Source of the DNA: an uncultured Actinomycetes bacterium | GTDB taxonomy: Bacteria; Actinomycetota; Actinomycetes; Mycobacteriales; Jatrophihabitantaceae | Direction of reading: 5' to 3' | DNA: 64,000 nucleotides | Assembly (NCBI GenBank): GCA_963708805.1 | Contig: CAVPUA010000003.1 | Span: 750,455 to 814,454 of the forward strand | Part shown: one piece after another, positions 1 through 64,000 of the stretch | Layout: each line of letters begins with the position of its first letter | Numbering within the stretch: the stretch's first letter is position 1 | Position numbers and translations under genes: made by a program | Notes under the pieces: generated by a model | What the model saw: the letters and a program-made list of their open reading frames with translations, nothing else | Told to the model about the DNA's origin: nothing | Databases searched by the model: none

Positions 1-72
1 ACGATCTCGACGGCTGGGCTCACCTACTCATTCTTCCAGCTCAGCTCTTCCCACCGGGCCAAGTGGATCAGG

Positions 73-603
73 TCACGCGCCCACGTCGTGGGCGTGATGC
101 TCCACGTCGTGCAGGAAGTACTTGCCCAGCGTCTCGACGGTGAACCTCGAACCGTTCGAGCGCCGGCCCGGCCGAGTCCACGCCTGGTCGGGCACGCTGC
201 TGAACACGGCCGCGACCGTGGCGGCGGCGCGGTCGAGCTCGTCGGCGACCAGCGTCGGGTCCTGCGTCCAGTACCGCTCCTCGAGGGCGGTCGCGTCCTG
301 ATCCCAGTTCGCGAACTGCGGGTCGTCCTCGGTGAGCATCAGCGACGCCCTGGTTGCGAAGATCCGGCAGACGTCACGGACGTGCGCGCCGTACTCGAGC
401 GCCGACCAGGTGACGTCATCCGGACGATTCGCCGAACCGTCGGCCCGGACAGCGCCGGCCAGCCGCCCGGCCGCGTCGAGGGCGCGGGCGGGGATTTCGG
501 CCCGATCGATCGCGGCCGCGTCGTAGCCGCATTCGGCACAGGGCGCGTCGAGAACCCACGTCCAGTCCTTCTCGTCCGGTATCGGTGTTGTCGGGTCAGT
601 CAT
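73..603 (-). CDS. DinB/MDMPI-superfamily protein (mycothiol maleylpyruvate isomerase N-terminal-like, TIGR03083-like)
   Basis: Intact 176-aa ORF. Motif W..LEYGAHVRDV resembles the MDMPI_N/DinB_2 fold. Typical high-GC codon bias. Confidence 0.5.
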   Translation of the reverse strand: MTDPTTPIPDEKDWTWVLDAPCAECGYDAAAIDRAEIPARALDAAGRLAGAVRADGSANRPDDVTWSALEYGAHVRDVCRIFATRASLMLTEDDPQFANWDQDATALEERYWTQDPTLVADELDRAAATVAAVFSSVPDQAWTRPGRRSNGSRFTVETLGKYFLHDVEHHAHDVGA

Positions 604-681
604 CGGGCGCTCCTGCGGTCGTCGGAACGCAACAAGATCACGGGCGTCAACCCGATTCGGACGGCCGCGCCGGGAGCGCCG

Positions 682-981
682 TCAGTCGAGGTCGAACGCG
701 GCGTGAATGGCCCGCGACAGCGCAGTCTCCTGCTCGGGCAACAGCCGGCCGAGCTGCCGGCCCAGGTCAGTGACGGAAATGGTCACGATGTTGTCGAGGT
801 TGACAACCCAGGCATGATCCAGCCCGTTCGCGGCACCGAGCGGAACCTCGACGGAAAGTCCGCGCACGGTACTCGTGATGGGTGCGACGGTGACGAGGTT
901 GCGCCGCGGTCGCACCTGATCTCGCGTCAGCACCACAACGGGGCGCGTCTTGTCGAGTCTGGCGAGGTGAATAGGGCGCAT
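682..981 (-). CDS. mazF: type II toxin-antitoxin system toxin, PemK/MazF family
   Basis: 99-aa ORF with the MazF-like core (RPVVVLT...VTVAPITS...GL). Its start overlaps the stop of the upstream small RHH-type ORF (ATGA at 981). Confidence 0.8.
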   Translation of the reverse strand: MRPIHLARLDKTRPVVVLTRDQVRPRRNLVTVAPITSTVRGLSVEVPLGAANGLDHAWVVNLDNIVTISVTDLGRQLGRLLPEQETALSRAIHAAFDLD

Positions 982-1220
982 CAGTCGAGTTCGGCCAGGG
1001 GCACCCTGGCCGCGAGCCCGGCCAGACCGGCGAACTCGTCGTCCGCTGTGCTGATGGACGCGTAGATCGCGGCATCGCGTTCAGCGGCAAGCCGTCGCTG
1101 CTCACGCGTGATGGCGTGCCAGATGAAGTCGGCCCGGCTACGGGCGGCCCCGCTCGATACCTGCGCGTCCACGAACCTCACGAGCTCGTCGGGAAGGCGA
1201 ATGGCGATCTGAGTGCTCAT
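981..1220 (-). CDS. mazE: type II antitoxin, ribbon-helix-helix (MazE/CopG-like)
   Basis: 79-aa ORF immediately upstream of mazF and translationally coupled to it. N-terminal IAIRLPDELVRFVD matches the RHH DNA-binding signature. Confidence 0.7.
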   Translation of the reverse strand: MSTQIAIRLPDELVRFVDAQVSSGAARSRADFIWHAITREQRRLAAERDAAIYASISTADDEFAGLAGLAARVPLAELD

Positions 1221-1271
1221 ACCAAAACGGTACCAGGGTGGGATTCAAGCTGTGCTCAGCGGCGCGACGGC

Positions 1272-2090
1272 TCAGTGCGAGACCTGATCTGCGGGCGGGG
1301 CAGCGATGGACACCGGCTGGTCGTAGTTGCTGACAGTGATCTTGGTCGACGCGTCCTGACCGCCCACGGTCAGGTCTTCGGTGAGCTGGACGAGCCGGTT
1401 CTGGCTGTCCAGCCAGGCTTCGAGGGGTAGCGTCGCGATCCCCGCCGCGCCCAGTGTGGTCGAGGCCGGGTTTCCGGGCGGCAGCTTCGCGACGTCGACC
1501 ACGATCGAATAGTGCGTCGTGGCCTGGCCGTCGATCGTGGCCGGCCCGTCGTCGGTGACGGTGGTGGCGGCCTGGGCGAGGGCGCTGTAGGAGCTGAGCG
1601 AGGACTGCGACAACAGCGATCCGGTCGTCGTGCCGAGCGTGCGGGCGAGAGGATTGCTGCTGGTGGCGTCGGCGAGCAGCCAGGGCTTTCCGGATGACTC
1701 GATGCCCGGCAGCTTGGCGTAGACCTGGGTGCCGATGACCCTCAGTTCGACCGAGCCGAAGCCGGGCAGCGCCTCGGTCACGTCCATCGCCGTCAGCTTG
1801 CCGCCGGAGATCGACTCGTCGCCGCTGGCGGTGATCTGCTGGCCGGCCACGCTGACCGACAGATCGAGATGCAGCGAGCTGGTCTGAGCCAGGCTCTGGG
1901 ACAGTAGGGCGGCGAGGGTAGGCCCGTTCGTCGCACTGCTGCCGGAGACGGGGGCCCCGGTGGCGCCGCCGCCGGCGCCCGCCGCGCCGGCTGGTGCGCC
2001 GTGGCCAGGAGTCACGTTCGCGCAGGCGGTCAGCAACAACGCCGCGCCGACGAAGCCGGCCGCAGCGGCCGGATATCGGACGCGATTCAT
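1272..2090 (-). CDS. putative secreted lipoprotein (LppX/LprAFG-like)
   Basis: N-terminal signal peptide with lipobox LLLTAC. Followed by a Gly/Ala-rich linker and a roughly 200-aa domain. Confidence 0.6.
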   Translation of the reverse strand: MNRVRYPAAAAGFVGAALLLTACANVTPGHGAPAGAAGAGGGATGAPVSGSSATNGPTLAALLSQSLAQTSSLHLDLSVSVAGQQITASGDESISGGKLTAMDVTEALPGFGSVELRVIGTQVYAKLPGIESSGKPWLLADATSSNPLARTLGTTTGSLLSQSSLSSYSALAQAATTVTDDGPATIDGQATTHYSIVVDVAKLPPGNPASTTLGAAGIATLPLEAWLDSQNRLVQLTEDLTVGGQDASTKITVSNYDQPVSIAAPPADQVSH

Positions 2091-2234
2091 GAGCGCTAAG
2101 TTACGGCATTGACGGTCTGCTGTACATGAATTTCACGCCCCCGATCACTGCTGTGCAGTCCACTCGCGGGGTGGACCGAAGGCGGTTCGGGCTGTTCAAG
2201 ATCTGACGACGCGAGCCGCGGTCGGCACCTCAGG

Positions 2235-3884
2235 TCAGAGGGGCCTCAACAGGTCGTCGGCGTCGACGATCGTGTACGCGTAACCCTGCTCGGCCAGGAA
2301 CCGCTGCCGGTGCGCGGCGTACTCGGCGTCCAGGGTGTCGCGCGCGATCACCGTGTAGAAGTGGGCCTGACGGCCGTCCTTCTTGGGCCGTAGCACGCGT
2401 CCGAGCCGCTGCGCCTCTTCCTGGCGCGACCCGAACGTCCCGCTGATCTGGATCGCGACCGCCGCCTCGGGCAGGTCGATCGAGAAGTTCGCGACCTTGC
2501 TCACGACCAGCACGCGTGATTCGCCGCGACGGAACTCGTCGTAGAGGCGCTCGCGCTCCTTGTTCGTCGTCGATCCCTGGATGATCGGGGCGCCGTCCAG
2601 TTCGGCCGAGACGTCGTCGAGTTGGTCGAGGTACGCCCCGATCACGAGCACCTGGTCGTCCGGATGCTGGTCGACGATCGTCTTGATCACCGGCAACTTC
2701 GTCCGGGCGGTGGCCGCGAGCTTGTAGCGGTCCTCGGGCTCGGCCGTCGCATAGCTCATACGTTCGGCGTCGGTGAGCGTCACGCGCACCTCGGTGCAGT
2801 CGGCCGGCGCGATCCAGCCCTGGTTCTCGATGTCCTTCCACGGCGCGTCGTAGCGCTTGGGGCCGATCAGGCTGAAGACATCGCCCTCGCGGCCGTCCTC
2901 GCGGATCAGCGTCGCCGTAAGGCCGAGCCGGCGCCGCGACTGCAGGTCGGCAGTGAGCCGGAAGATCGGGGCGGGCAACAGGTGTACCTCGTCGTAGATG
3001 ATCAAGCCCCAGTCGCGCGAGTCGAACAGCTCGAGGTGGCGGTATTCACCCTTCCGGCGGGTCGTCATCACCTGGTAGGTGGCGATGGTGACCGGGCGGA
3101 TCTCCTTCTTCTCACCGCTGTACTCGCCGATCTCGTCCTCGGTGAGCGACGTGCGTGCGAGCAGTTCCCGCTTCCATTGGCGACCGCTGACGGTGTTGGT
3201 GACCAGGATCAACGTGGTCGCCTTGGCGTGCGCCATCGCCGCCGCGCCGACGAGTGTCTTGCCCGCGCCGCAGGGCAGCACGACCACGCCCGAGCCGCCG
3301 GCCCAGAACATGTCGACGGCCTGTTGCTGGTAGTCGCGCAGCACCCAACCGTCCTGATTCAGATCGATCTGGTGCGCCTCGCCGTCGACGTAGCCGGCGA
3401 GGTCTTCGGCCGGCCAGCCGACCTTCAGCAGCGCCTGCTTGAGCCGACCGCGCTCGGACGGGTGGACGAGCACCGTGTCGTCGTCGACGCGGGTGCCCAG
3501 CATCGGGGCGATCTTCTTCTGCCGCAGGATCTCTTCGAGCACGGCGCGGTCGAGGCTGATCAGGGCCAGGCCGTGCACGGGGTGCTTGACCAGCTGCAGC
3601 CGTCCGTAGCGATCCATCGTGTCGGCGACATCGACCAGCAGCGCGTGCGGCACCGAGTAGCGGCTGTAGCGCACCAGCGCGTCGACGACCTGCTCGGCGT
3701 CGTGGCCGGCCGCCCGCGCGTTCCACAGGCCCAGCGGCGTCAAACGATAGGTGTGGACGTGCTCGGGCGAGCGCTCGAGCTCGGCGAAGGGCGCGATGGC
3801 GGCGCGGGCCTCTTGCGCCATGGGGTGGTCGACTTCGAGTAGCAGGGTCTTGTCGGACTGGACGATCAGGGGTCCCTCGGTCAC
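2235..3884 (-). CDS. XPB/ERCC3-type SF2 DNA helicase (Rv0861c-like)
   Basis: The ORF-track frame 2235..4025 contains the Walker A motif GAGKT, DEVH, and XPB-specific N-terminal and RED-like regions. The start is placed at GTG (VTEGPLIVQSDKT) by analogy. The upstream part of the ORF overlaps the opposite-strand gene. Confidence 0.85.
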   Translation of the reverse strand: MTEGPLIVQSDKTLLLEVDHPMAQEARAAIAPFAELERSPEHVHTYRLTPLGLWNARAAGHDAEQVVDALVRYSRYSVPHALLVDVADTMDRYGRLQLVKHPVHGLALISLDRAVLEEILRQKKIAPMLGTRVDDDTVLVHPSERGRLKQALLKVGWPAEDLAGYVDGEAHQIDLNQDGWVLRDYQQQAVDMFWAGGSGVVVLPCGAGKTLVGAAAMAHAKATTLILVTNTVSGRQWKRELLARTSLTEDEIGEYSGEKKEIRPVTIATYQVMTTRRKGEYRHLELFDSRDWGLIIYDEVHLLPAPIFRLTADLQSRRRLGLTATLIREDGREGDVFSLIGPKRYDAPWKDIENQGWIAPADCTEVRVTLTDAERMSYATAEPEDRYKLAATARTKLPVIKTIVDQHPDDQVLVIGAYLDQLDDVSAELDGAPIIQGSTTNKERERLYDEFRRGESRVLVVSKVANFSIDLPEAAVAIQISGTFGSRQEEAQRLGRVLRPKKDGRQAHFYTVIARDTLDAEYAAHRQRFLAEQGYAYTIVDADDLLRPL

Positions 3885-4023
3885 CTGACCATTGTTCCAG
3901 GTACGGACGACATCGGGTGTCGCTCCAGAGATCCACCCCGTCTCCACCCCCAGGTTGATTCGCCTGGAGGCGCCGGCGGCGAGTCTTGAACCAAGCGAAA
4001 CGCCACCTCCCGAAGGAAACGAC

Positions 4024-4554
4024 ATGAGCCTGTCCGACTACATCCTCGATTCAGTACTGGTCCTGCTGGTGCTGCGCCAGATCAGGGTCGCCCGCTTCGA
4101 CCGGAAGGCGATGCTGCTGCCACTGGTCATCGTCGGCGTGGTCGCCCACAGCTACCTGAACACGATCCCGACCGCCGGCAACGACCTGGTGCTGATCGCC
4201 GCGCTGACCGGCCTGGGCGTCCTGCTCGGAACGCTGAGCGGGGTGACCACGCGAGTGTGGTCCGACGGCGGCAAGTACGCGCTGGTGCAGGCGGGCCCAG
4301 CTGCCGCGGGGCTCTGGGTGCTCGGCATGGGCTCGCGGTTCGCGTTCATCTTCTACTACACGCACTTCGGCTCGAGCGCCGTCACGAACTTCAGCATCGC
4401 CCACGACATCACCGGATCGACCGCCTGGACCGCCGCCCTCGTCCTGATGGCGCTCGGCGAGGTCCTGTCCCGGACGGGTCTGCTCTATGTCCGCAGCCAC
4501 CGGGCGGTGACCGGGACGCCCACCCCGTCCCTGCAGTTCGCCGGCGCCCGCTGA
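4024..4554 (+). CDS. small integral membrane protein (4-5 TM), unknown function
   Basis: Internal ATG (MSLSDYILD...) of ORF 3892..4554, chosen to avoid overlap with the helicase. Hydrophobic segments run throughout. Confidence 0.45.
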   Translation: MSLSDYILDSVLVLLVLRQIRVARFDRKAMLLPLVIVGVVAHSYLNTIPTAGNDLVLIAALTGLGVLLGTLSGVTTRVWSDGGKYALVQAGPAAAGLWVLGMGSRFAFIFYYTHFGSSAVTNFSIAHDITGSTAWTAALVLMALGEVLSRTGLLYVRSHRAVTGTPTPSLQFAGAR

Positions 4555-4653
4555 CGGGTCGACGCCGGGCCGAGTGGCCGATTCTGCCGCGAGTGGTCGC
4601 CTACGGGCGGCCACTCGCGGTTTTTTCGGCCACTCACGGTGAACTAGATCGAT

Positions 4654-5350
4654 TCAGTCACCGAGACCGTTGCGCCAGGCCCAGGCGACCAGCCCCGGAC
4701 GGCCGTCGACATCGAGCTTGGACAGCACGTGGTTGAGGTGCGTCTTCACCGTGGCCTCGCTGACCACCAGCCGCCGGGCGATCTGCTGATTGGTCAGCCC
4801 CTCGGCGACCAGCCGGACGACCTCCACCTCGCGCCGGGTCAGCCCGTCGGGCTCGTCGCCGGACGGATCGTGGCCCAGCGAGCCCGGCGAGCCGGCGAGC
4901 GGAGCCCGGCGAGCCCGCTGAGCCCGCCGGGGATGCAGGGCCCTCCCGCAGGAGTTCGACCAACCGCCGCTGGACCGTCTCGTCGAGCACCGTCCGCCCG
5001 GCAGCCACCTCGCCGATCGCCGCGGCGAGCGCCTCGCTCGAGGCGTCCTTGGTGAGATACCCGGCCGCGCCCGCCCGCAGAGCAGGCAGGATCGCGTCGT
5101 CGTCGGCGAACGTCGTCAAGATCAGCACGCGCGTCTCGCCGCCGACGGCGGCCGCGACCTGTGCCCCGTCCAGGCCGGGCATCCGCAGGTCGCACAACAG
5201 CACGTCGGGTCGCAGCGACCGGGTCAGCCGCACGGCCTCGTCGCCGTCGACCGCGGCGCCGACGACCTCGAGGCCGTCATGCGCCGACAACAGCAGGACG
5301 AGCCCGTCGCGCACGACCGCCTGGTCGTCGGCGACGAGGACGCGGATCAC
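4654..5350 (-). pseudogene. NarL/LuxR-family response regulator, frame-disrupted within a tandem-repeat linker
   Basis: The receiver domain (VLVADDQ..., DLRMPGLDG) is in the 4658..6451 frame. The LuxR HTH (GLTRREVEVVRLVAEGLTNQQIARRLVVSEATVKTHL) is in another frame ending at 4654. The frame switch falls in a (GAGCCCGGC)n-like repeat at about 4860-4935. The GTG start overlaps the kinase stop (GTGA). Confidence 0.75.
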
Positions 5351-6486
5351 GGGGTCACCACCGGAAGCGTCAACTCGACGAGCCAGCCGCCGCCTTCCTG
5401 AGGACCGGTGCGCACCTGACCGCCGCAGTCGGCCACGCGCTTGGCCATCCCGGCCAGCCCCGTGCCGCTGCCCTGTCCGGTGACCGGCGAGTGGCCGGCG
5501 GCCGGCCCGAGGTCGCCGATCCGCACAACGAGGCCGTCCGTCCAGTCCAGCGCGACGACGACGGGGGAGCCGGGCGCGTACCGGGCCGCGTTGGTCAGCG
5601 ACTCCTGGACGGCGCGGTAGGCCGCCTCGCCGCCGGCGTCGGACACTGCGCCGGGCGTTCCCGACACCTCGAACCGGGCGTTGCCGGGGTAGCGCTCGAC
5701 CAGCGCCGGGATCGCGTCGACGCCGAGGCCGCCAGGATCGCGCAGTGCCCCGACCGCCGAGCGCGCCTCGATCAGCCCGTCCCGCGCGAGTTCGGCGGCG
5801 CGATCGAGCGGGGCCAGCACCTCGGGGCCGACGTCGGCCTTGGCGGCGACGGCCCGGATGGCCTGCAGCTGGAGCGACAAGCCAGCCAGGCTGTGGGCGA
5901 GCACGTCGTGCATGTCGCGCGCGATCCGGCCGCGCTCCTGGGCCGCGGCGGCCCGCGCCTCGGCCGCCCGGCTGGCCTCCAACTCGATCAGCAGCGCGCG
6001 CGCCCGGTCGCGTTCGACCACGAGCTGCTGGCGTTCGGCCACCCGTTGATAGAGCACAGGCACGGCGAGTCCGGCCAGCAGTCCGGCGATGCTGTGCGAC
6101 GCCCAGCCGACCGTCGCGCCGAACAGGATCGCTGCGCCGATCATCAGGGCCCGGCTCAGCTGCTTGGACGGAATCGAGGCCAGCCGGCCGACCGCAATGA
6201 CGAACGGGACGTAGCCCAGCCCGTTCGGTGCGGCCAGGATCGCGCCGAGACCCGCTGCGCAGACGACCACGATCGCGGTTGTGCGCAGGCGGTCGTCGTC
6301 GGCCGCGGTGCGCCACATCGCCACGGAGGCGATCACCATGAGCGCTCCGGCGGTGATCCGCTGCGCGACGCCCTCCGCCTGGTAGACGGTCGCGCCGTCG
6401 ACGGCCACCCACGCGATGATCGACCACCACCAAGGCAACGAGGTGAGCCATCGATCGAAGCCCGGCTGGGTCGTCTCAGTCGTCAT
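5347..6486 (-). CDS. sensor histidine kinase, HisKA_3 (NarX/DesK-like) with N-terminal multi-TM sensor
   Basis: H-box RIARDMHDVLAHSLAGL, HATPase N and G boxes, and 5-6 N-terminal TM helices. The stop overlaps the regulator start. Confidence 0.8.
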   Translation of the reverse strand: MTTETTQPGFDRWLTSLPWWWSIIAWVAVDGATVYQAEGVAQRITAGALMVIASVAMWRTAADDDRLRTTAIVVVCAAGLGAILAAPNGLGYVPFVIAVGRLASIPSKQLSRALMIGAAILFGATVGWASHSIAGLLAGLAVPVLYQRVAERQQLVVERDRARALLIELEASRAAEARAAAAQERGRIARDMHDVLAHSLAGLSLQLQAIRAVAAKADVGPEVLAPLDRAAELARDGLIEARSAVGALRDPGGLGVDAIPALVERYPGNARFEVSGTPGAVSDAGGEAAYRAVQESLTNAARYAPGSPVVVALDWTDGLVVRIGDLGPAAGHSPVTGQGSGTGLAGMAKRVADCGGQVRTGPQEGGGWLVELTLPVVTP

Positions 6487-8863
6487 CGTCGAGCACGCTG
6501 ACCGCGGTGATCCGGTGCAGCGGGTAGGACTGCAGCCGCGCCGTCGACTCCTCGTGCCCGCGAAGCACTCCGCCGGCCATCGAGATCGGGACGATCGTGT
6601 GCTGCGACGCCGTGCCGTCCGCGTCGACGAAGCCGAGCCAGATCCGGCTGCCGGCGCGAATCGCATCGCGCAGCAGGCCGAGCGTGGTGGCCGACGTGAC
6701 GCCCGGGATCTGCTGGCCTATCGGCTGCACGCGGCGGGCGATCTCGGCCAGCGAGTCACCGGAGCGGATCCGGCGGACCACCTCGGCCAGCTGGACGTCG
6801 CTGTCGACCGCCGGGCGGGGGCGCACGATGCGTGAGGTCGGCCGCGCGGGTGCCCGGGGCGAGTCGGCGTTGACGTTCACGACCGCGCCGTCCGGGTTCT
6901 CGGCGGCGGGCGCGTAGCCGGCCTCACGCAGCACGTCCAGTACCTGCGCGACCGGCGACGCGCTGACGACGACGGTCGGGGCGAGGCGGCGCAGGCCGAG
7001 TGACTCGGCGTTGCGATCGCTCATCACCCGATCGAGCAAGCTCTCGTCGTCGCAGCGTAGGTACGCCGACGCGACCCCGGTTCGGAGCACGCCGTGGCGG
7101 CGGCCGATGTCGTCGATCAGGTACGAGAGCGCCTGCGGGATCGGAGTGGTCGAGCGTGAGGCGAAGAAGTCGGCCAGCTCGGCGGCGCTCTGCCCGGCGT
7201 CCAGTCCGCGGCGGATCGTGGCCTCGGTGATCCGGAAGACGCTGGCGCCACCCGAGGACTCGAGGTTGGCGACCAGCTCGAGTTCGGCCGCGAGATCACT
7301 GGCCGGGGGGCCGGGCACGACCACGGTGAGATCGGGCTGGACCAGGAACGTGGTGACCGGTGCCGGCAGCGCGATCGTCAGGGCGTCCTCGGTGGCCTTC
7401 ACCGATCCGGCCAGCAGCGCGCGGGTGTAGCCGGTCAGGCCGCCCGCCGCGGTGAGCCCGAGTTGGTCCGCCTCGAGCAGGATCTGCTCGGCCAGCACGC
7501 GCTGCGCGTTGGCCCGGCGGGGCGACTCCCACGCCAGCCGGTCGAGGACGGCCTGGGCGTCGCGCGGTCGCTCGCCGGGCGTCATGGTGGCCAGGATGCC
7601 GAGCACGCTGCGCCGCAGTGAGGCGATCGTGCCGCGCTCGGCGTCCGGACTGAGCGCGTTGATCACCTTGTCGCGCTCGCCGCGCTGCCCCACGAGCCCG
7701 GGCTGCCGCGACATCCCGAGCCAGGCGCTGGCGAGCGGCACCCACCGTTCGGCCGGCTCGTGCCGACGCCACAGGTCGAACTCCGACGTCGGCAGGAACG
7801 CCGGGTCGATGCCGTTGGTCGAGGCCAGCAGTCCGGCCGCCACGGCGACCTCGACGAGCAGCGCCGCCGTGGGTTCGCTGACGTCCAGGACCCGCGCCGA
7901 GCGGCGCAGCTCGCGGATGCCGATGCCACCACCGCGCAGGACCGGCGCCGGATGGCGCGCCCAGTCCTCGCCCAGTGCGTCGACCAGCCGCAACGTCTCG
8001 AGCACCGCGGTGGTGCCGGCGCGGTCGGCCTCGACCGGTGTGCGCTCGATGGCGACGACCGCCGGCGCCTGGAAACTGACGCCACCCAGCGGGCGGTCGC
8101 CGCGAACCGCAAGCCCGACCTCGCGCGGCAGCTCGACCGTGCGCGTGTCGATCGGCACCAGCAGCCCGCGGGCCACCAGCCGGACCGCCGGCGAGGAATC
8201 GTCCGGCGCGGCGGGATTCTGCGCGTCGCGGATCAGCCCGGCCGGCGGACCCGCGGCGAGGCGGTCCAGCACGTCGCGCTCGTCCGGGTCGACCTCGGCC
8301 ACCAGCTGGCCGACGCGCGGCAGGAGTTCGGCCAGGACGGCGCGAGCCGATGTCGGCTGCGTCATCGGCGGTAGCCCGAACGCCCGCAGCATCGGCGCCA
8401 GGACCACATCGGAACTCTGGCGCAGCAGCAGGGCGGCCGGGCGTCCGAGGCCGGCGGGGTAGGCGCCGACCGCGTCGGAGACGCCGGTGACCAGGTGCAG
8501 CGCGTCGTCCTCGCCCCAGACCAGCGCGCGGCGACGCAACCCGTCCAGTTCGCCGCGCCGGTCGATCGGCGGTAGCAGCGCCGACGCGGCATCCAGGTCC
8601 ACCCGGTTGTCGGCGGCGGTGATCACCAACGCCTCGAGGGTGCGCAGTTGCCCGGCGTCCAGGGCGTCGACGGCCCGCAGCAGCGAGCTCCGGACGCTGA
8701 TGCGACTGGCCAGCGTCGCGAAATCGCCGGGCGCCGGCAGCGCGAGGTCGGGCCGCAGCCGGAGCAGCGTCGTCAGCTCGTCGTCCGAGCGTCGACGTAG
8801 CCAGTCGGCGAGCGAGGCCGGCCGTCCCGTCGTCGAGGCCGCGCGCGCCGCGGGTTGGGACAT
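6476..8863 (-). CDS. large conserved actinobacterial protein (Rv0862c-like), XPB-helicase-associated
   Basis: Intact 795-aa ORF. In related genomes this protein lies beside XPB. Function is not inferable from sequence alone. Confidence 0.55.
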   Translation of the reverse strand: MSQPAARAASTTGRPASLADWLRRRSDDELTTLLRLRPDLALPAPGDFATLASRISVRSSLLRAVDALDAGQLRTLEALVITAADNRVDLDAASALLPPIDRRGELDGLRRRALVWGEDDALHLVTGVSDAVGAYPAGLGRPAALLLRQSSDVVLAPMLRAFGLPPMTQPTSARAVLAELLPRVGQLVAEVDPDERDVLDRLAAGPPAGLIRDAQNPAAPDDSSPAVRLVARGLLVPIDTRTVELPREVGLAVRGDRPLGGVSFQAPAVVAIERTPVEADRAGTTAVLETLRLVDALGEDWARHPAPVLRGGGIGIRELRRSARVLDVSEPTAALLVEVAVAAGLLASTNGIDPAFLPTSEFDLWRRHEPAERWVPLASAWLGMSRQPGLVGQRGERDKVINALSPDAERGTIASLRRSVLGILATMTPGERPRDAQAVLDRLAWESPRRANAQRVLAEQILLEADQLGLTAAGGLTGYTRALLAGSVKATEDALTIALPAPVTTFLVQPDLTVVVPGPPASDLAAELELVANLESSGGASVFRITEATIRRGLDAGQSAAELADFFASRSTTPIPQALSYLIDDIGRRHGVLRTGVASAYLRCDDESLLDRVMSDRNAESLGLRRLAPTVVVSASPVAQVLDVLREAGYAPAAENPDGAVVNVNADSPRAPARPTSRIVRPRPAVDSDVQLAEVVRRIRSGDSLAEIARRVQPIGQQIPGVTSATTLGLLRDAIRAGSRIWLGFVDADGTASQHTIVPISMAGGVLRGHEESTARLQSYPLHRITAVSVLDDDD

Positions 8864-8870
8864 CAGGTGG

Positions 8871-9392
8871 CTAGTCGCCAGCGAGGTGCGGGCGGTCCTC
8901 GGGGCCGGGGTGTACGTAGCCCAATGACTCGACCGGCAGCGGGAACTCGATGTCGTCGCCGAACGGGGACATCGACCCGGCGTTCTCGGCCGCGAGTTCG
9001 GAGACGTGGAACTCCTCGGCGACGGGCCGGGTGCGGACGGGCGGAAGATACGGCTCGGGAAGGTTCGACTGGCCGGTCATCGAGATGCCCCTTCGGTGAT
9101 CTGTGCGAACGACCAGTGTCCCACGTTGCTCATAGCGGGCCCAGACGAGGCGTGACGCTAGTGCGCTTCCAGATCGCGCAGCGCCTGCGCGCTGGGCCTC
9201 GCGCCCGTGGTGGAGGGCGGCCCACACGGCGATCGCGAATCCGATCGGAGCGGCCAGGCAGGCCAGGTTCAGCCACAGCGGGGAGTTGTGGTGGCCGTCG
9301 AAGAACGGCAGCACGTCGATGACGATGAAGACCAAACCGACGACGAAGAGGATGAGTCCCGACTCGCACCATGCGCATCCGACGAGTATCAC
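8871..9392 (-). CDS. hypothetical membrane protein
   Basis: ORF frame 8871..9578. The start is placed at GTG (MILVGCAWCESGLILFVVGLVFIVIDVLPFF...). An internal ATG with a strong RBS (GAAGGGG) at 9080 could give an alternative 69-aa product. Confidence 0.35.
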   Translation of the reverse strand: MILVGCAWCESGLILFVVGLVFIVIDVLPFFDGHHNSPLWLNLACLAAPIGFAIAVWAALHHGREAQRAGAARSGSALASRLVWARYEQRGTLVVRTDHRRGISMTGQSNLPEPYLPPVRTRPVAEEFHVSELAAENAGSMSPFGDDIEFPLPVESLGYVHPGPEDRPHLAGD

Positions 9393-9441
9393 CGAATCAT
9401 GGGTGCGTTGGTTGCCGTGGGTGAGTAGCCTTACACGGGTA

Positions 9442-9467
9442 GCACCGCGGTGTGCGGTGCTTTTTTC
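9442..9467 (+). promoter_or_regulatory. stem-loop plus T-tract (GCACCGCggtgtGCGGTGC TTTTTT) in the cspB 5' leader/promoter region
   Basis: Perfect 7-bp stem, 5-nt loop, then a T6 run. It lies about 25 nt upstream of the cspB start, in the 99-bp divergent intergenic region. Confidence 0.35.
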
Positions 9468-9491
9468 GTGTTCTGACATCAAGGAGTCTCG

Positions 9492-9869
9492 GTGCCCAGC
9501 GGCAAGGTGAAGTGGTTCAACGCGGAAAAGGGCTTCGGATTCCTGGCCGACGATGACGGCACCGACGTGTTCGTTCACAAGGACGCGCTGCCCAGCGGCG
9601 TCGAGGAACTCAAGCCCGGACAGCGCGTCGAGTTCGGGATCGTCCAGGGTCGCAAAGGCAGTCAGGCGCTGTCGGTGCGCGTGCTCGATCCGGTGCCGTC
9701 GGTGGCCCGGGCCGTCCGCAAGCCGGCCGACGAGATGGCGCCGCTGGTCGAGGACTTGATCAAGCTGCTCGACAACGCGTCGAACTCGCTGCGCCGTGGT
9801 CGCTACCCGGACGACTCACGCAAGATCGCCGGGCTGCTGCGCGCGTTCGCCGACAACCTGGACGCCTGA
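9492..9869 (+). CDS. cold-shock protein with C-terminal extension (CspB-like)
   Basis: KVKWFNAEKGFGFL and VFVH RNP motifs. RBS AAGGAG precedes a GTG start. 125 aa. Confidence 0.9.
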   Translation: MPSGKVKWFNAEKGFGFLADDDGTDVFVHKDALPSGVEELKPGQRVEFGIVQGRKGSQALSVRVLDPVPSVARAVRKPADEMAPLVEDLIKLLDNASNSLRRGRYPDDSRKIAGLLRAFADNLDA

Positions 9870-9877
9870 CCGTCGCC

Positions 9878-10453
9878 TTACGCGAACGGCACCTGCTCGA
9901 CGATCGCGCTGTGCGTGCCGTCGGAGCTGTTGTAGGCCTCGACGAGGTAGTAGTCGTAGTCCTGGGCGCAGGCGAAGGGCACCGTCACCGATCCGCTCTT
10001 GGCCAGTGGACCCTTGCCGCCGCCTGACTTCGCGTCGGCTCCGACCAGGGCGCTCGCGACCTGGCCCTCGAGCACGTACACGCTGGTCGAGCCCTTGCTC
10101 GTCCAGCTGAGCTTGGCCGTGCCGGACGGGTCGGTGTGCGAGGTGCAGCTCACCGAGTAGGTGACGCTCAGCATCTGGGCCGGTCCGGCGACCGTGGCCG
10201 GCGACGACGACGCGGGCGCCGCCGTGGTGTGGTGCGTCGTCGCGACCGTGGTGTCGACGCGGGCCGCTTCGCTGCTCGACGGGGTGAGGGCCGGCGCCAC
10301 CGACGTCGACGAGTCGCTGGCCACGGCCGTCGAGCTGCTCGGGGTCGATACGGCGGAGGAGGAATGGCCGGCGGCGGCGCCCTTGGACGTGCAGGCGGCG
10401 AGGACGGGAAGCAGGACGGCGGTCAGCAGTCCGACGGCGGAGTTTCGTTTCAT
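9878..10453 (-). CDS. putative lipoprotein, Ser/Thr-rich
   Basis: Internal ATG MKRNSAVGLLTAVLLPVLAAC (signal peptide plus lipobox). The upstream part of ORF-track frame 9878..10816 is arginine-rich filler. Confidence 0.55.
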   Translation of the reverse strand: MKRNSAVGLLTAVLLPVLAACTSKGAAAGHSSSAVSTPSSSTAVASDSSTSVAPALTPSSSEAARVDTTVATTHHTTAAPASSSPATVAGPAQMLSVTYSVSCTSHTDPSGTAKLSWTSKGSTSVYVLEGQVASALVGADAKSGGGKGPLAKSGSVTVPFACAQDYDYYLVEAYNSSDGTHSAIVEQVPFA

Positions 10454-10503
10454 ACCCCGCAGGAGCAGCACGGGGCCGGATAAGTACCCCGGCCGGGCGG
10501 GGG

Positions 10504-11322
10504 TCAACGCAGCTCGGGCGAGGACGGGGTGAGTCCTGCCTTGTAGGCGCGATCGAGCAGGGCCGAGGCCGCGGCGAATCCCTCGTCCCCCAGGTCGCGG
10601 GTGAACTCGTTGACGTAGAGCGCGATGTGCTGCGCCTGGACCTCGGGCGACATCTCGTCGGCGTGCGCGGCCACGTAGTCGCGGGAGTCGTCCGGGTGCG
10701 CCCAGGCGTGCTCGACCGAGGCGCGGATGGTCGCGGACAGCGCGTCGGCGTCGAGCGTGCGCCGGGCCAGGATCGCCCCGAGCGGGATCGGCAGTCCGGT
10801 GTCGGATTCCCACCACTCGCCGAGGTCGGCCAGCGCGTCCAGCCCGTAGGACGGGTAGGTGAAGCGCGCCTCGTGGATCACCAGCCCGGCGTCGTAACGG
10901 CCGTCACGGACAGCGGGCATGATCTCGGCGAACGGCACGACGTCGATGCGCGCGGGCCGCTGACCCTCGGACCAGAGCCGCATCAGCAGGTAGGCGGTCG
11001 AGCGCTCGCTCGGCACCGCCACGGTCATGCCGTCCAGTGAGTCGACGCCACCAGCGGTGAGGACGAGCGGGCCGCACCCGCGCCCGAGCGCACCGCCGCA
11101 GGGCAGCAGCCGGTAGTCCTCGAGCAGCCACGGCAGCGCCGCGTAGGACACCTTGGCGATGTCGTACGCGCCCCGCTCGGTGGCGCTGTTGGTGACGTCG
11201 ACGTCGGCGAACGTGACGTCGACGGCCGGCCCGTCGACCAGTCCGTGCGTCCAGGCGTGGAAGACGAACGTGTCGTTCGGGCAGGGCGAGAACGCAAGCG
11301 ACAGAGATCGGGTGTCAGTCAT
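10504..11322 (-). CDS. mqnD: menaquinone (futalosine pathway) MqnA/MqnD-family protein, likely 1,4-dihydroxy-6-naphthoate synthase
   Basis: N-terminal SLAFSPCPNDTFVFHA is characteristic of the MqnA/MqnD (VitK2_biosynth) family. Intact 272 aa. Its start overlaps the mqnB stop (ATGA). Confidence 0.7.
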   Translation of the reverse strand: MTDTRSLSLAFSPCPNDTFVFHAWTHGLVDGPAVDVTFADVDVTNSATERGAYDIAKVSYAALPWLLEDYRLLPCGGALGRGCGPLVLTAGGVDSLDGMTVAVPSERSTAYLLMRLWSEGQRPARIDVVPFAEIMPAVRDGRYDAGLVIHEARFTYPSYGLDALADLGEWWESDTGLPIPLGAILARRTLDADALSATIRASVEHAWAHPDDSRDYVAAHADEMSPEVQAQHIALYVNEFTRDLGDEGFAAASALLDRAYKAGLTPSSPELR

Positions 11323-11920
11323 CGACGTCCATTCAACGCCACGAAAGTCGAGCTCAGGGCAGCCAGCGCCTGCGGGATGCGCCAGGCGTCGCGATCGCGC
11401 GGGCCGACGATGTTGCTGATCGCGCGCACCTCGCCGAACTGGACACCGGCCCCGCTGGCGGCCGCGGCCACTCCCGCGCCCTCCATCGCCTCGGCCACGG
11501 CGTCCGGGAACCGTTCGAGCAGGGCCTGGGCGGTGGACGCCCGGCCGGTGACCGTGCTCACGGTCAGGATCGTCCCGAGGCGCAGCCCGAACGCGGTTCC
11601 CAGCGTCGGCTCGTAGGCCGAGCGCGGCCGAAGCCGAGGGCCTCGAGCGGGACGAATCGATCGCCGTCCGCGGCTCCGAGGTCGGCGAACACGATCGAGG
11701 ACGCGGCGACGACCGACCCGATCTCGACGCCGGGGAACCCGCCGCCGATGCCGGCGCTGAGGACCCGGTCGTACGAGCCGGTGGACAGGGCCCGGGCGGT
11801 GGACGCGGCGGACTCGGCCGGTCCGACGCCGCCGATGATCACGTCGGCGTCGTTGCCGAGCGATGGCCCGATCGCGTCGCGTTCGGCCGCGACCGCGGTG
11901 ACGACCAGCAGCCGGCTCAC
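11319..11920 (-). pseudogene. mqnB: futalosine hydrolase (MqnB, MTA/SAH-nucleosidase family), frame-disrupted
   Basis: The N-terminal part (VSRLLVVTAVAAERDAIG...GIGGG) is in frame 11564..12385. The C-terminal part (EAMEGAGVAAAA...) is in frame 11319..11561. The switch is at about 11600-11640. Confidence 0.65.
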
Positions 11921-12385
11921 GCGCGTAGACGGACGACCTTGGCGATCCAGGTCGCGGTGTCCTTGCCGCCCGACTCCTGGCGAACGATCAAGTAGTACTG
12001 AGCCGCTGGCGTAGGGCACGACGACCCGCGTGCTGTGCTCGTTGCTGATCGAGCCCGACGACGCGCCGTCGACCTGCAACTGGGTGAACTTCTGGTCGGT
12101 GTCCTTCGGTGGCGGCGACCACCGACCACGTCTCGGCCGCGACCTGGCGCGGGACGTCGACCAGCATGCTGGTGCCGGGCCTGGCCTTGATCGAGGACAC
12201 CGGGCTCGAGGTGTCGACGCGGCAGTGCTGGACGTCGAAGCAGTACGTCTGCGGGCGGACGACCGACGGTGGTGCTGCCGGACAGGAACGTGATGCTCGG
12301 GGGTCGGCTTGTCGCACGCGGTCAGGACGGTGGCGATCGCGGCGACGCCGAGGGCGGCTGCGGCCAGACGGACGGGGCGCGGCAT
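11917..12385 (-). pseudogene. lipoprotein, frame-disrupted (three frames)
   Basis: MPRPVRLAAAALGVAAIATVLTAC signal peptide and lipobox in one frame. The remainder is split across two other frames and ends AAQYYLIVRQESGGKDTATWIAKVVRLRA. The stop overlaps the mqnB GTG start. Confidence 0.4.
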
Positions 12386-12421
12386 GAGGTTCCTTCGCTG
12401 TCGAGAACGGGCCGGAACTGT

Positions 12422-14169
12422 CTAGAACGGTGAGGGGCCGCTGGCGAGGTTACCGGGCGTATCGGGCCACTGCGGCGCCGATGTGGCACGGCTCATCGCG
12501 CGGTTGCGCAGGACCAGGAAGACCGCGACCGCGGCCCCGACGGCCCCACTGATCCAGAAGCCGAGGCTGCCGTTGTCGCGCCGGCAGCAGGCAGCCGATC
12601 GCCGCGCCCAGGACCCAGGCCAGCTGCAGGAACGTCTCGGACCGGGCGAACGCGCTCGAGCGCAGTGTCTCGGCGACGTCGCGCTGGATCACCGCGTCGA
12701 GAGCGATCTTGCCCAGCGCGTTGGCGGCGGCGACGAGCAGCATGCCGACGACCGCGAAGTCGATGCTGAAGACCAGACCGGTCAGCAGGGCGGCAACGCC
12801 GGCGATGCCGATCGAGAGACTGATCACCCGTTCGGGCCGCGAGAGTTTGAGGCGGGCGCCGATGGCGGTGCCGAGGAAGTTGCCGACGCCGGCCGCGCCG
12901 ACCACCGCGCCCGAGGGCCACCGCCGCCTCGACATCCGTGCCGGGTGGACTCGACCCAGAACGCCATGAAGATCGTCAGGAACCCGGACATGAACCGCAG
13001 CGCCGATTCGCCCTGCAGCGAGATGATCACCGGCGGCAGGTAGCCGCGCTGCGCCCAGGCCATGATCCGCGAGAACGGTGGGACCTTCTCCTGGACGCGT
13101 GGCCGGGCGGGTTCCTCGGGATGTCGCTCGGCCGGCTGGGCCGAGTCGACCTGCGCCGGCAGCTTGATCGCGAAGAATCCGCACGCCGCGAACGCGATGG
13201 CGGTGACCCACAGACCGGCTGGCGTCCGAACCGGTGAGCTTGATGACGATGCCGACGAAGCCGCCGCCGATCAGCGCGGCGCCGAGCCCGAAGATCGACA
13301 GTCGCGCGTTGGCCTCGACGAGCGTCATCCCGGGAGGCACCAGCCGAGGACCGGCCGCACTGCGCACCACGCTGTAGGCCTTGGAGAAGACGAGCGACCC
13401 GAGCGCGCACGGATACAGCACCAGCAGGTCGGTCGAGTGCCCGGCCATGATGACCGCCAGGACGGCGCGCCCGGCGGCCGAGCCCGCCATCGCCCACCGC
13501 CGGCCGTGCTGCACCCGATCGAGCGCGGGGCCGATGAACGGGGCGACGACCGCGAACGGGGCCATCGTCACCAGCAGGTAGAGCAGGACATTGCCGCGTT
13601 GGGCGTGCGTCGACGCGCCGAAGAAGACCGTGCTGGCCAGCGCGACGGTGATCATGGCGTCGGTGCCGTAGGACAGCACCTGGTTCCAGATCAGCGCCGT
13701 GAGCCCCGATTCGTGCGCGCCGTTGGCCTTGCTCGCCGCGATCACCTTGCGGGTGACGAGCTTGGCCGCTTTGCCCGTGCCGACCGCGGTCGCCTTGGCC
13801 GCGTGGGTCACGCGATGGGTCTCGCCGGCGGCGGGGGCGGTCGGCGGGGCAGACGTCCCCGCGTGATAGGTCGGCGCACCGAAGCCGTCGTCGGGGCGGG
13901 CCGGCGGGTAGCGGGGCTGGGCGTACTGCGGGGGCGGTGCGTAGGTCCCGGCCGGAGGGTAGGCGGCCGGAGCGGTAGGCAGTCGGCGGGACGTAGGCGG
14001 GTGGGATGTAGGGCGGCGGCGCCGCGTACCCCGGCGGTGGGGGTGCCTGGTACGGCGGCGGGACAGGTGGAGGGGGCGGCGGGACGGCCGGCTGAGCGGT
14101 CTGATGGCTGGTGTGGCCGGACTTGGAGAACCGCCTGCGCGGCGGTCCCTCCCGCTCGTCTCGTGCCAT
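12422..14169 (-). pseudogene. MFS transporter with Pro-rich N-terminal extension, multiply frame-disrupted
   Basis: MFS TM segments lie in frame 12450..14681 and are interrupted by out-of-frame stretches. The true C-terminus (NGSLGFWISGAV...) and the Pro-rich N-terminus (MARDEREGPP...PPPPPPVPPPY) are in other frames. Confidence 0.65.
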
Positions 14170-14219
14170 GAAACCAATCCTGCCGTACGCGAGCCGGAAA
14201 GGTCCGTCACAATGGAAGG

Positions 14220-15115
14220 ATGAGTGCCTCCGATCTCGCGGTTTCCGTACCGATTGCGACCGACGACGTGGTGGCCGCCGCGATCGAGCTCGCCCGGGCG
14301 GCCGCCGTCGAGGTCGGGGGCGACACCGTGGGCGAGCATCTCGGCGTGACCGCCGAGGCCGAGCACCTGATGACCCACGCGTTCGCGACATCGCTCACCG
14401 GCTACCGAGGCTGGCACTGGGCGGTGACGCTGGTCCGGGCGAGCGAGTCCGACGAGGTGACCGTCGACGAGGTTGTGCTGCTGCCGGGTGCTTCCGCGCT
14501 GCTCGCGCCGCCGTGGGTCCCCTGGAACGAGCGGATGCGCCCCGGCGATCTGAGCCCGGGCGACCTCGTGCCGACCGCTCCCGACGACGTACGGCTCGCT
14601 CCCGCTTACCGCTGTCCGACGACCCGGCGGTCGAGGAGGTCGCCTTCGAACTCGGAATCGGTCGGGTACGGGTGCTGTCACGCGATGGCCGCCTCGACGC
14701 CGCCGACCGTTGGTACGCCGGCGAGGGCGGCCCCGACACCGCGATGGCCCGGCAAGCTCCGGCGCACTGTGGCACGTGCGGTTTCTACCTGCCGCTGGCC
14801 GGCTCGCTCCAGGCCGGCTTCGGCGCGTGTGGCAACGAACTGTCGAACTCCGACGGGCGCGTGGTCAGCGTCGAGCACGGCTGCGGGGCGCACTCCGAGG
14901 CGGTCGTCGAGGCGCCGTCGCTGGCCGAACTGGTCGGCGACGTCTACGACGACGGCGAGATCATCGAGCTGGCCGAGGTCCCGGACCTGGCCGAGCTGCC
15001 CGAGGTCGTCCAGCCGGACGTGGAACTTCACGTCGAACCAGAGGTCGAGCCGGCCGCCGAGCTGCCTCAGGCCGCAGATTCGGTCGAGGTCACCGAGGTA
15101 TCGGACGCTCCCTGA
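14220..15115 (+). pseudogene. DUF3027-domain protein (conserved cspA/B neighbour in actinobacteria), frame-disrupted
   Basis: The N-terminal half is in frame 14220..15335. The C-terminal half (PLSDDPAVEEV...CGTCGFYLP...) is in frame 14111..15115. There is a 1-nt shift at about 14595. Confidence 0.55.
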
Positions 15116-15166
15116 AGCAGGGGCCCTACCACCGAGGCAATCGTCGCTGAGGCACCAGTCAAGGGG

Positions 15167-15559
15167 TCAGGGAGTACCGCTGACGTGCTCGGCGTCGATC
15201 TTGACGATCAGCCGCACTTGTTCGCGGCCGCCGTACCACGCGTACGGTTCGCCGGTGTACTTCTGGGCCAACGCATTGATCGAGTCCACTCCACCCTCGC
15301 TGGTCAGCTCGACCACCCGACCGCGCACTTGGTAGAACTGCCCGGGGGTCGACGGATCCGAGATGGCCACGGCTACGCGTGGATCGCGCTCGAGATTTCG
15401 TGCCTTCTGCATGCCCTGCACGATGTTGACCACGACGTGCTCGCCGTCGGTGTCGACCCAGGTCTGGGTGATCTGCGGTGAACCGTCCGGCATCGTCGTC
15501 GCGACGTAGCACAACGCGGGACTGCGCAGCAGCGTGACGAGCTCCTCGGAAAGCGCCAT
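15167..15559 (-). CDS. PPOX-class (pyridoxamine 5'-phosphate oxidase fold) probable F420-dependent enzyme
   Basis: Intact 130-aa ORF with the typical PPOX-class split-barrel sequence (ALCYVATTMPDGSPQ...VVVN). Confidence 0.7.
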   Translation of the reverse strand: MALSEELVTLLRSPALCYVATTMPDGSPQITQTWVDTDGEHVVVNIVQGMQKARNLERDPRVAVAISDPSTPGQFYQVRGRVVELTSEGGVDSINALAQKYTGEPYAWYGGREQVRLIVKIDAEHVSGTP

Positions 15560-15687
15560 GACTCCTCCGGCTACGAGTCGGTTGGGACCTCTGCCGGCAT
15601 CCTCGCCGGCATCGTCGACCCTACCGACGCAGAGTCAAGCGGGTGGTGGACCGTTCACGGTCGACCAGGAACTCGACGGCCGTGTCG

Positions 15688-15924
15688 TTAGATGGTGCGG
15701 CCCATCCGCCGGTGTCGGCGCATGAGCGAGTAACCGACGATCCCGAGGATCCAGCCACACAGACAGGTCCAGAGCCAGATGCGGTGATGATGCTCGCCCA
15801 GCCAGGTGTAGAAGGGCAGCATCACCACGAACAACACGAAGAAGATCGCGGTGCCCGTCGCGATGATCGGCACCGAGTTGATCTGGACCGGCGCCGGTGG
15901 CTCGCTGAGCTTGCCGTCGGCCAT
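15688..15924 (-). CDS. small membrane protein (DUF2530-like)
   Basis: Internal ATG MADGKL... followed by two TM helices. The upstream part of ORF-track frame 15688..16218 is an antisense artefact of pabB. Confidence 0.4.
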   Translation of the reverse strand: MADGKLSEPPAPVQINSVPIIATGTAIFFVLFVVMLPFYTWLGEHHHRIWLWTCLCGWILGIVGYSLMRRHRRMGRTI

Positions 15925-15957
15925 GATGCGCACGTTACCCGCGGATCGGAGGGAATC

Positions 15958-17876
15958 GTGGCGACCTCGCCAGCGCCGAGCGTGATCGAAATCGACGGCG
16001 TCGCGTCGCCCGGGGCGGTCCTGCGAGCGCTGGCCGGCGAACCCGGGCTGATCTGCTTCTGGGGCGACGGCTGGGGATCGGACGGCGGGGCGTCGGCGGT
16101 GATCACGAGCCGGCCGGCTGAGGTATCGGCGACACCCGATCGGCTGGGTGGGACCGGCGCGCCGTGGTTCGGCTGGCTCGGCTACGACCGGCCCCATCGC
16201 TTGGCCCGCCATGATCATCTGCTGCGCTACGCGGACGGCGGCTGGCGCATCGAGATGTGGCCGACCCCCGCGCGTGAGGCCGAACTGACCGCCGCGCGAG
16301 CACCGCTACCGTTCGGCGCTGCGAACCGCGGATCGAACCCGTCCGGCTGACTGGCAGGTCGGGCTGTTCGACGGTCCAGAACGCGACGAGCACCTACGCG
16401 CCGTCGAGGCGGCCGTCGGGCTGATCCGCGACGGGGAGCTCTACCAGGTGAACGTCTGCACGCGCCTGTCGGCGGCGTTCACCGGTGACCCAGTGTCGAT
16501 GTTCGTCCAGGCCGTCGAGGAGTTGCGTCCCGCGTTCGCGGCCTGCGTCGTCGACGGCGCGGACGCGGTCGTCAGCCTGAGTCCCGAGCTGTTCCTGCGC
16601 CGATCCGGTCGTGACGTGATCAGCTCGCCCATCAAGGGAACCCGGCCCCGTACGGAGATCGGACTCGGCCAACTGCGCGGGTCGGCCAAGGACGTCGCCG
16701 AGAACGTCATGATCGTCGACCTCGTGCGCAACGATCTTGGGCGGGTGGGCGAACCGGGCACGGTCGCCGCCCGAGAATTGCTTGAAATACAGGCACATCC
16801 GGGCGTCTGGCACCTCGCGTCGACGGTCGGTGCGACGTTGCGGCCCGACGTCTCGGACCGGAGCTGATCGCCGCGACGTTTCCGCCCGGTTCGGTGACCG
16901 GCGCGCCGAAGCTGCGGGCGATGCGCGCGATCAGCGAGCTCGAACCGTCCGCGCGCGGCGTCTACACCGGCGCGATCGGCTACTCGACGCCCGACGCGGC
17001 GGTCTTCAACGTTGCCATCCGGACGTTCGAGATCAGCCGTGGCCGCATCGAACTCGGCGTCGGCGGCGGCGTGACCGTCGACAGCGTGCCGATGCTCGAA
17101 TGGCACGAGACGAGACACAAGGCCGCTCCGTTGATCACCGCGATCGGGGGCTCGCTGGCTGCCTCCACCGAGGTCCGGCCAACCGATGATCAACTGGCCG
17201 GCGGTCTGCTCGAGACGATGTTGTCGGTCGACGGCGAGCTACGGCGATCGGCCGATCACCTGGCTCGGATCGACCTCTCGTGCCGCGAGCTCTACGGTGT
17301 TCCCGCTGCCGGGAGACGCCGCCGCACGGGTGCTGAGGGTGGCCGCCGCCGCGCCCGGACACACGACCGTGCGCCTCACCGTGATGCCGAACGCGGCCGT
17401 CTCGGTGACGGCGTCACCCGTCTCGCCGCCCCGGCCGGCGTTGGCGCTGACGACGTCGGTCCGGGCGGCCGGCTGCTGGCGCCACAAGTGGGCCGACCGA
17501 TCCTGGGCCACTGACCCTGACGCGATCTTCGCCGACGAGGACGGGACGTTGCTCGAGACGAGCTGGGGCAACGTATTCCTGTCTGGCTCGCGACGGCGGG
17601 ATCGTCACGCCGCCGTTGCGCGACGACCTGCTGCCGGGCGTCACCCGGCGCGCCGTTCTCGATCTGGCTCGCGACGACGGCCGGCGGGTCGAGTTGCGCG
17701 GCTTCGGGACGGACGAGGCTCGGACGGCGCGGGCGATGTTCAGTTCGAGCAGCATTTCGGGCCTGGTGCCGATCGCGTCGATCGACGGGGAGCGCCTGCC
17801 GCGCGGCGACGCTACTGTTCGTGCTCTGAGCGAACGCCTCGGTTTGGCTATGGCTCCGAGCGAGACCGTTAGCTAG
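15958..17876 (+). pseudogene. aminodeoxychorismate synthase component I fused to class-IV aminotransferase (PabB-PabC-like), multiply frame-disrupted
   Basis: Chorismate-binding motifs (SPELFL, GAPK..AM..I.ELE..RG.Y.GA.GY) and the PabC-like C-terminus are spread over at least four frames: 15643.., 16448.., 16894.., 17186.., 17616... The GTG start follows RBS GGAGGGAA. Confidence 0.65.
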
Positions 17877-17885
17877 GCTAAGGAG

Positions 17886-18321
17886 ATGGTATCCGTGTCG
17901 ACCGCCGATATCGAACTTGCCGCTGCGCTGCGGCCTTCACTGCTGCGGCTCGTGCGGCTGATCCGTCAGCAGCGGGCCGACATGTCCGTCACGCTCGGGC
18001 AGCTCTCGGCCCTGGCGACGCTGGAGAAGAGCGGCCCGATGAGTGCCGGCGAGCTGGCGTCCTGCGAGCGGGTTCAGCCGCCGACGATGTCGAAGGTGCT
18101 GGCCAGCCTCGAGGAGTCGGGCTACCTGCGGCGCGAGGCGCACCCCACCGACGGCCGGCAGGCGATCATCGTGTTGACCGACGTCCGGGCGCGAGTTGAT
18201 CGAGTCGGAGCGGCGAATCCGGGACGCGTGGTTCAACCAGCAGATCGCCAAGCTCGACACGGACGAGCGCGAGCTGCTGGCCAACGTCGTGCCGATCATC
18301 GACAAGCTGGCGGACCTGTAA
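17886..18321 (+). pseudogene. MarR-family transcriptional regulator, C-terminal frame disruption
   Basis: The winged-HTH core is in frame 17886..18359. The expected C-terminus (GRELIESERRIRDAWFNQQIAKLD...ADL*) is in another frame ending at 18321. The shift is at about 18185. Confidence 0.65.
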
Positions 18322-18336
18322 CGGCAGAATGGCCGG

Positions 18337-19115
18337 ATGCGCCTGGTCGAGATAGCTGATCCGGACGACCCGCGCCTCGACGACTTCCGCGGCCTCACCG
18401 ACTCCGACGTTCGGCCTGATCGCCGCGGCGTGGTGATCGCCGAGGGTGTGAACGTCGTCGAACGACTGGCGGCCTCGCCGTACCCGATCCGCGCCGTGGC
18501 GGCCGTGCCCGGTCGTGTGGACGCGCTCCGCTCCGCTCTCGAACCGCACGACGTGGACGTCTTCGTCCTCGACAAGTGGACGCTGTCCGAGGTGGCCGGC
18601 TTCCGGATCACCCGCGGCGTGCTGGCCTCGGCCGACCGTCCGCCGCCACCCGACGTCGACGAACTGCTGCAGCGGCGCCAGTCGGCTGGCGGTCCTCGAA
18701 GGGCTGAACGACTTCGAGAACCTCGGCGCCCTGTTTCGCAACGCGGCGGCCTTCGGCGTCGACGCGGTGCTGCTCGATCCGCAGACGGCCGACCCGCTGT
18801 ATCGGCGCAGCGTCCGGGTGTCGATGGGTCACGTGCTGCGCGTGCCGTTCGCGGTGCTGCCCGGCGCGTGGCCGGACTCGCTCGACGCGCTGGCCGGCTT
18901 CGAGTTGCTCGGCGCTGACCCCGCGGCATACGGCCGTCGATCTGCGGGCGATCGAACGCCCGGCGCGGTGGGCGGTGCTGCTGGGCGCCGAAGGGCCGGG
19001 GCTCACCGATGCCGCTCTGGCGCGGGCTCGGCCGGTGCGCATCCCGATGGCCGTGGGCGTCGACTCGCTCAACGTGGCGACGGCGGCCGCGGTGGCCTTC
19101 GCGCACCTCACCTGA
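18337..19115 (+). pseudogene. SpoU/TrmH-family RNA 2'-O-methyltransferase, frame-disrupted
   Basis: Three frames (18337.., 18515.. and the tail ending at 19115) together give SpoU motifs (LEGLNDFENLGALFRNAAAFG; GAEGPGL; VDSLNVATAAAVA). Confidence 0.65.
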
Positions 19116-19939
19116 GCTGACCGGATGTGGTGGCCAGCAACGTCACGTCGATCGCCGCCAGCCCCAAGATCAGGATGAACGACGACCGCGCGGCCGGTCG
19201 CCGCAGCCGAAACGGCAGGGCCCCGAGCACGACCGCCGCGACGACGCCCAGAGCCACGAAGTCGAACGGCCGTCGTGACGTCAGCGTGATCAAGGCAGTG
19301 GCCGCGACGAGCAGACCGGCCGCCAGGACCAGCGACGGACGGGCTCCCAGGCGATGCGGCAGTCCTCGCACGCCCGTGCGCAGGTCGTCGCCGATGTCGG
19401 GCAGCACGTTGGCCAGGTGCGCCGCGACGCCGAGGCAGGCGCCCCCGGCGAGCGCCCACCATCCCGCGATCCGGGGCGAGGGCAGGGCCAGGGTCGCGAT
19501 GGCCGGCAACGATCCGAAGGCGAGGGCGTACGGCAGCCACGACAAGATCGTCGCCTTGACGCCCAGGTTGTACGCCCACCCGCACGCGACAGCCGCCAGA
19601 TGGAGCAGACCGGCCCGCCAGCCGAGGGCCAGCGACAGACCGATCGTCGAGCAGCAGGGACGCGGCTATCGCGGCGTCGGTCACCCGCGGTGGTACCGCT
19701 CCGGCCGCCAGCGGCTTGTCGGTGCGACCGACGAGCGCGTCCCGGGCGGCGTCGATGCGGTCGTTCGACCAGCCGATGGAGAGCTGGCCGGTGAGCACGG
19801 CCGCGGCAAGCAGAACGCACGTCCCGGGCGAGTTGCCGGCAACCGCGCCGAGCACCGTCACGAACACGGTGACGGCGACGCACGGCGCCGGGTGGCACGA
19901 ACCGAGCAGCGCGATCGACTGACGCGCGACCCGGTTCAC
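19108..19939 (-). pseudogene. UbiA-family prenyltransferase, frame-disrupted
   Basis: The N-terminal part with NDRIDAARD (the NDxxDxxxD motif) is in frame 18608..19939. The C-terminal TM-rich part is in frame 19108..19545. Confidence 0.55.
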
Positions 19940-19949
19940 CTCGCCGAGG

Positions 19950-21005
19950 CTACGGTCGAATGCTGACCGCCGCGGTCATCGCGGCCAGCCGTTCGCGCGG
20001 GCCGCACAGGATCACGTGTTCGGTGTTGCGGGTGTGGCTGACCGCCCCGACCTTCTCACCGGACGGATTGAAGATCCCGATCAGCGCGCCGACGTAGCGC
20101 TTCGAGTCGAACGACAACACCTCGACCGTCTCGCCCCGGGCCAGGCACATCTCGACGAGGGCGTCGAGTCCGACGAACCCCTCGTTCGAGAAGCTGACCA
20201 CCAGCACGTCGGCGTCCACGGTCTTGATCACCCGCGCCAGGGCGTCGGGCATCTCGCGGGTGGCGTTGAAGACGCTCTTGGTCTCGGCCTCGCGGCTGTC
20301 GGCCCGCTTGCAGGCGATGCCGTAGTACTCGGGCTCGTCCCAGCGGATCAGCGTCTCCCACACGTGGTAGTTCGTGAAGTACCGGTGCTGGTTGTACGGC
20401 GGGTCGAGATAGGCCAACCCGACGTGCGGCAACCGGTCGACGAGCGCGAGGGCATCCCCGCGGATGGCCGTGCCCGCCCCCGGCGTCAACACGGGGGACT
20501 TGAGGCGCAGTTCGCGGTTCGCCCGCGGCGCCCATTGCTTGAGGTAGGCCATCTGCAGCCCGACCGTCGAGTCGACGGCGTCGGCGGCCTCCATCAGCGA
20601 GGTCAGCAGCACCGGGCGCAGCCAGCTGTCGCCGTACAGCTCGTCGATGCCGTTGCGGATCGCGTCGACCCGCATGCCGTTCTTGGGCTGGAAGTAGCGG
20701 GCCTGCTCGCAGAACGTCCGGGTGAAGTAGCCCCGGACAGGTGGCAGCGCCTCGAGCCGCGCAAGGGCATCGTCGATCTCGCCGACATCGACAGTGTCGG
20801 CGTCCAGTTCGACGTAGCACTGGGCCAGCACCTCGCTGTACGTGGCGAGGTCGGTCGCGGTGACCTCGCCACCCTGCCGGCAGAACTCCTGCGCCACCCG
20901 CGTCGTGCCGGTGAACAGGTCGAGTGCGGTGGTGGCCCCGCTGGCCCGGAACAGCGCGCCGAGGGTGGGCACGAGCACGCGCTTGCTGCCGAGGTACTTG
21001 ATCAC
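19950..21005 (-). CDS. D12-class (Dam-like) N6-adenine DNA methyltransferase, orphan
   Basis: Intact 351-aa ORF. N-terminal KYLGSKR, the SAM-binding region and catalytic DPPY (YLDPPYNQH) are all present. No adjacent nuclease gene. Confidence 0.8.
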   Translation of the reverse strand: MIKYLGSKRVLVPTLGALFRASGATTALDLFTGTTRVAQEFCRQGGEVTATDLATYSEVLAQCYVELDADTVDVGEIDDALARLEALPPVRGYFTRTFCEQARYFQPKNGMRVDAIRNGIDELYGDSWLRPVLLTSLMEAADAVDSTVGLQMAYLKQWAPRANRELRLKSPVLTPGAGTAIRGDALALVDRLPHVGLAYLDPPYNQHRYFTNYHVWETLIRWDEPEYYGIACKRADSREAETKSVFNATREMPDALARVIKTVDADVLVVSFSNEGFVGLDALVEMCLARGETVEVLSFDSKRYVGALIGIFNPSGEKVGAVSHTRNTEHVILCGPRERLAAMTAAVSIRP

Positions 21006-21116
21006 CGCCGACCACCCATCGCCCCATCATCGACCGCTCCGCTGCCCGGGGTTGACAGCACGCGCCCGAGCCGTCATATTTAACCCATCAGCTAAATAAC
21101 CAAGAGGTTAAATGCG

Positions 21117-21458
21117 ATGGCAGAAGATCGGCTCAGCGTCATCTTCGCGGCGTTGGCGGACCCCACCCGCCGGGCGATCCTGGCCCGGCTCTCCGAGGGC
21201 GACGCCACCGTCACCGAACTGGCCGAGCCGTTCTCGATCAGCCTGCCGGCGATCTCGCGGCACCTGAAGGTGCTCGAGCACGCGGGGCTGATCTCGCGCA
21301 GCCGCTCGGCCCAGTGGCGTTCGAGCCGGCTCGAGGCGGGGCCGTTGCGCGAGGCCGTCGGCTGGATGGAGCACTACCGGCAGTTCTGGGACACCAATCT
21401 CGACCGGCTCGACGCACATCTGCGCCGGCTCACCAACTCCGAAGGGACGACGAAATGA
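21117..21458 (+). CDS. ArsR/SmtB-family transcriptional regulator
   Basis: ADPTRRAILARL...ELAEPFSISLPAISRHLKVLEHAGLI HTH. The stop overlaps the next start (ATGA). Confidence 0.85.
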   Translation: MAEDRLSVIFAALADPTRRAILARLSEGDATVTELAEPFSISLPAISRHLKVLEHAGLISRSRSAQWRSSRLEAGPLREAVGWMEHYRQFWDTNLDRLDAHLRRLTNSEGTTK

Positions 21459-21906
21459 GCGATCAGGAACTGGTCATGACCCGCGTCTTCGACGCGCCGC
21501 GCGAACTCGTCTATCGCGCGTTCACCGACGAGGACCAGCTGGCCCAGTGGTTCGGTCCGGTCGGGTGGTCGGTGCCGCGCGACTCCGTGTCGGTCGACGC
21601 TCGCGTCGGGGGGCCTACAACTTCACGATGGTCAACGACTCTGATCCGTCGCAGGCCTCACCGGTCACCTCCACGTTCACCGAGGTGATCGAGAACGAGT
21701 TGCTGGTCGGGCGGGAGAACGTCGAAGGTATCCCCGGCTTCGAGGGCGTCGTCGAGATGTATCTGCGGCTGGAGTTTCACGACGAGGACGACGGCAAGAC
21801 CCGCCTCGAACTGCGTCAGGGCCCGTACTCGGCCGAGATGGAAGGCAACGCCCGTGAGGGTTGGGGCAGCTCGTTCACCAAGCTCGACGCGCTGCTGGCG
21901 GGCTGA
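21455..21906 (+). pseudogene. SRPBCC/AHSA1-domain protein, frame-disrupted at a G6 homopolymer
   Basis: The N-terminal part (frame 21455..) and C-terminal part (frame ending 21906) are both AHSA1-like. The frame switch is at the GGGGGG run at about 21610. Commonly co-transcribed with ArsR. Confidence 0.65.
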
Positions 21907-21947
21907 GCGATGGCCAGGCGCGCCTGCCGTCCGCCTAAGGTGAGCGC

Positions 21948-22358
21948 ATGTTCAACGCCGCCGCGCGCGCTCTGCTCGAGTCGAGTGCCCTCGCCCAGCT
22001 GATCACGATCAACGCCGATGGCAGCCCGCAGGTCAGCGGTGTCTGGATCGGACTCGACGGTGACGAGCTGCTCGTCGGGTCACTGCCCAAGCGGGTCAAG
22101 GTCACCAATGTCGAGCGTGATCCGCGGGTGGTGGTCGTCGTCCAGTCGCCGACCAAGAGTGCCCGCAACCTGGACGAGTACCTGGTGGTTCACGGGCAGG
22201 CCCGCATCACCGAGGGGGGCGCCCCCGAACTCCTGCAAGAGCTGGCCCACGTCTACCTCGGTCCGGACGCCGTGTTCCCGGGCCCGGACGCGCCGCCCGG
22301 CTACATCTTCCGCATCACGCCCGAGAAGGTCCTCGGCGAAGGCGCCTGGACGAGCTAG
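21948..22358 (+). CDS. PPOX-class probable F420-dependent oxidoreductase
   Basis: Intact 136-aa ORF with a pyridoxamine 5'-phosphate oxidase-like fold (ITINADGSPQVSGVWIG...). Confidence 0.7.
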   Translation: MFNAAARALLESSALAQLITINADGSPQVSGVWIGLDGDELLVGSLPKRVKVTNVERDPRVVVVVQSPTKSARNLDEYLVVHGQARITEGGAPELLQELAHVYLGPDAVFPGPDAPPGYIFRITPEKVLGEGAWTS

Positions 22359-22365
22359 GCCGGGG

Positions 22366-23184
22366 CTAGTCGGTCTTGCGGCGCACACCGAGCAGGATGT
22401 CGTCCCACGCCGGGATCTGCTGACGACCCGAGCGCTTCGCCGGCTCGGCCAGCCGCAACGGCAGCGGGGGCGCGTCGGTGAGCGAGTCGGCCTCCTGGTC
22501 GAAGACCTCCTCGACGACCGGATCGGGCAGCGGACCGGTGTCGCCCTCGCTCGTCGGCTCGATGGCCGGCACGGCGTGCACCACCGGCCGGATGGGACGG
22601 TCGGAGAGCAGGTCGCCCGCGGTCTCGTCCAGCGGGGTGACGAGGCGGTGGGTCAGCGAGACGGCCCAGCGGGCGATGCGTTCGGAGTCGCCGCCGAGCC
22701 AGCCGGCCGAGACGACCCACACCGAGTCCTCGCGGCGGTAGGAGTCCCACGTCACGGACTCCGGGTCGATGCCGTGGGCAAGGAACCGGCTGTCGACGGA
22801 CTCACCGAACGGGACGAGCTGACCTTCGGCGGTGCTGCGCCGGGCGCGGGCGCGCCGGGCCTCGACGGTGATGCGAGCGCGCTCGTCGATCACCGGACGG
22901 GCGAAGCGCATGACCTTGTCCAGCGCCATGCCGGAGCTCTCGGCGATCGACTCGGCGCTCTCGCCTCGCCGCGCACGAACCTGGATCTCGCGCGGCGGCA
23001 GCGAGGGCACCGACACGACCGGAACGGGCGGGACGGTGTCGGGGGTGGGATCGTCCGAGTCGCTGCCGTCCACCGCCCTCAACTCCTCCCCGATCTCCAG
23101 GCTGAACTGCTCGTCACCGTCGACGGTCTCGACTACGACGTGATCTGCATCGGCTCCCGGGCCGACGAAGCGCAGTTCTCGCAT
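22366..23184 (-). CDS. DUF3071-domain protein (SepH-like), acidic/Pro-rich C-terminus
   Basis: The start is taken at internal ATG MRELRF. The conserved DUF3071 HTH block is REIQVRARRGESAESIAESSGMALDKVMRFARPVIDE. Confidence 0.55.
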   Translation of the reverse strand: MRELRFVGPGADADHVVVETVDGDEQFSLEIGEELRAVDGSDSDDPTPDTVPPVPVVSVPSLPPREIQVRARRGESAESIAESSGMALDKVMRFARPVIDERARITVEARRARARRSTAEGQLVPFGESVDSRFLAHGIDPESVTWDSYRREDSVWVVSAGWLGGDSERIARWAVSLTHRLVTPLDETAGDLLSDRPIRPVVHAVPAIEPTSEGDTGPLPDPVVEEVFDQEADSLTDAPPLPLRLAEPAKRSGRQQIPAWDDILLGVRRKTD

Positions 23185-23252
23185 GTGCGAACGATAGGAG
23201 CCAGAACGTCTGATTCCGTGGAGCACACGCCGTCCGCGGCCGGGAGGAGCAG

Positions 23253-24364
<1,112 letters not shown>

Positions 24365-24396
24365 CCGCGGATTGTTTCACCCGCGGGCGAGGGAGT

Positions 24397-24678
24397 TCAG
24401 GCAGCGCTGCGCTTGCGGCCCTTCGGCGCGGTCGGGGCCGCTGGCTCGTCCGCGACGGCCACCATCGGCTTGGCCGCGCGGATGTCGTCCAGGCCGAGGC
24501 CGAGCATGTCGAGCAGGGTGCGCGCGTCCGAGGTGTCGCGCGCGGCGCCCGCGATCACCAGGACCGCGGCCCGGCGCTGGTCGGCATGCTGCTCCGCCTC
24601 GAGCTGCGCGCGGGCGGTCTCGTGCTCCGAGACCGAGGGCTCGGACCAGGGGCTGGAAAGTGTGGTGGCTGCTGTCAT
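24397..24678 (-). CDS. hypothetical protein
   Basis: Intact 93-aa ORF. It is divergent from the GNAT gene, and the two share an AT-richer intergenic region. Confidence 0.35.
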   Translation of the reverse strand: MTAATTLSSPWSEPSVSEHETARAQLEAEQHADQRRAAVLVIAGAARDTSDARTLLDMLGLGLDDIRAAKPMVAVADEPAAPTAPKGRKRSAA

Positions 24679-24806
24679 GTCGCACCGTCTACCCAGTGGT
24701 TTCGGCGTTCAAACACGACACAGCGAAAACTTTCTTGATCCCAAGTTTTGCCTCGATGCGACGCCGTGGTCACGGGGCCGAAATGTGGTGGCGTCAGGGT
24801 GGCGTT

Positions 24807-25473
24807 ATGAAGTCATCTTCCGCGGCGTTCGCCGCCTGCCTGCCCTCGGTTCGGCCTCTGCCGGCGATCGTGTCGTCCGTTACCCGTGCGCCGAGCGAGG
24901 GCGGCTCGCGCCATCGCGCCCTGGCCGGTGCCGCCCAGCAGTCGTGGCGGCTGCGCGCCGGCGGCCGGTCGCTGCTCGTCCGCCAGGCGACGTCGCGCGA
25001 CCTCGAAGGGGTGGCCGGCCTGCACCGGCGGTCGTCGGCGGGCAGCCTGCTCGAGCGTTACCGCCTCGGCGGACGCGCGCCCTCGGTGATCGCGGTCGCA
25101 CAGTTGCTGCGCAGCCCGCTGGCGTTCGTCGCGGTCGAGCGTTCGCGGCGCCGTGATCGCGTTGGCGGTCGCGCAGGGCGACGCGCACCACGGGCCGAAC
25201 TCCGCCCAGGTCGGTGTGCTGGTCGAGGACGCCCACCAGGGACTCGGCATCGGCCGCGAGATGCTGGCGCAGGTGTCGGGTGCCGCGCTGGTGGCCGGCT
25301 ACGACGAACTGATCGCCTATCCGGGCGAGTCGGTGATCCCGGCGGCGGCGTTCATGGCCAAGACCGGCTCGACGCGCATCGTGTCCGACCCCGAGGTCGC
25401 CCACCTGCACACGCTCATCCCCGCGGTCGCCGCCCTGGGTATCGGCGCGGTTCGCGAGCGGCTGGCCGGCTGA
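24807..25473 (+). pseudogene. GNAT-family N-acetyltransferase, frame-disrupted
   Basis: The N-terminal part (MKSSSAAF...) is in frame 23730..25484. The acetyl-CoA-binding part (VLVEDAHQGLGIGREML) is in frame 25153..25473. Confidence 0.55.
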
Positions 25474-25485
25474 TCACCGCGTAGG

Positions 25486-26302
25486 TCAGCTCGGCCGGAC
25501 GGCGTCCCAGTCGACGGTGAGTTCGCCGAGCCGCCATCGGGAGCGGCCACCGCGCACCGGCCAATCGGTTCGAAGGCGCTCGCACGTCGCGATCCAGCGT
25601 TGCCGCGGGCCGAACGGGCTCAGCGGGGCCGCGGCGTCCCAGGCGGCGTCGAGGTCGCGCAGCAGCCGGTTGACGGGCTGGCCGGCGACGTTGTGGTGGA
25701 TCAGCGCCTTCGGCAGTCGTTCGGCCAGCGCGCTCGGACGGGGCAGGTCGGTCAGCCGCGCGGCCAGGGTGACCGTGCGCGGGCCGGTCTCGTCCAACAG
25801 CACCCAGGCCGCCCGCCGGCCGATCTCGTCGCAGGTCCCCTCGACGAGCAGTCCGCCCGGCGCGAGGTGGCTGCACATCGTCACCCAGGCGTCGGCCGCG
25901 GCCGCCTCGTCGTACTGCCGCAGCACGTTGGCGGCCCGGACCAGGGCGGGCCGGTGCCCGGCGAACTCGAAGCCGCCATGGGCGAAGTTCAGCCTCGGCG
26001 GATCGGCACGGGGGCGGGCAGCCGCCACCCGGTCCGGATCGATCTCCAGGCCGAGCACCCGGACGTCCGGGCGAACCCGGCTCAACCGCTGCAGGAGCTC
26101 GACCGTCGTCACGGCCGACGCGCCGAAGCCGAGGTCGACGACCAGCGCGGCTGGCGGGCAGCGTCGGGCCGAGGGTGGCCGCGATCCAGCGATCCATGCG
26201 CCGCAGCCGGTTGGGGTTGGTCGTGCCGCGCGTCGCCACGCCGAGCGCGCGCGCCCGGCCGGCGGCCAGCCGCGGCGGGCGCGAACGCGACGGCTCGGGC
26301 AC
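25486..26302 (-). pseudogene. class I SAM-dependent methyltransferase, frame-disrupted
   Basis: Motif I VVDLGFGASAV and downstream regions are in frame 25486..27303. The N-terminus (MPEPSRS...RLRRMDRWIAATLGP) is in another frame. Divergent from murB. Confidence 0.55.
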
Positions 26303-26326
26303 CGTCGAACGGTAGCCTCGCCCGTC

Positions 26327-27366
26327 ATGGACCTGCGGCTCTCCGACGTCACGACGCTGCGGCTGGGTGGCCCCGCCGCGCGCGTCGTCGAGGCCGCGTC
26401 CACCGACGAACTCGTCGATGCCGTCCGCACCGCCGATTCGCGCGCTGAACCGGCACTGATCGTCAGCGGCGGCAGCAACCTGCTGGTGGCCGACGACGGG
26501 TGGCCGGGCGTCGTCATCCTCGTCCGCACGCGAGGGGTCGAGGTGGCCGGAAGGCACGGGTGACGGCGGCGGCGGGCGAACCGTGGGACGAGCTGGTGGC
26601 GACCACCGTCGAGCGGGGCTGGTCCGGGCTGGCCGCGATGAGCGGCATCCCGGGGCTGACCGGTGCCACGCCGATCCAGAACGTCGGCGCCTACGGCAGC
26701 GAGGTCTCGGACTCGATCACCTCGCTCACCGTCCTCGACCGCGCGAGCGGGTCGGTCGAGACGTGGGATCCGGCCCGCTTCGGCTTCGGCTTCCGGACCA
26801 GCGCCTTCAAGCACACCGACCGGTTCGTGGTGCTGGACGTCAGCTTCGCGCTCGATCACTCCGAGCTCTCGGTGCCCGTCCGCTATCTCGAACTCGCGCG
26901 GCGGCTGGGCATCGGGCCGGGCGAACGAGCCCCGTCGGCCCGGGTGCGCGAGGTCGTCCTGGAGCTGCGGCGAAGCAAGGGCATGCTGCTCGACGCGTCC
27001 GATCACGACACCTGGAGCGTCGGGTCGTTCTTCGTCAACCCGTTCGTCGAGCCGGACCTCGTGCCTGCCGACAGCCCGCACTGGGAGGTCGACGGCCAGA
27101 TGAAGCTCTCGGCCGCCTGGCTCATCGAGCAGGCCGGCTTCACCCGGGGCTACGGCAACGACCGCGTGCGGGTGTCGACCAAGCACACCCTGGCGCTGAC
27201 GAACCGCGGGACGGCGACGACGGCCGATCTGCTGGAGCTGGCCGCCGAGATCCGCGCCGGGGTCGAGGCCCGCTTCGGCATCCGGCTGCGCCCCGAGGCG
27301 CACCTCGCCGGCGTCGACCTTCTGATGACGCTGATTTCGTTGCGCAACGCCGCAGATTCTTCGTAA
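26327..27366 (+). pseudogene. murB: UDP-N-acetylenolpyruvoylglucosamine reductase MurB, frame-disrupted
   Basis: The FAD-binding N-terminus (MDLRLSDVTTLRLGGPA...GGSNLLV) is in frame 25517..26563. The C-terminus is in frame 26500..27366. There is a 1-nt shift at about 26545. Confidence 0.8.
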
Positions 27367-27450
27367 TCCGTTGTAGATGGACTAGTTTGCTGCGTGTAGC
27401 GTCTTCCTCAGATCAGCTGGTGACCAGACTTCGGCAGGAGCGTGCTCACG

Positions 27451-28881
27451 GTGCGGACGGTTCAGAACTTCATCAACGGCGAACTGGTCGACTCGGCCAG
27501 CGGCAGGCGCGCCGACCTCATCGACCCGTCCACGGGCGAGATCTTCGGATCGGCGCCGGTATCGGACGAGCACGACGTCGACCGTCGCCTACCGGGCCGC
27601 GTCCACTGCGTTCGAGGACTGGCGCGACACCACGCCCAGCGACCGTCAGCGGGCGCTGCTGAAGTTCGCCGACGCGCTCGAGGCCCGCAGCGAGGAGATC
27701 GTGGCGGCCGAGTGCGAGAACACCGGCAAGCCGATCGCGATGACGACGACGCGAGGAGATGCCGCCCGCGCTCGACCAGATCCGCTTCTTCGCCGGGCGC
27801 CGCTCGGCTGCTCGAAGGCCGCAGCGCCGGCGAGTACATGGCCGGCCACACGTCCTACGTCCGCCGCGAGCCGGTCGGTGTCGTCGGGCAGGTCGCGCCC
27901 TGGAACTACCCGATGATGATGGCGGTCTGGAAGTTCGCCCCGGCGCTCGCGGCCGGCAACTGCGTCGTGCTCAAGCCGTCGGACACCACGCCGGTGTCGA
28001 GCTCGCTGATGGCCGAGATCGCCGGCGAGTTCTTCCCGCCCGGCGTCTTCAACGTCGTCTGCGGCGACCGCGACACCGGCCGGGCCGTGGTCTCGCACCC
28101 GACGCCGGCGATGGTGTCGATCACCGGCTCGACGCGGGCCGGCTACGAGGTGGCGGCGGCCGCGGCCAAGGACCTCAAGCGCACCCACCTCGAACTGGGC
28201 GGCAAGGCGCCGGTGATCGTCTTCGACGACGCCGACATCGAGAACGCGGCCGAGAACATCGCCGTCGCCGGCTACTTCAACGCCGGGCAGGACTGCACCG
28301 CCGCCACCCGCGTGCTGGTCGCGCCGCGCATCGCGGCCGACTTCGCCGACGCGCTGGCCGACCAGGCCCGCAACACCAAGATCGGCGCCCCGGACGAGGA
28401 CGACATCCTCTACGGGCCGCTGAACAACGCCAGCCAGCTCGAGCGGGTCGGCGGCATGATCAGCCGACTGCCCGATCACGCCCGGGTGCTGGCCGGCGGC
28501 GCCCGCAAGGGCGACGCGCGGCTACTTCTGGGAGCCGACGGTCGTCTCGGACCTGCGCCAGGACGACGAGGTGATCCAGGACGAGATCTTCGGCCCGGTG
28601 ATCACGATCCAGCAGTTCACCGACGAGGACGAGGCGGTGGCCTGGGCCAACGGCGTCGAGTACGGCCTGGCGTCCAGCGTCTGGACGAAGGACCACGGCC
28701 GGGCGATGCGGGTGTCGCGGCGCCTGGACTTCGGCTGCGTCTGGGTCAACTGCCACATCCCGATCGTGGCCGAGATGCCGCACGGCGGGTTCAAGCACTC
28801 GGGCTACGGCAAGGACCTCTCGATCTACGGGCTCGAGGACTACACCCGGATCAAGCACGTCATGCACAACATCGACTTCTG
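27451..28881 (+). pseudogene. NAD-dependent aldehyde dehydrogenase (aminobutyraldehyde/succinate-semialdehyde DH-like), multiply frame-disrupted
   Basis: ALDH motifs (VLKPS, ELGGKAP, active-site Cys region GQDCTAA) lie across frames 27442.., 27759.. and 28571..28882. Confidence 0.75.
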
Positions 28882-28923
28882 AGCGACCCGATTCGGCCAC
28901 CGCCTACGAATAGCATTCGGCCC

Positions 28924-29163
28924 ATGAGTCACACCGTTGCCGCCGAGTTGGTCGCCAGCGTCTTCCAGGTCGTCGCGGCGGTCGGCCAGCGGGTCGAGCC
29001 GACCGACACGCTGGTGATCCTGGAGTCGATGAAGATGGAGATCCCGGTGCTGGCCGAGGTGTCCGGGCTGGTCGTCGAGATCGCCGTGCAGCAGGGCGAC
29101 AACATCAGCGAAGGCGACGTCATCGCGGTCATCGAACCCGGCGTGAGAAGAGGAGCAGCATGA
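28924..29163 (+). CDS. small biotin/lipoyl-attachment-domain protein (TB7.3-like biotinylated protein)
   Basis: 79-aa product with the biotinylation motif ESMKMEIP. Confidence 0.65.
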   Translation: MSHTVAAELVASVFQVVAAVGQRVEPTDTLVILESMKMEIPVLAEVSGLVVEIAVQQGDNISEGDVIAVIEPGVRRGAA

Positions 29164-30499
29164 CCGTTGAGCAGAAGCGCGTCCTGGCCACCGAGATCCC
29201 CGGCCCGCGCTCGAAGGAGCTGCACGCCGCGAAAGCTAGGTGCAGTAGCCAGCGGCGTCGGCACGACGCTGCCGATCTACGTCGAGCGGGCCGGCGGCGG
29301 CATCGTCGTCGACGTCGACGGCAACCAGCTGATCGACTTCGGCTCGGGCATCGCCGTCACCGGCGGTCGGCAACGCCGCGCCGCGGGTCGTCGAGCGCGT
29401 GCGCGAGCAGGTCGCCGACTTCACCCACACCTGCTTCATGGTCACGCCCTACGAGGAGTACGTCGCGGTCGCCGAGAAGCTCAACGAGCTGACGCCCGGG
29501 ACGCACGAGAAGCGTTCGGCCCTGTTCAACTCCGGCGCCGAGGCGGTCGAGAACGCGATCAAGATCGCCCGCCACCACACCGGACGCGCAGGCCGTGGTC
29601 GCGTTCGATCACGCCTACCACGGGCGCACCAACCTGACGATGGCACTGACCGCGAAGAACATGCCCTACAAGGACGGCTTCGGGCCGTTCGCGGGCGAGA
29701 TCTACCGCGTCCGATGGCCTACCCCTACCGCTGGCCGACCGGCCCGAGAACTGCGCGGACGAGGCCTTCGCGGCGTTCACGTCGCTGGTGCATGCGCAGG
29801 TCGGCGAGACGAACACGGCTGCGGTGATCATCGAGCCGATCCAGGGCGAGGGCGGGTTCATCGTGCCGCCGCCCGGCTTCCTGCGCCCGCGTGGCCGAGT
29901 GGTGCACCGAGAACGGCATCGTGTTCATCGCCGACGAGATCCAGACCGGGTTCTGCCGGACGGGCGACTGGTTCGCCTGCGATCACGAGGGGTTCGCCCC
30001 CGACCTGATCACCACCGCCAAGGGCATCGCCGGTGGCCTGCCGTTGGCCGGGGTCACCGGCCGGGCCGAGATGATGGACGCCGTCCACGTCGGGGGGCTC
30101 GGCGGCACGTACGGCGGCAACCCGGTGGCCTGCGCCGCCGCGCTCGGCTCGATCGAGACGATGCAGGAACTGACGACCTGCCCGCGGCGGCCCGGCGGAT
30201 CGAGTCGATCATGGTGCCGCGGCTGACGGCGCTGGCCGAGAAGTACGACGCCATCGGCGACATCCGCGGGCCGGGGCGCCATGATCGCCGTCGAGCTGGT
30301 GTCCGACCGGGCGACCAAGACGCCCGACGCCGTGCTCACCGGCGCTGGTGTCGTCGGCCTGCCACCGCGAAGGACTGATCACGCTGACCGCGGGCACGTT
30401 CGGCAACGTGCTGCGGTTCCTGCCGCCGCTGGTGATCGGCGAGGACTTGCTCAACGAGGGTCTCGACATCCTGGAAGACGCCTTCGCCGCTAACGTCTA
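29160..30499 (+). pseudogene. gabT: 4-aminobutyrate aminotransferase GabT (class III PLP), heavily frame-disrupted
   Basis: Conserved blocks (IEPIQGEGGF, FIADEIQTGF.RTG, TTAKGIAGGLP, GTFGNVLRFLPPL) are distributed over at least six ORF-track frames between 29160 and 30499. Confidence 0.8.
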
Positions 30500-30769
30500 G
30501 TACTATGGTTCGTGATCTCGCGGCGGTCGGCTGCCTCGGCGTGCTGACCGTCGCCACCCGCGGCGCGGACGGCCCGGGCGAGGTGCAGGTGACCATCCGG
30601 GGCGCCACCGAGATCCTGATCGCCTAGTCCGACCACCCCCTGGCGAAGGGTGCTCGCGTACTCATCGTCGACGTACGTAGCTCGCGGACGGTTGACGTCG
30701 TACCGTCGGACACGCTGTTCTCGTCAGAACCGCGCAGTTTGGACTGATTGATCTAGCGGAAGGCGCGCC

Positions 30770-31922
30770 ATGTTCGGTTATCACGTCCCGGCCCCGGATG
30801 AGGCGATGCTGATCTCGGGCGGCAAGAGTGCGAAGAACTCGGCCGACACCCCGTTCCGCGTCGTCACCGGGCACGGCGCCTTCGTCCTGCCGTTCTTCCG
30901 CAAGGTGCGGTTCCTGACCCTGTCGATGGCCGAGGCCGAGGTCGAGGAGCGCTGCGTCACCAAGCAGGGCATCACCCTGAACGTCCGGGCCGTCATCGCC
31001 TTCAAGGTCGGCAACGACGCCGAGAGCATCGTCAACGCCGGCCAGCGCTTCCTGTCCGACCAGAACCAGATGTCGGTGCTGACCGGCCGGATCTTCGCCG
31101 GCCACCTGCGCTCGATCATCGGCTCGATGACGGTCGAAGAGATCGTCACCGAGCGGCAGAAGCTGGCCACCGAGGTCCTCGACGGTTCGAAGGAGGAGAT
31201 GGTCAAGATCGGCCTGATCGTCGACGCTCTGCAGATCCAGTCGATCGACGACGGCGACCTCGGCTACATCGCCAACATGGCCGCTGCCGCACAACGCCGC
31301 GATCCAGCGCCAGGCTCAGATCTCGCAGTCGCAGGCCCGCCAGCAGTCGGCCGAGGCCGAGCAGGAGTCCTTGCGCAAGCAGGCCGAGTACGCCCGGCGA
31401 GACGGCGATCGTCCAGGCGCAGTACAAGGCCGAGGTCGACCAGGCCCAGGCAGACGGCGGCCCAGGCCGGCCCGCTCGCCGCCGCCCAGGCCCAGCAGGC
31501 GGTGCTGGCCGAGCAGGCGCTCGTCGCCCAGAAGAACGCCGACCTGCGCCAGCAGCAGCTGGTCGCCGAGGTCATCAAGCCGGCCGAGGCCGAGGCCGAG
31601 CGGGTCCGCGTGCTGGCCAAGGCCGACGCCGAGCGCATCCGGATCCAGGCCGAGGCGGCCGCGTCGCACAACCGGGTGGCGCTCGACCGGATGCTCATCG
31701 ACCAGCTGCCGCAGATCGTGCGCGAGGCCTCGGCCGGGCTGCAGGGCGCGAACGTCAACATCCTCAACGGCGCTACCGGACTCGGCGAGATGGCGGCCAG
31801 CCTGGTCGGGCAGGGGCTGACGATCTTCGAGTCGATCCGCGGCAACCTGGGCCAGCCGGACGAGGACATCCCCGACGAGCCCGAGCACCCCGCGCTGGGC
31901 AGCGGCGCCCGGCGGAGGCCTG
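30770..31922 (+). pseudogene. flotillin/SPFH (band-7) domain protein, frame-disrupted
   Basis: SPFH N-terminus and a long coiled-coil. One stretch (about 31290-31450) is out of frame, and the likely stop (TGA at 31920) is in a different frame from the 820-aa ORF. Confidence 0.65.
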
Positions 31923-31996
31923 AGCGGGTCGGCATATCGGCTCGTCCGGGCCGGTATCCTGGAGCCTCCGCGTTGGTTGGTGAAGGGATCAGGTCA

Positions 31997-34272
<2,276 letters not shown>

Positions 34273-34282
34273 GCTGGTCCGT

Positions 34283-34317
34283 GGACGGATGTGGCCACCA
34301 TCTGGCCATATCCGTCC
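34283..34317 (+). terminator. 15-bp-stem hairpin (one mismatch) immediately downstream of asd
   Basis: GGACGGATGTGGCCA ccatc TGGCCATATCCGTCC. There is no U-tract, which is common for actinobacterial terminators. Confidence 0.35.
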
Positions 34318-34377
34318 AAGCGCGTCGCTGTGGACAACTCTCGGCATGGCTGGGCGCACTTCCGGCAGCCTTCGTGA

Positions 34378-35262
34378 ATGACCTGGCGCGAGATCTCAGC
34401 CGCGCAAGGGGGCGTGATCACCCGCCGGCAGTTGCGCGATTCGACCTGCAGCGACCGGACGATCTCGCGCATGATCCAGCGGGGTGCGCTGCAACGGATC
34501 ACTCGCGGCGGCGTCTACCTGGTCGGCGGAACGCCGTGGTCGGCCGCGGCCCGAACCTGGGCCGGTGTGCTGATGACGGACGGCGTCCTCGGCTTCACAT
34601 CGGCCGCTGTGCTCTGGGGCATGGAGGTGGAGGCGCCGCCGTTCGTGCAGGTGATCGTGCCTACTTCTCGCCGACCGCGGCCCCCGGATTGGGTGCGCGT
34701 TCACCGGTCGTTCGTGCCCTCGTCCGAGGTCGTGCGGCGCGATGGATTGCCGGTCACTTCGCGCGCCCGTACCGCGATCGATCTCATCGGTCATCTGCCA
34801 CGTCGCGACGCGATCCGCTTTGCTGATCGGGCGTTGCAGCGGTCGTGGGTCACCCGAAACCAGCTCGAGCGCCGGTTGGTCGACGAGTCCTTCAAACCGG
34901 GAAACCGCAACCTCCGGACCGTCCTGCATGCGTCGTCGGCCGCGGCGGCCTCCGAGGCGGAGCGGCGCCTACATCAGCTGCTCAGGCGTGCGCGTCTGGT
35001 CGGCTGGGCGGCCAATCACCCAGTGCGAGACGGCTCGCGCGTCGTCGCCGTCATCGACGTGGCGTTCGAGCAGTTGCGGCTGGCCATCGAGGTCGACGGC
35101 TGGGCGTTTCACAGTGACGTGGATCGATTCCGGCGCGACCGACAGCGCCAGAACGATCTCGTCGCGCTGGGCTGGACCGTCCTGCGCTTCACGTGGGCCG
35201 ACCTGAGTGAGCGCCCCGACTATGTGATCGCGCAGATCCGCCACGCGCTTGGACGAACGTAG
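34378..35262 (+). CDS. DUF559-domain protein with N-terminal AbiEi-like domain (Vsr-like endonuclease fold)
   Basis: Intact 294 aa. The C-terminus (VIDVAFEQLRLAIEVDGWAFH...) is typical of DUF559. Confidence 0.65.
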   Translation: MTWREISAAQGGVITRRQLRDSTCSDRTISRMIQRGALQRITRGGVYLVGGTPWSAAARTWAGVLMTDGVLGFTSAAVLWGMEVEAPPFVQVIVPTSRRPRPPDWVRVHRSFVPSSEVVRRDGLPVTSRARTAIDLIGHLPRRDAIRFADRALQRSWVTRNQLERRLVDESFKPGNRNLRTVLHASSAAAASEAERRLHQLLRRARLVGWAANHPVRDGSRVVAVIDVAFEQLRLAIEVDGWAFHSDVDRFRRDRQRQNDLVALGWTVLRFTWADLSERPDYVIAQIRHALGRT

Positions 35263-35290
35263 CCACGGTGTGGCCAGATTCGTCCAGCAG

Positions 35291-35824
35291 CTAGGGGACG
35301 GGAGCGTTCCACTCGAACGGAACCATGTCGCGCAGCACTCGGCGGCGCTGGTTGCGGGGCAGGTGGTCGATGTAGAGGATGCCCTGCAGATGTTCGGTCT
35401 CGTGCACCAGGCAGCGGGCGAAGAATCCGGTTCCGGTGACCTCGATCGCCCGCCCGGTCTTGTCGACGCCGCGGACGGTCACCACCGACGGTCGCGACAG
35501 GGAGTGGTAGGGCCCCGGCACCGACAGGCAGCCCTCGTCGCCGGCGTCGACGGTGCCTCCGGTGGCCACGATCTGCGGATTGACGACGTGCCCGACGTGT
35601 TTGCGACCCGCGGCGTCGAAGCAGTCGTAGACGAACACGGCCCGGTCGTCGCCGACCTGCGTCGCGGCGAGCCCGACACCTTCGGCCACGTACATCGAGG
35701 CGAACATGTCGTCGATCAGCGTCGCGAGCTCGTCATCGAACGCCTCGACCGGGCGGGTCTTCGCGTGCAGCACGGGATCGCCGACGACGCGGATCTTGCG
35801 GGGAGTTCCTGCCACGGCGGGCAA
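35291..35824 (-). CDS. def: peptide deformylase
   Basis: Motifs GVGLAATQ, EGCLS and HETEHL. Intact 177 aa. Confidence 0.85.
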   Translation of the reverse strand: MPAVAGTPRKIRVVGDPVLHAKTRPVEAFDDELATLIDDMFASMYVAEGVGLAATQVGDDRAVFVYDCFDAAGRKHVGHVVNPQIVATGGTVDAGDEGCLSVPGPYHSLSRPSVVTVRGVDKTGRAIEVTGTGFFARCLVHETEHLQGILYIDHLPRNQRRRVLRDMVPFEWNAPVP

Positions 35825-35857
35825 GTTTACCGGCGCCGCCGCCGGCCTCTCGACTCG

Positions 35858-37739
35858 TCACGACTCAGCCGCGTTCAGCACCGGTCGCAGCGCGTCGAGC
35901 ACAGCCGGGTCCTCGATCGTCGACGGGACGGTCGGCTCACGTCCATCGGCGATCTCGCGCATGGTCTTGCGCAGGATCTTGCCCGAGCGGGTCTTGGGCA
36001 GCCCGTTCACGATCGAGACGTCGCGAAACGCCGCGACCGGGCCGATCTCGCGGCGGACGGCGGCGACCAGCTCGCTCTGCAGGGTCGATCTCGTCGATGT
36101 CGGCGCCGAGCTTGAGCACCACGAGCGCGCGGGGCAGCTGTCCCTTGAGCGGGTCGGCGACGCCGATCACCGCGCACTCGGCTACCGCGGGATGGGCGGC
36201 GACGACCGCCTCGATCGAGCCGGTCGACAGGCGGTGTCCGGCCACGTTGATCACGTCGTCGGTGCGTCCCATGACGAACAGGTAGCCGTCCTCGTCGAAG
36301 TAGCCGCCGTCGCCGCTGAGGTAGAAGCCGGGGTATCGGTGCAGGTACGAGCTCTCGAACCACTCGTCGTCGCCCCACAGGGTGAGCAGCGTTCCGGGCG
36401 GCAGCGGCAGCTGTGATCGCGATCGCGCCGTCGGCACCCGGCGGCCGAGGTGCCGCCGGCGTCGTCGAGCACCTGGACGTCGTAGCCGGGCATCGGCACG
36501 GTCGGCGAGCCGGCCTTGATCGGCAGTGACTCGAGTCCGCGCGGGTTGGCGCAGATCGCCCAGCCGGTCTCGGTCTGCCACCAGTGATCGACGACCGGCA
36601 CGTCGCAGCAGGTCCGACGCCCAGTGGAACGTCTCGGGGTCGAGGCGCTCACCGGCCAGGAACAGCGTCCGCAGGCTCGAGGTCGGTCGACGACCAGCTC
36701 GCCCTGCGGGTCGAGCCGCTTGATCGCGCGCAGCGCGGTGGGAGCGGTGAACAGCGCCTTGACCCCGTGCTCGGCGACCACCCGCCAGAACGCACCCGCG
36801 TCGGGCGTGCCGACCGGCTTGCCCTCGTAGAGGACCGTCGTCGCGCCGGCGAGCAGCGGCGCGTAGACGATGTAGGAGTGCCCGACGACCCAGCCGATGT
36901 CCGAGGCCGTCCAGAACACGTCGTCGGGGCCGATGTCGTAGATGTTGCGCAGCGACCACAGCAGCGCCACCGCGTGCCCACCGTTGTCGCGCACGACGCC
37001 CTTCGGACGGCCGGTCGTCCCGGACGTGTAGAGGATGTAGAGCGGATCGGTCGCCGCGACCGGCAACGCAGTCGGCCGGTTCGGCGGCGGCCATCGCATC
37101 GCGCCAGTCGAGATCGCGCGGGCCCAGCTCGGCGGTCAGCTCCGGCCGCTGGAAGACGATCACCCGCCGCGGCTGATGCGTCGGTGATCGCCAGCGCCTC
37201 GTCGACGATCGGCTTGTAGGCGATCACCCGGCCCGGTTCGATGCCGCACGACGCGATCACCAGCACGGCCGGCCGGGCGTCCTCGATGCGGCTGGCCAGC
37301 TCCGGCGCGGCGAACCCACCGAACACGACCGAGTGGATCGCGCCGAGACGGGCACAGGCGAGCATCGCGATGATCGCCTCGGGAATCATCGGCATGTAGA
37401 TGATCACGCGGTCGCCGGGCTCGACGCCCTCGTTGCGCAGGGCACCGGCGAAGCGCTCGACCGCGGCCAGCAGCTCGGCGTAGGTCAGTGTGCGTGACGC
37501 CGGTGTAAGCGCTGTGATGGATCAACGCCCGATGATCACCGCGTCCGGCCTCGACGTGCCGGTCGAGTGCGTTGTAGGCGGTGTTCAGCCGGCCGTCCGG
37601 GAACCAGCGGTACAGCGGCGCGCGCGAGGGGTCCAGTGCGCGCGTCGGCTTGCGTCTCCCAATCGACCAGTTCGGCCGCCTCGAGCCAGAAGCCCTCGGG
37701 GTCGTCGAGGCTGCGCCGGAACGCCTCGCGATAGGTCAC
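35858..37739 (-). pseudogene. acetyl/propionyl-CoA synthetase (Acs/PrpE-like), multiply frame-disrupted
   Basis: The Acs-specific MIIYMPMIPEA block, the TSGTTG P-loop and the C-terminal ligase domain are spread over at least five frames. The GTG start overlaps the stop of the upstream synthetase (GTGA). Confidence 0.7.
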
Positions 37740-39413
37740 GTCACGACCTCGGCGAAGTGCTCGGCGAACTGCTCCCGCAGCTTGAACTTCAGCACCTTGC
37801 CGCCCACGGTCTCGGGCAGGTTGTCGACGAACACGACGTCCTTCGGGCGTCTCGTAGCCGGCCAGTGACGCGCGGCAGTACGCGATCAGGTCGGCGGCGC
37901 TGGTCTCGTCGCCGTCGCGGCGGATCACGACCGCGGTCACGGCTTCGCCCCAGTACGAGTGCGGCAGGCCGATCACCACGGCCTTCTCGACGGCGGGGTG
38001 CAGGCCGAGCACGGCCTCGACGCGCAGGCTCGACACGTTCTCGCCGCCGGTCTTCACGATGTCCTTGTACCGATCGAGCATCACCCGCAGCCCGTCGTCG
38101 TCGTAGGCGCAGCTGTCGCCGGAGTGGAACCAGCCGAAGCGGAAGGCCTGTCGCGTCGCTGGTTCGTCGCGGTAGTAGCCCGACATCATCGACGGCGAGC
38201 GGTAGACGGCCTCACCGGCGACCCCCGGCGAGTCGATCAGGTCCTCGCCGAACGGATCGAGCACGGTCGAGGCGAGCAGCGGGCTCGGCACGCCGACGTA
38301 GTTCTGCTTGGGTGCGGTGCGCGCGTACAACTCGGGCCACCTGTCGGGCCAGAAGCGGTGGCAGGCGATCGACTCGGTCTGCCCGAAGATCTCGAACACC
38401 AAGAGATCCTCGCCGCAGTGCTGCTTCATCGAGGCCAGCACGGGCGGCGGCAGCGCGGCCCAGCCGTAGACGATCACCCCGAGACTGTGGGCGTCGAGTT
38501 CGGCCCGTTGGGTGAGGACGGCGTCGACGCCGGCCACCATTGCCGGCGCGCCCGCCCACCAGGCCGTGACCTTCTCGGCGTCGATCATCTCCGCGATGCC
38601 GGTGGCGTCGGGGCGGCGGCCGAGCACCAGCGTCCCGCCCGACAGGAACACCGAGTAGGTGAACGGCTGGTCGCCGACGTGATAGATCATCGGCAGGAAG
38701 GTGCCGACCCGCAGGTCGGCCTCGAGCTTCAGACCCCGCGTCAAGGACAGGGCGAAGCCGTACGCCGCCATGTAGCTGCAGGTGTGCGAGATCATCACGC
38801 CCTTGGGCATGGCGGTGGTGCCGGACGTGAAGAGGATCTCCCAGATGTCGTCGCCGTGGATCTCGACGTCGGGCTCGGTCGTCGGCTGATCGCGGACGAA
38901 GTCGGTGAACGAGGCGCTGCCGGGCACCGGGCCGCCACCGATCGTGATCGTCACCGCCACCTCGAGCCCGGTCGTGCCGAACGGACCTTCGGCGCGCGGC
39001 CACAGCTCGGCGTCGACGACGGCCAGCTTGGGCTCGACGAGTTCGATCATGGCCTGGACGAGGTCAGGCGCCATCATCGGATTGATCGGCGCGCAGACGA
39101 GCCCCGCCTTGGCCGCCCCCAGCTTGGTCAGGAATCCCTCGACCGAGTTCTCGCAGAACAGGAGCACCACGTCGCCGTGCTGCAGGCCGCGGGCGAGCAA
39201 CGCGTGTGCGATCTGGTTCGCGAGGTGGTCGGCTTCGCGGTAGGTCAGCCGGCGAAAACGCGGATCCCCGTACGCACCCTCGCGGGCCACGAACGCCTCT
39301 TTGTCGGGGAAGCTCCACGTCATCCGCTCGAGCAGGTCGCCGACGCTGGTGCGCTCCCACCGGTGGACGGCTCGGCGGTGGTGCAAGCTGGTGACATCGA
39401 GTTCGGCGTCCAT
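37736..39413 (-). pseudogene. long-chain acyl-CoA synthetase (FadD-like AMP-binding), C-terminal frame disruption
   Basis: AMP-binding motifs (TSGTTAMPKG, GDSCAYDDDG) are in frame 37536..39539. The last roughly 40 residues (...FAEVVT*) are in another frame. Confidence 0.7.
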
Positions 39414-39601
39414 GGGCCTCGCACGTCCTCTCTGACAGTGCCGGCGGTCCGGCCGAACTAGTGACCGGCCATTCACTATGCCGCACACTTTAGGCACCAG
39501 GGAGCCCGCTGGAAAGGGCTGAGGCCGATGAGTAGCCAAAGAAGTGAATAGCGGTTAACGTCTGGACGTCGAGTGAGTCAACGCCACCCGAGGAGGCGCG
39601 C

Positions 39602-41200
39602 GTGTCCGTCCTGCGATCGTCGGTGGACACCTCCAGCGAGACCTACCGGGCCAACCGCGCCGGCCAGCTGGCCGCCATCGCCGCCCTCGACGAGCAACTG
39701 GAACTGGCCCGGGCCGGCGGCGGCGCTCAGTACGCCCAGCGCCACCGGGATCGCGGGAAGCTCTTGGCCCGTGAGCGGATCGAGCTACTCGTCGATCGCG
39801 ACTCGCCGCTGCTGGAGTTGTCGACGCTGGCCGCCTGGGGCACGGAGTTCACGGTCGGCGCGAGCATCGTCACCTGCATCGGAGTCGTGTCCGGCGTCGA
39901 GTGTGTGCTGGTCGCCCACGACCCGACGGTGCGGGGCGGCGCGATGAATCCCTACACGCTGCGCAAGTCGCTGCGCGCGCTCGAGATCGCGCGGCGCAAC
40001 CGGCTGCCGGTGATCAACCTCGTCGAGTCGGGCGGCGCCGATCTGCCGACGCAGTCGGATCTCTTCGTCCCGGCCGGCAAGATCTTTCACGACTTGACCG
40101 AGCTGTCGGCGATGGGCATCCCGACCATCGCGCTCGTGTTCGGCAACTCGACCGCGGGCGGGGCGTACGTCCCTGGCATGTGCGACTACTCGGTGCTCGT
40201 CGACCGGCAGGCCAAGGTCTTCCTCGGCGGCCCGCCGCTGGTGAAGATGGCCACCGGCGAGGAGTCCGACGACGAGTCGTTGGGCGGTGCTGACATGCAC
40301 TCGCGGATCTCGGGGGTGTCGGACTACTTCGCGGTCGACGAGCTCGACTGCATCCGCATCGGGCGCGAGATCCTCGAGACGGTCCGCTGGCGCAAGCTCG
40401 GGCCGGCGCCGAGCCTGCCCGCCGACGAGCCGCTCTACGACCCGGACGAGCTGCTCGGCATCACCTCGGCCGACTTCCGCGTGCCCTTCGATCCGCACGA
40501 GGTCCTGGCCCGGGTCGTGGACGGTTCGCGCTTCTCGGAATACAAGACGCGCTACGGCACGAGCCTGGTGACGGGGTGGGCATCGATCCACGGGTTCCCG
40601 GTCGGCGTGCTCGCCAACGCGCGCGGCGTCCTGTTCAGCGAGGAGGCGAAGAAGGCCAGCGAGTTCATCCTGCTGGCCAACCAGAGCGACACGCCGTTGG
40701 TCTTCCTGCAGAACACCACGGGCTACATGGTCGGCGCCGAATACGAACAGGGCGGCATCATCAAGGACGGCGCGAAGATGATCAACGCCGTGACCAACTC
40801 GGCCGTCCCGCACATCACCATGAACCTGGCCGCCTCCTTCGGCGCGGGTAACTACGGCATGTCCGGCCGTGCGTACGACCCTCGGTTCATGTTCGCCTGG
40901 GCCAACGCGAAGCTGGCGGTCATGGGAGCGGCCCAGCTGGCCGGCGTGATGTCGATCGTCGCCAAGCAATCGGCCGAGTCGAGCGGTCGCCCCTTCGACG
41001 CCGACGCCGACGAGCAGCGACGCCAGGCGATCCAGGCCCAGATCGAGCGGGAGTCGGACTCGTTCTTCGTGAGTGCCCGTCTCTACGACGACGGCGTGAT
41101 CGATCCTCGCGACACCCGTTCGGTGCTGGGGATGTCGTTGTCGGCCGCGCATTCCGCACCGGTCGAGGGGCGCCGCGGCTTCGGCGTCTTCCGGATGTAG
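39602..41200 (+). CDS. acyl-CoA carboxylase carboxyltransferase beta subunit (AccD1 / methylcrotonyl- or geranyl-CoA carboxylase beta)
   Basis: Intact 532 aa with the two-domain crotonase-fold carboxyltransferase. RBS GAGGAGG. Confidence 0.85.
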   Translation: MSVLRSSVDTSSETYRANRAGQLAAIAALDEQLELARAGGGAQYAQRHRDRGKLLARERIELLVDRDSPLLELSTLAAWGTEFTVGASIVTCIGVVSGVECVLVAHDPTVRGGAMNPYTLRKSLRALEIARRNRLPVINLVESGGADLPTQSDLFVPAGKIFHDLTELSAMGIPTIALVFGNSTAGGAYVPGMCDYSVLVDRQAKVFLGGPPLVKMATGEESDDESLGGADMHSRISGVSDYFAVDELDCIRIGREILETVRWRKLGPAPSLPADEPLYDPDELLGITSADFRVPFDPHEVLARVVDGSRFSEYKTRYGTSLVTGWASIHGFPVGVLANARGVLFSEEAKKASEFILLANQSDTPLVFLQNTTGYMVGAEYEQGGIIKDGAKMINAVTNSAVPHITMNLAASFGAGNYGMSGRAYDPRFMFAWANAKLAVMGAAQLAGVMSIVAKQSAESSGRPFDADADEQRRQAIQAQIERESDSFFVSARLYDDGVIDPRDTRSVLGMSLSAAHSAPVEGRRGFGVFRM

Positions 41201-41208
41201 GGGACGCG

Positions 41209-43191
41209 ATGACCGAGTTCACCACGCAGATCACCAAGCTGCTCGTCGCCAACCGCGGCGAGATCGCCTCGCGGGTCTTCCGCACGGCCCGGGCGATGGA
41301 CATCGCGACCGTCGCCGTGTTCTCCGACCCCGACGCGGGGCTGCCGTTCGTGACCGATGCCGACGAGGCGGTCCGGCTGCCGGGCTCGACGCCGGCCGAG
41401 ACCTACCTGCGCATCGACGCGATCCTGGCCGCCGCGGCGGCAACCGGCGCGGACGCGGTCCATCCCGGTTACGGCTTCCTGTCCGAGAACGCCGAGTTCG
41501 CCCGCGCCTGCGCCAAGGCCGGATTGATCTTCGTCGGCCCGACGCCGGAGGCGATCGAGGCGATGGGCTCGAAGATCGCCGCCAAGCGGCTGATGGCCGA
41601 GGCCGGCGTCCCCGTGCTCCCGGGGGCCGTCTTCGAGGACGAGCCCGACGCGGACGCGTTGGTCGAGGCGGCCGATGCCGTCGGGTACCCCGCGCTCGTC
41701 AAGGCGGCCTTCGGCGGTGGTGGTCGCGGGATGCGCATCGTCGCCGGTCCCGAAGCGATCGTCGAAGCGGTGGCCGGAGCCCGGCGCGAGGCCGCGTCGG
41801 CGTTCGGCAACGGCACGGTCTTCCTCGAACGGTTCGTCGAGTCCCCGCGGCACATCGAGGTGCAGATCATGGGCGACCAGCACGGGACGGTCGTCCACCT
41901 CTTCGAGCGTGAGTGCTCGATCCAGCGGCGCTACCAGAAGATCATCGAGGAGGCGCCGTCGCCGGCCGTCGATGATCGGCTCCGCGCCGAGCTGTGCCAG
42001 GCGGCCGTGGCGGCGGGCCGGGCCATCGGCTACGTCGGTGCCGGAACGGTCGAGTTCGTCCTCGACGCGTCGGGCCGGTTCTACTTCCTCGAGGTCAACA
42101 CCCGACTGCAGGTCGAGCACCCGGTCACCGAACTGATCACCGGGCTCGACCTGGTACGGCTGCAGCTCGACGTCGCCTCGGGCCGCCCGCTACCGCCCGA
42201 GGTCACCGGCGCGACGTTCTCGGGGCACGCGATCGAGGCGCGGCTCTACGCCGAGGACGTCCCCGGTGGCTACCTGCCGACCAGCGGCGACGTGATCACC
42301 TTCGACATCGAGGCCGCCGACGGCCTGCGCGTCGACGCCGGCTTCGCGTCGGGAACCCGGGTGAGCACGTTCTATGACTCGATGCTGGCCAAGGTCATCG
42401 GCTTCGGCCCCACCCGCGACGACGCCCGGCGCGTCCTGGCCGGGGCGCTGGACCGGGCTCGCCTGCACGGCGTGGTGACCAACCGCGACCTGCTCGTCGA
42501 GGTGCTGCGCGAGGCCGAGTTCGGTGAGGGACGCATCGACACCGGCTATCTCGAACGACATCCGTTCGCCGGTGGCGGCGACGCGAACGACGTTCACGTG
42601 CTGGCCGTCGCCCTGTCCGGCCAGGCCGAACGGCGACTGGTCGCGCCGGTGCTCTCGACGCTGCCCTCGGGGTGGCGCAACAACCCGAGCGGCCCGCAGC
42701 GCGCGAGCTACGACATCGCGGGCCGGACGGTCGAGGCGAGCTACCGGCTGATCGGCGACCGGGTCTCGGCCGCGGTCGACGGGCGTGAGCTCGAGGCGAC
42801 CGTACGGGCCGCGGCGGCCGATCGAGTCGATCTCGAGGTCGACGGGGTGCGCCGCGTGATCGAGGTGCGCCACGTGGGCAGCACGTTCTACGTCGACAGC
42901 TCGCTCGGGCACGACACCCTCGTCGAGGCCGAGCGCTTCCCCGACCCGTCGGCCGTGGCCCATGCCGGGTCGCTGCTGGCGCCGATGCCCGGGACCGTCG
43001 TCCGCGTCGACGTCGCGGTCGGCGACCACGTCGAGGCGGGTGCGGCTCTCCTGGCCATCGAGGCGATGAAGATGGAGCACTCGATCTTCGCGCCGACCCG
43101 GGGCATCGTCACCGAACTGCCGATCGCCGTCGGCGCCCAGGTCGACAGCGGCTCGGTGCTCGCGGTGCTCGAAGAGGAGGAGTCGCAATGA
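41209..43191 (+). CDS. acyl-CoA carboxylase alpha subunit (biotin carboxylase plus BCCP; AccA1-like)
   Basis: Intact 660 aa with the ATP-grasp biotin carboxylase and a C-terminal biotinyl domain (EAMKMEH). Confidence 0.85.
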   Translation: MTEFTTQITKLLVANRGEIASRVFRTARAMDIATVAVFSDPDAGLPFVTDADEAVRLPGSTPAETYLRIDAILAAAAATGADAVHPGYGFLSENAEFARACAKAGLIFVGPTPEAIEAMGSKIAAKRLMAEAGVPVLPGAVFEDEPDADALVEAADAVGYPALVKAAFGGGGRGMRIVAGPEAIVEAVAGARREAASAFGNGTVFLERFVESPRHIEVQIMGDQHGTVVHLFERECSIQRRYQKIIEEAPSPAVDDRLRAELCQAAVAAGRAIGYVGAGTVEFVLDASGRFYFLEVNTRLQVEHPVTELITGLDLVRLQLDVASGRPLPPEVTGATFSGHAIEARLYAEDVPGGYLPTSGDVITFDIEAADGLRVDAGFASGTRVSTFYDSMLAKVIGFGPTRDDARRVLAGALDRARLHGVVTNRDLLVEVLREAEFGEGRIDTGYLERHPFAGGGDANDVHVLAVALSGQAERRLVAPVLSTLPSGWRNNPSGPQRASYDIAGRTVEASYRLIGDRVSAAVDGRELEATVRAAAADRVDLEVDGVRRVIEVRHVGSTFYVDSSLGHDTLVEAERFPDPSAVAHAGSLLAPMPGTVVRVDVAVGDHVEAGAALLAIEAMKMEHSIFAPTRGIVTELPIAVGAQVDSGSVLAVLEEEESQ

Positions 43192-43952
43192 CCGAACCCG
43201 TCCAGTACGACGTGGTCAACGGGGTCGCGTGGTTGACGATCAACCGCCCTGAGGCCCGCAACGCGCTCAGCCTGGCCGTCCGGGACGGCCTGTTCACCGG
43301 GGTGCGCCGCTTCAACGCCGACGACGAGGCGAAGGTGCTGGTACTGACCGGGGCCGGAGACCGGGCCTTCTGTGCCGGTGGTGACCTGAAGGAGATGGCC
43401 GACACCACGTTGCGGGTGCCGCCGATCGACTTCGTCCCGCAGTTCGGCCGCAACATCGAGGTCGAGAAGCCGACGATCGCCGCTGTCAACGGGATCGCCT
43501 ACGGCGGCGGGTTCCTGCTCGCCCAGGACTGCGATCTGTGCGTGGCCGGCGAATCGGCCCGTTTCGCGATCAGCGAGGTCAAGGTCGGGCGGGGTTCGCC
43601 GTGGGCGGCTCCGCTCTCGTGGCTGGTGCCGCCCCGCATCGCCATGGAGATCCTGCTGACCGGAGACCCGCTCACCGCCCAGCGGGCGTACGAGGTCGGC
43701 CTCGTCAACCGGGTGGTGCCCGACGCCGATCTGCGCGACACCGTCCAGGCGCTGGCCGAACGGATCGCCACCAACGCGCCGTTGTCGGTCCGCGCCGCCA
43801 AGCGGACGGCCTACCTGTCGGCCCACTTCGAGCTGACCGACGCCTACGACGAGGCCGAACGGATCTGGGAGCCGGTGTATCTCAGCGCCGACGCCCAGGA
43901 GGGCCCGGCCGCGTTCCGCGACAAACGCACGCCCGTCTGGACGGGCCGCTGA
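43188..43952 (+). CDS. enoyl-CoA hydratase/isomerase family protein
   Basis: Intact 254 aa, crotonase fold (AAVNGIAYGGGFLLA). Overlaps the accA1 stop (ATGA). Confidence 0.8.
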   Translation: MTEPVQYDVVNGVAWLTINRPEARNALSLAVRDGLFTGVRRFNADDEAKVLVLTGAGDRAFCAGGDLKEMADTTLRVPPIDFVPQFGRNIEVEKPTIAAVNGIAYGGGFLLAQDCDLCVAGESARFAISEVKVGRGSPWAAPLSWLVPPRIAMEILLTGDPLTAQRAYEVGLVNRVVPDADLRDTVQALAERIATNAPLSVRAAKRTAYLSAHFELTDAYDEAERIWEPVYLSADAQEGPAAFRDKRTPVWTGR

Positions 43953-44750
43953 TGGCCGCCGACCTGACCGCGCTGATCGACGACCTGGTCGCCGAGAGCG
44001 TCGTGATCGACGAGATCATCACACCGCTGAGCCCCGAGCAGTGGACGCTGGCCCACGCCGGCCGAGGGCTGGACGATCGCCGACCAGGTCAGCCACCTCG
44101 CCTTCTTCGACGAGACCACGCTGCTGTCGCTGACCGACCCGGACCGCTTCCGCATCGAGGCCGACGAGCTGATCGCCGGCGGCATGGACTTTCCCGACCG
44201 CGTCGCCGCCCAGCACCACGACCGGCCTGGCGCCGAGTTGCTGGCCTGGTTCGTCCGCGCGCGCCGCGAACTGATCGAGGGCTACCGGGCCGTCGATCCG
44301 GACGTCCGGCTGCCCTGGTACGGCCCGGGCATGGGGCCGGCCTCGTCGGTCACCGCGCGGATCATGGAGACGTGGGCGCACGGCCAGGACATCGCCGATG
44401 CGCTCGGGGTGACCCGGCCGGTGACGAACCGGCTGCGGCACGTCGCTCACCTCGGGGTGCGCAGCCTGCCCTACAGCTACCGCGTGAACGGGCTGGACGT
44501 GCCGTCCGAGCCGATCCGCGTCGAGGTGGCCGCACCCGACGGCGACACCTGGACGTGGGGTCCGGACGCCGCCGCCGATCGAGTGACGGGGGACGCCCTG
44601 GAGTTCTGCCTCGTCGTCACCCAACGGCGCCACCTCAGCGACACCGCGCTCGCGGTCAGCGGTCCGGTGGCCGAGCAGTGGATCGGCATCGCCCAGGCCT
44701 TCGCCGGCGCGGCCGGTACGGGCCGCAAGCCGAGGGGAGACGCGGGATGA
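43952..44750 (+). pseudogene. MDMPI/DinB-superfamily protein (TIGR03084-like), frame-disrupted
   Basis: The N-terminus (MAADLTALIDDL...) and the remainder (ORF 44184..44750) are in different frames, with a shift at about 44060. Confidence 0.5.
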
Positions 44751-46155
44751 GATCGGTGCGGATCGGCAACTCCTCCGGTTTCTACGGCGACCGCAACGCG
44801 GCCTCGCTCGAGATGGTCGAGGGTGGCCCGATCGACTTCCTGACCGGCGACTATCTGGCCGAGCTGACGATGTTGATCTTGTGGAAGGCCAGACAGAAGG
44901 ATCCATCGGCCGGCTACGCGCGCTCGGTGCTCGGTCAGCTCGAACAGGTGCTGGGCACCTGCCTCGATCGCGGGATCAAGATCGTCAACAACGCGGGTGG
45001 ACTCAATCCGGCCGGCCTGGCCGAGGAGCTGACCGCCCTGGCCGAACGGCTGGGTCTGCACCCCAAGATCGCCTACCTGACCGGTGACGACCTGCTGCCC
45101 GACCTCGACGCGCTCATCGCCGCCGGCCACGACCTGGCCCATCTCGACACCGGGCGGCCCCTCGCCGAGGCGGGCGGCAAGCCGGTGACGGCCAACGCGT
45201 ATCTGGGCGCGTGGGGCATCGTCGACGCGCTGGGCTCGGGAGCCGACATCGTCGATCTGCCCGCGGGTCACCGACGCCTCGCTCGTCGTCGGGCCGGCCG
45301 CCTGGTGGCACGGCTGGGCCCGCGACGACTTCGACCAGCTGGCCGGCGCCGTGCTGGCCGGCCACGTGATCGAGTGCGGACCGCAGGCCACCGGCGGCAA
45401 CTACTCCTACATCGACGAGATCGTCGATCGTCGCTATCCGGGCTTCCCGATCGCCGAGGTGGCCGGCGACGGCAGCTTCGTGATCACCAAGCACGACGAA
45501 CACCGGCGGTCTGGTCTCGGTCGGCACCGTCACCGCTCAACTGATGTACGAGATCGCCGAGCCGGCGTACGCGAACCCGGACGTCATCGCCCACTTCGAC
45601 ACCGCCCAGCTCGATCAGGTCGGCCCGGACCGCGTGCGGTGCTCGGCCACCATGGGCAGCCCGCCACCGGCCACCACCAAGGTCGCGATCAACTTCGTCG
45701 GCGGCTACCGCAACACGATGACGCTCGTCCTGACCGGTCTCGACATCGAGAAGAAGGCGGCGTGGGCGACCGAGGAACTGTTCGGCATCCTCGGTGGGCG
45801 CGACCAGTTCGGCGAGGTCGACGTGCGGCTGATCCGCTTCGACCGTCCGGACGCGCCGACCAACGAGCAGGCCACCGCGCATCTGCGGATCACGGTCAAG
45901 GACGCCGATCCGCGCAAGGTCGGACGGCGGTTCTCGAACGCGACGATGGAGCTCGCGCTCGGCGGCTACGCCGGGTTCCACACCACGACGCCGCCGTGCG
46001 GCGAGAGCGCGTACGGCGTCTACTGGCCGGCCCTCGTCCCCGCCGACGCGCCCCGGCACACGGTCGTGCGGCCGGACGGCAGCACGAAGTTGATCGCGCC
46101 GACGCCGTCCGGTCCGGTGCGGTACTCGGCGATCGTCCGGCCCGATCGACTATGA
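44747..46155 (+). pseudogene. acyclic terpene utilisation AtuA-family protein (DUF1446), two frame disruptions
   Basis: MRSVRIGNSSGFYGDR N-terminus. Shifts at about 45260 and about 45510. ATGA overlap with the upstream gene. Confidence 0.65.
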
Positions 46156-46156
46156 C

Positions 46157-46504
46157 TTGACGATCGAGACACAGCGACTCCCGCTCGGGTCGGTCTGCGC
46201 CGCCCGGTCGGGCGACAAGGGCGGCAACGCCAACATCGGGGTCTGGACGCGAGATGCGGCCGGCTACGAGTGGTTGCGTACGTACCTCACCGTCGATCGC
46301 CTGCGCGAGCTGATCCCCGAGGCGGCCGATCGTCCAGTGCGTCGGTACGAACTGGCGAACCTGAACGCGCTCAACTTCGTCATCGTCGGGCTGCTCGGCG
46401 AGGGGGTCGCCGCCTCGACCCGCTCCGACCCGCAGGCCAAGGGGCTGGGCGAGTACCTGCGGTCGCGACTGGTCGACATCCCCGCGGTACTGGTCAGAGG
46501 CTGA
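46157..46504 (+). CDS. AtuA-associated small protein (DUF4387-like)
   Basis: 115-aa ORF with a TTG start immediately after atuA. Confidence 0.5.
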   Translation: MTIETQRLPLGSVCAARSGDKGGNANIGVWTRDAAGYEWLRTYLTVDRLRELIPEAADRPVRRYELANLNALNFVIVGLLGEGVAASTRSDPQAKGLGEYLRSRLVDIPAVLVRG

Positions 46505-46506
46505 AC

Positions 46507-47106
46507 GTGGTCACCCCGACCGAACCGGCGCGCCGGCGCGACCCCGAGCGCCGCCAGCGAATACTGACCGCCGCGGCCGATCTGGTCGCCGAGCGGGGCT
46601 ACCACGACGTCGGCATGATCGAGATCGGCGCCGCGGCGGGCATCACCGGCTCGGCGATCTACCGGCACTTCGGCGGCAAGTCGGCCGTCCTCGTCGCGAT
46701 GTTCGACCGGGTCATCGACAATCTCGGGCGCGAGGCCGAGGAGATCGTGGCGGCCGAGACCGAACCCCGCGAGACACTGCGCCGGCTCGTACAGACGCAG
46801 GTGCAGTTCGTCCTGGACGAACGGACGCTGGCGCAGGTCTATCACCACGAGATCGCCAACCTGCCCGAGGAAGACCGCCACCGGTTGCGACGCAAGCAGC
46901 GGCTCTACATCGAGGAGTGGGTGCACGTCCTCGCCGTGCTGCGCCCGGACGTCAACGACGGGCAGCTTGCGCGCGCTCGTGCACGCATCGATCGGCGCGA
47001 TCCAGTCGCAGTTGTTCTACGAGAGCGGCTTGCCCCGAGGGCAACTCGAGCGGCTCATGTCGTCGGTGGCCGAAGAGGCACTGTTCGTACCGGCGGACGA
47101 AGCGTG
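46507..47106 (+). pseudogene. TetR-family transcriptional regulator, frame-disrupted
   Basis: The HTH is in frame 46270..48093 (GTG start at 46507). The C-terminus (...ALFVPADEA*) is in another frame ending at 47106. Confidence 0.65.
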
Positions 47107-48093
47107 ACCGCGCGCCTGGACTTCTACACCGGCAACGGGCTGCGTCTGGCCGACGCCGTGACGGTCGCGTCGATCACCGAGGCGGCCGGGCTCGGCGGGT
47201 TGTGGACGCTCGAGGCCCACACCGAGCCGTTCCTGCCGCTCGCTCTGGCCGCCGAGCACACCTCGCGCATCCGGCTCGGCACGTCCGTGGCCGTCGCGCT
47301 GGCCCGCAACCCGATGGTCGTCGCCCATCTGGCCCACGAACTCAATCGATTCGCCGCGGGCCGCTTCGAACTCGGGCTGGGGCCGCAGGTGGGCGCGCAC
47401 ATCGTGCGTCGATACGGCGAGAAGTTCGATCACCCGGCCGAACGGATGGCCGAGTTCGTCGAGGCGCTGCGAGCGATCTGGAGCACCTGGAACGACGGAT
47501 CGCCACTGCGGTTCGAGGGGCGGTTCTACCGGCACACGCTGATGACACCCGCCTTCGATCCCGGGCCGTCGGGCTTCGGCTCGCCGCGGGTGCACCTCGC
47601 CGCCGTCGGCCCGCGCATGGTCGACGTCGCGTGCCGGCTGGCCGACGGCCTCATCGCCCATCCGTTGTCGTCGCCGCGGGTGATCACCGAGCGGCTGCGT
47701 CCGGCCGTCGCCGATGCCGCCCGGCCGGACTTCCAGCTCTCGTGTCCGGTGCTCGTGATCACTGGACGCACCGACGACGAGATCGCCTCGGCCCGGCGGC
47801 AGGTGCGCAAGCAGCTGGCCTTCTACGCCTCGACGCCGTCGTATCGCTCAGTGCTCGAGCTCCACGGGGCGGGCGATGTCGCCGATCGCCTGCGCGAGTT
47901 GTCGAGGACCGGCCAATGGGACGCGATGACCGAGTTGATCAGCGACGAGTTGCTGGCCGAGTTCAGCGTCGAAGCGCCGATCGCGTCACTGGTCGCCCGT
48001 CTGCACGAGCGCTTCGACGACCTGCTCGACGTCGTCCTGATCTATGCGCCGTACGAAGTCGATCATGAGCTCTGGCTCGATCTGAACGTCTAG
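47104..48093 (+). CDS. LLM-class (luciferase-like) F420-dependent oxidoreductase
   Basis: GTG start overlapping the TetR stop. 329 aa, intact. Its TAG stop lies inside the IS481 target duplication. Confidence 0.7.
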   Translation: MTARLDFYTGNGLRLADAVTVASITEAAGLGGLWTLEAHTEPFLPLALAAEHTSRIRLGTSVAVALARNPMVVAHLAHELNRFAAGRFELGLGPQVGAHIVRRYGEKFDHPAERMAEFVEALRAIWSTWNDGSPLRFEGRFYRHTLMTPAFDPGPSGFGSPRVHLAAVGPRMVDVACRLADGLIAHPLSSPRVITERLRPAVADAARPDFQLSCPVLVITGRTDDEIASARRQVRKQLAFYASTPSYRSVLELHGAGDVADRLRELSRTGQWDAMTELISDELLAEFSVEAPIASLVARLHERFDDLLDVVLIYAPYEVDHELWLDLNV

Positions 48094-48094
48094 C

Positions 48095-49188
48095 TGTTGT
48101 GACCTGACACGTTGTGTCAGGTTGCGAGCCGGCTGGTGGGTGGGTGTCCGCCGAGGGCGGAGTGGCCGCGTCGAGTGTTGTAGTAGTGCAGGAAGCGGTC
48201 AAGGCCTTGGCGGCGGAGGTTGTTGCTGGTCCAGGGTCGGGCGTAGGCCCATTCGGTGAGCAGGGTGCGGTTGAATCGTTCGGCTTTGCCGTTGGTCCAG
48301 GGGCAGCCGGGTTTGGTGAAGCGGCGTTTGATTTGCCAGGCCGAGCAGACCCAACCCCAGTCGGTGCCGTGGCGATAGACCAGGGCGTTGTCGGTCAGAA
48401 CACGGCGCACGCGGATGCCGTGGCTGGCGAACCAGGCCAGGGCGCGGTGCAGGAACCCGGCGCTGGTCGGGTCTTTCTCGTCGGCCAGCACTTCGGAGTA
48501 GGCCAGGCGGGTGTGGTCGTCGATGGCGGTGTGGACGTAGTCGTAGCCGATCTTCGTTTTCTTGTGCCGGTTCGTGACCGACACTGCGGCGTCACGGCCG
48601 TGCAGGCGCCACCCGCCGCCGGTGGGGATCTTGCCCAGCTTCTTGACGTCGACGTGGATCATCGCGCCGGGACTGGGATGCTCGTAGCGGTTTTCGCTGC
48701 GCCGGGAGGCCCGGACCCGCTCGCCGGTGATCGGGTCGATCGCCGCCAGATGCGGTACCTGGTGGCGGGCCAGGATCCGGCCGACCGTCGAGGCGTTCAG
48801 GCCGAGCTCGGCCGCGAGCACGACCGCTCCTCGCTTGCGTCGCCGCCGCGCGCTCAGAACACGCTGCTCGATCCGTTTTGGGGTACGAGCCGGCATCCGC
48901 CGCGGCCGCGAAGAACGATCGCGCAGCCCACCATCACCGCCCTCAGCGAAGCGACGAACCCACTTGTTCACGGTGGCGCGTGAGACGCCCAGTTGCTCGG
49001 CGACATGAGCTGGCGGCCAACCCGCCGCCACACGATCGACCATCAACCTGCGCGAGAACGGCGTCGTACGAGCGTTAGCGTGAGCCATAGAGGACCTCCT
49101 GCGGGTGAATGCCTAGACACATCCACTCCGTCAGGAGGTCCTCCCACGATCAAGCAGGCTCGCCGTAACAACCTCTCGGGTCACGACA
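48095..49188 (-). mobile_element. IS481-family insertion sequence, 1094 bp, with 6-bp target-site duplication TCTAGC
   Basis: Imperfect terminal inverted repeats (TGTGACC...GTTGT at both ends). An identical TCTAGC flanks both ends at 48089-48094 and 49189-49194. The internal GC content is lower than the surroundings. Confidence 0.8.
48117..49088 (-). CDS. IS481-family DDE transposase
   Basis: Intact 323 aa with an N-terminal HTH and an rve integrase core (the typical IS481 DDE triad region). Confidence 0.85.
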   Translation of the reverse strand: MAHANARTTPFSRRLMVDRVAAGWPPAHVAEQLGVSRATVNKWVRRFAEGGDGGLRDRSSRPRRMPARTPKRIEQRVLSARRRRKRGAVVLAAELGLNASTVGRILARHQVPHLAAIDPITGERVRASRRSENRYEHPSPGAMIHVDVKKLGKIPTGGGWRLHGRDAAVSVTNRHKKTKIGYDYVHTAIDDHTRLAYSEVLADEKDPTSAGFLHRALAWFASHGIRVRRVLTDNALVYRHGTDWGWVCSAWQIKRRFTKPGCPWTNGKAERFNRTLLTEWAYARPWTSNNLRRQGLDRFLHYYNTRRGHSALGGHPPTSRLAT

Positions 49189-49189
49189 T

Positions 49190-49960
49190 CTAGCCCCGCC
49201 ACTTCGGGCCGCGTCCGAGCCGGATCGGTCCGGTCGCGGCGGCGAGTTCGATCGGCTGGCCGCGCTGGGTGATGCGCAGGACGCCCGCGACCCGCAGCGC
49301 TTCGGCGACCGAGCGCGACTGCTCCATCGCCTCGCGCCCCGACACTCCGAAGACGACGCGGGCGGCGTCACTCGGGCAGATCGTCGCCTCGGCCGGTCGG
49401 TGGCGCAGCAGAGCGCGCATGGCTGCCGCCAGGCGAGTTCGCCGCCCGTCGGCCGTCGACGGTTCCCACCACGGTTCGCCCCGTTCTCCGAGAGCGGTTG
49501 CCGCGTCGTCCACGCGCGTCGTCGCGCTGAGGTCCCCGTGGTCGATCGCGCGCCGCGCGCTGGCCAGCTCCGCGAGCAACTCCCCGCGCAGTTGCTTGGG
49601 GATGCCGGGATCGCCACCGGCGTCGGGGGGTTCGAGTGGGCCGACGTCCACGCACGGCTCCGCGGTGGCCCGGCTCGCATCGATCACCGGTCGGCGCAGT
49701 CGGCGACGCTCGTCGTCGTCGAGTCCGCCCCAGACGCCTTCGTAGCCGTTGGCGAGCGCGCTCTCCCGGCAGCGATCGATCACCGGGCAGCGCGCGCAGA
49801 TCGCCTTGGCGGCCGCGACCTGAGCCAGCGCCAGCCGACCCGACCCGACGGGGAAGAACAGCTCGGGGTCCTCGTCGAGACAAGCGGCCCGCCCACGCCA
49901 GTTGCCGCGCAGTTCGTCGACATCGCGAGAGCGGGCCCGAGTGCCCAGTGGTCGGGTCAT
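49190..49960 (-). CDS. WhiB-like (Wbl) Fe-S transcription factor fused to a C-terminal DUF3253-like domain
   Basis: Internal ATG MTRPLG. Wbl cysteine pattern (C...CxxC...C: CLDEDPELFFP, CARCPVIDRC) and GVWGG turn. The C-terminal roughly 90 aa are DUF3253-like (ICPSDAARVV...GPIRLGRGP). The TAG stop lies inside the IS481 target duplication. Confidence 0.55.
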   Translation of the reverse strand: MTRPLGTRARSRDVDELRGNWRGRAACLDEDPELFFPVGSGRLALAQVAAAKAICARCPVIDRCRESALANGYEGVWGGLDDDERRRLRRPVIDASRATAEPCVDVGPLEPPDAGGDPGIPKQLRGELLAELASARRAIDHGDLSATTRVDDAATALGERGEPWWEPSTADGRRTRLAAAMRALLRHRPAEATICPSDAARVVFGVSGREAMEQSRSVAEALRVAGVLRITQRGQPIELAAATGPIRLGRGPKWRG

Positions 49961-50645
49961 GGCTCGAGCGCCCGCGCCCGGAGACGACGGACTCCGACCA
50001 GGACTAGCACCGCCGACCCGACGCCCAGGAGCAGGCGGCGAGGCAGCGAGGTGAGCACGGCCGACCCGATTGCGATCGGGTGGCCGAACTCGACGTGGGG
50101 GCTGCCGGTGGCGATCCGCCCGCTGGTGGAGCCGCGACCGCGTCCGAGCTGAACGACGGTCCCGCGTGAGCCGGTGACCTCGACGGACAAGCCGGCGCCA
50201 TCGAGCGCGGTGGCGGCCTGGGTGATCACGGTCCGGGCCGACGCCCGGGACCCGACGGACCGCACCGCTCGCGCGGTCTCCGCCCACAGCGCCGACGCGT
50301 CGTCGGTGACGAGCCGCAGGTGGGTGCCGTCGGCGAGCAGGCGGGCATGGTGCGCGCCCACCTGGATGTCCAGGTCTGAGCTCACCTCGAACTCGCCGCC
50401 GGTGTCGCTCACCCTCGGGCTGCGCCTTCGGACGTGGTGATGCGGAGCGTGCCGTTGAGCTTCCAGGTGGCGCGGGGCGAGTCCGGGCCGGTTTCGCGCG
50501 GCACCTCGACCGACATGTCGACGAACTGGTAGTCGATGGCGGCGCCCTTTCCGGTCAGGTAGGCCCACATCTCCTTGCCAAAGTCGGCGAAGCTGCTGCT
50601 GTCGTGGTTCTTGACGTCGCGGGCACCGGTTGCGGTGTCGGTCAT
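49957..50645 (-). pseudogene. hypothetical protein with beta-strand-repeat (DUF4097-like) region and C-terminal TM segment, frame-disrupted
   Basis: Strong RBS GGAGAAGGAG before the ATG at 50645. N-terminal and C-terminal halves are in different frames, with a shift at about 50420. Confidence 0.35.
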
Positions 50646-50756
50646 GATTGATCTCCTTCTCCTGGGTGGTTCGGCGGCCGCCAGCCGGATGGTCGGCGGC
50701 CGCCGACACACCCTTGCTACCCATGATGAATCAGAATCAAGCATGAACGCGCTAAT

Positions 50757-51572
50757 GTGAGCAAAAATGAGCAGGAGCGAGCGTTGTTGATCCCGGACCG
50801 GCACCGACTGCTGCTCGATCAGTTGCGCGCGACCGGATCGGGCGAGGTGAGCGAGCTGGCCGTCCGGCTGGGCGTCAGCCCGTCGACGGTGCGGCGCGAC
50901 CTGACCGAGCTGGAAGCCGAGGGCCGGCTCAAGCGGACGCAAGGCGGCGCGTATCTGGACGATCGCGAACCGGGCCGGCCATCCAGCGACGCCAACGCCA
51001 ACTCCAACTCCAACGCCAACGCGGACGCCAATGCCAACGCGGACGCCAAGCTACGCATCGGCGCCGCCGCGTCCGCCCTCATCGGTGACGGCGCGACGGT
51101 GATGATCTTGGCGGGCTCGACGACGGCAGCGATGTTGCCCCACCTGGCCGACCGATCCATCACCGTCGTCACCAACGGACTGGACATCGCATATGCCCTG
51201 GCCGCCTATCCGCGTATCTCCTTGGTGATGCTGGGCGGCGTGCTCCACCGCGAGCAGATGACGTTGCTCGGTGCGATGACCGAGCAGAACATGGCCGACT
51301 TCCAGGTCGACCTGATGTTCGCCGGCGCCTACGGGGTGCACCCCCGGGCCGGTGTGACCGGAAGCAAGCCGATCGCCGCCTCGTATCACCATTCGATGCT
51401 CGAGCACACCGAGAAGCTGGTCGTACTGGCCGATTCGAGCAAGTTGGGACGACGCGGCCCGACCCGGCTGGCCACGGTCGACCAGGTCGATCGGTTGATC
51501 ACCGACGCGGCCGCCCCGGCGGCCCTGATCGAGCGGTTGCGGGACGCCGGCGCTCGCGTCGAGGTCTGCTGA
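50757..51572 (+). CDS. DeoR/GlpR-family transcriptional regulator with low-complexity (ANANSN) linker insertion
   Basis: N-terminal HTH_DeoR, C-terminal DeoRC sugar-binding domain, and an internal (GCCAAC)n-like hexanucleotide repeat at 50991-51047. Confidence 0.8.
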   Translation: MSKNEQERALLIPDRHRLLLDQLRATGSGEVSELAVRLGVSPSTVRRDLTELEAEGRLKRTQGGAYLDDREPGRPSSDANANSNSNANADANANADAKLRIGAAASALIGDGATVMILAGSTTAAMLPHLADRSITVVTNGLDIAYALAAYPRISLVMLGGVLHREQMTLLGAMTEQNMADFQVDLMFAGAYGVHPRAGVTGSKPIAASYHHSMLEHTEKLVVLADSSKLGRRGPTRLATVDQVDRLITDAAAPAALIERLRDAGARVEVC

Positions 51573-51584
51573 GCCGATCGGGCG

Positions 51585-51863
51585 TTACTTCGTCAGACGC
51601 AGTTTGGGGCACACCTCGCGGCCGCACGTCCGGCAGTGCGATCCGCGGCCGTAGTGCTCGTGGGTGCGCCGTCGGCAGCCACACGTGCACCGGCCCTCGT
51701 CGGACTGGTCCGTTTCGCGATTCGGCGTGCGCGAGGGGGCCGAGCGACCGTCGGTGGAGACTTCGAGCACTACCAGTGAGCAGAACAGCCACAGCACCGT
51801 AAAAACGGCAAACGACATCCAACCTACTTCCGCGATGTCCGGAAGGACGGAGAATGTGTGCAT
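51585..51863 (-). CDS. small membrane protein with C-terminal double CxxC zinc-ribbon
   Basis: 92 aa. RBS GAGGGGAA. TM helix followed by CTCGC...CRTCG. Adjacent to a low-GC intergenic island. Confidence 0.4.
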   Translation of the reverse strand: MHTFSVLPDIAEVGWMSFAVFTVLWLFCSLVVLEVSTDGRSAPSRTPNRETDQSDEGRCTCGCRRRTHEHYGRGSHCRTCGREVCPKLRLTK

Positions 51864-52115
51864 GGCGGTTCCCCTCTGTTACTTCACGTGTGCTATGTGT
51901 TAAGATATGCTAGACAGACACAGCAAGGCAATACAGCAATAAGCCTGAAGTCCGACGTGAAATACGTGCTAGAAAATTTCCACAAAGACGTTCAGTCGGC
52001 GTCAGATGTGGGAAGACCGCTTCGTGGAGGGACGGCGGCCTGAATCCGGGTCGCTACCACCGTGACCGGCAGCCATGGCGCCGCCGGGTCGCAGCCATCC
52101 AGCTGGAGGTCGATC

Positions 52116-52523
52116 GTGCCCGTGTCATGCCCCCCGTCACGCCCGGCCAGCCGCCTGGCGGTCGGCGATCGCGTGATCATCGGCGATGGCCCCGCCTCGG
52201 GGATGGTCGGTGAGCTCGCGGGCGTCGACTTCGACACCGACTTCGCCCAGGTCCGCGTGATGATCCCCGTTCCCTGGGGTCTGCGACCGGGCACGGCCGT
52301 CGTCACGGCCGGCGCACTGCGTCCAGCCCGTCCTCGGCTCGACGAGCTGATCGAGCCGGTTGCCATGCCCCGGCGGGGACGCCCGCGGGTCATCAGCGAG
52401 GAGACCGTCGAGAAGATCGAGCGGCTGTACGAGACCGGGATCTACTCGCACGCCGACATCGCCGGCATCGTCGGCGTCAGCAAGAGCAGCGTGACGTCCT
52501 ACCTCAAGCGGCGCAGCGACTGA
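52116..52523 (+). CDS. hypothetical protein with C-terminal resolvase/transposase-type HTH
   Basis: GTG start after GGAGG. C-terminal RGRPRVISEETVEKIERLYETGIYSHADIAGIVGVSKSSVTSYLKRR. Confidence 0.4.
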   Translation: MPVSCPPSRPASRLAVGDRVIIGDGPASGMVGELAGVDFDTDFAQVRVMIPVPWGLRPGTAVVTAGALRPARPRLDELIEPVAMPRRGRPRVISEETVEKIERLYETGIYSHADIAGIVGVSKSSVTSYLKRRSD

Positions 52524-52547
52524 TCTCGAGGCGTTCCGGGCGTCCGC

Positions 52548-52985
52548 TCACCGAGGCGGTTCGCCGACGCTCCGGCCGCCCCACTCCTCGGGAGCGATGT
52601 CGGCCAGTGTCTCGGAGAACGTCCACCGATGGCCGGCGAGATCGAGCGCGCCGTACTGGCGCTCGCCGTAGGGAAAATCGGTCGGCTCCATGACGATGCG
52701 CGCGCCGAAGTCCTGGGCCCGCCGGTAGTGGGAGGCGACATCGGCGACCCGCACCATGACCGACGCCGACACGTCGCCCGCAGACGGCGCCACGCGTTCG
52801 CCGCCGACATCCGCCACGATGATCGCCCCGTCGGCGAACGACAACTGGGCCCGGTGATCGTCGCCGATGCGCACCCGTTCGGTGAACCCGAACGCACCCT
52901 CGAGCCACCTGACCGCGGCACGGACGTCCGGATAGGTCAGCACCGGGATCACCGTCGCTGACGGGATCGAGCGATTGCTCTTCAC
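52548..52985 (-). CDS. VOC-family (glyoxalase/bleomycin-resistance fold) protein
   Basis: Intact 145 aa with a typical glyoxalase-like fold. Confidence 0.65.
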   Translation of the reverse strand: MKSNRSIPSATVIPVLTYPDVRAAVRWLEGAFGFTERVRIGDDHRAQLSFADGAIIVADVGGERVAPSAGDVSASVMVRVADVASHYRRAQDFGARIVMEPTDFPYGERQYGALDLAGHRWTFSETLADIAPEEWGGRSVGEPPR

Positions 52986-53036
52986 GACTCCACCCTCTTC
53001 ACGGCTCCAACCTAGGCCGAGCGGACGGCGGCCACA

Positions 53037-53291
53037 TCACTTCCAGCGGAAGTGGACGAAGACCCGTCCGAAGTTGTCCGAGTCCTTCTCGACGCGGTGA
53101 TAGAGGGCCTTCACCTCTTTACGATCGAGGAAGCGGAGAACGCGCTTCTTCAACTGGCCCGAGCCCTTGCCGGGGATGATCTCGACCAGCGGGGCCTTCT
53201 TGGCCACCGCTTCGTCGATGATCGACTTCAGTGCGCGCTCGATGTCGTCACCGCGGTTGTAGATGTCGTGCAGGTCCAGCTTGAGCTTCAC
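53037..53291 (-). CDS. stand-alone Smr-domain protein
   Basis: GTG start after GGAGGA. KLDLHDIY...IIPGKGSGQLKKRV matches the Smr domain (LDLHG...HGKG). Codon GC is lower than in neighbouring genes. Confidence 0.55.
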   Translation of the reverse strand: MKLKLDLHDIYNRGDDIERALKSIIDEAVAKKAPLVEIIPGKGSGQLKKRVLRFLDRKEVKALYHRVEKDSDNFGRVFVHFRWK

Positions 53292-53390
53292 GCCGTCATC
53301 GTCCTCCGGGGCCGCGACGGCGCTCGCGGCAGGAGCAAGATGATCGAGTCGGCCCGGCTCGAGAGGATCAGGCGCGTGGAGATGTTGGCG

Positions 53391-54038
53391 ATGACCGACA
53401 GCGTGTGCGGGGATTTCTTGCGACTCGCTCTGGACGCCGACTCGGGCAAGCTCCGGCACACGGGAGTATTGGCCGAGGCGATGCGCGGCGCGCTGCTCAT
53501 CGACCTCGCTCGAGCGGGGCGGCTGAACGAGAACGGCCCCGGCGCCCAGGTCGACACCACGCCCACTGGGTTCGGCCTGGCCGACGAGCTGATCCGTGCC
53601 GTCGAGGAGCACCCGACTCGCAACCTGCGGATCTGGATGCAGCGCGGGGTGCCGCACCTGCACGAGTTCATCGCCGAGCTCGTGGCCGACGGCTTCTGGA
53701 CGGTCGAGCGGCGAGATCTGACGCTGGCCGCCCACTACCGCGACAGCAGCGCGGCGCGGTACCAAGCGCTCTTCGAGGCGATCGCCGCGGTCGTCCGCGG
53801 TGAGCACGCGCCGGCCGACCCACGGCAGGCGGCGCTGGCCGCACTCGCCACCGTCACCAGCCTCGTCGATCCCGGTCCGAGCCTGCAGCATCCGAGCCCA
53901 GCACTGCTCGAAGCCAGCGGTGACCTGCGCTGGATCACCACCCAGGTCACCGACTTCCTGCTCGACGCCCAGGCCGAGGACGGCGCGGCGGGAGCCGCGA
54001 ACACGATCACGACGGGGATTCAGCTCGGCTCGATCTGA
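53391..54038 (+). CDS. GPP34/GOLPH3-family protein
   Basis: MTDSVCGDFLRLALDADSGKL...ALLIDLARAGRL matches the family N-terminus. The alternative upstream ATG at 53340 is less likely given RBS spacing. Confidence 0.55.
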   Translation: MTDSVCGDFLRLALDADSGKLRHTGVLAEAMRGALLIDLARAGRLNENGPGAQVDTTPTGFGLADELIRAVEEHPTRNLRIWMQRGVPHLHEFIAELVADGFWTVERRDLTLAAHYRDSSAARYQALFEAIAAVVRGEHAPADPRQAALAALATVTSLVDPGPSLQHPSPALLEASGDLRWITTQVTDFLLDAQAEDGAAGAANTITTGIQLGSI

Positions 54039-54247
54039 CTCGTTCCCCGGTGTTCATCCAGTCGTTCGAGGGTCAGCGCCATGGGCGACGACCCGTTTGC
54101 GGGGCTGTTGCGCGATCCCGACCTCGGAGTGCTGAAGGCGATGCCCGTGCAGGAATCCGGTCCGCCGCGCCGGGCGCTGCGCGGGATGGGCCGCTGACGG
54201 GACGACGTCCTGACCGATCTCGTCGGCGGCACGGCATAGTTGGGGTC

Positions 54248-55651
54248 ATGGCTCTTCGTGGTGGTGCCGTCCCTTCTCGTTCGCCCCGAGCTCCACGGGA
54301 GACCGACCCGTTCGCGGGCATGGCCAACCCGGCGCTCGAACGCGAGATCAATCCGCCGATGCGTGCTCTGGCCCACGATGCCGTGCCGCCCGACGTGGCC
54401 TACCAGTTGGTGCACGACGAACTCCTGCTCGACGGCAGCGCCCGGCTGAACCTCGCGACCTTCGTCACCACGTGGATGGAGCCGCAGGCGGCCCAGTTGA
54501 TGGCCGAGTCGCTCGACAAGAACATGATCGACAAGGACGAGTACCCGCAGACGGCGGCGATCGAGAACCGGTGCGTGGCGATCCTGTCGAACCTGTGGCA
54601 CGCGCCTGACCCCGAGGTCGCGACCGGTTGTTCGACGACCGGGTCCAGCGAAGCCTGCATGCTGGCCGGCATGGCCCTCAAGCACCGCTGGGCCGCTCGG
54701 GTCGGCGCCGACTCGGGCCGCAAGCCCAACCTGGTGATGGGTGCGAACGTCCAGGTCTGCTGGGAGAAGTTCTGCCGATACTGGGACGTCGAACCGCGTC
54801 TGGTACCCGTCGAGGGCGATCGGCTGCACCTGGGCGCCGAGCAGGCAGTGGCCCGGTGCGACGAGAACACCATCGGCGTCGTCGCCATCCTCGGCTCGAC
54901 CTTCGACGGTAGTTACGAGCCGGTCGCCGAGATCTCGGCCGCTCTGGACGAGCTGGTCGCGCGGGGCGGACCCGACATCCCGATCCATGTCGACGCGGCA
55001 TCGGGCGGCATGATCGCCCCGTTCCTCGACCCCGATCTCGTGTGGGACTTCCGGCTGCCGCGTGTCGCGTCGATCAACACGTCCGGACACAAGTACGGAC
55101 TGGTCTACCCGGGCGTCGGCTGGGCCGTCTGGCGTGACGCCGAGGCGCTGCCGCAGGAGCTCGTGTTCGACGTCAACTACCTGGGCGGCAACATGCCGAC
55201 GTTCGCGTTGAACTTCTCGCGTCCGGGCTCCGAGATCATCGCGCAGTACTACACGTTCTTCCGCCTCGGCCGCGCCGGCTATGTCGCTGTCCAACAGGCG
55301 TGCCGGGACGTGGCGACCTCACTGGCCGAGCAGATCGCGAACCTCGGCCCGTACCGGTTGATCACCCGCGGCGACCAGTTGCCGGTCTTCGCGTTCACCA
55401 CCGATCCGGACGTGCAGGCCTGGGACGTCTTCGCGGTGTCGCGGGGGTTGCGCGAGCACGGGTGGCAGGTCCCGGCCTACACGTTCCCCGCCGAGCGAAC
55501 CGATCTCGCCGTGCTGCGAATAGTGTGCCGCAACGGCTTCTCGCGCGACCTGGCCGACCTCTTCCTGCGTGACCTGATCGCCGTCACCGACACGTTGCAG
55601 ACCGACGTCGCCAAGGTCGGGAGCAGCGGCCCGCCGTCGTTTCATCACTGA
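54248..55651 (+). CDS. gadB: glutamate decarboxylase (PLP-dependent)
   Basis: Strong GAD-family similarity (RLNLATFVTTWMEPQA, NTSGHKYGLVYPGVGW). The ATG at 54248 is chosen within ORF frame 54050..55651. Confidence 0.85.
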   Translation: MALRGGAVPSRSPRAPRETDPFAGMANPALEREINPPMRALAHDAVPPDVAYQLVHDELLLDGSARLNLATFVTTWMEPQAAQLMAESLDKNMIDKDEYPQTAAIENRCVAILSNLWHAPDPEVATGCSTTGSSEACMLAGMALKHRWAARVGADSGRKPNLVMGANVQVCWEKFCRYWDVEPRLVPVEGDRLHLGAEQAVARCDENTIGVVAILGSTFDGSYEPVAEISAALDELVARGGPDIPIHVDAASGGMIAPFLDPDLVWDFRLPRVASINTSGHKYGLVYPGVGWAVWRDAEALPQELVFDVNYLGGNMPTFALNFSRPGSEIIAQYYTFFRLGRAGYVAVQQACRDVATSLAEQIANLGPYRLITRGDQLPVFAFTTDPDVQAWDVFAVSRGLREHGWQVPAYTFPAERTDLAVLRIVCRNGFSRDLADLFLRDLIAVTDTLQTDVAKVGSSGPPSFHH

Positions 55652-55667
55652 CCAGTCAGTGACCCCA

Positions 55668-55922
55668 TCAGCGGATGAGCTGCGCTCGGTGCTCGACCTG
55701 CGGGAAGCCCGGCGCCCAGGCCAGGTTCACGAGCCACTTGGTGACCGAGTGGCTCCGCGGCCAGCGGTGGACCTCGGTGTCGTCCCACAGCAGCACCGCG
55801 TCTTCGACCTGGGCGGCGTGCCGTCCCGGGTGCCGTTCCAGCAGCTGGCAGCGACCGCCGTCCACGTCGATGTCCGCGCATCGGCGGCGCGGTCCTGGCG
55901 GTGTGAGTTGGGGAATGCCCAT
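55668..55922 (-). CDS. hypothetical protein
   Basis: 84-aa ORF with no recognisable family. Confidence 0.25.
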   Translation of the reverse strand: MGIPQLTPPGPRRRCADIDVDGGRCQLLERHPGRHAAQVEDAVLLWDDTEVHRWPRSHSVTKWLVNLAWAPGFPQVEHRAQLIR

Positions 55923-56157
55923 GGCGAGAACACTGCCCGCGCGGCGTTAACGGCCGGCGAAGCTGCGGTTGTCGGTCAACGGCGGGGATCGGACGAGGTG
56001 GCGTCGCGCCGGATTGTCCGCCCACGATGAACGGCGCCTCAACTACGTCTTAAGGACGCACGCAATCACCATCATCGATAGCCGCCGGAGTCGATCGCCT
56101 TCTACGCTTATCGGACTCGGCCGGGGGGGCCGCGCCGGCTGAGCGAGTGGGATCGAC

Positions 56158-57258
56158 GTGGACTGTACGAGGGCGCTCGCGCAGACGGGCGTGGCTGTGT
56201 CGGGCATCGCCCTGGCCGGTCTGGTCGTGCTCGTGGTCGGCGTCGCCCTGACCGTTGCCGCTCGCCACCGAACCACCGGGCGAGCACACCATGCGCTGGT
56301 GATCGGGATCATCCTCGTGCTGTTGCTGGCCCTCGACCCGCGATCCAGCGGCGCGGCGACATCCGCGTCCTGTGCCCAGTCTCCGGCGTCCCCGCCCGCG
56401 TACGCGGTGACCCGGCCGGTGTCGAGCTGTGACCGTGTCACGCTCAGCGCCGACCGCGCCAGTGCCGAACTGGGCTCGCCGATCACGTTCGTCGCCTCGG
56501 CGCCGACCGGTCTGGCGCCCGGCGTGGTGACGTTCTGGGACGGGACCCGGACGCTGGGGACGGTCGGCGTCCAGGCGGGGTCGGCCGTCCTGTCGATCGA
56601 TGGCCTCGGTGTCGGCGCGCACCGCGTGTTCGCGACGTTCACTCCGGTGGTCACGGCCAGCTGCGTACCCGATGGCTCGGTCGCGCTGATCGTGATCGTC
56701 AATGGCACCACGGCGGGCTCGGGCGGTAGCTCCGACGGCGGAGACGTACAAGCGATCCAGGCCAGGATCGGCGCGGGGATTCTTCTCCTGCGCAGTCCCT
56801 ATGACGCCGAGCATCCGCTGGACCTCGGTGTCTTGCGATTGGCCGGATCGGCTGATCAGTACGTCGGGAGGGCTCAGTTCGGAGACGGCTCCGTCTCCGG
56901 CAGTCTCTCGATCATCGACACCCGCGGTGGTGACGCCGGGTGGACGGTGTGCGTCCAGGGCGGCGACCTCGGCGATCCAGCCGGCGACCTCGTGTCCGGA
57001 TCCAACTTCGGCTTCATCAACGTCGCAGCCATCAGTTGGCCCGGTGGTCCTCGGGTGACAGTGGGTGACCGGGCAGGGCCGACGACGGCTGTGGCACCGG
57101 GTACCGCCATCGGCCTCGGTGCCGGCCCGCAGGTGATCGCGCGCTCGGTCGGCTCGGGGGCGGGCACGGTCGGGCTGAGCGGTCTTGTCACCCTGGTCGC
57201 CCCGCTTAGCAGCGCGCCCGGGACGTACTCGGGAACGCTCACGTTCACCGTCGGATGA
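56158..57258 (+). CDS. membrane-anchored protein with bacterial Ig-like domain
   Basis: Two N-terminal hydrophobic segments. Ig-like block VTFWDGTRTLGTVGVQAGSAVLSIDGLGVGAHRVFATFTP. Gly/Ser-rich. Confidence 0.4.
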   Translation: MDCTRALAQTGVAVSGIALAGLVVLVVGVALTVAARHRTTGRAHHALVIGIILVLLLALDPRSSGAATSASCAQSPASPPAYAVTRPVSSCDRVTLSADRASAELGSPITFVASAPTGLAPGVVTFWDGTRTLGTVGVQAGSAVLSIDGLGVGAHRVFATFTPVVTASCVPDGSVALIVIVNGTTAGSGGSSDGGDVQAIQARIGAGILLLRSPYDAEHPLDLGVLRLAGSADQYVGRAQFGDGSVSGSLSIIDTRGGDAGWTVCVQGGDLGDPAGDLVSGSNFGFINVAAISWPGGPRVTVGDRAGPTTAVAPGTAIGLGAGPQVIARSVGSGAGTVGLSGLVTLVAPLSSAPGTYSGTLTFTVG

Positions 57259-57319
57259 CCGAACGTGTAGCTTGATCATCAAGACGCCTGGTCATGTTTG
57301 ACGAGCCGCTTGGCTGCTT

Positions 57320-58453
57320 TCAGCCGCGCCGGATCGCGGCCTGCTCGGGCGTGCGGGCGACGAACTGTGGGCCGGTGACCTCGGTGTCGTAGTAGCGGTG
57401 GAACACCGGCGTCAGCGCGCCGCTGATCGGCGGGACGATCCAGCTCCAGTCCGCGGGGCACCGCCGACCGGCCCGCTCCTCCTTCTCGACGTGGGTCAGG
57501 AAGCGGCGCGACTCGGTGTGGTGATCGGCGATCGTCACCCCGGCCTGCGCGAACGAGTGCAGTACGGCCCGGTTGAGCTCGATCACCGCGCGGTCACGCC
57601 ACAAGGTCTGCTCGGATGACGTGTCGAGGTGCAGCCGCTCGGCGATCGTCGCCGTCAGGTTGTAGCGGTCGTGGTCGGCCAGATTGCGGGCGCCGATCTC
57701 GGTGCCCATGTACCAGCCGTTGAACGGCGCCGAGGAATAGGTGACGCCCCCGATGCGCAGCGCCATGTTGCTGATGGCGGGCACGGCGTGCCACTTGAGT
57801 CCCAGTTCGGCGAACCACGCGTGATCGGGGTGCGACAGGTGCACCTCGAGGATGTCGGCGTCCGACAGCTCGAACAACGTCGGCGGTTCGTCGCCCGTCT
57901 CGATGACGAGGGGCAGCACGTCGAAGGCCGAGCGGACCTCGGGGGCCCGCCACCCCAGTTGCTGCACCCGCTCGGTGAACCGCGCATACCGGGGATCGCC
58001 CAGCGGGCCGGCGTCCTCGGTGGGGTAGCCCGCATAGCGGATCAGCTGCTCGTTCCAGATCGTCGGTCCGGGCTGCCCCGGTTCGTCCGGCGCGAAGACG
58101 CTGACCACCGGTCGGATCCGGCCGCCGTTGGCCGCGATCCGCAGGTGGGCCCGGCAGTGATCGGCGATGCCTTCCGCGCTTGTGACATTGCGCAGGTCGC
58201 GCACGTACAGGCTGTTCCAGTAGAGCCGGCCGATGCAGCGCGCGCTGTTGCGCCAGGCCACCCGGCAACCCCAGATCAGTTCGGAGTTGGTGTGCCGGTA
58301 GGTACCGGTCTCGAGGATGGACGTGGCCACCTCGGCGGTGCGCACGACCCGGTCTCCGGCGGTCGGGTTCTCGGCATGGAACTGGTCGACGAACTCGAGC
58401 GCTTCGTGGAGGTCGACCCCGGACGATCGTTCGGTTGCTGCCTCTGCGTGCAC
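57320..58453 (-). CDS. nos: bacterial nitric-oxide synthase oxygenase domain protein
   Basis: Heme-thiolate motif WRNSARCIGRLYW, GWYMGTEIGARNL, and ADWSWIVPPISG. The GTG start is 2 nt after the upstream gene's TGA. The first roughly 130 codons of ORF 57320..58846 are an out-of-frame overlap and are excluded. Confidence 0.85.
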   Translation of the reverse strand: MHAEAATERSSGVDLHEALEFVDQFHAENPTAGDRVVRTAEVATSILETGTYRHTNSELIWGCRVAWRNSARCIGRLYWNSLYVRDLRNVTSAEGIADHCRAHLRIAANGGRIRPVVSVFAPDEPGQPGPTIWNEQLIRYAGYPTEDAGPLGDPRYARFTERVQQLGWRAPEVRSAFDVLPLVIETGDEPPTLFELSDADILEVHLSHPDHAWFAELGLKWHAVPAISNMALRIGGVTYSSAPFNGWYMGTEIGARNLADHDRYNLTATIAERLHLDTSSEQTLWRDRAVIELNRAVLHSFAQAGVTIADHHTESRRFLTHVEKEERAGRRCPADWSWIVPPISGALTPVFHRYYDTEVTGPQFVARTPEQAAIRRG

Positions 58454-58455
58454 GA

Positions 58456-60045
58456 TCAGCCGACCATCTCGAATTTGTCGAAGTGGATCTTGGCACGCGG
58501 AACGCCGCTGTGGACCAGCTTGCTGACCGTCGTCGAGATCATCGGATCCGGCCCCGAGACGAGCACATCGACCCCCATCGTCGCCCAGTCCCGCAGTCCG
58601 GGCACGATCTCCTCGACCCGTCCGTGATAGCCCTCGTAGGCCGGATCGTCGGACAGCACGGCGTGCACTTCGGCGTTCAACCAGTAACCCCCGGCGTGGA
58701 TCAGCTTGGCCAGCTTGTCGACGGAATAGGTGTCGTCTCGAGATCGGCCCCCGACGAACGTGTACAGCTGCGGTGCGTCGGGCCAGCCGAGGATCGACTC
58801 GACGACGGCCGTGATCGGTGCGGCCCCGGTGCCCGACGCGACGCACAACAGGCCGCCCGGAACGGTGCCGGGTTCGACCACGAGATCGTTGCCCCTCGGC
58901 GGCCCGAGCGTGAGACGGTCACCCGGCTGGGTGTGGGCGACCAGCGCCGACGAGACGCCGGACCCACCGAGCGCGCGGACTTGGATGTCGAAGGTGTTGT
59001 CGGCGCGCGGCGCGCTCGCGATCGACATCGAGCGCCACTCCCGGCGGAACGCGGGCACCTCGAGCGTGAGGTACTGGCCGGCCTTGTACGGGTACGGCGC
59101 GTCGGGCTGGATGCGAAGGACGGCGAAATCGCGCGAGAGTCGCTGATGATCGAGGACCTGCGCGCCCCACGACGTGGGCTCGCCCGCGTGCTGCATGGCG
59201 CCGTCGATCATGATCGTGGCGAGCCGCGTGTAGCTGCCGACGATGGCCGCCTCGTGTTCATCGGTCCACTTGTTGCCGGCCAGCCGCTTCCAGGCGCTGA
59301 TCATGGCGGCGCCCGCGACCTCGTAGTGCCGGGGTTCGACGTCGAACTTCCGGTGATCGGCCCCGAGCTGTTCCAGGTGCGCGGTCAGGCCCTGAGGATC
59401 GTCGGCGACCACCCACTGGACGACGGCCCGGCCGAACTCCTGACGCTGCCGGGTCATGCTCGACGGGAACATGAACGGAGCCTCGGGCACGCGCAGGAAC
59501 AGCTCGGCGTAGAAGTCCGAGATCAGCCGGTCGGCCCGGTCGCTGACGAACGAGAACGCTTCGCGCACCAGCGCCGGATCGAAGTCGCGCTGGTTGGCCG
59601 GGAAGACGGGCTTGGGCGGGGGCGGCGGTGTCTGGGCGACATAGAACTCGGGCAGGTTCGGAGGCGGAAGGCGTCGTTGCGCATTGCCGACGACCAGCTC
59701 GCCCGGGGCGGCGATCGGCGGGGCCGGGGCAGCCGGTACCGGCGCCGGTGCGACGGCGGCGGGCGGTGCAGGTAGCTCGGTGTCCGCGTGGGGTGGGCCG
59801 GGCACCTCGGCTTCGAACGACTCCGGCCTCGGGTGCGCGCTAAGCGACGTCGTCCAGCTCGTCGACCCGTCCGGCGACGGTGAATCGGTGGGCGGTTGGC
59901 CCGCCCCGCGTTCGTGTCCGTGCTGCGGCGCCGAGTAGTCGTCGTCGAGGAGCCATCGCCGTAGTGCACCGCGCAATCCCACCGGACACCCCCTGTTCAG
60001 GACCGCGCGCAACGCACTTGGCCTCATACCACGCGTGTCGGCCAC
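58456..60045 (-). CDS. flavohemoglobin-like protein (globin plus FAD/NAD(P)-binding reductase) with Pro-rich N-terminal extension
   Basis: Globin block (DPALVREAFSFVSDRADRLISDFY...HYEVAGAAMISAW) followed by FNR-like block (AGQYLTL...GTGAAPI). Roughly 140-aa Pro-rich N-terminus; the exact start is uncertain. Confidence 0.75.
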   Translation of the reverse strand: MADTRGMRPSALRAVLNRGCPVGLRGALRRWLLDDDYSAPQHGHERGAGQPPTDSPSPDGSTSWTTSLSAHPRPESFEAEVPGPPHADTELPAPPAAVAPAPVPAAPAPPIAAPGELVVGNAQRRLPPPNLPEFYVAQTPPPPPKPVFPANQRDFDPALVREAFSFVSDRADRLISDFYAELFLRVPEAPFMFPSSMTRQRQEFGRAVVQWVVADDPQGLTAHLEQLGADHRKFDVEPRHYEVAGAAMISAWKRLAGNKWTDEHEAAIVGSYTRLATIMIDGAMQHAGEPTSWGAQVLDHQRLSRDFAVLRIQPDAPYPYKAGQYLTLEVPAFRREWRSMSIASAPRADNTFDIQVRALGGSGVSSALVAHTQPGDRLTLGPPRGNDLVVEPGTVPGGLLCVASGTGAAPITAVVESILGWPDAPQLYTFVGGRSRDDTYSVDKLAKLIHAGGYWLNAEVHAVLSDDPAYEGYHGRVEEIVPGLRDWATMGVDVLVSGPDPMISTTVSKLVHSGVPRAKIHFDKFEMVG

Positions 60046-60225
60046 AGACGGTAAGACACGCGCACCAGTGAGTAACAGGTTACAGGCGAATAACGAGAAG
60101 AAGGAAGATCAACAGCTGAACTGTGCGGACCGGACCAAGATCAACTCTCCGGAGCGGTCCGCGCTGCCAGTTTCCGACATGTTAGATTCGAGTTAAGTCG
60201 GGGGCCGTCGACCGAACGGACTTCC

Positions 60226-60771
60226 ATGCGCTCGACCACCCTGCGCGCCTTGCTCGCTCTGAGCGTGACGGCTGGCGTCGTCGCCATCGGCTTCGTCGCG
60301 AACGGCTTCGTCGCGAACGGCGTCGTCGCCCGCTCACCGCACTCCGCTCCCGCGAACGCCCCCGCCGCTGTCGCGACGCCGGTCAACGGCGAGACGGTGG
60401 GCGTGGATCCGCTCGTGAGCGAGGGCCAACTGATCGCGTTCAGCGTGGACGGGTTCGCACCCGGGGCGGTGGCGACACTGACGCTGGAATGCCAACCGCT
60501 CGCCGCGACCTCCATTCGGGTCGACGCCGCCGGTACGGTGCGAGTCAGCTTCACGGTGCCGGCGCTGGCGCCCGCCGGATATCTCCTCGCGGTCACTGGG
60601 CCGTCCGCCGCGGTGCCGGGCGGCACGTCGGCGGGCGTGGTCGACGCGACGATCCCCCGTGCGGCGTTCTATCCGTTCGAGGTCACCGCGACCTCGACCC
60701 GCGGCTCGTCCGCCGGTCACCAGAACGGTTCATCAGTTCACGGCCGTTGCACCGGTGTCGTTCTAAAGTAG
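60226..60771 (+). CDS. secreted hypothetical protein
   Basis: Signal peptide MRSTTLRALLALSVTAGVVA. Internal 15-bp direct repeat encoding GFVANGFVANG. Confidence 0.45.
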   Translation: MRSTTLRALLALSVTAGVVAIGFVANGFVANGVVARSPHSAPANAPAAVATPVNGETVGVDPLVSEGQLIAFSVDGFAPGAVATLTLECQPLAATSIRVDAAGTVRVSFTVPALAPAGYLLAVTGPSAAVPGGTSAGVVDATIPRAAFYPFEVTATSTRGSSAGHQNGSSVHGRCTGVVLK

Positions 60772-60929
60772 GCGCCGTCACCGCGGCCACCTCCTCCGAA
60801 ACTGTCCGGTGATTCCCCCAGCGGCGCGTTCCCGTTCACCTGCGGGGGTTGGCGGGGACGCGCTGTGGTGGGTTCCGCGAAGAGGGTGTCGCCGGGCGGC
60901 ACCCGGCATCGGGCCGCGTCGGCCGAGCG

Positions 60930-62243
60930 TCAGGCCGCGTCGGCCGACGCGGTTGCGATCCGGTTGCGGCCGTCGCTCTTGGCTCGATACAGCGCGGCGT
61001 CGGCTGCGTGCATCAGCTCGGTCACCGTCCCGCCGCCATGCGGGTAGGTGGCGATGCCGATCGAGACCGAGAGATCGTTGATCAACCGCGGTCCGTCCGG
61101 GTGCTCGGCGTAGGTGTCGAGCACGGTCACGCCGTGTCGGATCCGCTCGGCGACCGTGTGCGCCTCGGACTCGCGGGCGCGCGAGAGGAGCACCACGAAC
61201 TCCTCGCCGCCGAACCGCCCGACGGCGTCGTTGTCGCGGACTTCGCCGGTGATGCAGTTGGCCACCGCGCGCAGCACTTCGTCGCCGTTGAGGTGACCGT
61301 GCTGGTCGTTGATCCGCTTGAAGTGGTCGAGGTCGATCATCAGCACGCTCAGGGTCGCGTCGGCGCGGTTGGCAGCTTTGGCCAGCTCGCGACTCGCGCG
61401 ATAGTGCCAGCTCGCCGCGTTGAGGACGCCCGTCTTGTGGTCGAGGATCGCGGTCGTCTCGAGCTCCCGGTTGAGCAGGCCGCGGTGCAAGATCATCAGC
61501 GGCGGGAGGATCGCGATCGACACCGCGGGCAGGGTCACCATGACGAGCGCGACGATCACCGCGAGGCAGAGGGTCGCGACCTCGAGGAAGTTGTCCGGCC
61601 AGCTGCCGATCACCTCGTGCACCGAATGCGTACGGGCCCAGATGGTGGGGACGACGAGTACGGCACCGATGAGGAAGTAGACCGCCAGCGAGGCGGACAG
61701 GGCCAGTATCCCGTCGGTTCCGCGGTCGGTCGCCTGCTTGATGCCGCTGACGCCGAACAGGTTCAGGACGGCTCGCGCGAGATAACACGTCAGGATCACG
61801 AAGCAGGTGTTCATGATCGAGCGGTACAGCGTGATCTCGCGCAATCGGTACCAGCTGCGCACACTCAACTGCAGGTACAGGAGGACGACCAGAGCGGCGA
61901 CGAGGATCGGCGGCAGCAGCAGTACGCCGGCGAATGTCCAGACCGACGTCAAGTTGATGTGTGCGGTGTCGGTGAGTTGTCGCCGCATGCGTTCGGTCTG
62001 TCGACCGATCTCGGCCTGGGCGATGCCCAGCGCCGTCAGGCCGGCGAGCACCACGAGATCGTGCCATTGGACTGTGGTGTCCCTCGCAATGACCAAAGTC
62101 GACGCGACAACGGTGGCTTCGACCAGAAGAATATAAGCGACTATCGACCGCGGTTGCGCCCATAACGCCCACGAAAATCGTCGGCGCACCACAGAAGAGG
62201 GCCAAGGGCCCTCGCTCGCGGAACTTAAATCAGTAATACTCAT
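60930..62243 (-). CDS. membrane-bound GGDEF-domain diguanylate cyclase
   Basis: About 7 TM helices N-terminally. C-terminal GGDEF with intact GGEEF A-site and the RxxD I-site region. Confidence 0.85.
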   Translation of the reverse strand: MSITDLSSASEGPWPSSVVRRRFSWALWAQPRSIVAYILLVEATVVASTLVIARDTTVQWHDLVVLAGLTALGIAQAEIGRQTERMRRQLTDTAHINLTSVWTFAGVLLLPPILVAALVVLLYLQLSVRSWYRLREITLYRSIMNTCFVILTCYLARAVLNLFGVSGIKQATDRGTDGILALSASLAVYFLIGAVLVVPTIWARTHSVHEVIGSWPDNFLEVATLCLAVIVALVMVTLPAVSIAILPPLMILHRGLLNRELETTAILDHKTGVLNAASWHYRASRELAKAANRADATLSVLMIDLDHFKRINDQHGHLNGDEVLRAVANCITGEVRDNDAVGRFGGEEFVVLLSRARESEAHTVAERIRHGVTVLDTYAEHPDGPRLINDLSVSIGIATYPHGGGTVTELMHAADAALYRAKSDGRNRIATASADAA

Positions 62244-62329
62244 AGGGTCTCACCGAACGGGCGAGATCGAAATAGGCGCGCGCCCACATTGCGCCACATT
62301 GCTCGCGATCCTGACCGACCGCGAATTAC

Positions 62330-62560
62330 CCCCGAAAGGGTGCAACATGTCCAACCGCGAAGGCTGACCCTCGCACTCGTCACGTCCCACCTACTTGAAG
62401 GAGCAGTTGTGAACCGCGAAGGCTGATCGTCCCTCAGTTCCGTCCCGGCTACCCGAAGGAGCAGTTGTGAACCGCGAAGGCTGAACCAAACCACGCAGTA
62501 CCGCTAGACCGTGCTACACCACCCCCGCTAGGAGTAATCATGTCCAACCGCGAAGGCTGA
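62330..62560 (+). repeat. array of four tandem SD-led mini-ORFs (MSNREG / MNREG / MNREG / MSNREG) separated by C/T-rich spacers
   Basis: ATGTCCAACCGCGAAGGCTGA at 62347-62367 and 62540-62560. GAAGGAGCAGTTGTGAACCGCGAAGGCTGA at 62397-62426 and 62456-62484. Each start lies 5-6 nt after a GGAG-type motif. Confidence 0.6.
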
Positions 62561-62702
62561 ACTCACGCTAGCTTAACACCTAACTGGTCGATGCGACACC
62601 TGGGATTTGCGTCGGTCGAGTTCGGTGCGGTCGAACCCCTATCCCGCGCCGTTTCGACACGATCCAGATGTCGGTCGGCCCGAGGCCCAGTTGCCTCCAC
62701 GA

Positions 62703-63980
62703 TCAATCGCCGGCGCCGTGCCTGGCGTTCGTGCGCGGACTGCTGAGCGCGATCCAAATCGCGATCACGGCGCCTGCTGCCCCGGCGAGCGCGACCGTGT
62801 TGCGGGTGCCGATCTGATCGGCCAGCAAGCCGGCGGCGAGTGCCCCGATGCCTTGAACGGCGACGAGCCCGGAAGTCAGCAATCCGGATCCCTGCGCCCG
62901 CATCGAGTTGGGTAGCCGGCGTACATACGCGGCCGTGCTCTGGATGTTGTACCCGGTGGCGACCAGGCCCGACATCGCGAACAGGGCCATCGAGACGACC
63001 AGGTTCGGGTGCATGACGCAGACGGTCAGTGGCAGGCCGGCGACCACGCCCAGCAGGGCGAGCGTGCGGATCGGCAACGACGCCGGCACCCACTTGCCGA
63101 ACACGATCCCGCCGAGCACGCTCCCGGCGGGATCGCTCGCCATCAACAGCCCGACGGCGCCGGCGCCCGCCCCCAGCGCGGCCGCGTACGGGGCCGCCAG
63201 CGCTTCGGGGACCACGTAGAACCCGGCCAGCCACGACAGGCACAGCAGCGAACGAAGGGTGGGGTCTCGCCAGACCAGCTGCGCGCCGGCGGATGTGGAC
63301 GCGAAGAACGACAGGCGCTCGGTCGGTTGCACGGTGTGCGGGTGCACGCCGATCCGCAGGATCAGCGCTGAAGCGAGGAACGTCGCCGCGTCGAGGGCCA
63401 GACCGGTCGAGGAATCCAACCCGGCGACGATGGCCCCGCCGCCGGCGAAACCGACCAGCTGGGCACCCTGGATCGTGATGTTGCGGACCGCCATTCCAGC
63501 GGTGTAGGTGTCGCCTTCGAGGACGTCGGGAAGAACCGCCTGCTGAGCCCCACGAAACGGCCCGCCCAGCAGCGCCATCAACGCCACCAGCAATCCGACG
63601 AGCCACAACGGACAGCCGTGGATCGCCGCTGCGCCGATGAAGGCGGCCCGAGCCAGGTCGAGTGCCACCATCACCCCGCGACGTGGGTAGCGATCACCCA
63701 GACCGCCGAGCAGCGTCCCGCCGATGAAGGCGGGTACGAACGTGAGGGCGTACGCCAGGCCCGTCCATGCCGCCGACCGAGTGTGGTCGAACACGAGGAC
63801 CGCGAGCGCCACCCGAGCCAGCTGATCGCCGGCGATCGAGAGCGTCTCGGCCGACCACAGAGCACGGAACTCGGCGATGGCGAACGGAGCGAGCAGGCCG
63901 CCTCTTGTCGGCCGCTCGGCACTCGAGTGCCTGCCTTGCTCTAGCCGAAGATCCCGGTCGTCGCGACGAGGCACCGACAT
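62703..63980 (-). CDS. MFS transporter (EntS/enterobactin-exporter-like)
   Basis: Intact 425 aa with 12 predicted TM segments and MFS motif A region (GGLGDRYPRR). Confidence 0.75.
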   Translation of the reverse strand: MSVPRRDDRDLRLEQGRHSSAERPTRGGLLAPFAIAEFRALWSAETLSIAGDQLARVALAVLVFDHTRSAAWTGLAYALTFVPAFIGGTLLGGLGDRYPRRGVMVALDLARAAFIGAAAIHGCPLWLVGLLVALMALLGGPFRGAQQAVLPDVLEGDTYTAGMAVRNITIQGAQLVGFAGGGAIVAGLDSSTGLALDAATFLASALILRIGVHPHTVQPTERLSFFASTSAGAQLVWRDPTLRSLLCLSWLAGFYVVPEALAAPYAAALGAGAGAVGLLMASDPAGSVLGGIVFGKWVPASLPIRTLALLGVVAGLPLTVCVMHPNLVVSMALFAMSGLVATGYNIQSTAAYVRRLPNSMRAQGSGLLTSGLVAVQGIGALAAGLLADQIGTRNTVALAGAAGAVIAIWIALSSPRTNARHGAGD

Positions 63981-64000
63981 GCCTTCGTCACCTCCGAGAT

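What the first reader, a model, noticed from the sequence alone, without database searches (positions are those of the whole stretch)
4654..50645. Dense, unevenly distributed single-base frame disruptions in conserved genes, including essential ones
About 25 genes need one or more frame switches to encode their full-length homologue. They include RR, mqnB, MFS, DUF3027, pabBC, marR, trmH, ubiA, SRPBCC, serC, GNAT, the SAM methyltransferase, murB, ALDH, gabT, flotillin, ask, asd, acs, fadD, atuA and tetR.

- gabT alone needs at least six switches.
- One shift sits at a G6 homopolymer (about 21610).
- Interspersed genes are intact: XPB, the 795-aa partner, the Dam methyltransferase, accD1/accA1, NOS, and everything beyond 50.7 kb.

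Loss of murB, asd, def-adjacent and serC functions would be lethal, so low-accuracy consensus (indel errors) over part of the window is the more likely explanation. An extreme reductive-decay genome is the alternative.
Basis: seen in the sequence. Interest (0 to 1): 0.6.

Follow-up and report, generated by a model that had tools for sequence, protein, structure and literature searches.

The report
Assembly indel errors, not pseudogenes
About 60 single-base frame breaks in 25 conserved genes between 4.9 and 47 kb are almost certainly consensus errors in a long-read metagenome assembly, not real gene decay, so the feature is an artefact worth flagging only for data quality.

Summary
A frameshift-aware protein-to-DNA alignment against intact orthologues from syntenic relatives finds 61 frame disruptions in 25 genes between 4,867 and 46,960. 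A reference-free codon-usage Viterbi finds 57 there, 0 in 1-4.6 kb and 2 in 47.1-64 kb, which is the background rate.

The breaks are not biological decay:
- There are no in-frame stop codons in about 6,160 aligned codons of broken genes.
- Every event is a 1-base change: 50 extra bases and 11 missing.
- After frame correction, start and stop codons match the orthologues and Pfam coverage is full length (gabT 8-402/403 despite 9 breaks).
- The window's branch shows no extra amino-acid divergence in broken genes.
- Essential genes are hit (murB, asd, ask, serC).

The events cluster in blocks and show no link to homopolymers or motifs. Inserted bases tend to sit beside a base that could be a synonymous alternative, which fits two strain alleles kept side by side by the consensus step.

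Relatives are Nanopore-only Flye+Medaka MAGs, and one of them (L035) has its own frameshift patch. The disrupted stretch ends near 47 kb, not 50.6 kb. Verdict: assembly artefact, low interest.

The parts
4657..5350 (-). Response regulator (Response_reg + GerE). One extra base at about 4867-4903 separates the two domains into different frames.
9164..9378 (-). Conserved 71-aa ORF with two +1 events (9188, 9360).
   Evidence: (two references)
11318..11920 (-). mqnB (PNP_UDP_1). One -1 event at 11617-11626. A possible +1 at 11333 is seen with one reference only.
11935..12385 (-). DUF2771 gene with four +1 events (11998, 12107, 12261, 12301).
   Evidence: one reference, L002; two of the four also found
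12428..14169 (-). MFS transporter with five +1 events (12578, 12912, 12931, 13220, 13974). A possible -1 at 12716 is seen with one reference only.
14220..14986 (+). DUF3027 gene with one missing base at 14610.
15982..17867 (+). pabBC fusion gene: +1 at 16297-16303, -1 at 16859-16862, +1 at 17302, +1 at 17582-17591.
   Evidence: (two references)
17886..18318 (+). MarR regulator with +1 at 18183.
18337..19112 (+). SpoU/TrmH methyltransferase with +1 at 18670 and 18911.
19114..19912 (-). UbiA prenyltransferase with +1 at 19651.
21464..21900 (+). SRPBCC/AHSA1 gene with one missing base beside the G6 run at 21608-21613. This is the only homopolymer-associated event.
23256..24364 (-). serC (Aminotran_5) with +1 at 23472 and 24331.
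25020..25470 (+). GNAT acetyltransferase with +1 at 25140.
25492..26281 (-). Methyltransferase-like gene (weak Methyltransf_25 match) with +1 at 26158.
26333..27321 (+). murB with a net -1 event at 26549-26555. FAD_binding_4 and MurB_C are full length after correction.
27445..28879 (+). Aldehyde dehydrogenase with four +1 events (27583-27586, 27746-27752, 27795, 28516). After correction it is 95% identical to the L086 orthologue.
29160..30497 (+). gabT (Aminotran_3) with nine events: 29229, 29362, 29588 (+1); 29709, 29750 (-1); 29884 (+1); 30167 (-1); 30268, 30341 (+1). The corrected product covers Pfam positions 8-402 of 403. The start ATG and the stop sit at orthologous positions.
30770..33232 (+). 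Chimeric 820-aa ORF (public protein P0121): flotillin (Band_7 + Flot) read through into aspartate kinase because frame breaks near 31910-31965 remove the flotillin stop.
31914..33263 (+). ask (aspartate kinase) with -1 at 31965 and +1 at 33182.
33263..34266 (+). asd (aspartate-semialdehyde dehydrogenase) with +1 at 33857 and 33888.
35876..37718 (-). Acetyl-CoA synthetase-like gene (ACAS_N, AMP-binding, AMP-binding_C) with nine events: 36092, 36414, 36454, 36605 (+1); 36697 (-1); 37061, 37182, 37504, 37655 (+1).
   Evidence: (two references)
43952..44750 (+). MDMPI_N/DinB-like gene with +1 at 44051-44060.
44753..46504 (+). atuA with +1 at 45254 and at 45495-45501, and a probable +1 at 46117-46147. 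Pfam coverage is 1-435 of 437 after correction.
   Evidence: (three references)
46339..47092 (+). TetR regulator with +1 at 46960. This fuses it in frame to the next gene and creates the 607-aa ORF 46270-48093. It is the last demonstrable event.
2238..3884 (-). XPB helicase, intact (97% identical to relatives). Part of the clean left flank.
5350..8863 (-). Histidine kinase plus the 795-aa helicase-associated protein, both intact. This is a 3.5-kb event-free block inside the interval.
39602..43949 (+). accD1, accA1 and an adjacent downstream gene that I did not scan against a family library (possibly an enoyl-CoA hydratase), all intact. This is a 4.3-kb event-free block.
48117..49088 (-). Intact IS481-family transposase. 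It lies about 1 kb to the right of the last frame break, where synteny with relatives also ends.

Best explanation
The frame breaks are errors in the consensus sequence of a long-read, most likely Nanopore-only, metagenome-assembled contig. They are not mutations in the organism. Over roughly 4.9-47 kb the consensus is locally poor, at about 1.4 detectable single-base indels per kb, while the flanks have normal quality. The genes are intact in the living cell.

What is shown: the indels have the signature of technical noise and none of the signatures of decay.

What is inferred: the cause of the local quality drop. My preferred mechanism, at about even odds within the artefact class, is that reads from two or more closely related strains were collapsed here. 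At some strain SNPs the polisher kept both alleles side by side, creating a one-base insertion. Blocks where only one strain contributes, or where the strains are identical, stay clean. Simple local low read depth is the other candidate mechanism.
For: 1. 61 frame breaks but no in-frame stop codon in about 6,160 aligned codons of broken genes.
2. All events are single-base: 50 extra and 11 missing, binomial p=4.6e-7. The reference-free model also calls mostly +1 shifts.
3. After frame correction the stop codon lies 0-2 codons from the orthologous stop in nearly all genes, and start codons are kept in most; gabT has 9 breaks, ATG at position 1 and the stop right after residue 443. Pfam domains become full length.
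4. The divergence ratio of the window versus two relatives is the same for broken genes (mean about 0.91) and intact genes (mean about 0.86). ALDH has 4 breaks yet is 95% identical to its orthologue.
5. Single-copy core genes that are normally indispensable are hit: murB, asd, ask, serC, pabBC, mqnB.
6. The pattern is regional. There are 57 model-predicted events in 42.5 kb against 2 in the other 21.5 kb, which equals the false-positive rate measured on isolate genomes.
7. Provenance: exact products, including the chimeric 820-aa ORF, occur only on one unannotated 3.03-Mb ENA/NCBI contig. The closest relatives are Flye-named contigs of 'MFD' MAGs. That catalogue is Nanopore-only, made with Flye --meta plus one round of Medaka (PMC12313526).
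8. Loci from that catalogue show about twice the background frameshift rate. One of them, L035, has its own patch of 11 homology-supported breaks, including accA1, which is intact here.
9. For the tandem-allele idea: 65% of insertions have a synonymous alternative neighbour against 44% for simulated random insertions (p=0.005). The mean score penalty of the alternative is 0.65 against 1.88 (no simulation as low as observed in 5,000). Three stretches absent from, or non-syntenic with, relatives show no verified internal break: the flotillin body, the AbiEi/DUF559 ORF and everything right of the IS481.
Against: - No reads or depth information are available, so the artefact is inferred from sequence signatures only.
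- The error spectrum is not the textbook Nanopore one. There is no homopolymer association (mean longest run 2.30 against 2.34 at random sites) and no motif enrichment, and insertions outnumber deletions.
- That the window belongs to the MFD catalogue is an inference from its relatives and from the record type, not a lookup.
- The codon-position signal was a post-hoc test. An error process that prefers G+C-rich dinucleotide contexts could produce it too.
- Some core blocks are clean (2.2-9.1 kb and 37.9-44 kb). The strain-collapse idea needs an extra assumption to explain these.
Confidence: 0.9

Rival explanations
1. Genuine pseudogenes: this lineage, or this 42-kb segment (for example a redundant copy), is undergoing real decay and the indels exist in the DNA.
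For: The sequence as deposited has 25 disrupted conserved genes. No read data are available to exclude real mutations. An intact IS481 transposase sits at the right edge.
Against: - There are no nonsense codons and no multi-base deletions. From general knowledge of bacterial mutation spectra, base substitutions outnumber indels roughly ten to one and indels are deletion-biased. About 60 real indels should therefore come with many premature stops and with excess divergence. Neither is seen.
- Starts and stops are conserved.
- The flanks are at background, so this is not genome-wide decay.
- G+C stays near 70% throughout.
- No second copy of the segment exists in the window.
Confidence: 0.05
2. 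The same artefact class with a different cause: the stretch is supported by very few reads, or was left unpolished. The consensus then keeps raw-read-like random indels, and strain mixing plays no part.
For: - The block-wise distribution has sharp clean intervals.
- The catalogue's authors report lower coding density for lower-coverage MAGs (PMC12313526).
- Another MAG locus from the same catalogue, L035, has a patch with mixed insertions and deletions.
Against: - Random errors should not prefer positions with a synonymous alternative neighbour.
- The 82% insertion bias needs an additional assumption about the polisher.
Confidence: 0.35
3. Recoding or phase variation: programmed ribosomal frameshifting, transcriptional slippage, or simple-repeat contingency loci keep the genes functional despite the shifts.
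For: One event lies at a G6 run.
Against: - There are about 60 sites in 25 unrelated genes, up to nine per gene.
- No homopolymer or motif enrichment is seen.
- Orthologues in relatives are unshifted at the same positions.
Confidence: 0.01

Closest known systems
Gene fragmentation by indel errors in long-read (Nanopore/PacBio) assemblies
   Same: Single-base indels split or fuse otherwise intact conserved genes, and correcting the frame restores full-length proteins. Frameshifts and premature stops caused by long-read error are described in PMC12007338, found; I saw only its abstract. The likely source catalogue is Nanopore-only and was polished once with Medaka (PMC12313526).
   Different: These errors are not in homopolymers, they are mostly insertions, and they are confined to a roughly 42-kb stretch made of dense and clean blocks. 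This points to a local cause, such as collapsed strains or low depth, rather than the usual genome-wide homopolymer error.
Reductive genome decay with massive pseudogenisation (Mycobacterium leprae type)
   Same: Many conserved genes, including core metabolic ones, carry frame disruptions in an actinobacterial chromosome.
   Different: - No nonsense mutations and no deletions.
- No relaxed constraint on the window's branch.
- No drop in G+C.
- Intact neighbours and flanks.
- Essential cell-wall and amino-acid genes are hit.
Programmed frameshifting and slippage-based phase variation
   Same: A reading frame must be changed to make the full-length product.
   Different: There are no slippery or repeat sequences at the sites, there are many sites per gene, and the shifts are not conserved in orthologues.

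Membership tests
Long-read consensus indel artefact | Disruptions are small indels only, without accompanying nonsense substitutions | tested here: met
   61 single-base events and no in-frame stops in about 6,160 corrected codons
Long-read consensus indel artefact | Frame correction restores a full-length, well-conserved protein with orthologous start and stop | tested here: met
   gabT 8-402/403, AtuA 1-435/437, and stops within 0-2 codons of the orthologue
Long-read consensus indel artefact | The sequence comes from a long-read-only assembly | tested here: inconclusive
   The window's products occur on a single unannotated 3.03-Mb ENA/NCBI contig. Its relatives are Flye-named MFD Nanopore MAG contigs. 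The window's own record could not be retrieved.
Long-read consensus indel artefact | Errors concentrate in homopolymers | tested here: not met
   No enrichment. Only the G6 case at 21608-21613 fits. The artefact is therefore of an atypical kind.
Long-read consensus indel artefact | Reads or independent data do not support the indels | not testable with these tools
   No read data are available, and no independent assembly of the same species was found; the nearest relatives are 76-89% identical at protein level.
Genuine pseudogenes / reductive decay | A mixture of nonsense mutations, frameshifts and deletions | tested here: not met
   Only 1-base indels and no stops
Genuine pseudogenes / reductive decay | Relaxed selective constraint in the affected genes | tested here: not met
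   The branch-divergence ratio is equal in broken and intact genes
Genuine pseudogenes / reductive decay | Genome-wide distribution | tested here: not met
   Within the window, 21.5 kb of flank is at background rate. The rest of the genome was not available.
Programmed frameshift / phase variation | A slippery sequence or simple repeat at the shift site, with the shift conserved in orthologues | tested here: not met
   orthologues are unshifted

The most novel reading that the evidence does not exclude
The roughly 60 single-base insertions and deletions are physically present in the organism's DNA. That would mean a localised, insertion-biased frameshift mutagenesis, or very recent silencing, of a 42-kb chromosomal block that includes essential genes. 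The cell would then have to tolerate this through a second copy elsewhere in the genome or through population-level complementation.
Probability: 0.03. Interest if true: 0.8.

Novelty: not a real feature. Interest (0 to 1): 0.1.

Why it matters
It matters for data quality, not for biology.

- The errors are already in public protein collections as false products. Examples are the 820-aa flotillin::aspartate-kinase chimera (P0121) and, in this sequence, a TetR::luciferase-like 607-aa ORF.
- Taken at face value, they would make this organism look auxotrophic or cell-wall deficient, with murB, asd, ask, serC, pabBC and mqnB all broken.
- The spectrum is regional, insertion-biased, independent of homopolymers and linked to codon third positions. 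A whole-genome check such as coding density can miss it.
- If the tandem-allele mechanism is confirmed, it gives a simple sequence-only flag for collapsed-strain regions in long-read MAGs.

Tried and rejected
- The window's own contig could not be fetched. Exact-protein look-ups of the 795-aa product returned nothing, and cluster look-up gave no accession.
- Using the 820-aa ORF as an 'intact' anchor was a mistake. It is a frameshift chimera, though the search did yield close ask/asd relatives.
- Stop-to-stop ORFs of relatives made poor references. They produced antisense shadow ORFs and spurious upstream events. I replaced them with called genes and G+C-position filters.
- The metagenome scan for the control region returned non-syntenic decarboxylase loci. 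The control therefore rests on Pfam coverage and the codon-usage model.
- Tests for association with homopolymers, GATC (a Dam-family methylase gene is present) and all 4-mers were negative.
- The suspected frameshift at about 50.4-50.6 kb was rejected.
- Three model-only shifts inside the flotillin coiled-coil region (31283-31450) could not be verified. Both Pfam domains lie in one frame, and the region is low-complexity.
- No terminal inverted repeats were found for the IS481-like element, and the window has no tRNA genes.
- Event density does not track gene conservation. HK (62% identity) is clean, while ALDH (95%) has four events.
Full report
**What the window is.** It is a 70% G+C actinobacterial chromosome segment. 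Three products are present in the public protein collection only once each, on one unannotated 3,032,181-bp contig held by NCBI and ENA. They are the 795-aa helicase-associated protein, a Dam-family methylase and an 820-aa ORF. The 820-aa ORF carries flotillin domains followed by aspartate-kinase domains. So at least that frame disruption is in the deposited record and was not introduced later.

The nearest relatives are 76-90% identical at protein level. They sit on Flye-style 'contig_N' records of 'MFD...bin' MAGs. That catalogue was built from Nanopore reads only, with Flye --meta --nano-hq and one round of Medaka. Its authors note lower coding density in lower-coverage MAGs (PMC12313526). 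That the window itself belongs to this catalogue is my inference.

**Checking the observation.** I collected syntenic loci with intact genes:
- L001/L086 and L002 cover window positions 0-30 kb.
- L003/L004 cover 27-36 kb.
- 80 loci around accD1 cover 36-48 kb.

I wrote a protein-to-DNA aligner that allows frame changes and ran it with called orthologous proteins. After merging references, 61 events have homology support. They lie between 4,867 and 46,960, in 25 genes.

gabT has nine events and the acs-like gene has nine.

As an independent check, a codon-usage Viterbi with frameshift states was trained on nine intact genes of the window.
- It predicts 57 shifts in 4.6-47.1 kb, none in 1-4.6 kb and two in 47.1-64 kb.
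- On 337 kb of isolate genomes it.07 per 10 kb, and on 678 kb of short-read MAGs 1.36 per 10 kb.
- The interval is therefore about twelve-fold above background, and the flanks are at background.

Genes right of 47.1 kb show full-length Pfam matches. A suspected shift near 50.4 kb turned out to be two separate genes. The affected stretch therefore ends near 47 kb, not 50.6 kb. Inside the interval the events are clustered: variance/mean is 2.2-3.0 with p<=5e-5, and the clean blocks are 4,867-9,188 and 37,847-44,051.

**Real decay or artefact.** Five sequence-only tests all point to artefact.
1. The corrected reading frames of broken genes, about 6,160 codons, contain no stop codon. From general knowledge, substitutions greatly outnumber indels in bacterial mutation spectra, so real decay deep enough for 61 indels should have produced many stops.
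2. Every event is a single base: 50 extra and 11 missing, p=4.6e-7. Natural bacterial indel spectra are deletion-biased and include longer deletions (general knowledge).
3. With frames corrected, the stop codon falls within 0-2 codons of the orthologous stop in nearly all genes, and most start codons are kept. Pfam domains become full length. gabT goes from 30-45-residue fragments to 8-402/403 at 437 bits, and AtuA reaches 1-435/437.
4. The window's divergence from two relatives, scaled by the relatives' divergence from each other, is the same for broken genes (about 0.91) and intact genes (about 0.86). ALDH has four breaks and is 95% identical to its orthologue.
5. The genes hit include murB, asd, ask, serC, pabBC and mqnB. 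These are normally indispensable in a free-living actinobacterium (general knowledge).

G+C stays near 70% throughout, and there is no sign of a second copy in the window.

**What kind of artefact.** The events are not classic homopolymer errors. The longest run near events averages 2.30 bases against 2.34 at random sites. No 4-mer is enriched, and neither is GATC, the presumptive target of the neighbouring Dam-family methylase.

Nucleotide alignments show single bases inserted in ordinary sequence. In several cases the inserted base and its neighbour look like two alternative alleles of one codon position. Examples are CG[T][C] at 27586, GG[G][C] at 27795, and GA[C][G] at 28516, where one relative has Asp and another has Glu.

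I tested this against simulated random insertions in the same local contexts.
- 65% of observed insertions have a synonymous alternative neighbour, against 44% expected (p=0.005).
- The mean score cost of the alternative is 0.65 against 1.88; none of 5,000 simulations was as low as the observed value.

This fits a consensus step that kept both alleles of strain-level SNPs side by side where reads of closely related strains were collapsed. Three stretches that are absent from relatives at their positions, or non-syntenic with them, have no verified internal break: the flotillin body, the AbiEi/DUF559 ORF and everything right of the IS481-family transposase at 48117-49088. Only one strain would contribute reads to such stretches.

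The test was post hoc. A context-biased error process could mimic the result, and some core blocks are clean too. I therefore treat this mechanism as suggestive only. Local low depth or an unpolished stretch remains a serious alternative.

The wider data set gives some support. Loci from the same Nanopore catalogue show 2.38 model-predicted shifts per 10 kb, about twice background. From those counts I estimate that roughly three quarters of the excess is +1. One relative, L035, has 11 homology-supported breaks within 6 kb, including accA1, which is intact in this window.

**Comparison with known things.** This works like the well-known fragmentation of genes by long-read indel errors (PMC12007338, found; abstract only). 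It differs in being regional, insertion-biased and independent of homopolymers. It is not a member of the reductive-decay class, because the tests for nonsense mutations, deletions, relaxed constraint and wide distribution were not met. It is not recoding or phase variation either.

**Verdict.** The feature is not biological. Confidence in the artefact explanation is about 0.9. Real mutations remain possible at a few per cent, because no reads could be examined. Interest is low, apart from the quality-control lesson.

Noticed in passing
window 62328-62560 (+): Four tandem mini-ORFs encode MSNREG or (V/M)NREG. Each ends in AACCGCGAAGGCTGA and each is preceded by a GGAG-like ribosome-binding site. 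They lie in the A+T-richer spacer between the GGDEF gene (60930-62243, -) and an MFS gene (62703-63980, -). Their function is unknown.
   Followed up: partly
window 49193-50554 (-): Complete WhiB (PF02467) and DUF3253 (PF11625) domains lie in one uninterrupted frame about 86 codons apart. This is either a natural fusion or a lost stop codon.
   Followed up: partly
window 34378-35259 (+): An intact ORF combines AbiEi antitoxin domains with a DUF559/REase_MTES_1575 nuclease-like domain. It lies between asd and def, where the close relatives L003 and L004 have a different 389-aa gene.
   Followed up: no
window 30770-31920 (+): A flotillin (Band_7 + Flot) gene lies between gabT and ask. It is absent from that position in relatives L003 and L004.
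   Followed up: no
window 48117-49088 (-) and 52062-52520 (+): An intact IS481-family transposase and a small ORF with a resolvase-type HTH_7 domain are present. Synteny with all fetched relatives ends at about 48.1 kb, so the right 16 kb looks like accessory DNA.
   Followed up: partly
window 57320-60045 (-): A bacterial nitric-oxide synthase oxygenase gene (full NO_synthase domain) lies directly downstream of a globin / FAD-binding / NAD-binding flavohaemoprotein-like gene.
   Followed up: no
whole window: GATC occurs 714 times in 64 kb. That is roughly four times what base composition predicts (my own estimate), in a genome that encodes a Dam-family (MethyltransfD12) methylase at 19962-21005.
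   Followed up: no
L035 11700-17300: Another MAG locus (MFD05521.bin.1.66, contig_38046) carries 11 homology-supported frame breaks in accA1 and neighbouring genes, plus one in-frame stop. This is a second patch of poor consensus in the same catalogue.
   Followed up: partly
P0368 and P0420 (public proteins matching window 50416-50646, wrong frame): These 82-aa 'proteins' are rich in Arg, His, Asp and Gln. They appear to be wrong-frame shadow ORFs called in other high-G+C assemblies, and they form a spurious protein family in the collection.
   Followed up: partly

What the first reader, a model, noticed from the sequence alone, without database searches (positions are those of the whole stretch)
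48089..49194. IS481-family element inserted into a CTAG that served as the shared stop codon of two convergent genes
The 1094-bp IS has an intact transposase and a perfect 6-bp duplication TCTAGC, fitting IS481's NCTAGN preference. The TAG in the left copy terminates the + strand LLM oxidoreductase. The CTA (TAG on the - strand) in the right copy terminates the Wbl-DUF3253 gene. Before insertion the two genes would have converged on one palindromic CTAG. The intact ORF and perfect duplication argue for a recent event. The insertion separates the 3' ends and could alter termination or antisense read-through.
Basis: seen in the sequence. Interest (0 to 1): 0.55.

Follow-up and report, generated by a model that had tools for sequence, protein, structure and literature searches.

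The report
IS481-family insertion at a shared stop
A 1,094-bp jumping gene of the well-known IS481 family has landed exactly on the four bases (CTAG) where two head-to-head genes both ended, and its 6-bp target duplication gives each gene its stop codon back, so this is a neat but ordinary and already-described kind of event.

Summary

**What is there**
- Window 48095-49188 is a complete 1,094-bp IS481-family insertion sequence. It has an intact 323-aa DDE transposase on the - strand and imperfect terminal repeats beginning TGT.
- It is flanked by a perfect 6-bp duplication, TCTAGC.

**Evidence for an insertion**
- A metagenome contig about 98% identical to both flanks carries the empty site with a single TCTAGC.
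- In that contig the F420-dependent LLM oxidoreductase gene and the WhiB-DUF3253 gene overlap by CTAG.
- More distant relatives also show 4-bp convergent stop overlaps (TTAG, CTAA), so the overlap is ancestral and the IS is a later arrival.
- Ten of ten copies of a related IS in one long-read genome have perfect NCTAGN duplications.

**Consequences**
- Both host proteins are unchanged.
- Any effect on transcription (read-through, antisense RNA) is inferred, not shown.
- A conserved leader hairpin hides the transposase ribosome-binding site.

**Novelty**
- CTAG targeting by IS481 elements, and duplicated TAGs serving as host stop codons, are already published for ISRe46/TnRErm46.
- The element is a new IS481 family member (best protein match 87%).
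- Interest is low.

The parts
48089..48094 (.). Left copy of the 6-bp target-site duplication TCTAGC. Its TAG (48091-48093) is the stop codon of the + strand LLM oxidoreductase gene.
   Evidence: The empty-site relative L087 has a single TCTAGC.
48095..49188 (-). Complete IS481-family insertion sequence, 1,094 bp, with the transposase on the - strand.
   Evidence: Similarity to IS copies on Mycobacterium/Mycolicibacterium plasmids (81.5% and 78.6%) and to about 45 metagenome copies begins and ends exactly at these coordinates.
48095..48115 (.). Terminal inverted repeat at the transposase-distal end (TGTTGTGACCTGACACGTTGT). It includes a 7-bp hairpin, CCTGACA/TGTCAGG, just beyond the transposase stop codon.
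   Evidence: 17/21 match to the other end. Termini are conserved in relatives.
48117..49088 (-). Transposase gene, 323 aa, intact. It has N-terminal HTH/leucine-zipper domains and an rve DDE core. D147, D233 and E270 are the inferred catalytic triad.
49090..49143 (-). Leader hairpin. The perfect 12-bp arms GAGGACCTCCTG / CAGGAGGTCCTC enclose 30 nt. The 3' arm contains the AGGAGG ribosome-binding site, which ends just before the ATG.
   Evidence: I18; the 119-nt leader folds at -66.3 kcal/mol, z = -6.1; the 10-bp core stem is nearly invariant in 32 diverged copies, and 2 inner pairs show compensatory changes.
49168..49188 (.). Terminal inverted repeat at the transposase-proximal end (reverse complement TGTCGTGACCCGAGAGGTTGT).
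49189..49194 (.). Right copy of the duplication TCTAGC. Its CTA (49190-49192) is the stop codon (TAG) of the - strand WhiB-DUF3253 gene.
47104..48093 (+). Left flanking gene: F420-dependent LLM-class oxidoreductase (TIGR03617 family), 329 aa from the GTG at 47104. Its protein is unchanged by the insertion.
   Evidence: The L087 orthologue is 329 aa with the same C-terminus.
49190..49960 (-). Right flanking gene: WhiB-domain + DUF3253 fusion protein, 256 aa. It is on the same strand as the transposase and directly upstream of it. Its protein is unchanged.

Best explanation
A copy of an IS481-family insertion sequence transposed into the hexamer TCTAGC.

**Before the insertion.** The central CTAG was at once the TAG stop of the LLM oxidoreductase gene (+ strand) and the TAG stop of the WhiB-DUF3253 gene (- strand). 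The two genes overlapped tail to tail by 4 bp.

**The insertion.** The DDE transposase made staggered cuts 6 bp apart. Repair duplicated TCTAGC, so each gene kept a full CTAG and its own stop codon. Neither protein changed, and the two 3' ends are now 1.1 kb apart.

**Why this site.** Landing on a stop codon needs no special mechanism. In this 70% G+C genome CTAG is about 7-fold depleted. About a quarter of the remaining CTAGs are stop codons, the same fraction as among insertion flanks of related copies.

**Shown**
- The anatomy of the element.
- Family membership.
- The empty site in a relative.
- The ancestral 4-bp overlap.
- The 6-bp NCTAGN rule for this clade.

**Inferred**
- The element is still active.
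- Read-through from the WhiB-DUF3253 gene enters the transposase gene in the sense direction. It is kept untranslated by the conserved leader hairpin that buries the ribosome-binding site.
- IS-borne inward or outward promoters, if present as in Bordetella IS481, would make RNA antisense to both neighbours.
For: **Anatomy and family**
- Anatomy and duplication.
- Family HMM above the curated cutoff, full length. Pfam rve, rve_3 and LZ_Tnp_IS481.
- Conserved D147/D233/E270 and one unique substitution (L253I) against 123 homologues.

**Boundaries**
- They are defined independently by where similarity to other copies stops.

**Empty site**
- L087 aligns 1-1296 to window 46798-48094 (97.9%) and 1288-1677 to 49186-49575 (98.5%).
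- Its junction ...gatctgaacgtcTAGccccgccacttcggg... is identical to the window with the IS and one TCTAGC removed.

**Ancestral overlap**
- L084 (syntenic LLM, TTAG), L086 (CTAA) and L085 (CTAG, with a different neighbour).

**Target rule**
- 10/10 perfect NCTAGN duplications in L168-L177.
- CTAG at 39/47 left and 45/46 right flanks of metagenome copies.

**Composition argument**
- CTAG occurs 25 times against about 177 expected.
- 6 of 22 background CTAGs are stops, against 21 of 73 IS flanks.

**Hairpin**
-.

**Literature**
- NCTAGN repeats, and their TAG serving as the stop of uninterrupted target genes, are described for ISRe46/TnRErm46 (PMC6794481).
- ISLxc2 also has NCTAGN repeats (PMC2516522).
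- CTAG is one of four tetramers allowing 4-bp convergent overlaps (PMC2174442).
- Bordetella IS481 has promoters Pin and Pout that feed antisense RNA into neighbours (PMC6161684).
Against: - Only one copy is visible, and the rest of the roughly 3.03-Mb genome could not be searched. Activity and copy number are therefore unknown.
- This exact transposase is absent from the 15-billion-protein collection, although neighbouring proteins from the same 3,032,181-bp contig are present. I could not confirm the IS in the public gene calls. A different start-codon choice is the likely but unproven reason.
- No sigma-70-like promoter and no junction terminator were detected, so all transcriptional consequences are conjecture.
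- The core stem of the hairpin is invariant, so it offers no covariation support.
- This copy lacks a G inside an otherwise conserved GTTGTTGACGGCG motif near the transposase-proximal end, which could affect expression.
Confidence: 0.93

Rival explanations
1. The IS is ancestral at this site, and the empty site in L087 arose by precise excision, that is, recombination between the two 6-bp repeats.
For: Precise excision between short direct repeats is possible in principle. Only one close empty-site relative was found.
Against: - Three more distant relatives (WhiB-DUF3253 61-66% identical) have the same direct 4-bp convergent overlap with no IS, so the empty state is ancestral by parsimony.
- The duplication is perfect and the transposase undecayed.
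Confidence: 0.03
2. Assembly artefact: a repeated IS was placed between the two genes by the assembler and is not really there.
For: - Short-read metagenome contigs of related IS copies are clearly chimeric across the element. Only 8 of 44 have matching 6-bp flanks, against 10 of 10 in a long-read genome.
- The exact transposase is not on record in the protein collection.
Against: - A misplacement would not create a perfect, correctly phased TCTAGC on both sides with both ORFs closed.
- An independent read set (Logan contig L001 from ERR11523676) encodes an identical WhiB-DUF3253 protein. It ends on the last base shared by the filled and empty alleles, so a real junction or branch exists there.
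Confidence: 0.03
3. The true duplication is only the 4-bp CTAG. The element would then be 1,096 bp, and its outermost bases merely happen to match the flanks.
For: In short-read metagenome contigs the outer N positions of the hexamers match at roughly chance level (8 perfect and 18 five-of-six out of 44). In M. shottsii the first position differs at three sites.
Against: - 10 of 10 copies in one long-read genome have perfect 6-bp NCTAGN duplications with six different hexamers.
- The base between CTAG and TGT varies freely among copies with identical transposases, so it derives from the target.
- The window copy plus the empty site fits 6 bp exactly.
- Published IS481-family elements duplicate NCTAGN (PMC6794481, PMC2516522).
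Confidence: 0.02
4. The insertion is retained because it is useful. It could uncouple two colliding convergent transcription units. Or IS-derived antisense RNA could regulate the WhiB-DUF3253 regulator or the LLM gene.
For: - Before insertion the genes had no intergenic terminator, only a 4-bp overlap.
- Bordetella IS481 Pout and Pin transcripts commonly run antisense into neighbours (PMC6161684).
- Double-stop CTAG sites are occupied in four other loci (L093, L094, L106, L132).
Against: - The frequency of stop-codon landings equals the share of CTAGs that are stops, so no selection is needed.
- No promoter or terminator signals were found.
- The empty allele exists in a 98%-identical lineage.
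Confidence: 0.1

Closest known systems
ISRe46 / TnRErm46 of Rhodococcus equi (IS481 family; PMC6794481)
   Same: - It is an actinobacterial IS481-family element that targets CTAG.
- Its direct repeats are NCTAGN and its inverted repeats begin TGT.
- The TAG of the repeat supplies the stop codon of target genes, which are therefore not interrupted (parB).
   Different: - ISRe46 is part of a 6.9-kb cargo transposon, and its own transposase stop lies in the flanking repeat.
- Here the element is a bare 1,094-bp IS whose transposase stops at an internal TGA, 22 nt from the end.
- Here both copies of the repeat serve as stops, for two convergent genes.
IS481 / IS1002 of Bordetella pertussis (family prototype)
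   Same: - It has a single-ORF DDE transposase and is about 1 kb long.
- It makes a 6-bp duplication at NCTAGN.
- It is known to alter neighbouring transcription through Pin and Pout (PMC3053399, PMC6161684).
   Different: - It comes from a distant host (a betaproteobacterium) and has a distant sequence.
- No promoter evidence exists for the present element.
- The leader hairpin seen here was compared only within its own actinobacterial clade.
IS481-family copies on Mycobacterium sp. SMC-4 plasmid pSMC-4_3 and Mycolicibacterium chubuense NBB4 plasmid pMYCCH.01
   Same: Full-length collinear similarity (81.5% and 78.6% DNA identity over 1-1094), the same termini, and CTAG at the flanks.
   Different: They are below the identity usually used to call the same IS. 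The closest protein anywhere is 87% identical, so this is a distinct member.
4-bp convergent gene overlaps (CTAG, CTAA, TTAG, TTAA; PMC2174442)
   Same: The pre-insertion arrangement is exactly this class. Relatives use TTAG and CTAA at the same junction.
   Different: Only the CTAG version creates an IS481 target. The window lineage and L087 have CTAG.
IS10/IS50-type protection from outside read-through (ribosome-binding site sequestered in a hairpin formed only in long transcripts; from my own knowledge of those elements)
   Same: A stable hairpin pairs the Shine-Dalgarno sequence with an upstream complementary arm located inside the element.
   Different: The native transcription start was not mapped. 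It is therefore unknown whether element-initiated transcripts lack the 5' arm. This is a functional analogy only.

Membership tests
IS481 family insertion sequence | Transposase matches the family model above its curated threshold over its full length | tested here: met
   NF033577 scores 301.3 bits against cutoff 224, residues 13-321 on profile 2-284/284. The next-best family, IS3, scores 85 bits, below its cutoff of 160.
IS481 family insertion sequence | Single uninterrupted transposase ORF with no programmed frameshift (unlike IS3) | tested here: met
   One 323-aa ORF, 48117-49088 (-), with HTH/LZ_Tnp_IS481 and rve/rve_3 domains in one frame.
IS481 family insertion sequence | Conserved DDE catalytic residues | tested here: met
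   HVD147, TD233N and AE270R were located. D147 and E270 are at least 98% conserved among 123 homologues. D233 was located by motif but fell below that 98% threshold in the alignment. Assigning these three as the triad is by analogy with rve-fold enzymes.
IS481 family insertion sequence | Terminal inverted repeats beginning TGT; length about 950-1300 bp (ISfinder description, from memory) | tested here: met
   TGTTGTGACC... and TGTCGTGACC... (17/21 match). The element is 1,094 bp.
IS481 family insertion sequence | 6-bp target duplication at the consensus NCTAGN | tested here: met
   TCTAGC on both sides here, single in the empty site L087. 10/10 perfect NCTAGN duplications in L168-L177. CTAG at 84 of 93 flanks of metagenome copies.
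IS481 family insertion sequence | Demonstrated transposition (copy-paste) activity | not testable with these tools
   Only indirect: intact ORF, perfect duplication, insertion polymorphism against L087.
4-bp convergent stop-codon overlap | Two opposite-strand genes whose stop codons share a CTAG/CTAA/TTAG/TTAA tetramer | tested here: met
   Met for the pre-insertion state. In L087 the genes are 306-1295 (+) and 1292-1678 (-), sharing CTAG. L084 shares TTAG and L086 CTAA.
Read-through protection by ribosome-binding-site sequestration (IS10/IS50-like) | Hairpin that pairs the Shine-Dalgarno sequence and is conserved across copies | tested here: met
   Fold energy -66.3 kcal/mol, z = -6.1. The core stem is nearly invariant in 32 copies (77-88% identical overall), and 2 inner pairs are compensatory.
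Read-through protection by ribosome-binding-site sequestration (IS10/IS50-like) | The element's own transcript starts inside the hairpin, leaving the site free | not testable with these tools
   The promoter scan found nothing. This needs 5'-end mapping.

The most novel reading that the evidence does not exclude
This actinobacterial IS481 clade may be built for harmless residence, through three features acting together:
- CTAG targeting, which in high-G+C genomes means mostly stop codons and gene ends.
- A 6-bp duplication that regenerates the stop on both sides, so that even 'double-stop' convergent junctions are recurrent safe landing pads. Four further cases were seen: L093, L094, L106 and L132.
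- A conserved leader hairpin that silences translation of read-through transcripts from the upstream host gene.

In addition, the Logan contig from ERR11523676 ends on the last base shared by the filled and empty alleles. This suggests the insertion is still polymorphic within the sampled population.
Probability: 0.3. Interest if true: 0.4.

Novelty: new member of a known kind. Interest (0 to 1): 0.2.

Why it matters
**Annotation.** The locus is a clean example of how an insertion sequence can sit between two genes without damaging either. Annotators should not call the flanking genes disrupted.

**Strain typing.** The site is a useful presence/absence marker for this poorly sampled actinobacterial lineage.

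**IS biology.** The conserved leader hairpin, and the recurrence of double-stop CTAG sites as targets, are modest and testable additions to what is known of the IS481 family.

No new kind of system is involved.

Tried and rejected
- **Exact-sequence look-ups of the transposase** (two start choices) and of the LLM protein (two starts) found nothing. Only the fused 528-aa TetR-LLM ORF was on record. That record led to the cluster mate P0242 and so to the empty site.
- **Scan of species-representative genomes with WhiB-DUF3253.** It returned only single-domain matches and no close relative, so it gave no empty site.
- **Target duplications in short-read metagenome contigs.** Only 8 of 44 were perfect, which at first suggested a 4-bp duplication. 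I rejected this after the long-read genome gave 10 of 10 perfect. The mismatches are best explained by contigs that join the flanks of different copies.
- **Enrichment test.** I asked whether stop-codon landings exceed what CTAG availability predicts. They do not: 29% against 27%.
- **Promoter/terminator scan.** No promoter was found, and only one internal terminator-like site unrelated to the junctions.
- **Rfam search.** Nothing reached a gathering score.
- **Covariation in the core leader stem.** None is possible, because the stem is invariant.
Full report
**Observation.** The hexamer TCTAGC lies at 48089-48094 and again at 49189-49194, and the 1,094 bp between them (48095-49188) form the element. 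The + strand ORF ends with TAG at 48091-48093, inside the left hexamer. The - strand ORF ends with CTA at 49190-49192, inside the right hexamer. The two ends are imperfect inverted repeats that begin TGT and match at 17 of 21 positions. CTAG is rare in this 70% G+C window: 25 occurrences against about 177 expected, and three of those belong to the element or its duplication. Two identical NCTAGN hexamers at exactly the element boundaries are therefore not a chance pattern.

**Identity of the parts.**
- *Transposase.* The internal 323-aa ORF (48117-49088, - strand) matches the NCBIfam IS481-family transposase model over its whole length. It scores 301 bits against a cutoff of 224, while IS3, IS630 and IS21 all fall below their cutoffs. 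Pfam finds the IS481 leucine-zipper/HTH N-terminus and rve/rve_3 integrase core domains.
- *Integrity.* In an alignment with 123 homologues, the motifs HVD147, TD233N and AE270R are present. The window protein has one private substitution, L253I, so the gene looks intact.
- *Left neighbour.* It is a TIGR03617-family F420-dependent LLM oxidoreductase.
- *Right neighbour.* It is a WhiB domain fused to DUF3253.
- *Copy number.* There is one copy in the window.

**Boundaries.** Two plasmid-borne IS481-family elements align to positions 1-1094 and not beyond. They come from Mycobacterium sp. SMC-4 (81.5%) and Mycolicibacterium chubuense NBB4 (78.6%). About 45 metagenome copies do the same. The closest transposase among 5.8 billion clustered proteins is 87% identical, so this is a distinct member of the family.

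**The empty site.**
- *How it was found.* The exact LLM protein was not on record. A 528-aa ORF that fuses the upstream TetR gene to the LLM gene was on record, from a 3,032,181-bp contig. Its cluster mate P0242 is encoded on a 1,678-bp JGI metagenome contig, L087.
- *What it shows.* L087 aligns to window 46798-48094 at 97.9% and to 49186-49575 at 98.5%. Its junction...gatctgaacgtcTAGccccgccacttcggg..., is identical to the window with the IS and one TCTAGC removed.
- *Gene arrangement.* In L087 the LLM gene (306-1295, +) and the WhiB-DUF3253 gene (from 1292, -) overlap by exactly CTAG.
- *Ancestral state.* More distant relatives carrying the rare WhiB-DUF3253 fusion show the same 4-bp tail-to-tail overlap. 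L084 has TTAG with a syntenic LLM gene, L086 has CTAA, and L085 has CTAG with an unrelated phosphatase gene. Four-base convergent overlaps using these tetramers are a recognised class (PMC2174442).
- *Conclusion.* The overlap is ancestral and the IS arrived later, after the split from a lineage whose flanks differ by about 2%.

**Target rule for this clade.**
- *Short-read copies.* CTAG flanks 39 of 47 left ends and 45 of 46 right ends of the metagenome copies. Only 8 of 44 have identical hexamers on both sides. That briefly suggested a 4-bp duplication.
- *Long-read copies.* Ten copies encoding one identical transposase (83% DNA identity to the window element) occur in a long-read assembly (L168-L177). 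All ten have perfect 6-bp duplications, with six different NCTAGN hexamers.
- *Reading.* I attribute the short-read mismatches to contigs that join flanks of different copies.
- *Agreement with the literature.* The 6-bp NCTAGN rule matches published IS481-family elements (PMC6794481, PMC2516522).

**Is landing on a stop codon special?**
- *Test.* I used codon-position G+C periodicity and absence of in-frame stops over the last 60 codons.
- *IS flanks.* 21 of 73 assessable flanks of related copies use the duplicated TAG as the stop of an inward-facing coding ORF. Four loci (L093, L094, L106, L132) do so on both sides, as here.
- *Background.* In the window, 6 of 22 CTAGs not associated with the IS are stop codons by the same test.
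- *Result.* The proportions are alike (29% against 27%), so CTAG specificity plus CTAG scarcity inside high-G+C coding sequence is enough to explain the pattern.
- *Prior report.* The consequence, a TAG in the repeat serving as the stop of an uninterrupted target gene, was reported for ISRe46/TnRErm46 in Rhodococcus equi (PMC6794481).

**Likely consequences (inferred).**
- *Proteins.* Both are unchanged.
- *Sense read-through.* The WhiB-DUF3253 gene lies on the same strand as the transposase and directly upstream of it. No terminator-like site is detected, so read-through would enter the transposase gene in sense.
- *Leader hairpin.* The 119-nt leader folds at -66.3 kcal/mol (z = -6.1). A perfect 12-bp stem (49090-49101 with 49132-49143) pairs the AGGAGG ribosome-binding site. 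The 10-bp core of this stem is nearly invariant in 32 copies that are otherwise 77-88% identical, and two inner pairs show compensatory changes. This resembles the way IS10 and IS50 avoid activation by outside transcription (my knowledge of those systems). The native transcription start is unmapped, however.
- *Antisense RNA.* Read-through from the LLM gene would be antisense to the transposase. By analogy with Bordetella IS481, inward and outward IS promoters could send antisense RNA into both neighbours (PMC6161684). The promoter scan found nothing here.

**Caveats.**
- The exact transposase sequence is absent from the protein collection, although its neighbours from the same contig are present. 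A different start call is the probable reason, but I could not check it.
- Copy number in the genome is unknown.
- An independent Logan contig (L001, run ERR11523676) encodes the identical WhiB-DUF3253 protein and stops at ...GGGGCTAGA. That is the last base shared by the filled and empty alleles.
  - A break caused only by a repeated IS should extend about 25-30 nt into the element.
  - A break at this position therefore fits a graph branch between the two alleles, that is, insertion polymorphism in that sample.
  - This is an inference from one contig end.

**Verdict.** The element is a new member of a well-known family, doing something already described for that family. The double-stop junction is a neat variation. 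Interest is low.

Noticed in passing
window 46507-47107, indel at about 46969: The TetR-family regulator (SACE_7040 family) upstream of the LLM gene carries one extra G in CTTGCGCGCGC relative to L087. This shifts the frame and fuses its first ~154 residues, plus 45 out-of-frame residues, in frame to the LLM ORF. The resulting 528-aa product is on record for the source contig. In L087 the TetR gene is intact and ends in a GTGA overlap with the LLM start. This could be a real pseudogene or derepression event, or an assembly error.
   Followed up: partly
window 49190-49960 (-); L084, L085, L086: The WhiB + DUF3253 fusion protein is very rare. Only four full-length members, including this one, appear among 5.8 billion clustered proteins, and the others are 61-66% identical. 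In L084 and L086 it is the last gene of a three-gene set (78 aa; 151 or 129 aa; fusion) whose genes overlap, by 4 bp in L084 and by more at the last junction in L086. Its function is unknown.
   Followed up: partly
L001 (Logan contig, ERR11523676), last bases; window 49189-49194: The contig ends on the last base common to the filled and empty alleles, with no IS sequence. That is what a de Bruijn graph branch between two alleles would give, which suggests the insertion is polymorphic in that sample.
   Followed up: no
window 49166-49167: This IS copy lacks the G of the motif GTTGTTGACGGCG, which 30 of 32 aligned copies conserve. The motif contains a TTGACG that could be a -35 box for the transposase promoter, so the copy might be under-expressed.
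   Followed up: no
window, whole 64 kb: CTAG is about 7-fold under-represented (25 observed, about 177 expected). Roughly a quarter of the remaining sites are stop codons. Sites 22355 and 22366 close two convergent genes 11 bp apart.
   Followed up: partly
L178-L181 (Mycobacterium shottsii AP022572.1 and CP014860.2): At three distinct sites of a related IS in complete genomes, the flanking hexamers share CTAGN but differ at the first base (for example GCTAGC against CCTAGC). This contrasts with the 10/10 perfect duplications in L168-L177 and is unexplained.
   Followed up: no
L088-L167 (short-read metagenome contigs): Many contigs are about 1,094-1,100 bp, meaning the IS alone. Those with flanks mostly have mismatched duplications. 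This warns that short-read assemblies join flanks from different IS copies.
   Followed up: yes
L171 (ERZ26273096, 5.35-Mb contig): One of the ten related IS copies interrupts a LAM55 pectate-lyase-like gene, with fragments on both sides. CTAG targeting therefore does not always spare genes.
   Followed up: no

Follow-up and report, generated by a model that had tools for sequence, protein, structure and literature searches.

The window analyzed here, a 64,000-nt stretch of DNA from an uncultured Actinomycetes bacterium of soil, carries on its minus strand an intact gene for a bacterial nitric-oxide synthase (NOS) oxygenase, directly preceded by a gene whose product joins a globin to an FNR-type reductase (globin-reductase). 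The two genes occupy different reading frames as separate ORFs and are divided by a stop codon; a divergent gene lies on the upstream side of the pair and a convergent gene on its downstream side (Table 1).

Table 1. Positions of the gene pair, its subdivisions and surrounding features in the window.
Feature	Position	Strand	Basis or remark
Intergenic region separating the operon from the divergent plus-strand gene 60226–60771	59983–60225	.	AT-richer than surroundings
Conserved upstream footprint, candidate promoter	60077–60106	-	Alignment of five clade-A upstream regions
Shine-Dalgarno-like GGGGGT	59988–59993	-	About 5–7 nt 5′ of GTG 59982
Gene for the flavohemoglobin-like globin-reductase (FNR type), 508 aa, from GTG to TGA	58456–59982	-	Pfam, Foldseek
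N-terminal motif 1, residues 1–11 (MGLRGALRRWL)	59950–59982	-	Predicted short helix, basic/hydrophobic pattern
Pro/Ala-rich linker, residues 12–93	59704–59949	-	Length and sequence variable, predicted disordered
N-terminal motif 2, residues 94–114, GELVVGNAQRRLPPPNLPEFY	59641–59703	-	Consensus GxLVVGxAERRxPxxxLPxFY
Globin domain, residues ~135–264	59191–59580	-	Aligned to Hmp of E. coli and FHP of R. eutropha; AF2 helices 136–264
FAD-binding beta-barrel, residues ~275–365	58888–59160	-	Pfam FAD_binding_6
NAD(P)H-binding domain, residues ~381–485	58528–58842	-	Pfam NAD_binding_1; GxGxxP by regex
Stop/start junction TGA-tc-GTG	58451–58458	-	Direct reading; same spacing in the closest relative, L044
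Bacterial NOS of 377 aa with no domain other than the oxygenase, starting at GTG	57320–58453	-	Pfam NO_synthase; match to 2flq
Resolvase fragment	52062–52523		Mobile-element remnant
IS481-type transposase	48117–49088		Mobile-element remnant

Gene boundaries, junction and upstream region

Direct reading of the minus strand gave ...GAG ATG GTC GGC TGA tc GTG CAC GCA... at the junction, bearing out the claim of an earlier note on this DNA that the NOS GTG (58453) lies 2 nt past the TGA of the upstream gene (58458–58456). Neither a promoter nor a good Shine-Dalgarno sequence would fit into this gap. The translational coupling proposed in the same note is supported by the tight junction in the window and by TGA-ac-GTG in L044, but most other relatives carry spacers of 50–90 nt, which may leave room for promoters of their own and count against this arrangement being general. 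No in-frame start occurs between the NOS GTG and the beginning of NOS homology, and the public gene call for an identical NOS protein (P0121) likewise gives 377 aa. The one alternative NOS start further upstream, GTG 58846, was rejected; it would mean a 390-nt overlap with the globin gene.

The start of the globin-reductase, previously placed at 60045 (529 aa), is corrected to GTG 59982, giving 508 aa. Homologues start at a conserved MGLRxALxRWL, and a Shine-Dalgarno-like GGAGGT is found at the equivalent distance from the start in L044 and in two other relatives, L001 and L002. GC3 is 0.67 in the first 30 codons of the ORF, 21 of which lie upstream of GTG 59982, and 0.77–0.93 thereafter. Further, an NCBI/ENA record matches the 508-aa protein exactly, while the 529-aa version is not on record in these databases.

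The AT-richer stretch noticed earlier ahead of the pair (60046–60225) has a GC content of 55.6%, compared with about 69% in the flanking DNA, and the true intergenic region begins at 59983. A consensus scan found no promoter upstream of the globin-reductase gene. Alignment of five clade-A upstream regions gave a footprint with the invariant columns TTC, GTTA and CTGTAA.CT, in which a -35-like TTCCTT (60106–60101) is followed after 18 nt by a -10-like TAACCT (60082–60077) inside the invariant core CTGTAAnCT; CCTGTAANCT is found a single time in the window, where 0.05 occurrences would be expected. This conservation suggests that the footprint may function as the promoter.

The NOS and globin-reductase proteins

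The NOS protein matched Pfam NO_synthase (PF02898) with E = 3e-147 over profile positions 7–358 of 362, and Geobacillus NOS (2flq) with E = 7e-108. The heme-thiolate Cys motif WRNSARCIGR is present (WRNSARCIGRLYW aligns with 2flq), as is the substrate-binding Glu motif of the GWYMGTEIG type (GWYMGTEIGARN; FNGWYMGTEIGARN aligns with 2flq), and RIGG aligns with EIGG of 2flq, placing the bacterial-type Ile beside the heme where mammalian enzymes have Val. Neither a reductase domain nor the N-terminal Zn/pterin hook is found in this 377-aa NOS; the alignment begins at residue 15–18, opposite eNOS residues 60–88. No flavodoxin or C2 domain was detected by Pfam in the window pair.

For the upstream protein, Pfam placed Globin, FAD_binding_6 and NAD_binding_1 on one chain, confirming its earlier description as a globin plus FAD/NAD(P) reductase. 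Its best solved relatives by sequence were the flavohemoproteins 1cqx/3ozu (E = 4e-19). The AF2 model had a pLDDT above 90 over residues 130–503, and its top Foldseek matches were the flavohemoglobins 1gvh, 6o0a, 1cqx and 4g1b, with E = 5.5e-21, TM 0.79 and 401 columns for 1gvh and a TM of 0.66–0.79 across 1gvh, 6o0a and 1cqx. In the globin domain, Tyr158 (B10), Phe172 (CD1), Gln179 (E7), Phe183 (E11), His210 (F8) and Tyr220 (G5) are all invariant among 81 family members, and Y158, F172, Q179, H210 and Y220 align with Y29, F43, Q53, H85 and Y95 of E. coli Hmp. The loss of key residues, which had been named as speaking against a functional pair, was therefore not seen at B10, CD1, E7, F8 or G5. 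At the Glu-H23 position, HMMER pairs FHP E137 with Asp D260 (at least 90% conserved), while MAFFT pairs Hmp E135 with a gap.

Two cofactor motifs had been singled out for comparison with Hmp. GxGxxP is kept as GTGAAP (residues 384–389), and just past the NAD(P)H domain lies a C-terminal H500-F-D502-K-F504, in which Asp502 and Phe504 correspond to Hmp Glu388 and Phe390. RxYS is replaced by R317-S-M319-S320, in which the Arg and Ser of the motif remain, with W316, R317, M319 and S320 invariant across the family; related NOS-linked subfamilies carry RxMS, RxFS or RxYS. Several features count against reading this protein as an NO dioxygenase: Met319 aligns with the flavin-stacking Tyr206 of Hmp, Leu-E11 and Lys-F7 of Hmp/FHP are replaced by Phe and Asp, respectively, Glu-H23 has at most an Asp in its place, identity to solved flavohemoglobins is about 18–21%, and the score against the NCBIfam Hmp equivalog NF009805 is 89.4 bits, below the 432-bit cutoff (other NOS-linked homologues score 108–134 bits).

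The N-terminal extension is Pro-rich (23% Pro vs. 6.7% in the core) and atypical for Hmp, as stated in the earlier note, but with the start at GTG 59982 it is 134 aa long rather than about 140. It is coding, with a GC3 of 0.77–0.90 and with single tblastn HSPs that cover residues 1–506 in several relatives, and family members have extensions of 41 to 198 aa. Both ends are conserved among the 81 family members, at M1, G2, R4, L7, R9 and W10 (at least 70%) in motif 1 and at G94, L96, V97, V98, G99, R104, L110, P111 (invariant), F113 and Y114 in motif 2. AF2 predicted a helix at residues 3–12 (pLDDT about 65) and gave a pLDDT below 50 for residues 13–79 and 90–104. Family members without NOS nearby have the extension too, indicating that it is not a NOS-specific adaptation.

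Recurrence of the pairing

The comparison of gene neighborhoods of NOS homologues, suggested in the earlier note, showed that the pairing recurs. A co-directional globin-reductase gene lies upstream of NOS in 21 of 42 NOS-centered, independent metagenomic loci with enough flank, whereas we estimate that chance would give far less than 1%, because globin-reductase genes are few per genome. The globin-reductases at these loci often belong to another subfamily and are only 30–35% identical. The pair is also present in cultured Embleya, for example in Embleya sp. NBC_00888, and on a Micromonospora zamorensis plasmid the order is reversed, NOS preceding the globin-reductase with a 1-nt overlap. Altogether, NOS genes of at least six distinct lineages take part in the pairing, together with globin-reductases of several subfamilies and in either gene order.

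Viewed from the globin-reductase family, NOS adjoins 10 of about 32 close family loci, in four arrangements (co-directional, convergent, divergent, and behind a divergent PPOX gene), while about two thirds of the close family have no NOS within 8 kb. The NOS-adjacent loci fall in two clades with NOS-less clades between them, and the NOSs of the two clades are not sisters, showing about 50% mutual identity, whereas the window NOS is 64–68% identical to the NOS of Pseudonocardiaceae. Trees of the globin-reductase and of NOS match within clade A, indicating that the pair was inherited as a unit. Related NOS genes without a globin-reductase neighbor occur in Kutzneria, Amycolatopsis and Rhodococcus opacus. 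In many related loci the globin-reductase, and sometimes NOS, is linked to a PPOX-type, FMN-dependent flavoprotein; the window has no gene for it. Apart from the pair, no neighbor in the window is conserved in the related loci. The pairing of NOS with the globin-reductase is not due to chance, and a functional coupling of the two is strongly supported by comparative genomics.

Proposed arginine-to-nitrate function and alternative readings

We favor, at slightly better than even chances and on sequence grounds, a two-gene operon in which NOS and a flavohemoglobin-type NO dioxygenase would take arginine via NO to nitrate. Since the pairing recurs in many other actinobacteria, those that carry it probably make NO from arginine and turn it straight to nitrate with two proteins. 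One transcript of both genes would start from a promoter some 100 nt ahead of GTG 59982, and ribosomes that end the globin-reductase at its TGA may reinitiate 2 nt later at the NOS GTG, so that the two proteins would be made together. NOS would convert L-arginine to citrulline and NO, and the globin-reductase would pass electrons from NAD(P)H through FAD to the globin heme, the ferrous-oxy form of which would turn NO into nitrate and keep the producer's own NO low. The Pro-rich extension could act as a flexible tether with a short basic, hydrophobic helix at its end, localizing the enzyme to the membrane or to a partner and taking no part in catalysis.

Of the two roles considered in the earlier note, a dedicated electron donor for NOS and an NO dioxygenase, the latter fits the sequence better, because the distal and proximal residues B10, CD1, E7, F8 and G5 are invariant, about 400 columns of the predicted fold can be superposed on Hmp and syNOS provides a precedent; the functional coupling common to both roles gains support from the recurrence, the two gene orders and the tight junctions. 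Counted against the putative NO-dioxygenase activity is that the gain to a cell that destroys NO as fast as it is made is questionable. Among the ORFs scanned at 37–64 kb of the window, no nitrate/nitrite assimilation or respiration genes were found.

In syNOS of Synechococcus PCC 7335, which has the domain order globin – C2 – NOS oxygenase – flavodoxin – FNR (PMC12922734), the globin domain is an NO dioxygenase that together with the FNR domain resembles Hmp, and it oxidizes NOS-derived NO to nitrate, thus carrying arginine nitrogen to nitrate (PMC6104048, PMC9500659, PMC12922734). In the window pair, too, a NOS oxygenase is found together with a globin and an FNR-type NAD(P)H/FAD module, and on the favored reading its two polypeptides would do the job of these parts of the single syNOS chain. 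Unlike syNOS, the globin and FNR parts are fused as in Hmp and NOS stands alone, flavodoxin/FMN and C2 domains are missing, so that Ca2+ control is not expected, the globin-reductase bears a 134-aa disordered Pro-rich extension, and the pair comes from an actinobacterium instead of a cyanobacterium. No paper on this gene pair was found in the literature searched.

With type I flavohemoglobins (Hmp/FHP/Yhb1), the globin-reductase shares the three-domain architecture, the fold, Tyr-B10, Phe-CD1, Gln-E7, His-F8, Tyr-G5, GxGxxP and the C-terminal Phe, but it differs in RxMS for RxYS, Phe at E11, Asp at F7 and the long N-terminal extension. It is also coupled genetically to an NO-producing enzyme, whereas Hmp is induced by external NO through NsrR/NorR-type control, none of which was identified at the window locus. 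In staphylococci, a NOS-Hmp axis works from unlinked genes, and the resulting nitrate/nitrite affects respiration and hmp expression (PMC10594633, PMC5539425). The window pair may similarly bring an endogenous NOS and a flavohemoglobin to one NO pool, but from a putative single transcription-translation unit rather than unlinked, separately regulated genes, and with a divergent actinobacterial type of flavohemoglobin. In the NOS of Sorangium cellulosum, the reductase, an FNR-type NAD(P)H/FAD module, is part of the NOS polypeptide, with a 2Fe-2S domain as relay. That enzyme, a self-sufficient bacterial NOS cited in PMC9500659, also pairs a bacterial NOS with an FNR-type module, whereas in the window this module belongs to a second protein, where it is joined to a globin. 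The Bradyrhizobium NasC – Bjgb – Flp system, in which an NO-detoxifying globin and a flavoprotein are co-expressed with an NO-generating nitrate reductase (PMC4724949), resembles the window in clustering a globin and a flavoprotein reductase with an NO-generating enzyme, but its NO source is an assimilatory nitrate reductase and its globin and reductase are separate proteins.

Both proposed roles could be combined in a split, self-sufficient arginine-to-nitrate synthase, the reductase feeding both hemes in a NOS/globin-reductase complex, which we consider unlikely. The evidence for either role applies alike to it, one reductase module serves the NOS and globin hemes in syNOS (PMC12922734), and the agreement of the clade A trees suits a pair inherited as a unit; however, the complex is putative, the objections to a dedicated reductase (see below) hold here too, and the extension, the obvious candidate docking element, also occurs in NOS-less family members. 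Spelled out in full, and held by us to be just as unlikely, this would make the globin-reductase the dedicated partner of NOS, which binds the NOS dimer, feeds it NAD(P)H electrons and dioxygenates NO, with PPOX as FMN relay where linked and the Pro-rich arm as a membrane tether. If true, separate proteins would here form a modular arginine-to-nitrate synthase that is either a precursor of the fused syNOS or its evolutionary counterpart, and the long-missing dedicated partner of actinobacterial NOS would be found.

That the FNR domain, directly or via the globin heme, feeds electrons to the reductase-less NOS in a complex, the globin being a relay or regulator, appears quite unlikely. The 377-aa NOS has no reductase domain of its own, the tight junctions in both gene orders would give fixed-proportion production, as expected for a complex, the PPOX-type flavoprotein linked in many related loci could supply the missing FMN step, and the pair equals the syNOS domain inventory minus the flavodoxin domain (PMC12922734). 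Against this stand the absence of the PPOX gene from the window, the closely related NOSs that stand alone in Kutzneria, Amycolatopsis and R. opacus, the roughly two thirds of the close globin-reductase family that lack a NOS nearby, and the strictly conserved Tyr-B10 and Gln-E7, residues of O2/NO chemistry that are needless for electron relay. Flavohemoglobin heme potentials also lie well above the NOS heme potential, making heme-to-heme transfer unfavorable. Moreover, bacterial NOSs are reported to use non-dedicated cellular reductases (Gusarov 2008, as cited in PMC9500659).

Actinobacterial type II flavohemoglobins are reported to be disulfide or D-lactate oxidoreductases, not NO dioxygenases (PMC8883573), which counts against the NO-dioxygenase reading, and membrane association is reported for MtbFHb (Rv0385) and MsFHbII (PMC8883573, PMC6950321). 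The globin-reductase might accordingly be a type II-like heme disulfide, mycothione or D-lactate oxidoreductase that shares a redox/nitrosative-stress regulon with NOS, but we regard this as very unlikely. Like type II proteins, it is an actinobacterial flavohemoglobin-like protein clearly outside the Hmp equivalog, with an altered FAD motif, and the membrane association of MtbFHb in E. coli (PMC8883573) would suit a membrane-tethering extension. However, the globin-reductase lacks all three type II signature motifs of PMC8883573: the thioredoxin-reductase-type D(x)8GxxP, described there as conserved throughout type II flavohemoglobins, is replaced by G(x)8GxxP (GLLCVASGTGAAP, from residue 377), and the D-LDH-type G(x)7GS and A(x)7AxN, which most type II members also lack (PMC8883573), gave no regex match. 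Short NOS-linked homologues do carry D(x)8GxxP. Tyr-G5, His-F8 and the distal Tyr and Gln are kept, with an Asp as the possible counterpart of the proximal carboxylate, the extension and the NOS linkage are both unreported for type II proteins, and the repeated linkage to NOS specifically, whatever the arrangement, points to NO chemistry.

Finally, a chance neighborhood or a recent NOS insertion beside an unrelated housekeeping gene, for which the otherwise unconserved local synteny, the mobile-element remnants 4–9 kb away and the many family members without an adjoining NOS might speak, is hardly credible against the pairing at half of the NOS-centered loci, its spread over NOS lineages, globin-reductase subfamilies and both gene orders, and the 1–2-nt stop/start junctions.

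Gene organisation of the NOS pair

In the window region (GC about 69%, actinobacterial), two minus-strand ORFs were found head to tail, a globin-reductase ORF and, downstream of it, a NOS ORF. The latter encodes a complete bacterial nitric-oxide synthase oxygenase (Pfam NO_synthase, E = 3e-147; E = 7e-108 against Geobacillus NOS 2flq), in which the heme-thiolate motif WRNSARCIGR, the substrate-binding motif GWYMGTEIGARN and the bacterial-type Ile are kept, and a protein of identical sequence (377 aa, on a 3.03-Mb contig) is publicly recorded. The earlier note had placed the NOS GTG 2 nt past the TGA of the globin-reductase gene, and direct reading bore this out, with no plausible alternative NOS start besides this GTG. 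Such a junction leaves no space for a NOS promoter of its own or a good ribosome-binding site, and NOS is probably translated by ribosomes that reinitiate after ending the upstream gene. Because a convergent and a divergent gene enclose the pair, the two genes are a two-gene unit.

No significant terminator appeared when the 61-nt convergent spacer past NOS was folded (z = -1.6), and a consensus promoter and terminator scan of 57000-60400, uninformative for a 69% GC actinobacterium, returned nothing; Rfam gave one sub-threshold chance match and none above threshold. The aligned upstream regions of five loci with the same gene order (clade A, below) shared an invariant block, TTC..GTTA..CTGTAAnCT. 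It reads as a -35 TTCCTT, an 18-nt spacer and a -10 TAACCT, some 95 nt ahead of the start codon, and CCTGTAANCT occurs once in the window vs. 0.05 times expected, suggesting a candidate promoter or operator, with a transcript start predicted near 60070.

Table. Positions of the pair, its surroundings and features of related loci (window positions unless a locus, L, is named)
Feature	Position	Strand	Remark
Globin-reductase gene	58456-59982	-	
NOS gene	57320-58453	-	
Stop/start junction GGC TGA tc GTG CAC	stop 58458-58456, 2 bases, GTG 58453	-	read directly
Invariant upstream block	60106-60077		candidate promoter or operator
Convergent gene	56158-57258	+	borders pair on NOS side
Divergent gene, small	60226-60771	+	borders pair on globin-reductase side
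GGDEF gene	60930-62243	-	
Glutamate-decarboxylase-like gene	54050-55651	+	
GPP34-family gene	53052-54038	+	
HTH_7 fragment	52062-52523	+	
IS481-family transposase	48117-49088	-	
Catabolic-type cluster	37536-46155		
PPOX-type gene	L045:7176-7826; L047:7152-7832; L048:3760-4407	-	about 20 more among L004-L027
DUF2277 gene	L045:9579-9851	+	also L022, L023, L025, L027
DivIVA-domain gene	L073:5320-5934	+	also L064, L066, L069, L121
Globin-like ORF and globin-reductase	L031:8001-8378 and 8451-9566		tandem; likewise L032-L036
Two-frame globin-reductase homologue	L028:8001-9255		break near 8413
Reversed pair	L131:4878-7300		NZ_CP107937.1, 203-kb plasmid, Micromonospora zamorensis NBC_00407

Downstream, the operon is flanked by the convergent gene, which encodes an Ig-like protein (Big_3_5, sub-threshold), a PLP-dependent glutamate-decarboxylase-like gene and a GPP34-family gene, none of them conserved in related loci. 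About 0.9 kb upstream, on the same strand and parted from the operon by the small plus-strand gene, lies the gene of a GGDEF diguanylate cyclase whose N-terminal half is hydrophobic; since it is not conserved beside the pair in relatives, any connection of NO with c-di-GMP is speculation. The glutamate decarboxylase, the Ig-like, small secreted and GGDEF proteins and an MFS protein were considered as system parts and rejected, none being conserved beside the pair in relatives. No nitrate, nitrite, arginine or pterin gene was seen among the window ORFs scanned at 37-64 kb. Two mobile-element remnants at a distance of 4-9 kb from the operon, an IS481-family transposase (rve_3, LZ_Tnp_IS481) and a resolvase-type HTH_7 fragment, fit the absence of conserved synteny around the pair. 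Farther off, a cluster of acyl-CoA synthetase, carboxyltransferase, biotin carboxylase (MCC-alpha type), enoyl-CoA hydratase and AtuA-like genes resembles leucine or acyclic-terpene catabolism and has no relation to the NOS pair.

The longest globin-reductase ORF begins at 60045, which the earlier note had taken as the gene start; the start was moved to GTG 59982 on four grounds. The N-terminus M-G-[LMI]-R-x-A-L-x-R-W-L is conserved in an alignment of 81 family members; a Shine-Dalgarno sequence (GGAGGT/GGGGGT) lies upstream at equal distance in the window, L044 (the closest relative) and the related loci L001 and L002; GC3 is 0.67 in the first 30 codons of the ORF, including the 21 upstream of GTG 59982, vs. 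0.77-0.93 beyond; and the public collection holds a 508-aa version of the protein and none of 529 aa. After this correction, the N-terminal extension, described earlier as Pro-rich and about 140 aa long, is indeed Pro-rich (23% proline) but 134 aa in length, and it is coding and family-specific. It comprises a short helix (residues 3-12 in the AlphaFold model), a variable Pro/Ala linker predicted to be disordered (pLDDT <50 at residues 13-79 and 90-104), and a second conserved motif, GxLVVGxAERRxPxxxLPxFY (residues 94-114); its length varies among family members between 41 and 198 aa. An artefact of the longest ORF was rejected on the coding GC3, the conserved motifs, the conserved Shine-Dalgarno and GTG, and the public gene call. 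A search of 1.84 billion representatives with the extension by itself gave two low-complexity matches and one family fragment, with no relatives in other protein contexts, and a module shared with other proteins was thus rejected. A NOS-docking role was likewise dropped, because the extension is equally present in family members without NOS.

Recurrence of the pairing

Gene-neighbourhood comparison, proposed in the earlier note for bNOS homologues, returned a recurrent pairing from either gene. The scan of species-representative genomes with the globin-reductase yielded 43 loci, about 30 of which belonged to the close, N-extended family and came without exception from Pseudonocardiales or Jatrophihabitans-like MAGs; together with the window and L044 these made a close family of about 32 loci, in 10 of which NOS adjoins the globin-reductase gene. 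Besides NOS, none of the genes around the window pair was conserved in these loci. In clade A (n = 6) the globin-reductase gene is followed by NOS; the two genes are 2 nt apart in both the window and L044, and 50-90 nt apart in the remaining members. Clade B (n = 4) is mixed, being convergent in L015, divergent in L018 and co-directional in L017, with NOS behind a divergent PPOX gene in L016. In the tree of the globin-reductase core the two clades are parted by NOS-less clades.

From the NOS side, window NOS was 64-68% identical to the NOS of Pseudonocardiaceae, Nocardioides and Kribbella, and about 50% to clade-B NOS. The metagenome scan with it gave 80 loci. Upstream sequence reached 2.5 kb or more in 42 of them, and half of these (21) carried a co-directional globin-reductase gene upstream of NOS (gaps 63-1158 nt). 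The encoded partners (370-395 aa, without the extension, 30-35% identical to the window protein) have the same heme residues, and RxMS, RxFS or RxYS by subfamily. Linked loci fell into at least five separate clades of the NOS tree, in one of which a DivIVA-domain coiled-coil gene stands between the two genes. Among cultured strains, Embleya sp. NBC_00888 and NBC_00896 have the globin-reductase gene followed by NOS, and on a Micromonospora zamorensis plasmid the order is reversed, NOS preceding a globin-domain protein with a 1-nt stop/start overlap. Nor does NOS always have this partner: no globin-reductase neighbour accompanies it in Kutzneria, in Rhodococcus opacus pR1CP1 or in Amycolatopsis, where it belongs to a biosynthetic cluster.

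The commonest neighbour in the family is a divergent PPOX-type FMN flavoprotein of about 216 aa (Pfam PNPOx_N), whose nearest NCBIfam, TIGR04025 'MSMEG_1061 family', was below cutoff, and for which no solved relative was detectable by sequence. Its gene occurs in about 20 family loci, beside extended and short globin-reductase subfamilies alike, and is absent from the 64-kb window; in L016 NOS lies within the PPOX operon. The protein may be a third component, an FMN relay. Other neighbours were a DUF2277 gene after the globin-reductase gene in the Jatrophihabitans clade (protein P0110 is an apparent fusion of the two) and a separate globin-like ORF directly upstream of it in L031-L036 (Actinoallomurus, Actinomadura), tandem loci that gave two tblastn matches and had no NOS within 8-kb flanks. 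In L028 the homologue lies in two frames, as a frameshifted pseudogene or a MAG assembly error.

Nature of the globin-reductase and possible roles

The globin-reductase comprises Globin, FAD_binding_6 and NAD_binding_1 domains (Pfam). Alignment with E. coli Hmp (from MG1655) and R. eutropha FHP showed that Tyr-B10 (Y158), Phe-CD1 (F172), Gln-E7 (Q179), His-F8 (H210) and Tyr-G5 (Y220) of the heme pocket are kept and family-invariant, as are the FAD-motif Arg and Ser and the C-terminal Phe (F504). Of the two reductase motifs singled out earlier for this check, GxGxxP (384-389) was found, likewise family-invariant, and RxYS was replaced by RSMS with an invariant Met. Other departures from Hmp are Leu-E11 to Phe and Lys-F7 to Asp, and the Glu-H23 position is probably Asp, the alignment being ambiguous there. 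The AlphaFold model (81 sequences) was confident over residues 130-503, and its top structural matches were full-length flavohemoglobins, 1gvh (TM 0.79, 401 columns) followed by 6o0a, 1cqx and 4g1b.

Bacterial NOS enzymes lack a reductase, and except in a few model Firmicutes and biosynthetic clusters their purpose and electron source are still disputed. The most likely reading, favoured with modest confidence, is that the pair is a NOS/NO-dioxygenase operon, in which NOS would convert arginine to NO and the co-made flavohemoglobin-like enzyme would turn NO into nitrate with NAD(P)H, FAD and a ferrous-oxy heme. The same chemistry is known from the fused cyanobacterial syNOS, whose globin domain is an NO dioxygenase and with the FNR domain 'resembles Hmp' (PMC12922734; also PMC6104048, PMC9500659), whereas the pair consists of two proteins. 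The staphylococcal NOS-Hmp axis (PMC5539425, PMC10594633) and the Bradyrhizobium detoxifying globin co-expressed with an NO-generating enzyme (PMC4724949) are further parallels.

An electron-donor role for the globin-reductase would suit a bacterial NOS without reductase and the tight coupling in both gene orders, and a linked FMN protein could take the place of the syNOS flavodoxin domain. However, NOS and globin-reductase each occur independently, and the residues for O2/NO chemistry are strictly conserved. Electron donation combined with dioxygenase activity is rather unlikely, and a dedicated NOS reductase is unlikely. It is improbable that the protein is a type II-like oxidoreductase acting on something other than NO: none of the three motifs used for mycobacterial type II flavohemoglobins (PMC8883573) was found in it. 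It scored 89 bits against the Hmp equivalog profile vs. a cutoff of 432, far from Hmp by sequence, and a homology search with a short NOS-linked homologue gave Pseudonocardiaceae names only. From the bit score and the absent motifs, with type II compared by its motifs, the window protein is therefore filed as a divergent actinobacterial flavohemoglobin-like protein outside Hmp proper, in which the NO-dioxygenase residues are kept.

In the NOS tree, the sister of clade-A NOS is a clade with a short-type partner in the order PPOX, divergent globin-reductase, NOS. Two histories could explain the distribution: either the PPOX/short-type arrangement is ancestral and the window family a fast-evolving, extended descendant, or NOS has switched between different globin-reductase partners. 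Both imply that the pairing has been selected for; chance adjacency is very improbable.

The novelty lies not in the arginine-to-nitrate chemistry or in either enzyme class, all already known, but in how widely Actinobacteria carry the modular, often putatively translationally coupled arrangement, and in the extended RxMS subfamily. The gene pair was not found described in searches of the openly readable full-text literature, nor is it mentioned in reviews of bacterial NOS and flavohemoglobins (PMC9500659, PMC6950321, PMC3820574), and one NOS-guided genome-mining study reports biosynthetic-cluster contexts only (PMC10831120). The recurrent pairing provides a concrete hypothesis for a large group of soil actinobacteria. 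If true, NO would be made to become nitrate, or be made under tight self-protection, and the arginine-to-nitrate route, so far seen only in fused syNOS, would gain a modular two-protein form. The comparison also marks out an uncharacterised divergent flavohemoglobin family with an RxMS flavin site and a disordered Pro-rich N-terminal arm, and brings out the PPOX-type protein as a possible third partner. Because the pair is present in the cultured Embleya and Micromonospora strains, the hypothesis is open to direct testing. On the Micromonospora plasmid, genes for a hypothetical protein, a tryptophan 2,3-dioxygenase and a class V aminotransferase come after the pair, and this may be a small biosynthetic or catabolic cluster.

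Follow-up and report, generated by a model that had tools for sequence, protein, structure and literature searches.

A 459-bp gap between two genes of an actinomycete carries, on the + strand, four tandem Shine-Dalgarno (SD)-led mini-ORFs that encode, in order, MSNREG, MNREG, MNREG and MSNREG. Judged by comparison with related loci, these units are real mini-cistrons, each with its own ribosome loading, and belong to a conserved and apparently undescribed gene family; the most likely product of the arrays that they form is a very short peptide acting together with the membrane diguanylate cyclase (DGC) encoded beside them. The gap runs from the start of the DGC (GGDEF) gene at 62243 to the stop of an MFS transporter gene at 62703, within the window, by which we mean the whole 64-kb stretch of DNA that was analysed (69.9% GC); the features are collected in Table 1. 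An earlier sequence-only reading of the gap proved correct in every detail when the letters were re-read, from the four SD-led mini-ORFs and their positions to the length of the gap and the repeats: unit 3, SD and mini-ORF together, is an exact 30-bp copy of unit 2, and the two outer units share the same 21-bp ORF. The same reading described the spacers as C/T-rich and G-poor; richness in C and poverty in G hold locally (3, 5 and 7 G against 15, 14 and 21 C in spacers 1, 2 and 3) and are common to the arrays of Amycolatopsis, but not universal, as Thermocrispum and Actinophytocola arrays are G-rich.

Table 1. Features of the mini-ORF array and its neighbouring genes (window coordinates)
Feature	Position	Strand	Remark
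Membrane diguanylate cyclase (DGC)	60930..62243	-	Partner gene
Divergent control region, 103 nt	62244..62346	.	Annotated GGDEF start codon to first mini-ORF start
SD-like GAAAGGG, unit 1	62334..62340	+	6 nt before ATG; sequence read
Mini-ORF 1, ATG TCC AAC CGC GAA GGC TGA	62347..62367	+	MSNREG
Spacer 1, 29 nt	62368..62396	+	C-rich, G-poor; without conservation in relatives
SD GAAGGAG, unit 2	62397..62403	+	5 nt before GTG
Mini-ORF 2, GTG AAC CGC GAA GGC TGA	62409..62426	+	(f)MNREG, five codons
Spacer 2, 28 nt	62427..62454	+	
SD GAAGGAG, unit 3	62455..62461	+	5 nt before GTG
Mini-ORF 3, GTG AAC CGC GAA GGC TGA	62467..62484	+	(f)MNREG
Spacer 3, 45 nt	62485..62529	+	
SD AGGAG, unit 4	62530..62534	+	5 nt before start
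Mini-ORF 4, ATGTCCAACCGCGAAGGCTGA (ATG TCC AAC CGC GAA GGC TGA)	62540..62560	+	MSNREG
Conserved 11-mer TAGCTTAACAC	62569..62579	.	Right after last mini-ORF; identical in related locus L001
MFS_1/MFS_3 transporter gene	62703..63980	-	Pfam; cyclase strand, convergent with mini-ORFs

The control region between the cyclase gene and the first mini-ORF presumably holds the promoter or promoters. The 11-mer beyond the last mini-ORF keeps its relative position in L001 despite differing flanking spacers, and could mark the end of the transcript or be a -10-like element on one or the other strand. Scans of the window, L001 and a third locus (L023) with consensus promoters and terminators, which cover actinobacterial promoters poorly, returned nothing relevant; their single terminator-like site lies inside the cyclase gene. 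A minus-strand ORF of 84 aa (62240-62494) has no Pfam match and was considered spurious.

A chance origin had been called very unlikely, and the counts bear this out. The 15-mer AACCGCGAAGGCTGA occurs four times in the 64-kb window with 0 mismatches, each time in this intergenic region, and four matches were not reached in any of 100 shuffles of the window that preserved its dinucleotides, even with two mismatches allowed (mean 0.18). A regex search of both strands of the window for ORFs of at most 10 codons containing N-R-[D/E] returned only these four.

The comparative set was made up of loci encoding this DGC family, 87 in all, 86 of them fetched relatives. From 1 to 12 or more tandem SD-led ORFs of 5-7 codons are found in 77 of the 87, in Jatrophihabitantaceae-like bacteria, Amycolatopsis, Kutzneria, Thermocrispum, Actinokineospora and other Pseudonocardiaceae; absence from close relatives, which the sequence-only reading had said would speak against it, is thus not what we see. 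The mini-ORFs are divergent from the DGC gene in all array loci surveyed, and the first of them starts 103-116 nt (mode 110; 57 loci) from the annotated DGC start. A unit consists of a strong SD, a start codon (ATG or GTG) ~5-8 nt further on, 4-6 sense codons and UGA as the stop, units follow one another with a period of ~60-70 nt, and the family peptide is M-x-[N/S/G]-R-[D/E]-[S/T/N/G]. In the window and the 86 loci (538 kb), the pattern start-X-X-R-[D/E]-X-stop has 325 matches on the cyclase-divergent strand and 0 on the opposite one; a purine block at -14 to -9, the SD, is conserved in all 325 units, and UGA ends 321 of them. Of 306 short SD-led ORFs inside arrays, 303 are family members, and all homologous units found adjoin a cyclase gene, in loci that were collected around this DGC family. 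MSNREG itself is also encoded in the related loci L001 and L002, its Ser codon being TCC or AGC, and five-codon variants are known from other loci too, such as MSRDN in L034. A metagenome scan gave 0 matches to the exact MSNREG ORF; a degenerate two-copy pattern, which was too loose, matched at least 120 stretches, with no true SD-led array among the matches listed. Literature searches on the peptide strings, tandem sORFs, c-di-GMP and Amycolatopsis found nothing relevant.

Variation among the units falls on nucleotides 6, 9, 12, 15 and 18, the third codon positions, while nucleotides 4, 5, 7, 8, 16 and 17 are nearly invariant though the search regex left them unconstrained. Codons switch between families without changing the residue (Ser as TCC, TCG or AGC; Arg as CGN or AGG), so that 330 units amount to 82 DNA sequences yet 20 peptides, and MRNRES is encoded by 29 different DNA versions. 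Neither the sequence nor the composition of the spacers is conserved among arrays. The + strand array RNA of the window folds worse than all 200 of its shuffles (z = +2.8), arrays in 12 loci are likewise less structured than shuffled sequence (z = +1.8 to +6.3), and the consensus fold of the upstream ~110-nt region has an energy of -8 kcal/mol and a covariation term of -0.8; neither the array nor that region shows a fold that is stable or covarying. From the third-position variation, the synonymous switches and the unconserved spacers and structure, we therefore conclude that purifying selection acts at the amino-acid level, on M-x-[N/S/G]-R-[D/E]-[S/T/N/G]. The suggestion that the array is a polycistronic micro-peptide RNA, one of three roles put forward without a preference among them, is accordingly borne out in its coding part only, by peptide-level selection across 330 units in 77 loci.

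The only long-range pairing predicted merely joins two similar ribosome sites on opposite strands. An Rfam search of the window region at E up to 10 had as its best match rmf (E = 0.79, below the gathering score), which we treated as chance, and six related loci gave no match at the gathering score; with no covariance-model match and no covarying structure, the array is not an Rfam RNA and lacks the marks of a structured regulatory RNA or riboswitch. Nor is it a classical leader, because no same-strand gene lies downstream, as had been pointed out from the window alone. Beyond the array, the next + strand sequence of the window is antisense into the MFS gene, and in relatives a convergent gene or unrelated genes follow. 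An attenuation leader array, proposed earlier and already doubted then, fails more widely, since a same-strand downstream gene is absent at every locus and the RNA is under-structured. Cis-antisense control of the GGDEF gene, a further proposal, is unlikely as a general mechanism, because arrays reach up to ~800 nt from that gene and would need an equally long GGDEF 5' UTR.

By gene neighbourhood, we take the DGC to be the constant partner of the arrays, the units being inherited together with one membrane DGC family. The cyclase has an N-terminal multi-helix domain with the fold of an ECF-transporter S component, a small-ligand-binding fold, and, behind it, a GGDEF domain carrying an RxxD I-site; a PDB sequence search with the sensor domain gave no match. 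A recurrent second partner is an adjacent MFS gene of the same family as in the window. Among the 86 fetched loci, 27, from many genera, have it, without exception on the cyclase strand and in one of two orders: it either precedes the cyclase gene or overlaps the 3' end of that gene. Such a neighbour is missing from the main Amycolatopsis clade, and the gene downstream of the array varies by lineage between MFS, SDR, HAD hydrolase and recombinase. Peptide type tracks cyclase clade, a covariation equally expected from simple vertical co-inheritance, and two paralogous loci of one genome encode different peptides, MRNRES and MCGRDN. Three cyclase clades have no mini-ORFs and still keep nearly all sensor-domain invariants; only R87 is altered, in two of the three, in a weak and phylogenetically confounded comparison.

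The best explanation overall, to which we would give a little under an even chance, is that the free translated peptide modulates the S-component-like sensor domain of the DGC and thereby tunes c-di-GMP. The array would be transcribed divergently from the cyclase gene, and each unit would be translated, possibly reiteratively, ORFs of 2-8 codons being open to re-translation without release of the ribosome (PMC6495379). A hydrophilic peptide of five or six residues, in the window (M)SNREG and MNREG, would thus be produced at a high rate, in a dose set by the tandem copy number. The free peptide would be the effector, a ligand or modulator of the cyclase's membrane sensor domain that could act from the cytoplasmic side or once the MFS pump has exported it; the outcome would be tuned c-di-GMP synthesis. 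The tandem amplification of the arrays, with birth and death of units, is expected for a dose-dependent product. A hydrophilic hexapeptide should be short-lived in the cytoplasm, which counts against this explanation; further counter-points are the main Amycolatopsis clade with its missing MFS gene and the mini-ORF-less cyclase clades with their retained sensor invariants. A more specific form, in which the arrays are structural genes of a new leaderless penta- or hexapeptide signal, exported by MFS_3, sensed by the DGC and dosed by copy number, strikes us as rather unlikely. If true, it would amount to an autocrine or quorum circuit from peptide to c-di-GMP in Actinomycetota, with paralogue-specific pairs of peptide and receptor.

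The near-invariant UGA and the conservation centred on R-[D/E]-x-stop would suit an action inside the ribosome at termination too. A cis-acting nascent peptide is the first rival to weigh, a possible but doubtful one. Here the hexapeptide would act in the exit tunnel or at the peptidyl-transferase centre and stall the ribosome at UGA, constitutively or in response to a metabolite or drug, and the stalled ribosomes would set the fate of the divergent transcript, by protection from Rho or RNases and by how far antisense read-through enters the convergent gene, with an end effect on expression of the MFS-cyclase genes; MAGDIS, TnaC, MsrDL and the cat86 MVKTD leader would be its analogues. The strongest conservation does lie at the C-terminal R-[D/E]-x, beside the stop, UGA ends 321 of the 325 units, and length is kept to 5-7 codons. 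Arrest peptides this short are known (MAGDIS, MsrDL, MVKTD). The mini-ORF of the compact loci L003 and L004, moreover, directly adjoins the 3' end of the convergent MFS gene or overlaps it, and a transcript of the mini-ORF therefore has to run antisense to MFS. However, UGA is the commonest stop codon of high-GC actinomycetes anyway, there is neither a same-strand downstream gene nor an expression platform of alternative hairpins, and the gene that follows the array changes between lineages. Cis-acting sensor leaders are also without precedent for tandem amplification to 12 copies, and two loci of one genome, served by the same ribosomes, encode MRNRES and MCGRDN, which differ at four of the five residues after Met.

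The RNA rather than the peptide might be the effector, as a trans-acting or antisense RNA or as a sponge for ribosomes, 30S subunits, RF2 or an RNA-binding protein, with mini-ORFs that would merely load ribosomes and stabilise the RNA. The many strong SD sites at an even spacing of ~60-70 nt fit this, as does the unusually unstructured and accessible RNA, and the close relatives L001 and L002 spell NREG with exactly the codons used in the window. We nonetheless consider it improbable: a sponge or antisense RNA has no need of conserved amino acids, yet variation is almost purely synonymous; the spacers, which make up most of the RNA, are unconserved in sequence and composition; and there is no Rfam family and no covarying structure.

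We think it quite improbable that the units are minimal precursors of a modified peptide natural product of the microcin C or biarylitide type, matured by enzymes encoded elsewhere. In size they fall in the range of the two smallest peptide genes with a known function (PMC4231749, PMC6495379, PMC13417212), many loci have an MFS exporter gene next to the array, and many variants end in Asn as MccA does (MRNRDN, MRSRDN, MCGRDN, MSRDN). Against this, the C-terminal residue is Gly in the window and Ser or Thr, not Asn, in most lineages, there are no aromatic residues for biaryl cross-links, gene tables and Pfam show no ThiF/MccB-like, P450, radical-SAM or other maturation gene conserved beside the arrays, and the sole constant partner is an enzyme of signalling rather than of biosynthesis. 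Finally, a non-coding repeat, whether a REP- or CRISPR-like array or iterated transcription-factor sites, with an accidental resemblance to ORFs, has in our judgement next to nothing left to recommend it and is already contradicted by the comparative data: its regular direct-repeat and spacer layout, with a ~60-70-nt period and variable spacers, could be mistaken for a CRISPR array, but three-nucleotide periodicity, synonymous family switches and the strict retention of SD, start and stop in 330 units speak against it, the repeat is not palindromic, flank gene tables and Pfam scans hold no cas genes, the homologous units found lie beside cyclase genes, and we saw none of the dispersed REP-like copies that the sequence-only reading had raised as a caveat, the 15-mer being confined to one intergenic region of the window.

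The mini-ORFs would rank among the shortest genes under demonstrable amino-acid-level selection, and, as far as the literature found shows, tandem amplification of identical mini-cistrons would be new for bacteria. Peptide-based signalling in actinomycetes is barely documented (review PMC4748050), and the inputs to most of their diguanylate cyclases are unknown; the arrays offer a testable link there between translation or oligopeptides and c-di-GMP signalling. Should the peptide act only within the ribosome, a conserved R-[D/E]-x-UGA hexapeptide would still offer a new and minimal system in which to study how nascent chains affect termination. Such arrays escape gene callers, and in Amycolatopsis they appear as otherwise unexplained gaps of up to ~0.9 kb beside a signalling gene. 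A simple signature, namely SD, start, one to three codons, R, D or E, one codon and stop, recurring every ~60-70 nt, can serve to annotate these loci and to avoid mis-calling them as CRISPR-like repeats.

Several known systems share one or other trait with the arrays. ORFs of 5-8 codons whose sequence is conserved for a role in translation or termination include cat86 MVKTD, cmlA, MsrDL (MYLIFM) and AdoMetDC MAGDIS; such short leaders and uORFs lie upstream on the mRNA of the regulated gene and act by an RNA switch or by blocking scanning. The mini-ORFs, in contrast, are multi-copy, and the marks of an attenuation leader, a same-strand downstream gene and alternative hairpins that could form a switch, were not found. 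Comparable in gene content are the Gram-positive signalling cassettes of the Phr pentapeptides, PapR, SHP/XIP and agr, which cluster the gene of a very short hydrophilic peptide with those of an exporter and a receptor; paralogous cassettes within one genome encode different peptides. The peptides of these systems are cut from secreted precursors of 40-60 residues, and the receptors are RRNPP proteins or histidine kinases. Our loci also bring together a peptide gene, a transporter gene and the gene of a membrane receptor with a ligand-binding domain, but the mini-ORFs lack both leader and signal sequence, and a DGC with an S-component-like domain is the presumed receptor. The tandem layout is matched by insect tarsal-less / polished rice (tal/pri), where short ORFs for near-identical peptides follow one another and copy number multiplies dose; those peptides have 11-32 residues and act on a transcription factor through the proteasome. 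Tandem same-strand short ORFs with near-identical peptides under amino-acid-level selection are what we find too, as a functional analogy only, since tal/pri is eukaryotic and without homology, whereas each ORF of the window has its own SD.

In size, the arrays' units compare with mccA and bytA. The 7-codon microcin C precursor gene mccA of E. coli and relatives is likewise a ~21-nt ORF with its own SD, and its locus has an MFS pump gene, mccC, as an MFS gene adjoins the window array and one of the same family 27 related loci. The free, directly translated oligopeptide is the functional product of mccA; for the window units this is a proposal only. Being so short, mccA can be translated reiteratively: in vitro a ribosome completes ~71 rounds on it, but 30 on an 11-codon version and 6 on one of 15 codons (PMC6495379). 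Its short transcript depends on ribosome binding (PMC4231749). It differs in being single-copy, on the same strand as its biosynthetic operon and upstream of it, whereas the window units are tandem and divergent from the DGC gene. MccA must also end in Asn and undergoes adenylation by MccB, while the window peptide ends in Gly and others in S, T, N or G; no gene for an MccB (ThiF/E1-like) adenylyltransferase was seen among the neighbouring genes by Pfam and gene tables. MccA sequences are unconserved, whereas the mini-ORF peptide is conserved. The 18-bp biarylitide precursor gene bytA of actinomycetes and myxobacteria is likewise the gene of a five-residue leaderless peptide. Its partner is a cytochrome P450, which cross-links aromatic residues, whereas the mini-ORFs are tandem and have neither: the family peptides contain no Tyr, His or Trp, and the flanks no P450. 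bytA evades automatic annotation (PMC13417212, PMC12002111) and shows that five-residue leaderless peptide genes are expressed in Actinomycetota. Together, mccA (PMC4231749, PMC6495379) and bytA (PMC13417212) are precedents for functional, directly translated products of 5-7 residues.

Rereading window positions 61900-64000 reproduced, base for base, the four mini-ORFs described in the sequence-only reading, each led by a motif resembling a Shine-Dalgarno (SD) sequence and all lying in the 459 bp that separate a GGDEF diguanylate cyclase gene from an MFS transporter gene, both on the minus strand. Units 2 and 3 are identical over exactly 30 bp, and the spacers (29, 28 and 45 nt) are rich in C and poor in G. 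The 15-mer AACCGCGAAGGCTGA, common to the units, occurs four times in the 64-kb window and nowhere outside this array; the claim that such units are unlikely by chance held, with a mean of 0.18 occurrences after shuffling and 0 of 100 dinucleotide-preserving shuffles reaching four. A regex search of both strands of the window found no N-R-[D/E] ORF of 10 codons or fewer beyond units 1-4. An ORF of 22 codons that begins with TTG and has no SD, LLAILTDRELPPKGCNMSNREG, continues in frame into unit 1; ACC GAC CGC GAA at 62314-62325 resembles what a decayed fifth unit would leave behind. The 84-codon ORF antisense to units 1-3, which has an ATGA overlap with the cyclase start and no Pfam match, is probably a spurious high-GC ORF.

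Features of the mini-ORF array and its surroundings (window coordinates)
Feature	Position	Strand	Details
Unit 1	62347-62367	+	ATG TCC AAC CGC GAA GGC TGA, MSNREG; SD-like GAAAGGG 62334-62340, gap 6 nt
Unit 2	62409-62426	+	GTG AAC CGC GAA GGC TGA, MNREG; SD-like GAAGGAG 62397-62403, gap 5 nt
Unit 3	62467-62484	+	GTG AAC CGC GAA GGC TGA, MNREG; SD-like GAAGGAG 62455-62461, gap 5 nt
Unit 4	62540-62560	+	ATG TCC AAC CGC GAA GGC TGA, MSNREG; SD-like AGGAG 62530-62534, gap 5 nt
GGDEF diguanylate cyclase	60930-62243	-	Pfam E = 4e-42
MFS_1/MFS_3 transporter	62703-63980	-	Pfam
22-codon ORF	62299-62367		
Possible unit remnant	62314-62325		
84-codon ORF	62240-62494	-	
TAGCTTAACAC	62569-62579		
AATACTCA	62238-62244		
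529-aa ORF	58456-60045	-	globin, FAD-binding and NAD-binding domains

Presence in relatives, which the sequence-only reading had proposed as a check, was borne out: both nearest cyclase homologues (70% and 63% identity; one from a Jatrophihabitantaceae MAG, one from a metagenome contig) keep the same arrangement. There are three MSNREG mini-ORFs in homologue locus L001 and at least three in L002, every one with a strong SD, on the strand divergent from the cyclase and with TCC or AGC as the Ser codon, and homologues of ~50% identity have a single copy, MRNRDT, MSNRDT, MRNRDS or MSNRDS, written with different codons. A wider survey, in which one genome per species was scanned with an alignment of the cyclase N-terminal sensor domain, gave 80 loci, all from Pseudonocardiaceae-type actinomycetes. 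Together with the window and loci L001-L006 these make 87 cyclase loci, all gathered through cyclase homology, and 77 of them have an SD-led family mini-ORF (5-7 codons, M-x-[N/S/G]-R-[D/E]-x, divergent from the cyclase), a count that includes a single MPRRES in L083 that may be a chance match. Copies per locus range from 1 to 12 or more, with up to 12 in Amycolatopsis and at least 11 in a Thermocrispum array that runs into the contig end. Units recur with a period of 60-70 nt where arrays are large and of up to about 100 nt where they are small, and the first mini-ORF start lies 103-116 nt from the annotated cyclase start (mode 110; 57 loci).

Occasional units have lost their start, frame or stop, which points to birth-and-death of units; decay inside the arrays of L022 (about 2100-2060), L024 (about 1985-1965) and L084 (about 740-715, minus strand) includes a 4-nt insertion removing the stop, a GTG to CTG change of the start and a frameshift. 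Amycolatopsis arrays have ATG at the start of their first and last units, and these differ less between species than the inner units, which begin with GTG; the window repeats this pattern, with ATG-TCC outer and GTG inner units, which suggests that arrays expanded by internal duplication. A metagenome scan for the exact MSNREG ORF gave 0 hits, and one with a degenerate two-copy pattern was too noisy, giving at least 120 stretches with no true SD-led array among those listed. Several short contigs of one metagenome project (Ga0213499 and Ga0213500; L096, L110, L115, L130, L138, L150, L153, L159) match this pattern 3-5 times each, were rejected as arrays for want of SD-led mini-ORFs, and presumably hold unrelated repetitive sequence.

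The units vary in the manner of coding sequence. The pattern start-X-X-R-[D/E]-X-stop matched 325 times on the expected strand versus 0 times on the opposite one (538 kb). Across these 325 units, nucleotides 4, 5, 7, 8, 16 and 17 are almost invariant though the regex left them free, nucleotides 6, 9, 12, 15 and 18 vary freely, ATG and GTG starts are equally frequent, 321 stops are TGA, and a purine block stands at -14 to -9. Codon alternatives include CGC/CGT/CGA/CGG/AGG, AAC/AAT, GAG/GAA or GAC/GAT, and TCC/TCG/AGC. Counted more broadly, the units number 330 and fall into 82 distinct DNA sequences but only 20 peptides, with MRNRES encoded by 29 DNA versions, and 303 of the 306 SD-led short ORFs inside arrays are family members. 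The full range of the peptide core is [N/S/G]-R-[D/E]-x-stop, with MSNREG and MNREG in the window and M[RS]NRD[ST], MRNRE[ST], M[RAT]NRDN, M[RCG]SRDN, MCGRDN, MSRDN and MRSSRDN elsewhere. Spacers are conserved between loci in neither sequence nor composition, being rich in C in the window and Amycolatopsis but in G in Thermocrispum and Actinophytocola. The predicted fold of the array RNA is weaker than that of shuffled controls (z = +2.8 for the window; +1.8 to +6.3 in 12 loci), Rfam gave no significant match for the window or related loci, and no covarying structure was found upstream of the array. The strand bias, codon pattern, unconserved spacers and weak folding lead us to conclude, from sequence comparison, that the target of selection is the encoded peptide or its synthesis. 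We exclude a structured RNA, a CRISPR-like array and the REP-like repeat that the sequence-only reading had raised.

Two short DNA motifs lie close to the array. TAGCTTAACAC, 8 nt past the last mini-ORF stop, is identical in L001 at the same relative position (about 2306-2316, minus strand) although adjacent spacers differ, reads on either strand as a hexamer of the -10-like form TANNNT (TAGCTT, TAAGCT), and could be a promoter or the end of an array transcript. AATACTCA spans the annotated cyclase start and has an equivalent in nearly all loci; at this start nearly every clade keeps the nucleotide sequence ATACTCA, whose reverse complement, TGAGTAT, reads as start codon, rare Ser codon (AGT) and AT. 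ATACTCA may serve as a signal in DNA or RNA, such as a piece of the divergent promoter. The cyclase start codon varies (ATG, GTG, TTG), the first ~20 residues are unconserved and poorly modelled, and some gene calls begin about 20 codons later; the true start may lie further downstream than annotated.

In none of the loci examined is the array followed by a gene on its own strand, so it is not a classical leader, in agreement with the sequence-only reading; beyond it lies a convergent gene (MFS, SDR or HAD hydrolase) or an unrelated one. The mini-ORFs have two recurrent partners, the cyclase and one family of MFS_3-type transporter. The transporter gene is adjacent in 27 of the 86 fetched loci, spread over many genera, and also in the window. 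It shares the cyclase's strand in every case and either stands upstream, with the mini-ORFs in between as here, or overlaps the 3' end of the cyclase gene; in its place the main Amycolatopsis clade carries TetR and SDR genes. In compact loci the mini-ORF lies 2 nt from the called 3' end of a convergent MFS gene (L003, 2051-2071, minus strand) or has a 57-nt overlap with it (L004, 1705-1725, minus strand), so its transcript would be antisense to the end of that gene. From its domains, the 529-aa ORF in the cyclase's neighbourhood resembles a flavohaemoglobin; in L001 it is not kept beside the cyclase.

The N-terminal ~260 residues of the cyclase make up a membrane domain of helices, which carries strongly conserved motifs (QAELGRQVERVRRR, HINMTSVW, RSWYRL) and has no sequence match in Pfam or PDB. 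Peptide type follows cyclase clade, and genomes with two paralogous loci have two peptides, MRNRES in arrays and a single MCGRDN. Mini-ORFs were lost in three cyclase clades, whose sensor domains keep nearly all invariant residues. R87, in the ERVRRR motif, is invariant in all 77 loci with mini-ORFs and is deleted or Q in two of the three clades without them, a comparison (L037, L041, L044, L055, L066, L068, L076) that is small and phylogenetically confounded.

At the level of sequence, these comparisons establish conserved SD-bearing mini-cistrons with peptide-level selection, tandem amplification and linkage to the cyclase and often to an MFS gene. Our preferred model, which we hold tentatively, is that the array is transcribed divergently as a unit and would yield a free penta- or hexapeptide. 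Reiterative translation, in which the ribosome is not released, is possible for ORFs of 2-8 codons and has been measured for mccA, of 7 codons (PMC6495379), so each unit is a potential high-output peptide source. Unit copy number would then set peptide dose, and the peptide might act on the putative ligand-binding membrane domain of the cyclase, either from within the cytoplasm or once the MFS pump has exported it. As the main rival, which we consider rather unlikely, the nascent peptide would work while still in the ribosome, at the UGA stop, and so decide what becomes of the divergent transcript running antisense; conservation concentrated at the C-terminus and the near-invariant UGA speak for it, but it sits less easily with the lack of any expression platform, the variable gene downstream, the tandem amplification and peptides specific to each paralogue. 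Lesser rivals are an RNA-only function, a McC- or biarylitide-like precursor, for which the Pfam domains of neighbouring genes include no conserved maturation enzyme (ThiF/MccB, P450, radical SAM), and a non-coding repeat.

A full-text literature search with the peptide strings and related concepts found no published description of these arrays. The nearest precedents are mccA (7 codons) and bytA (5 codons), each a single-copy precursor gene tied to modifying enzymes. The tandem-identical-peptide logic resembles that of insect tal/pri, and the grouping of array, MFS gene and cyclase recalls Gram-positive pheromone cassettes, in which peptide, exporter and receptor genes are clustered. The arrays have no homology or defining features in common with any of these systems.
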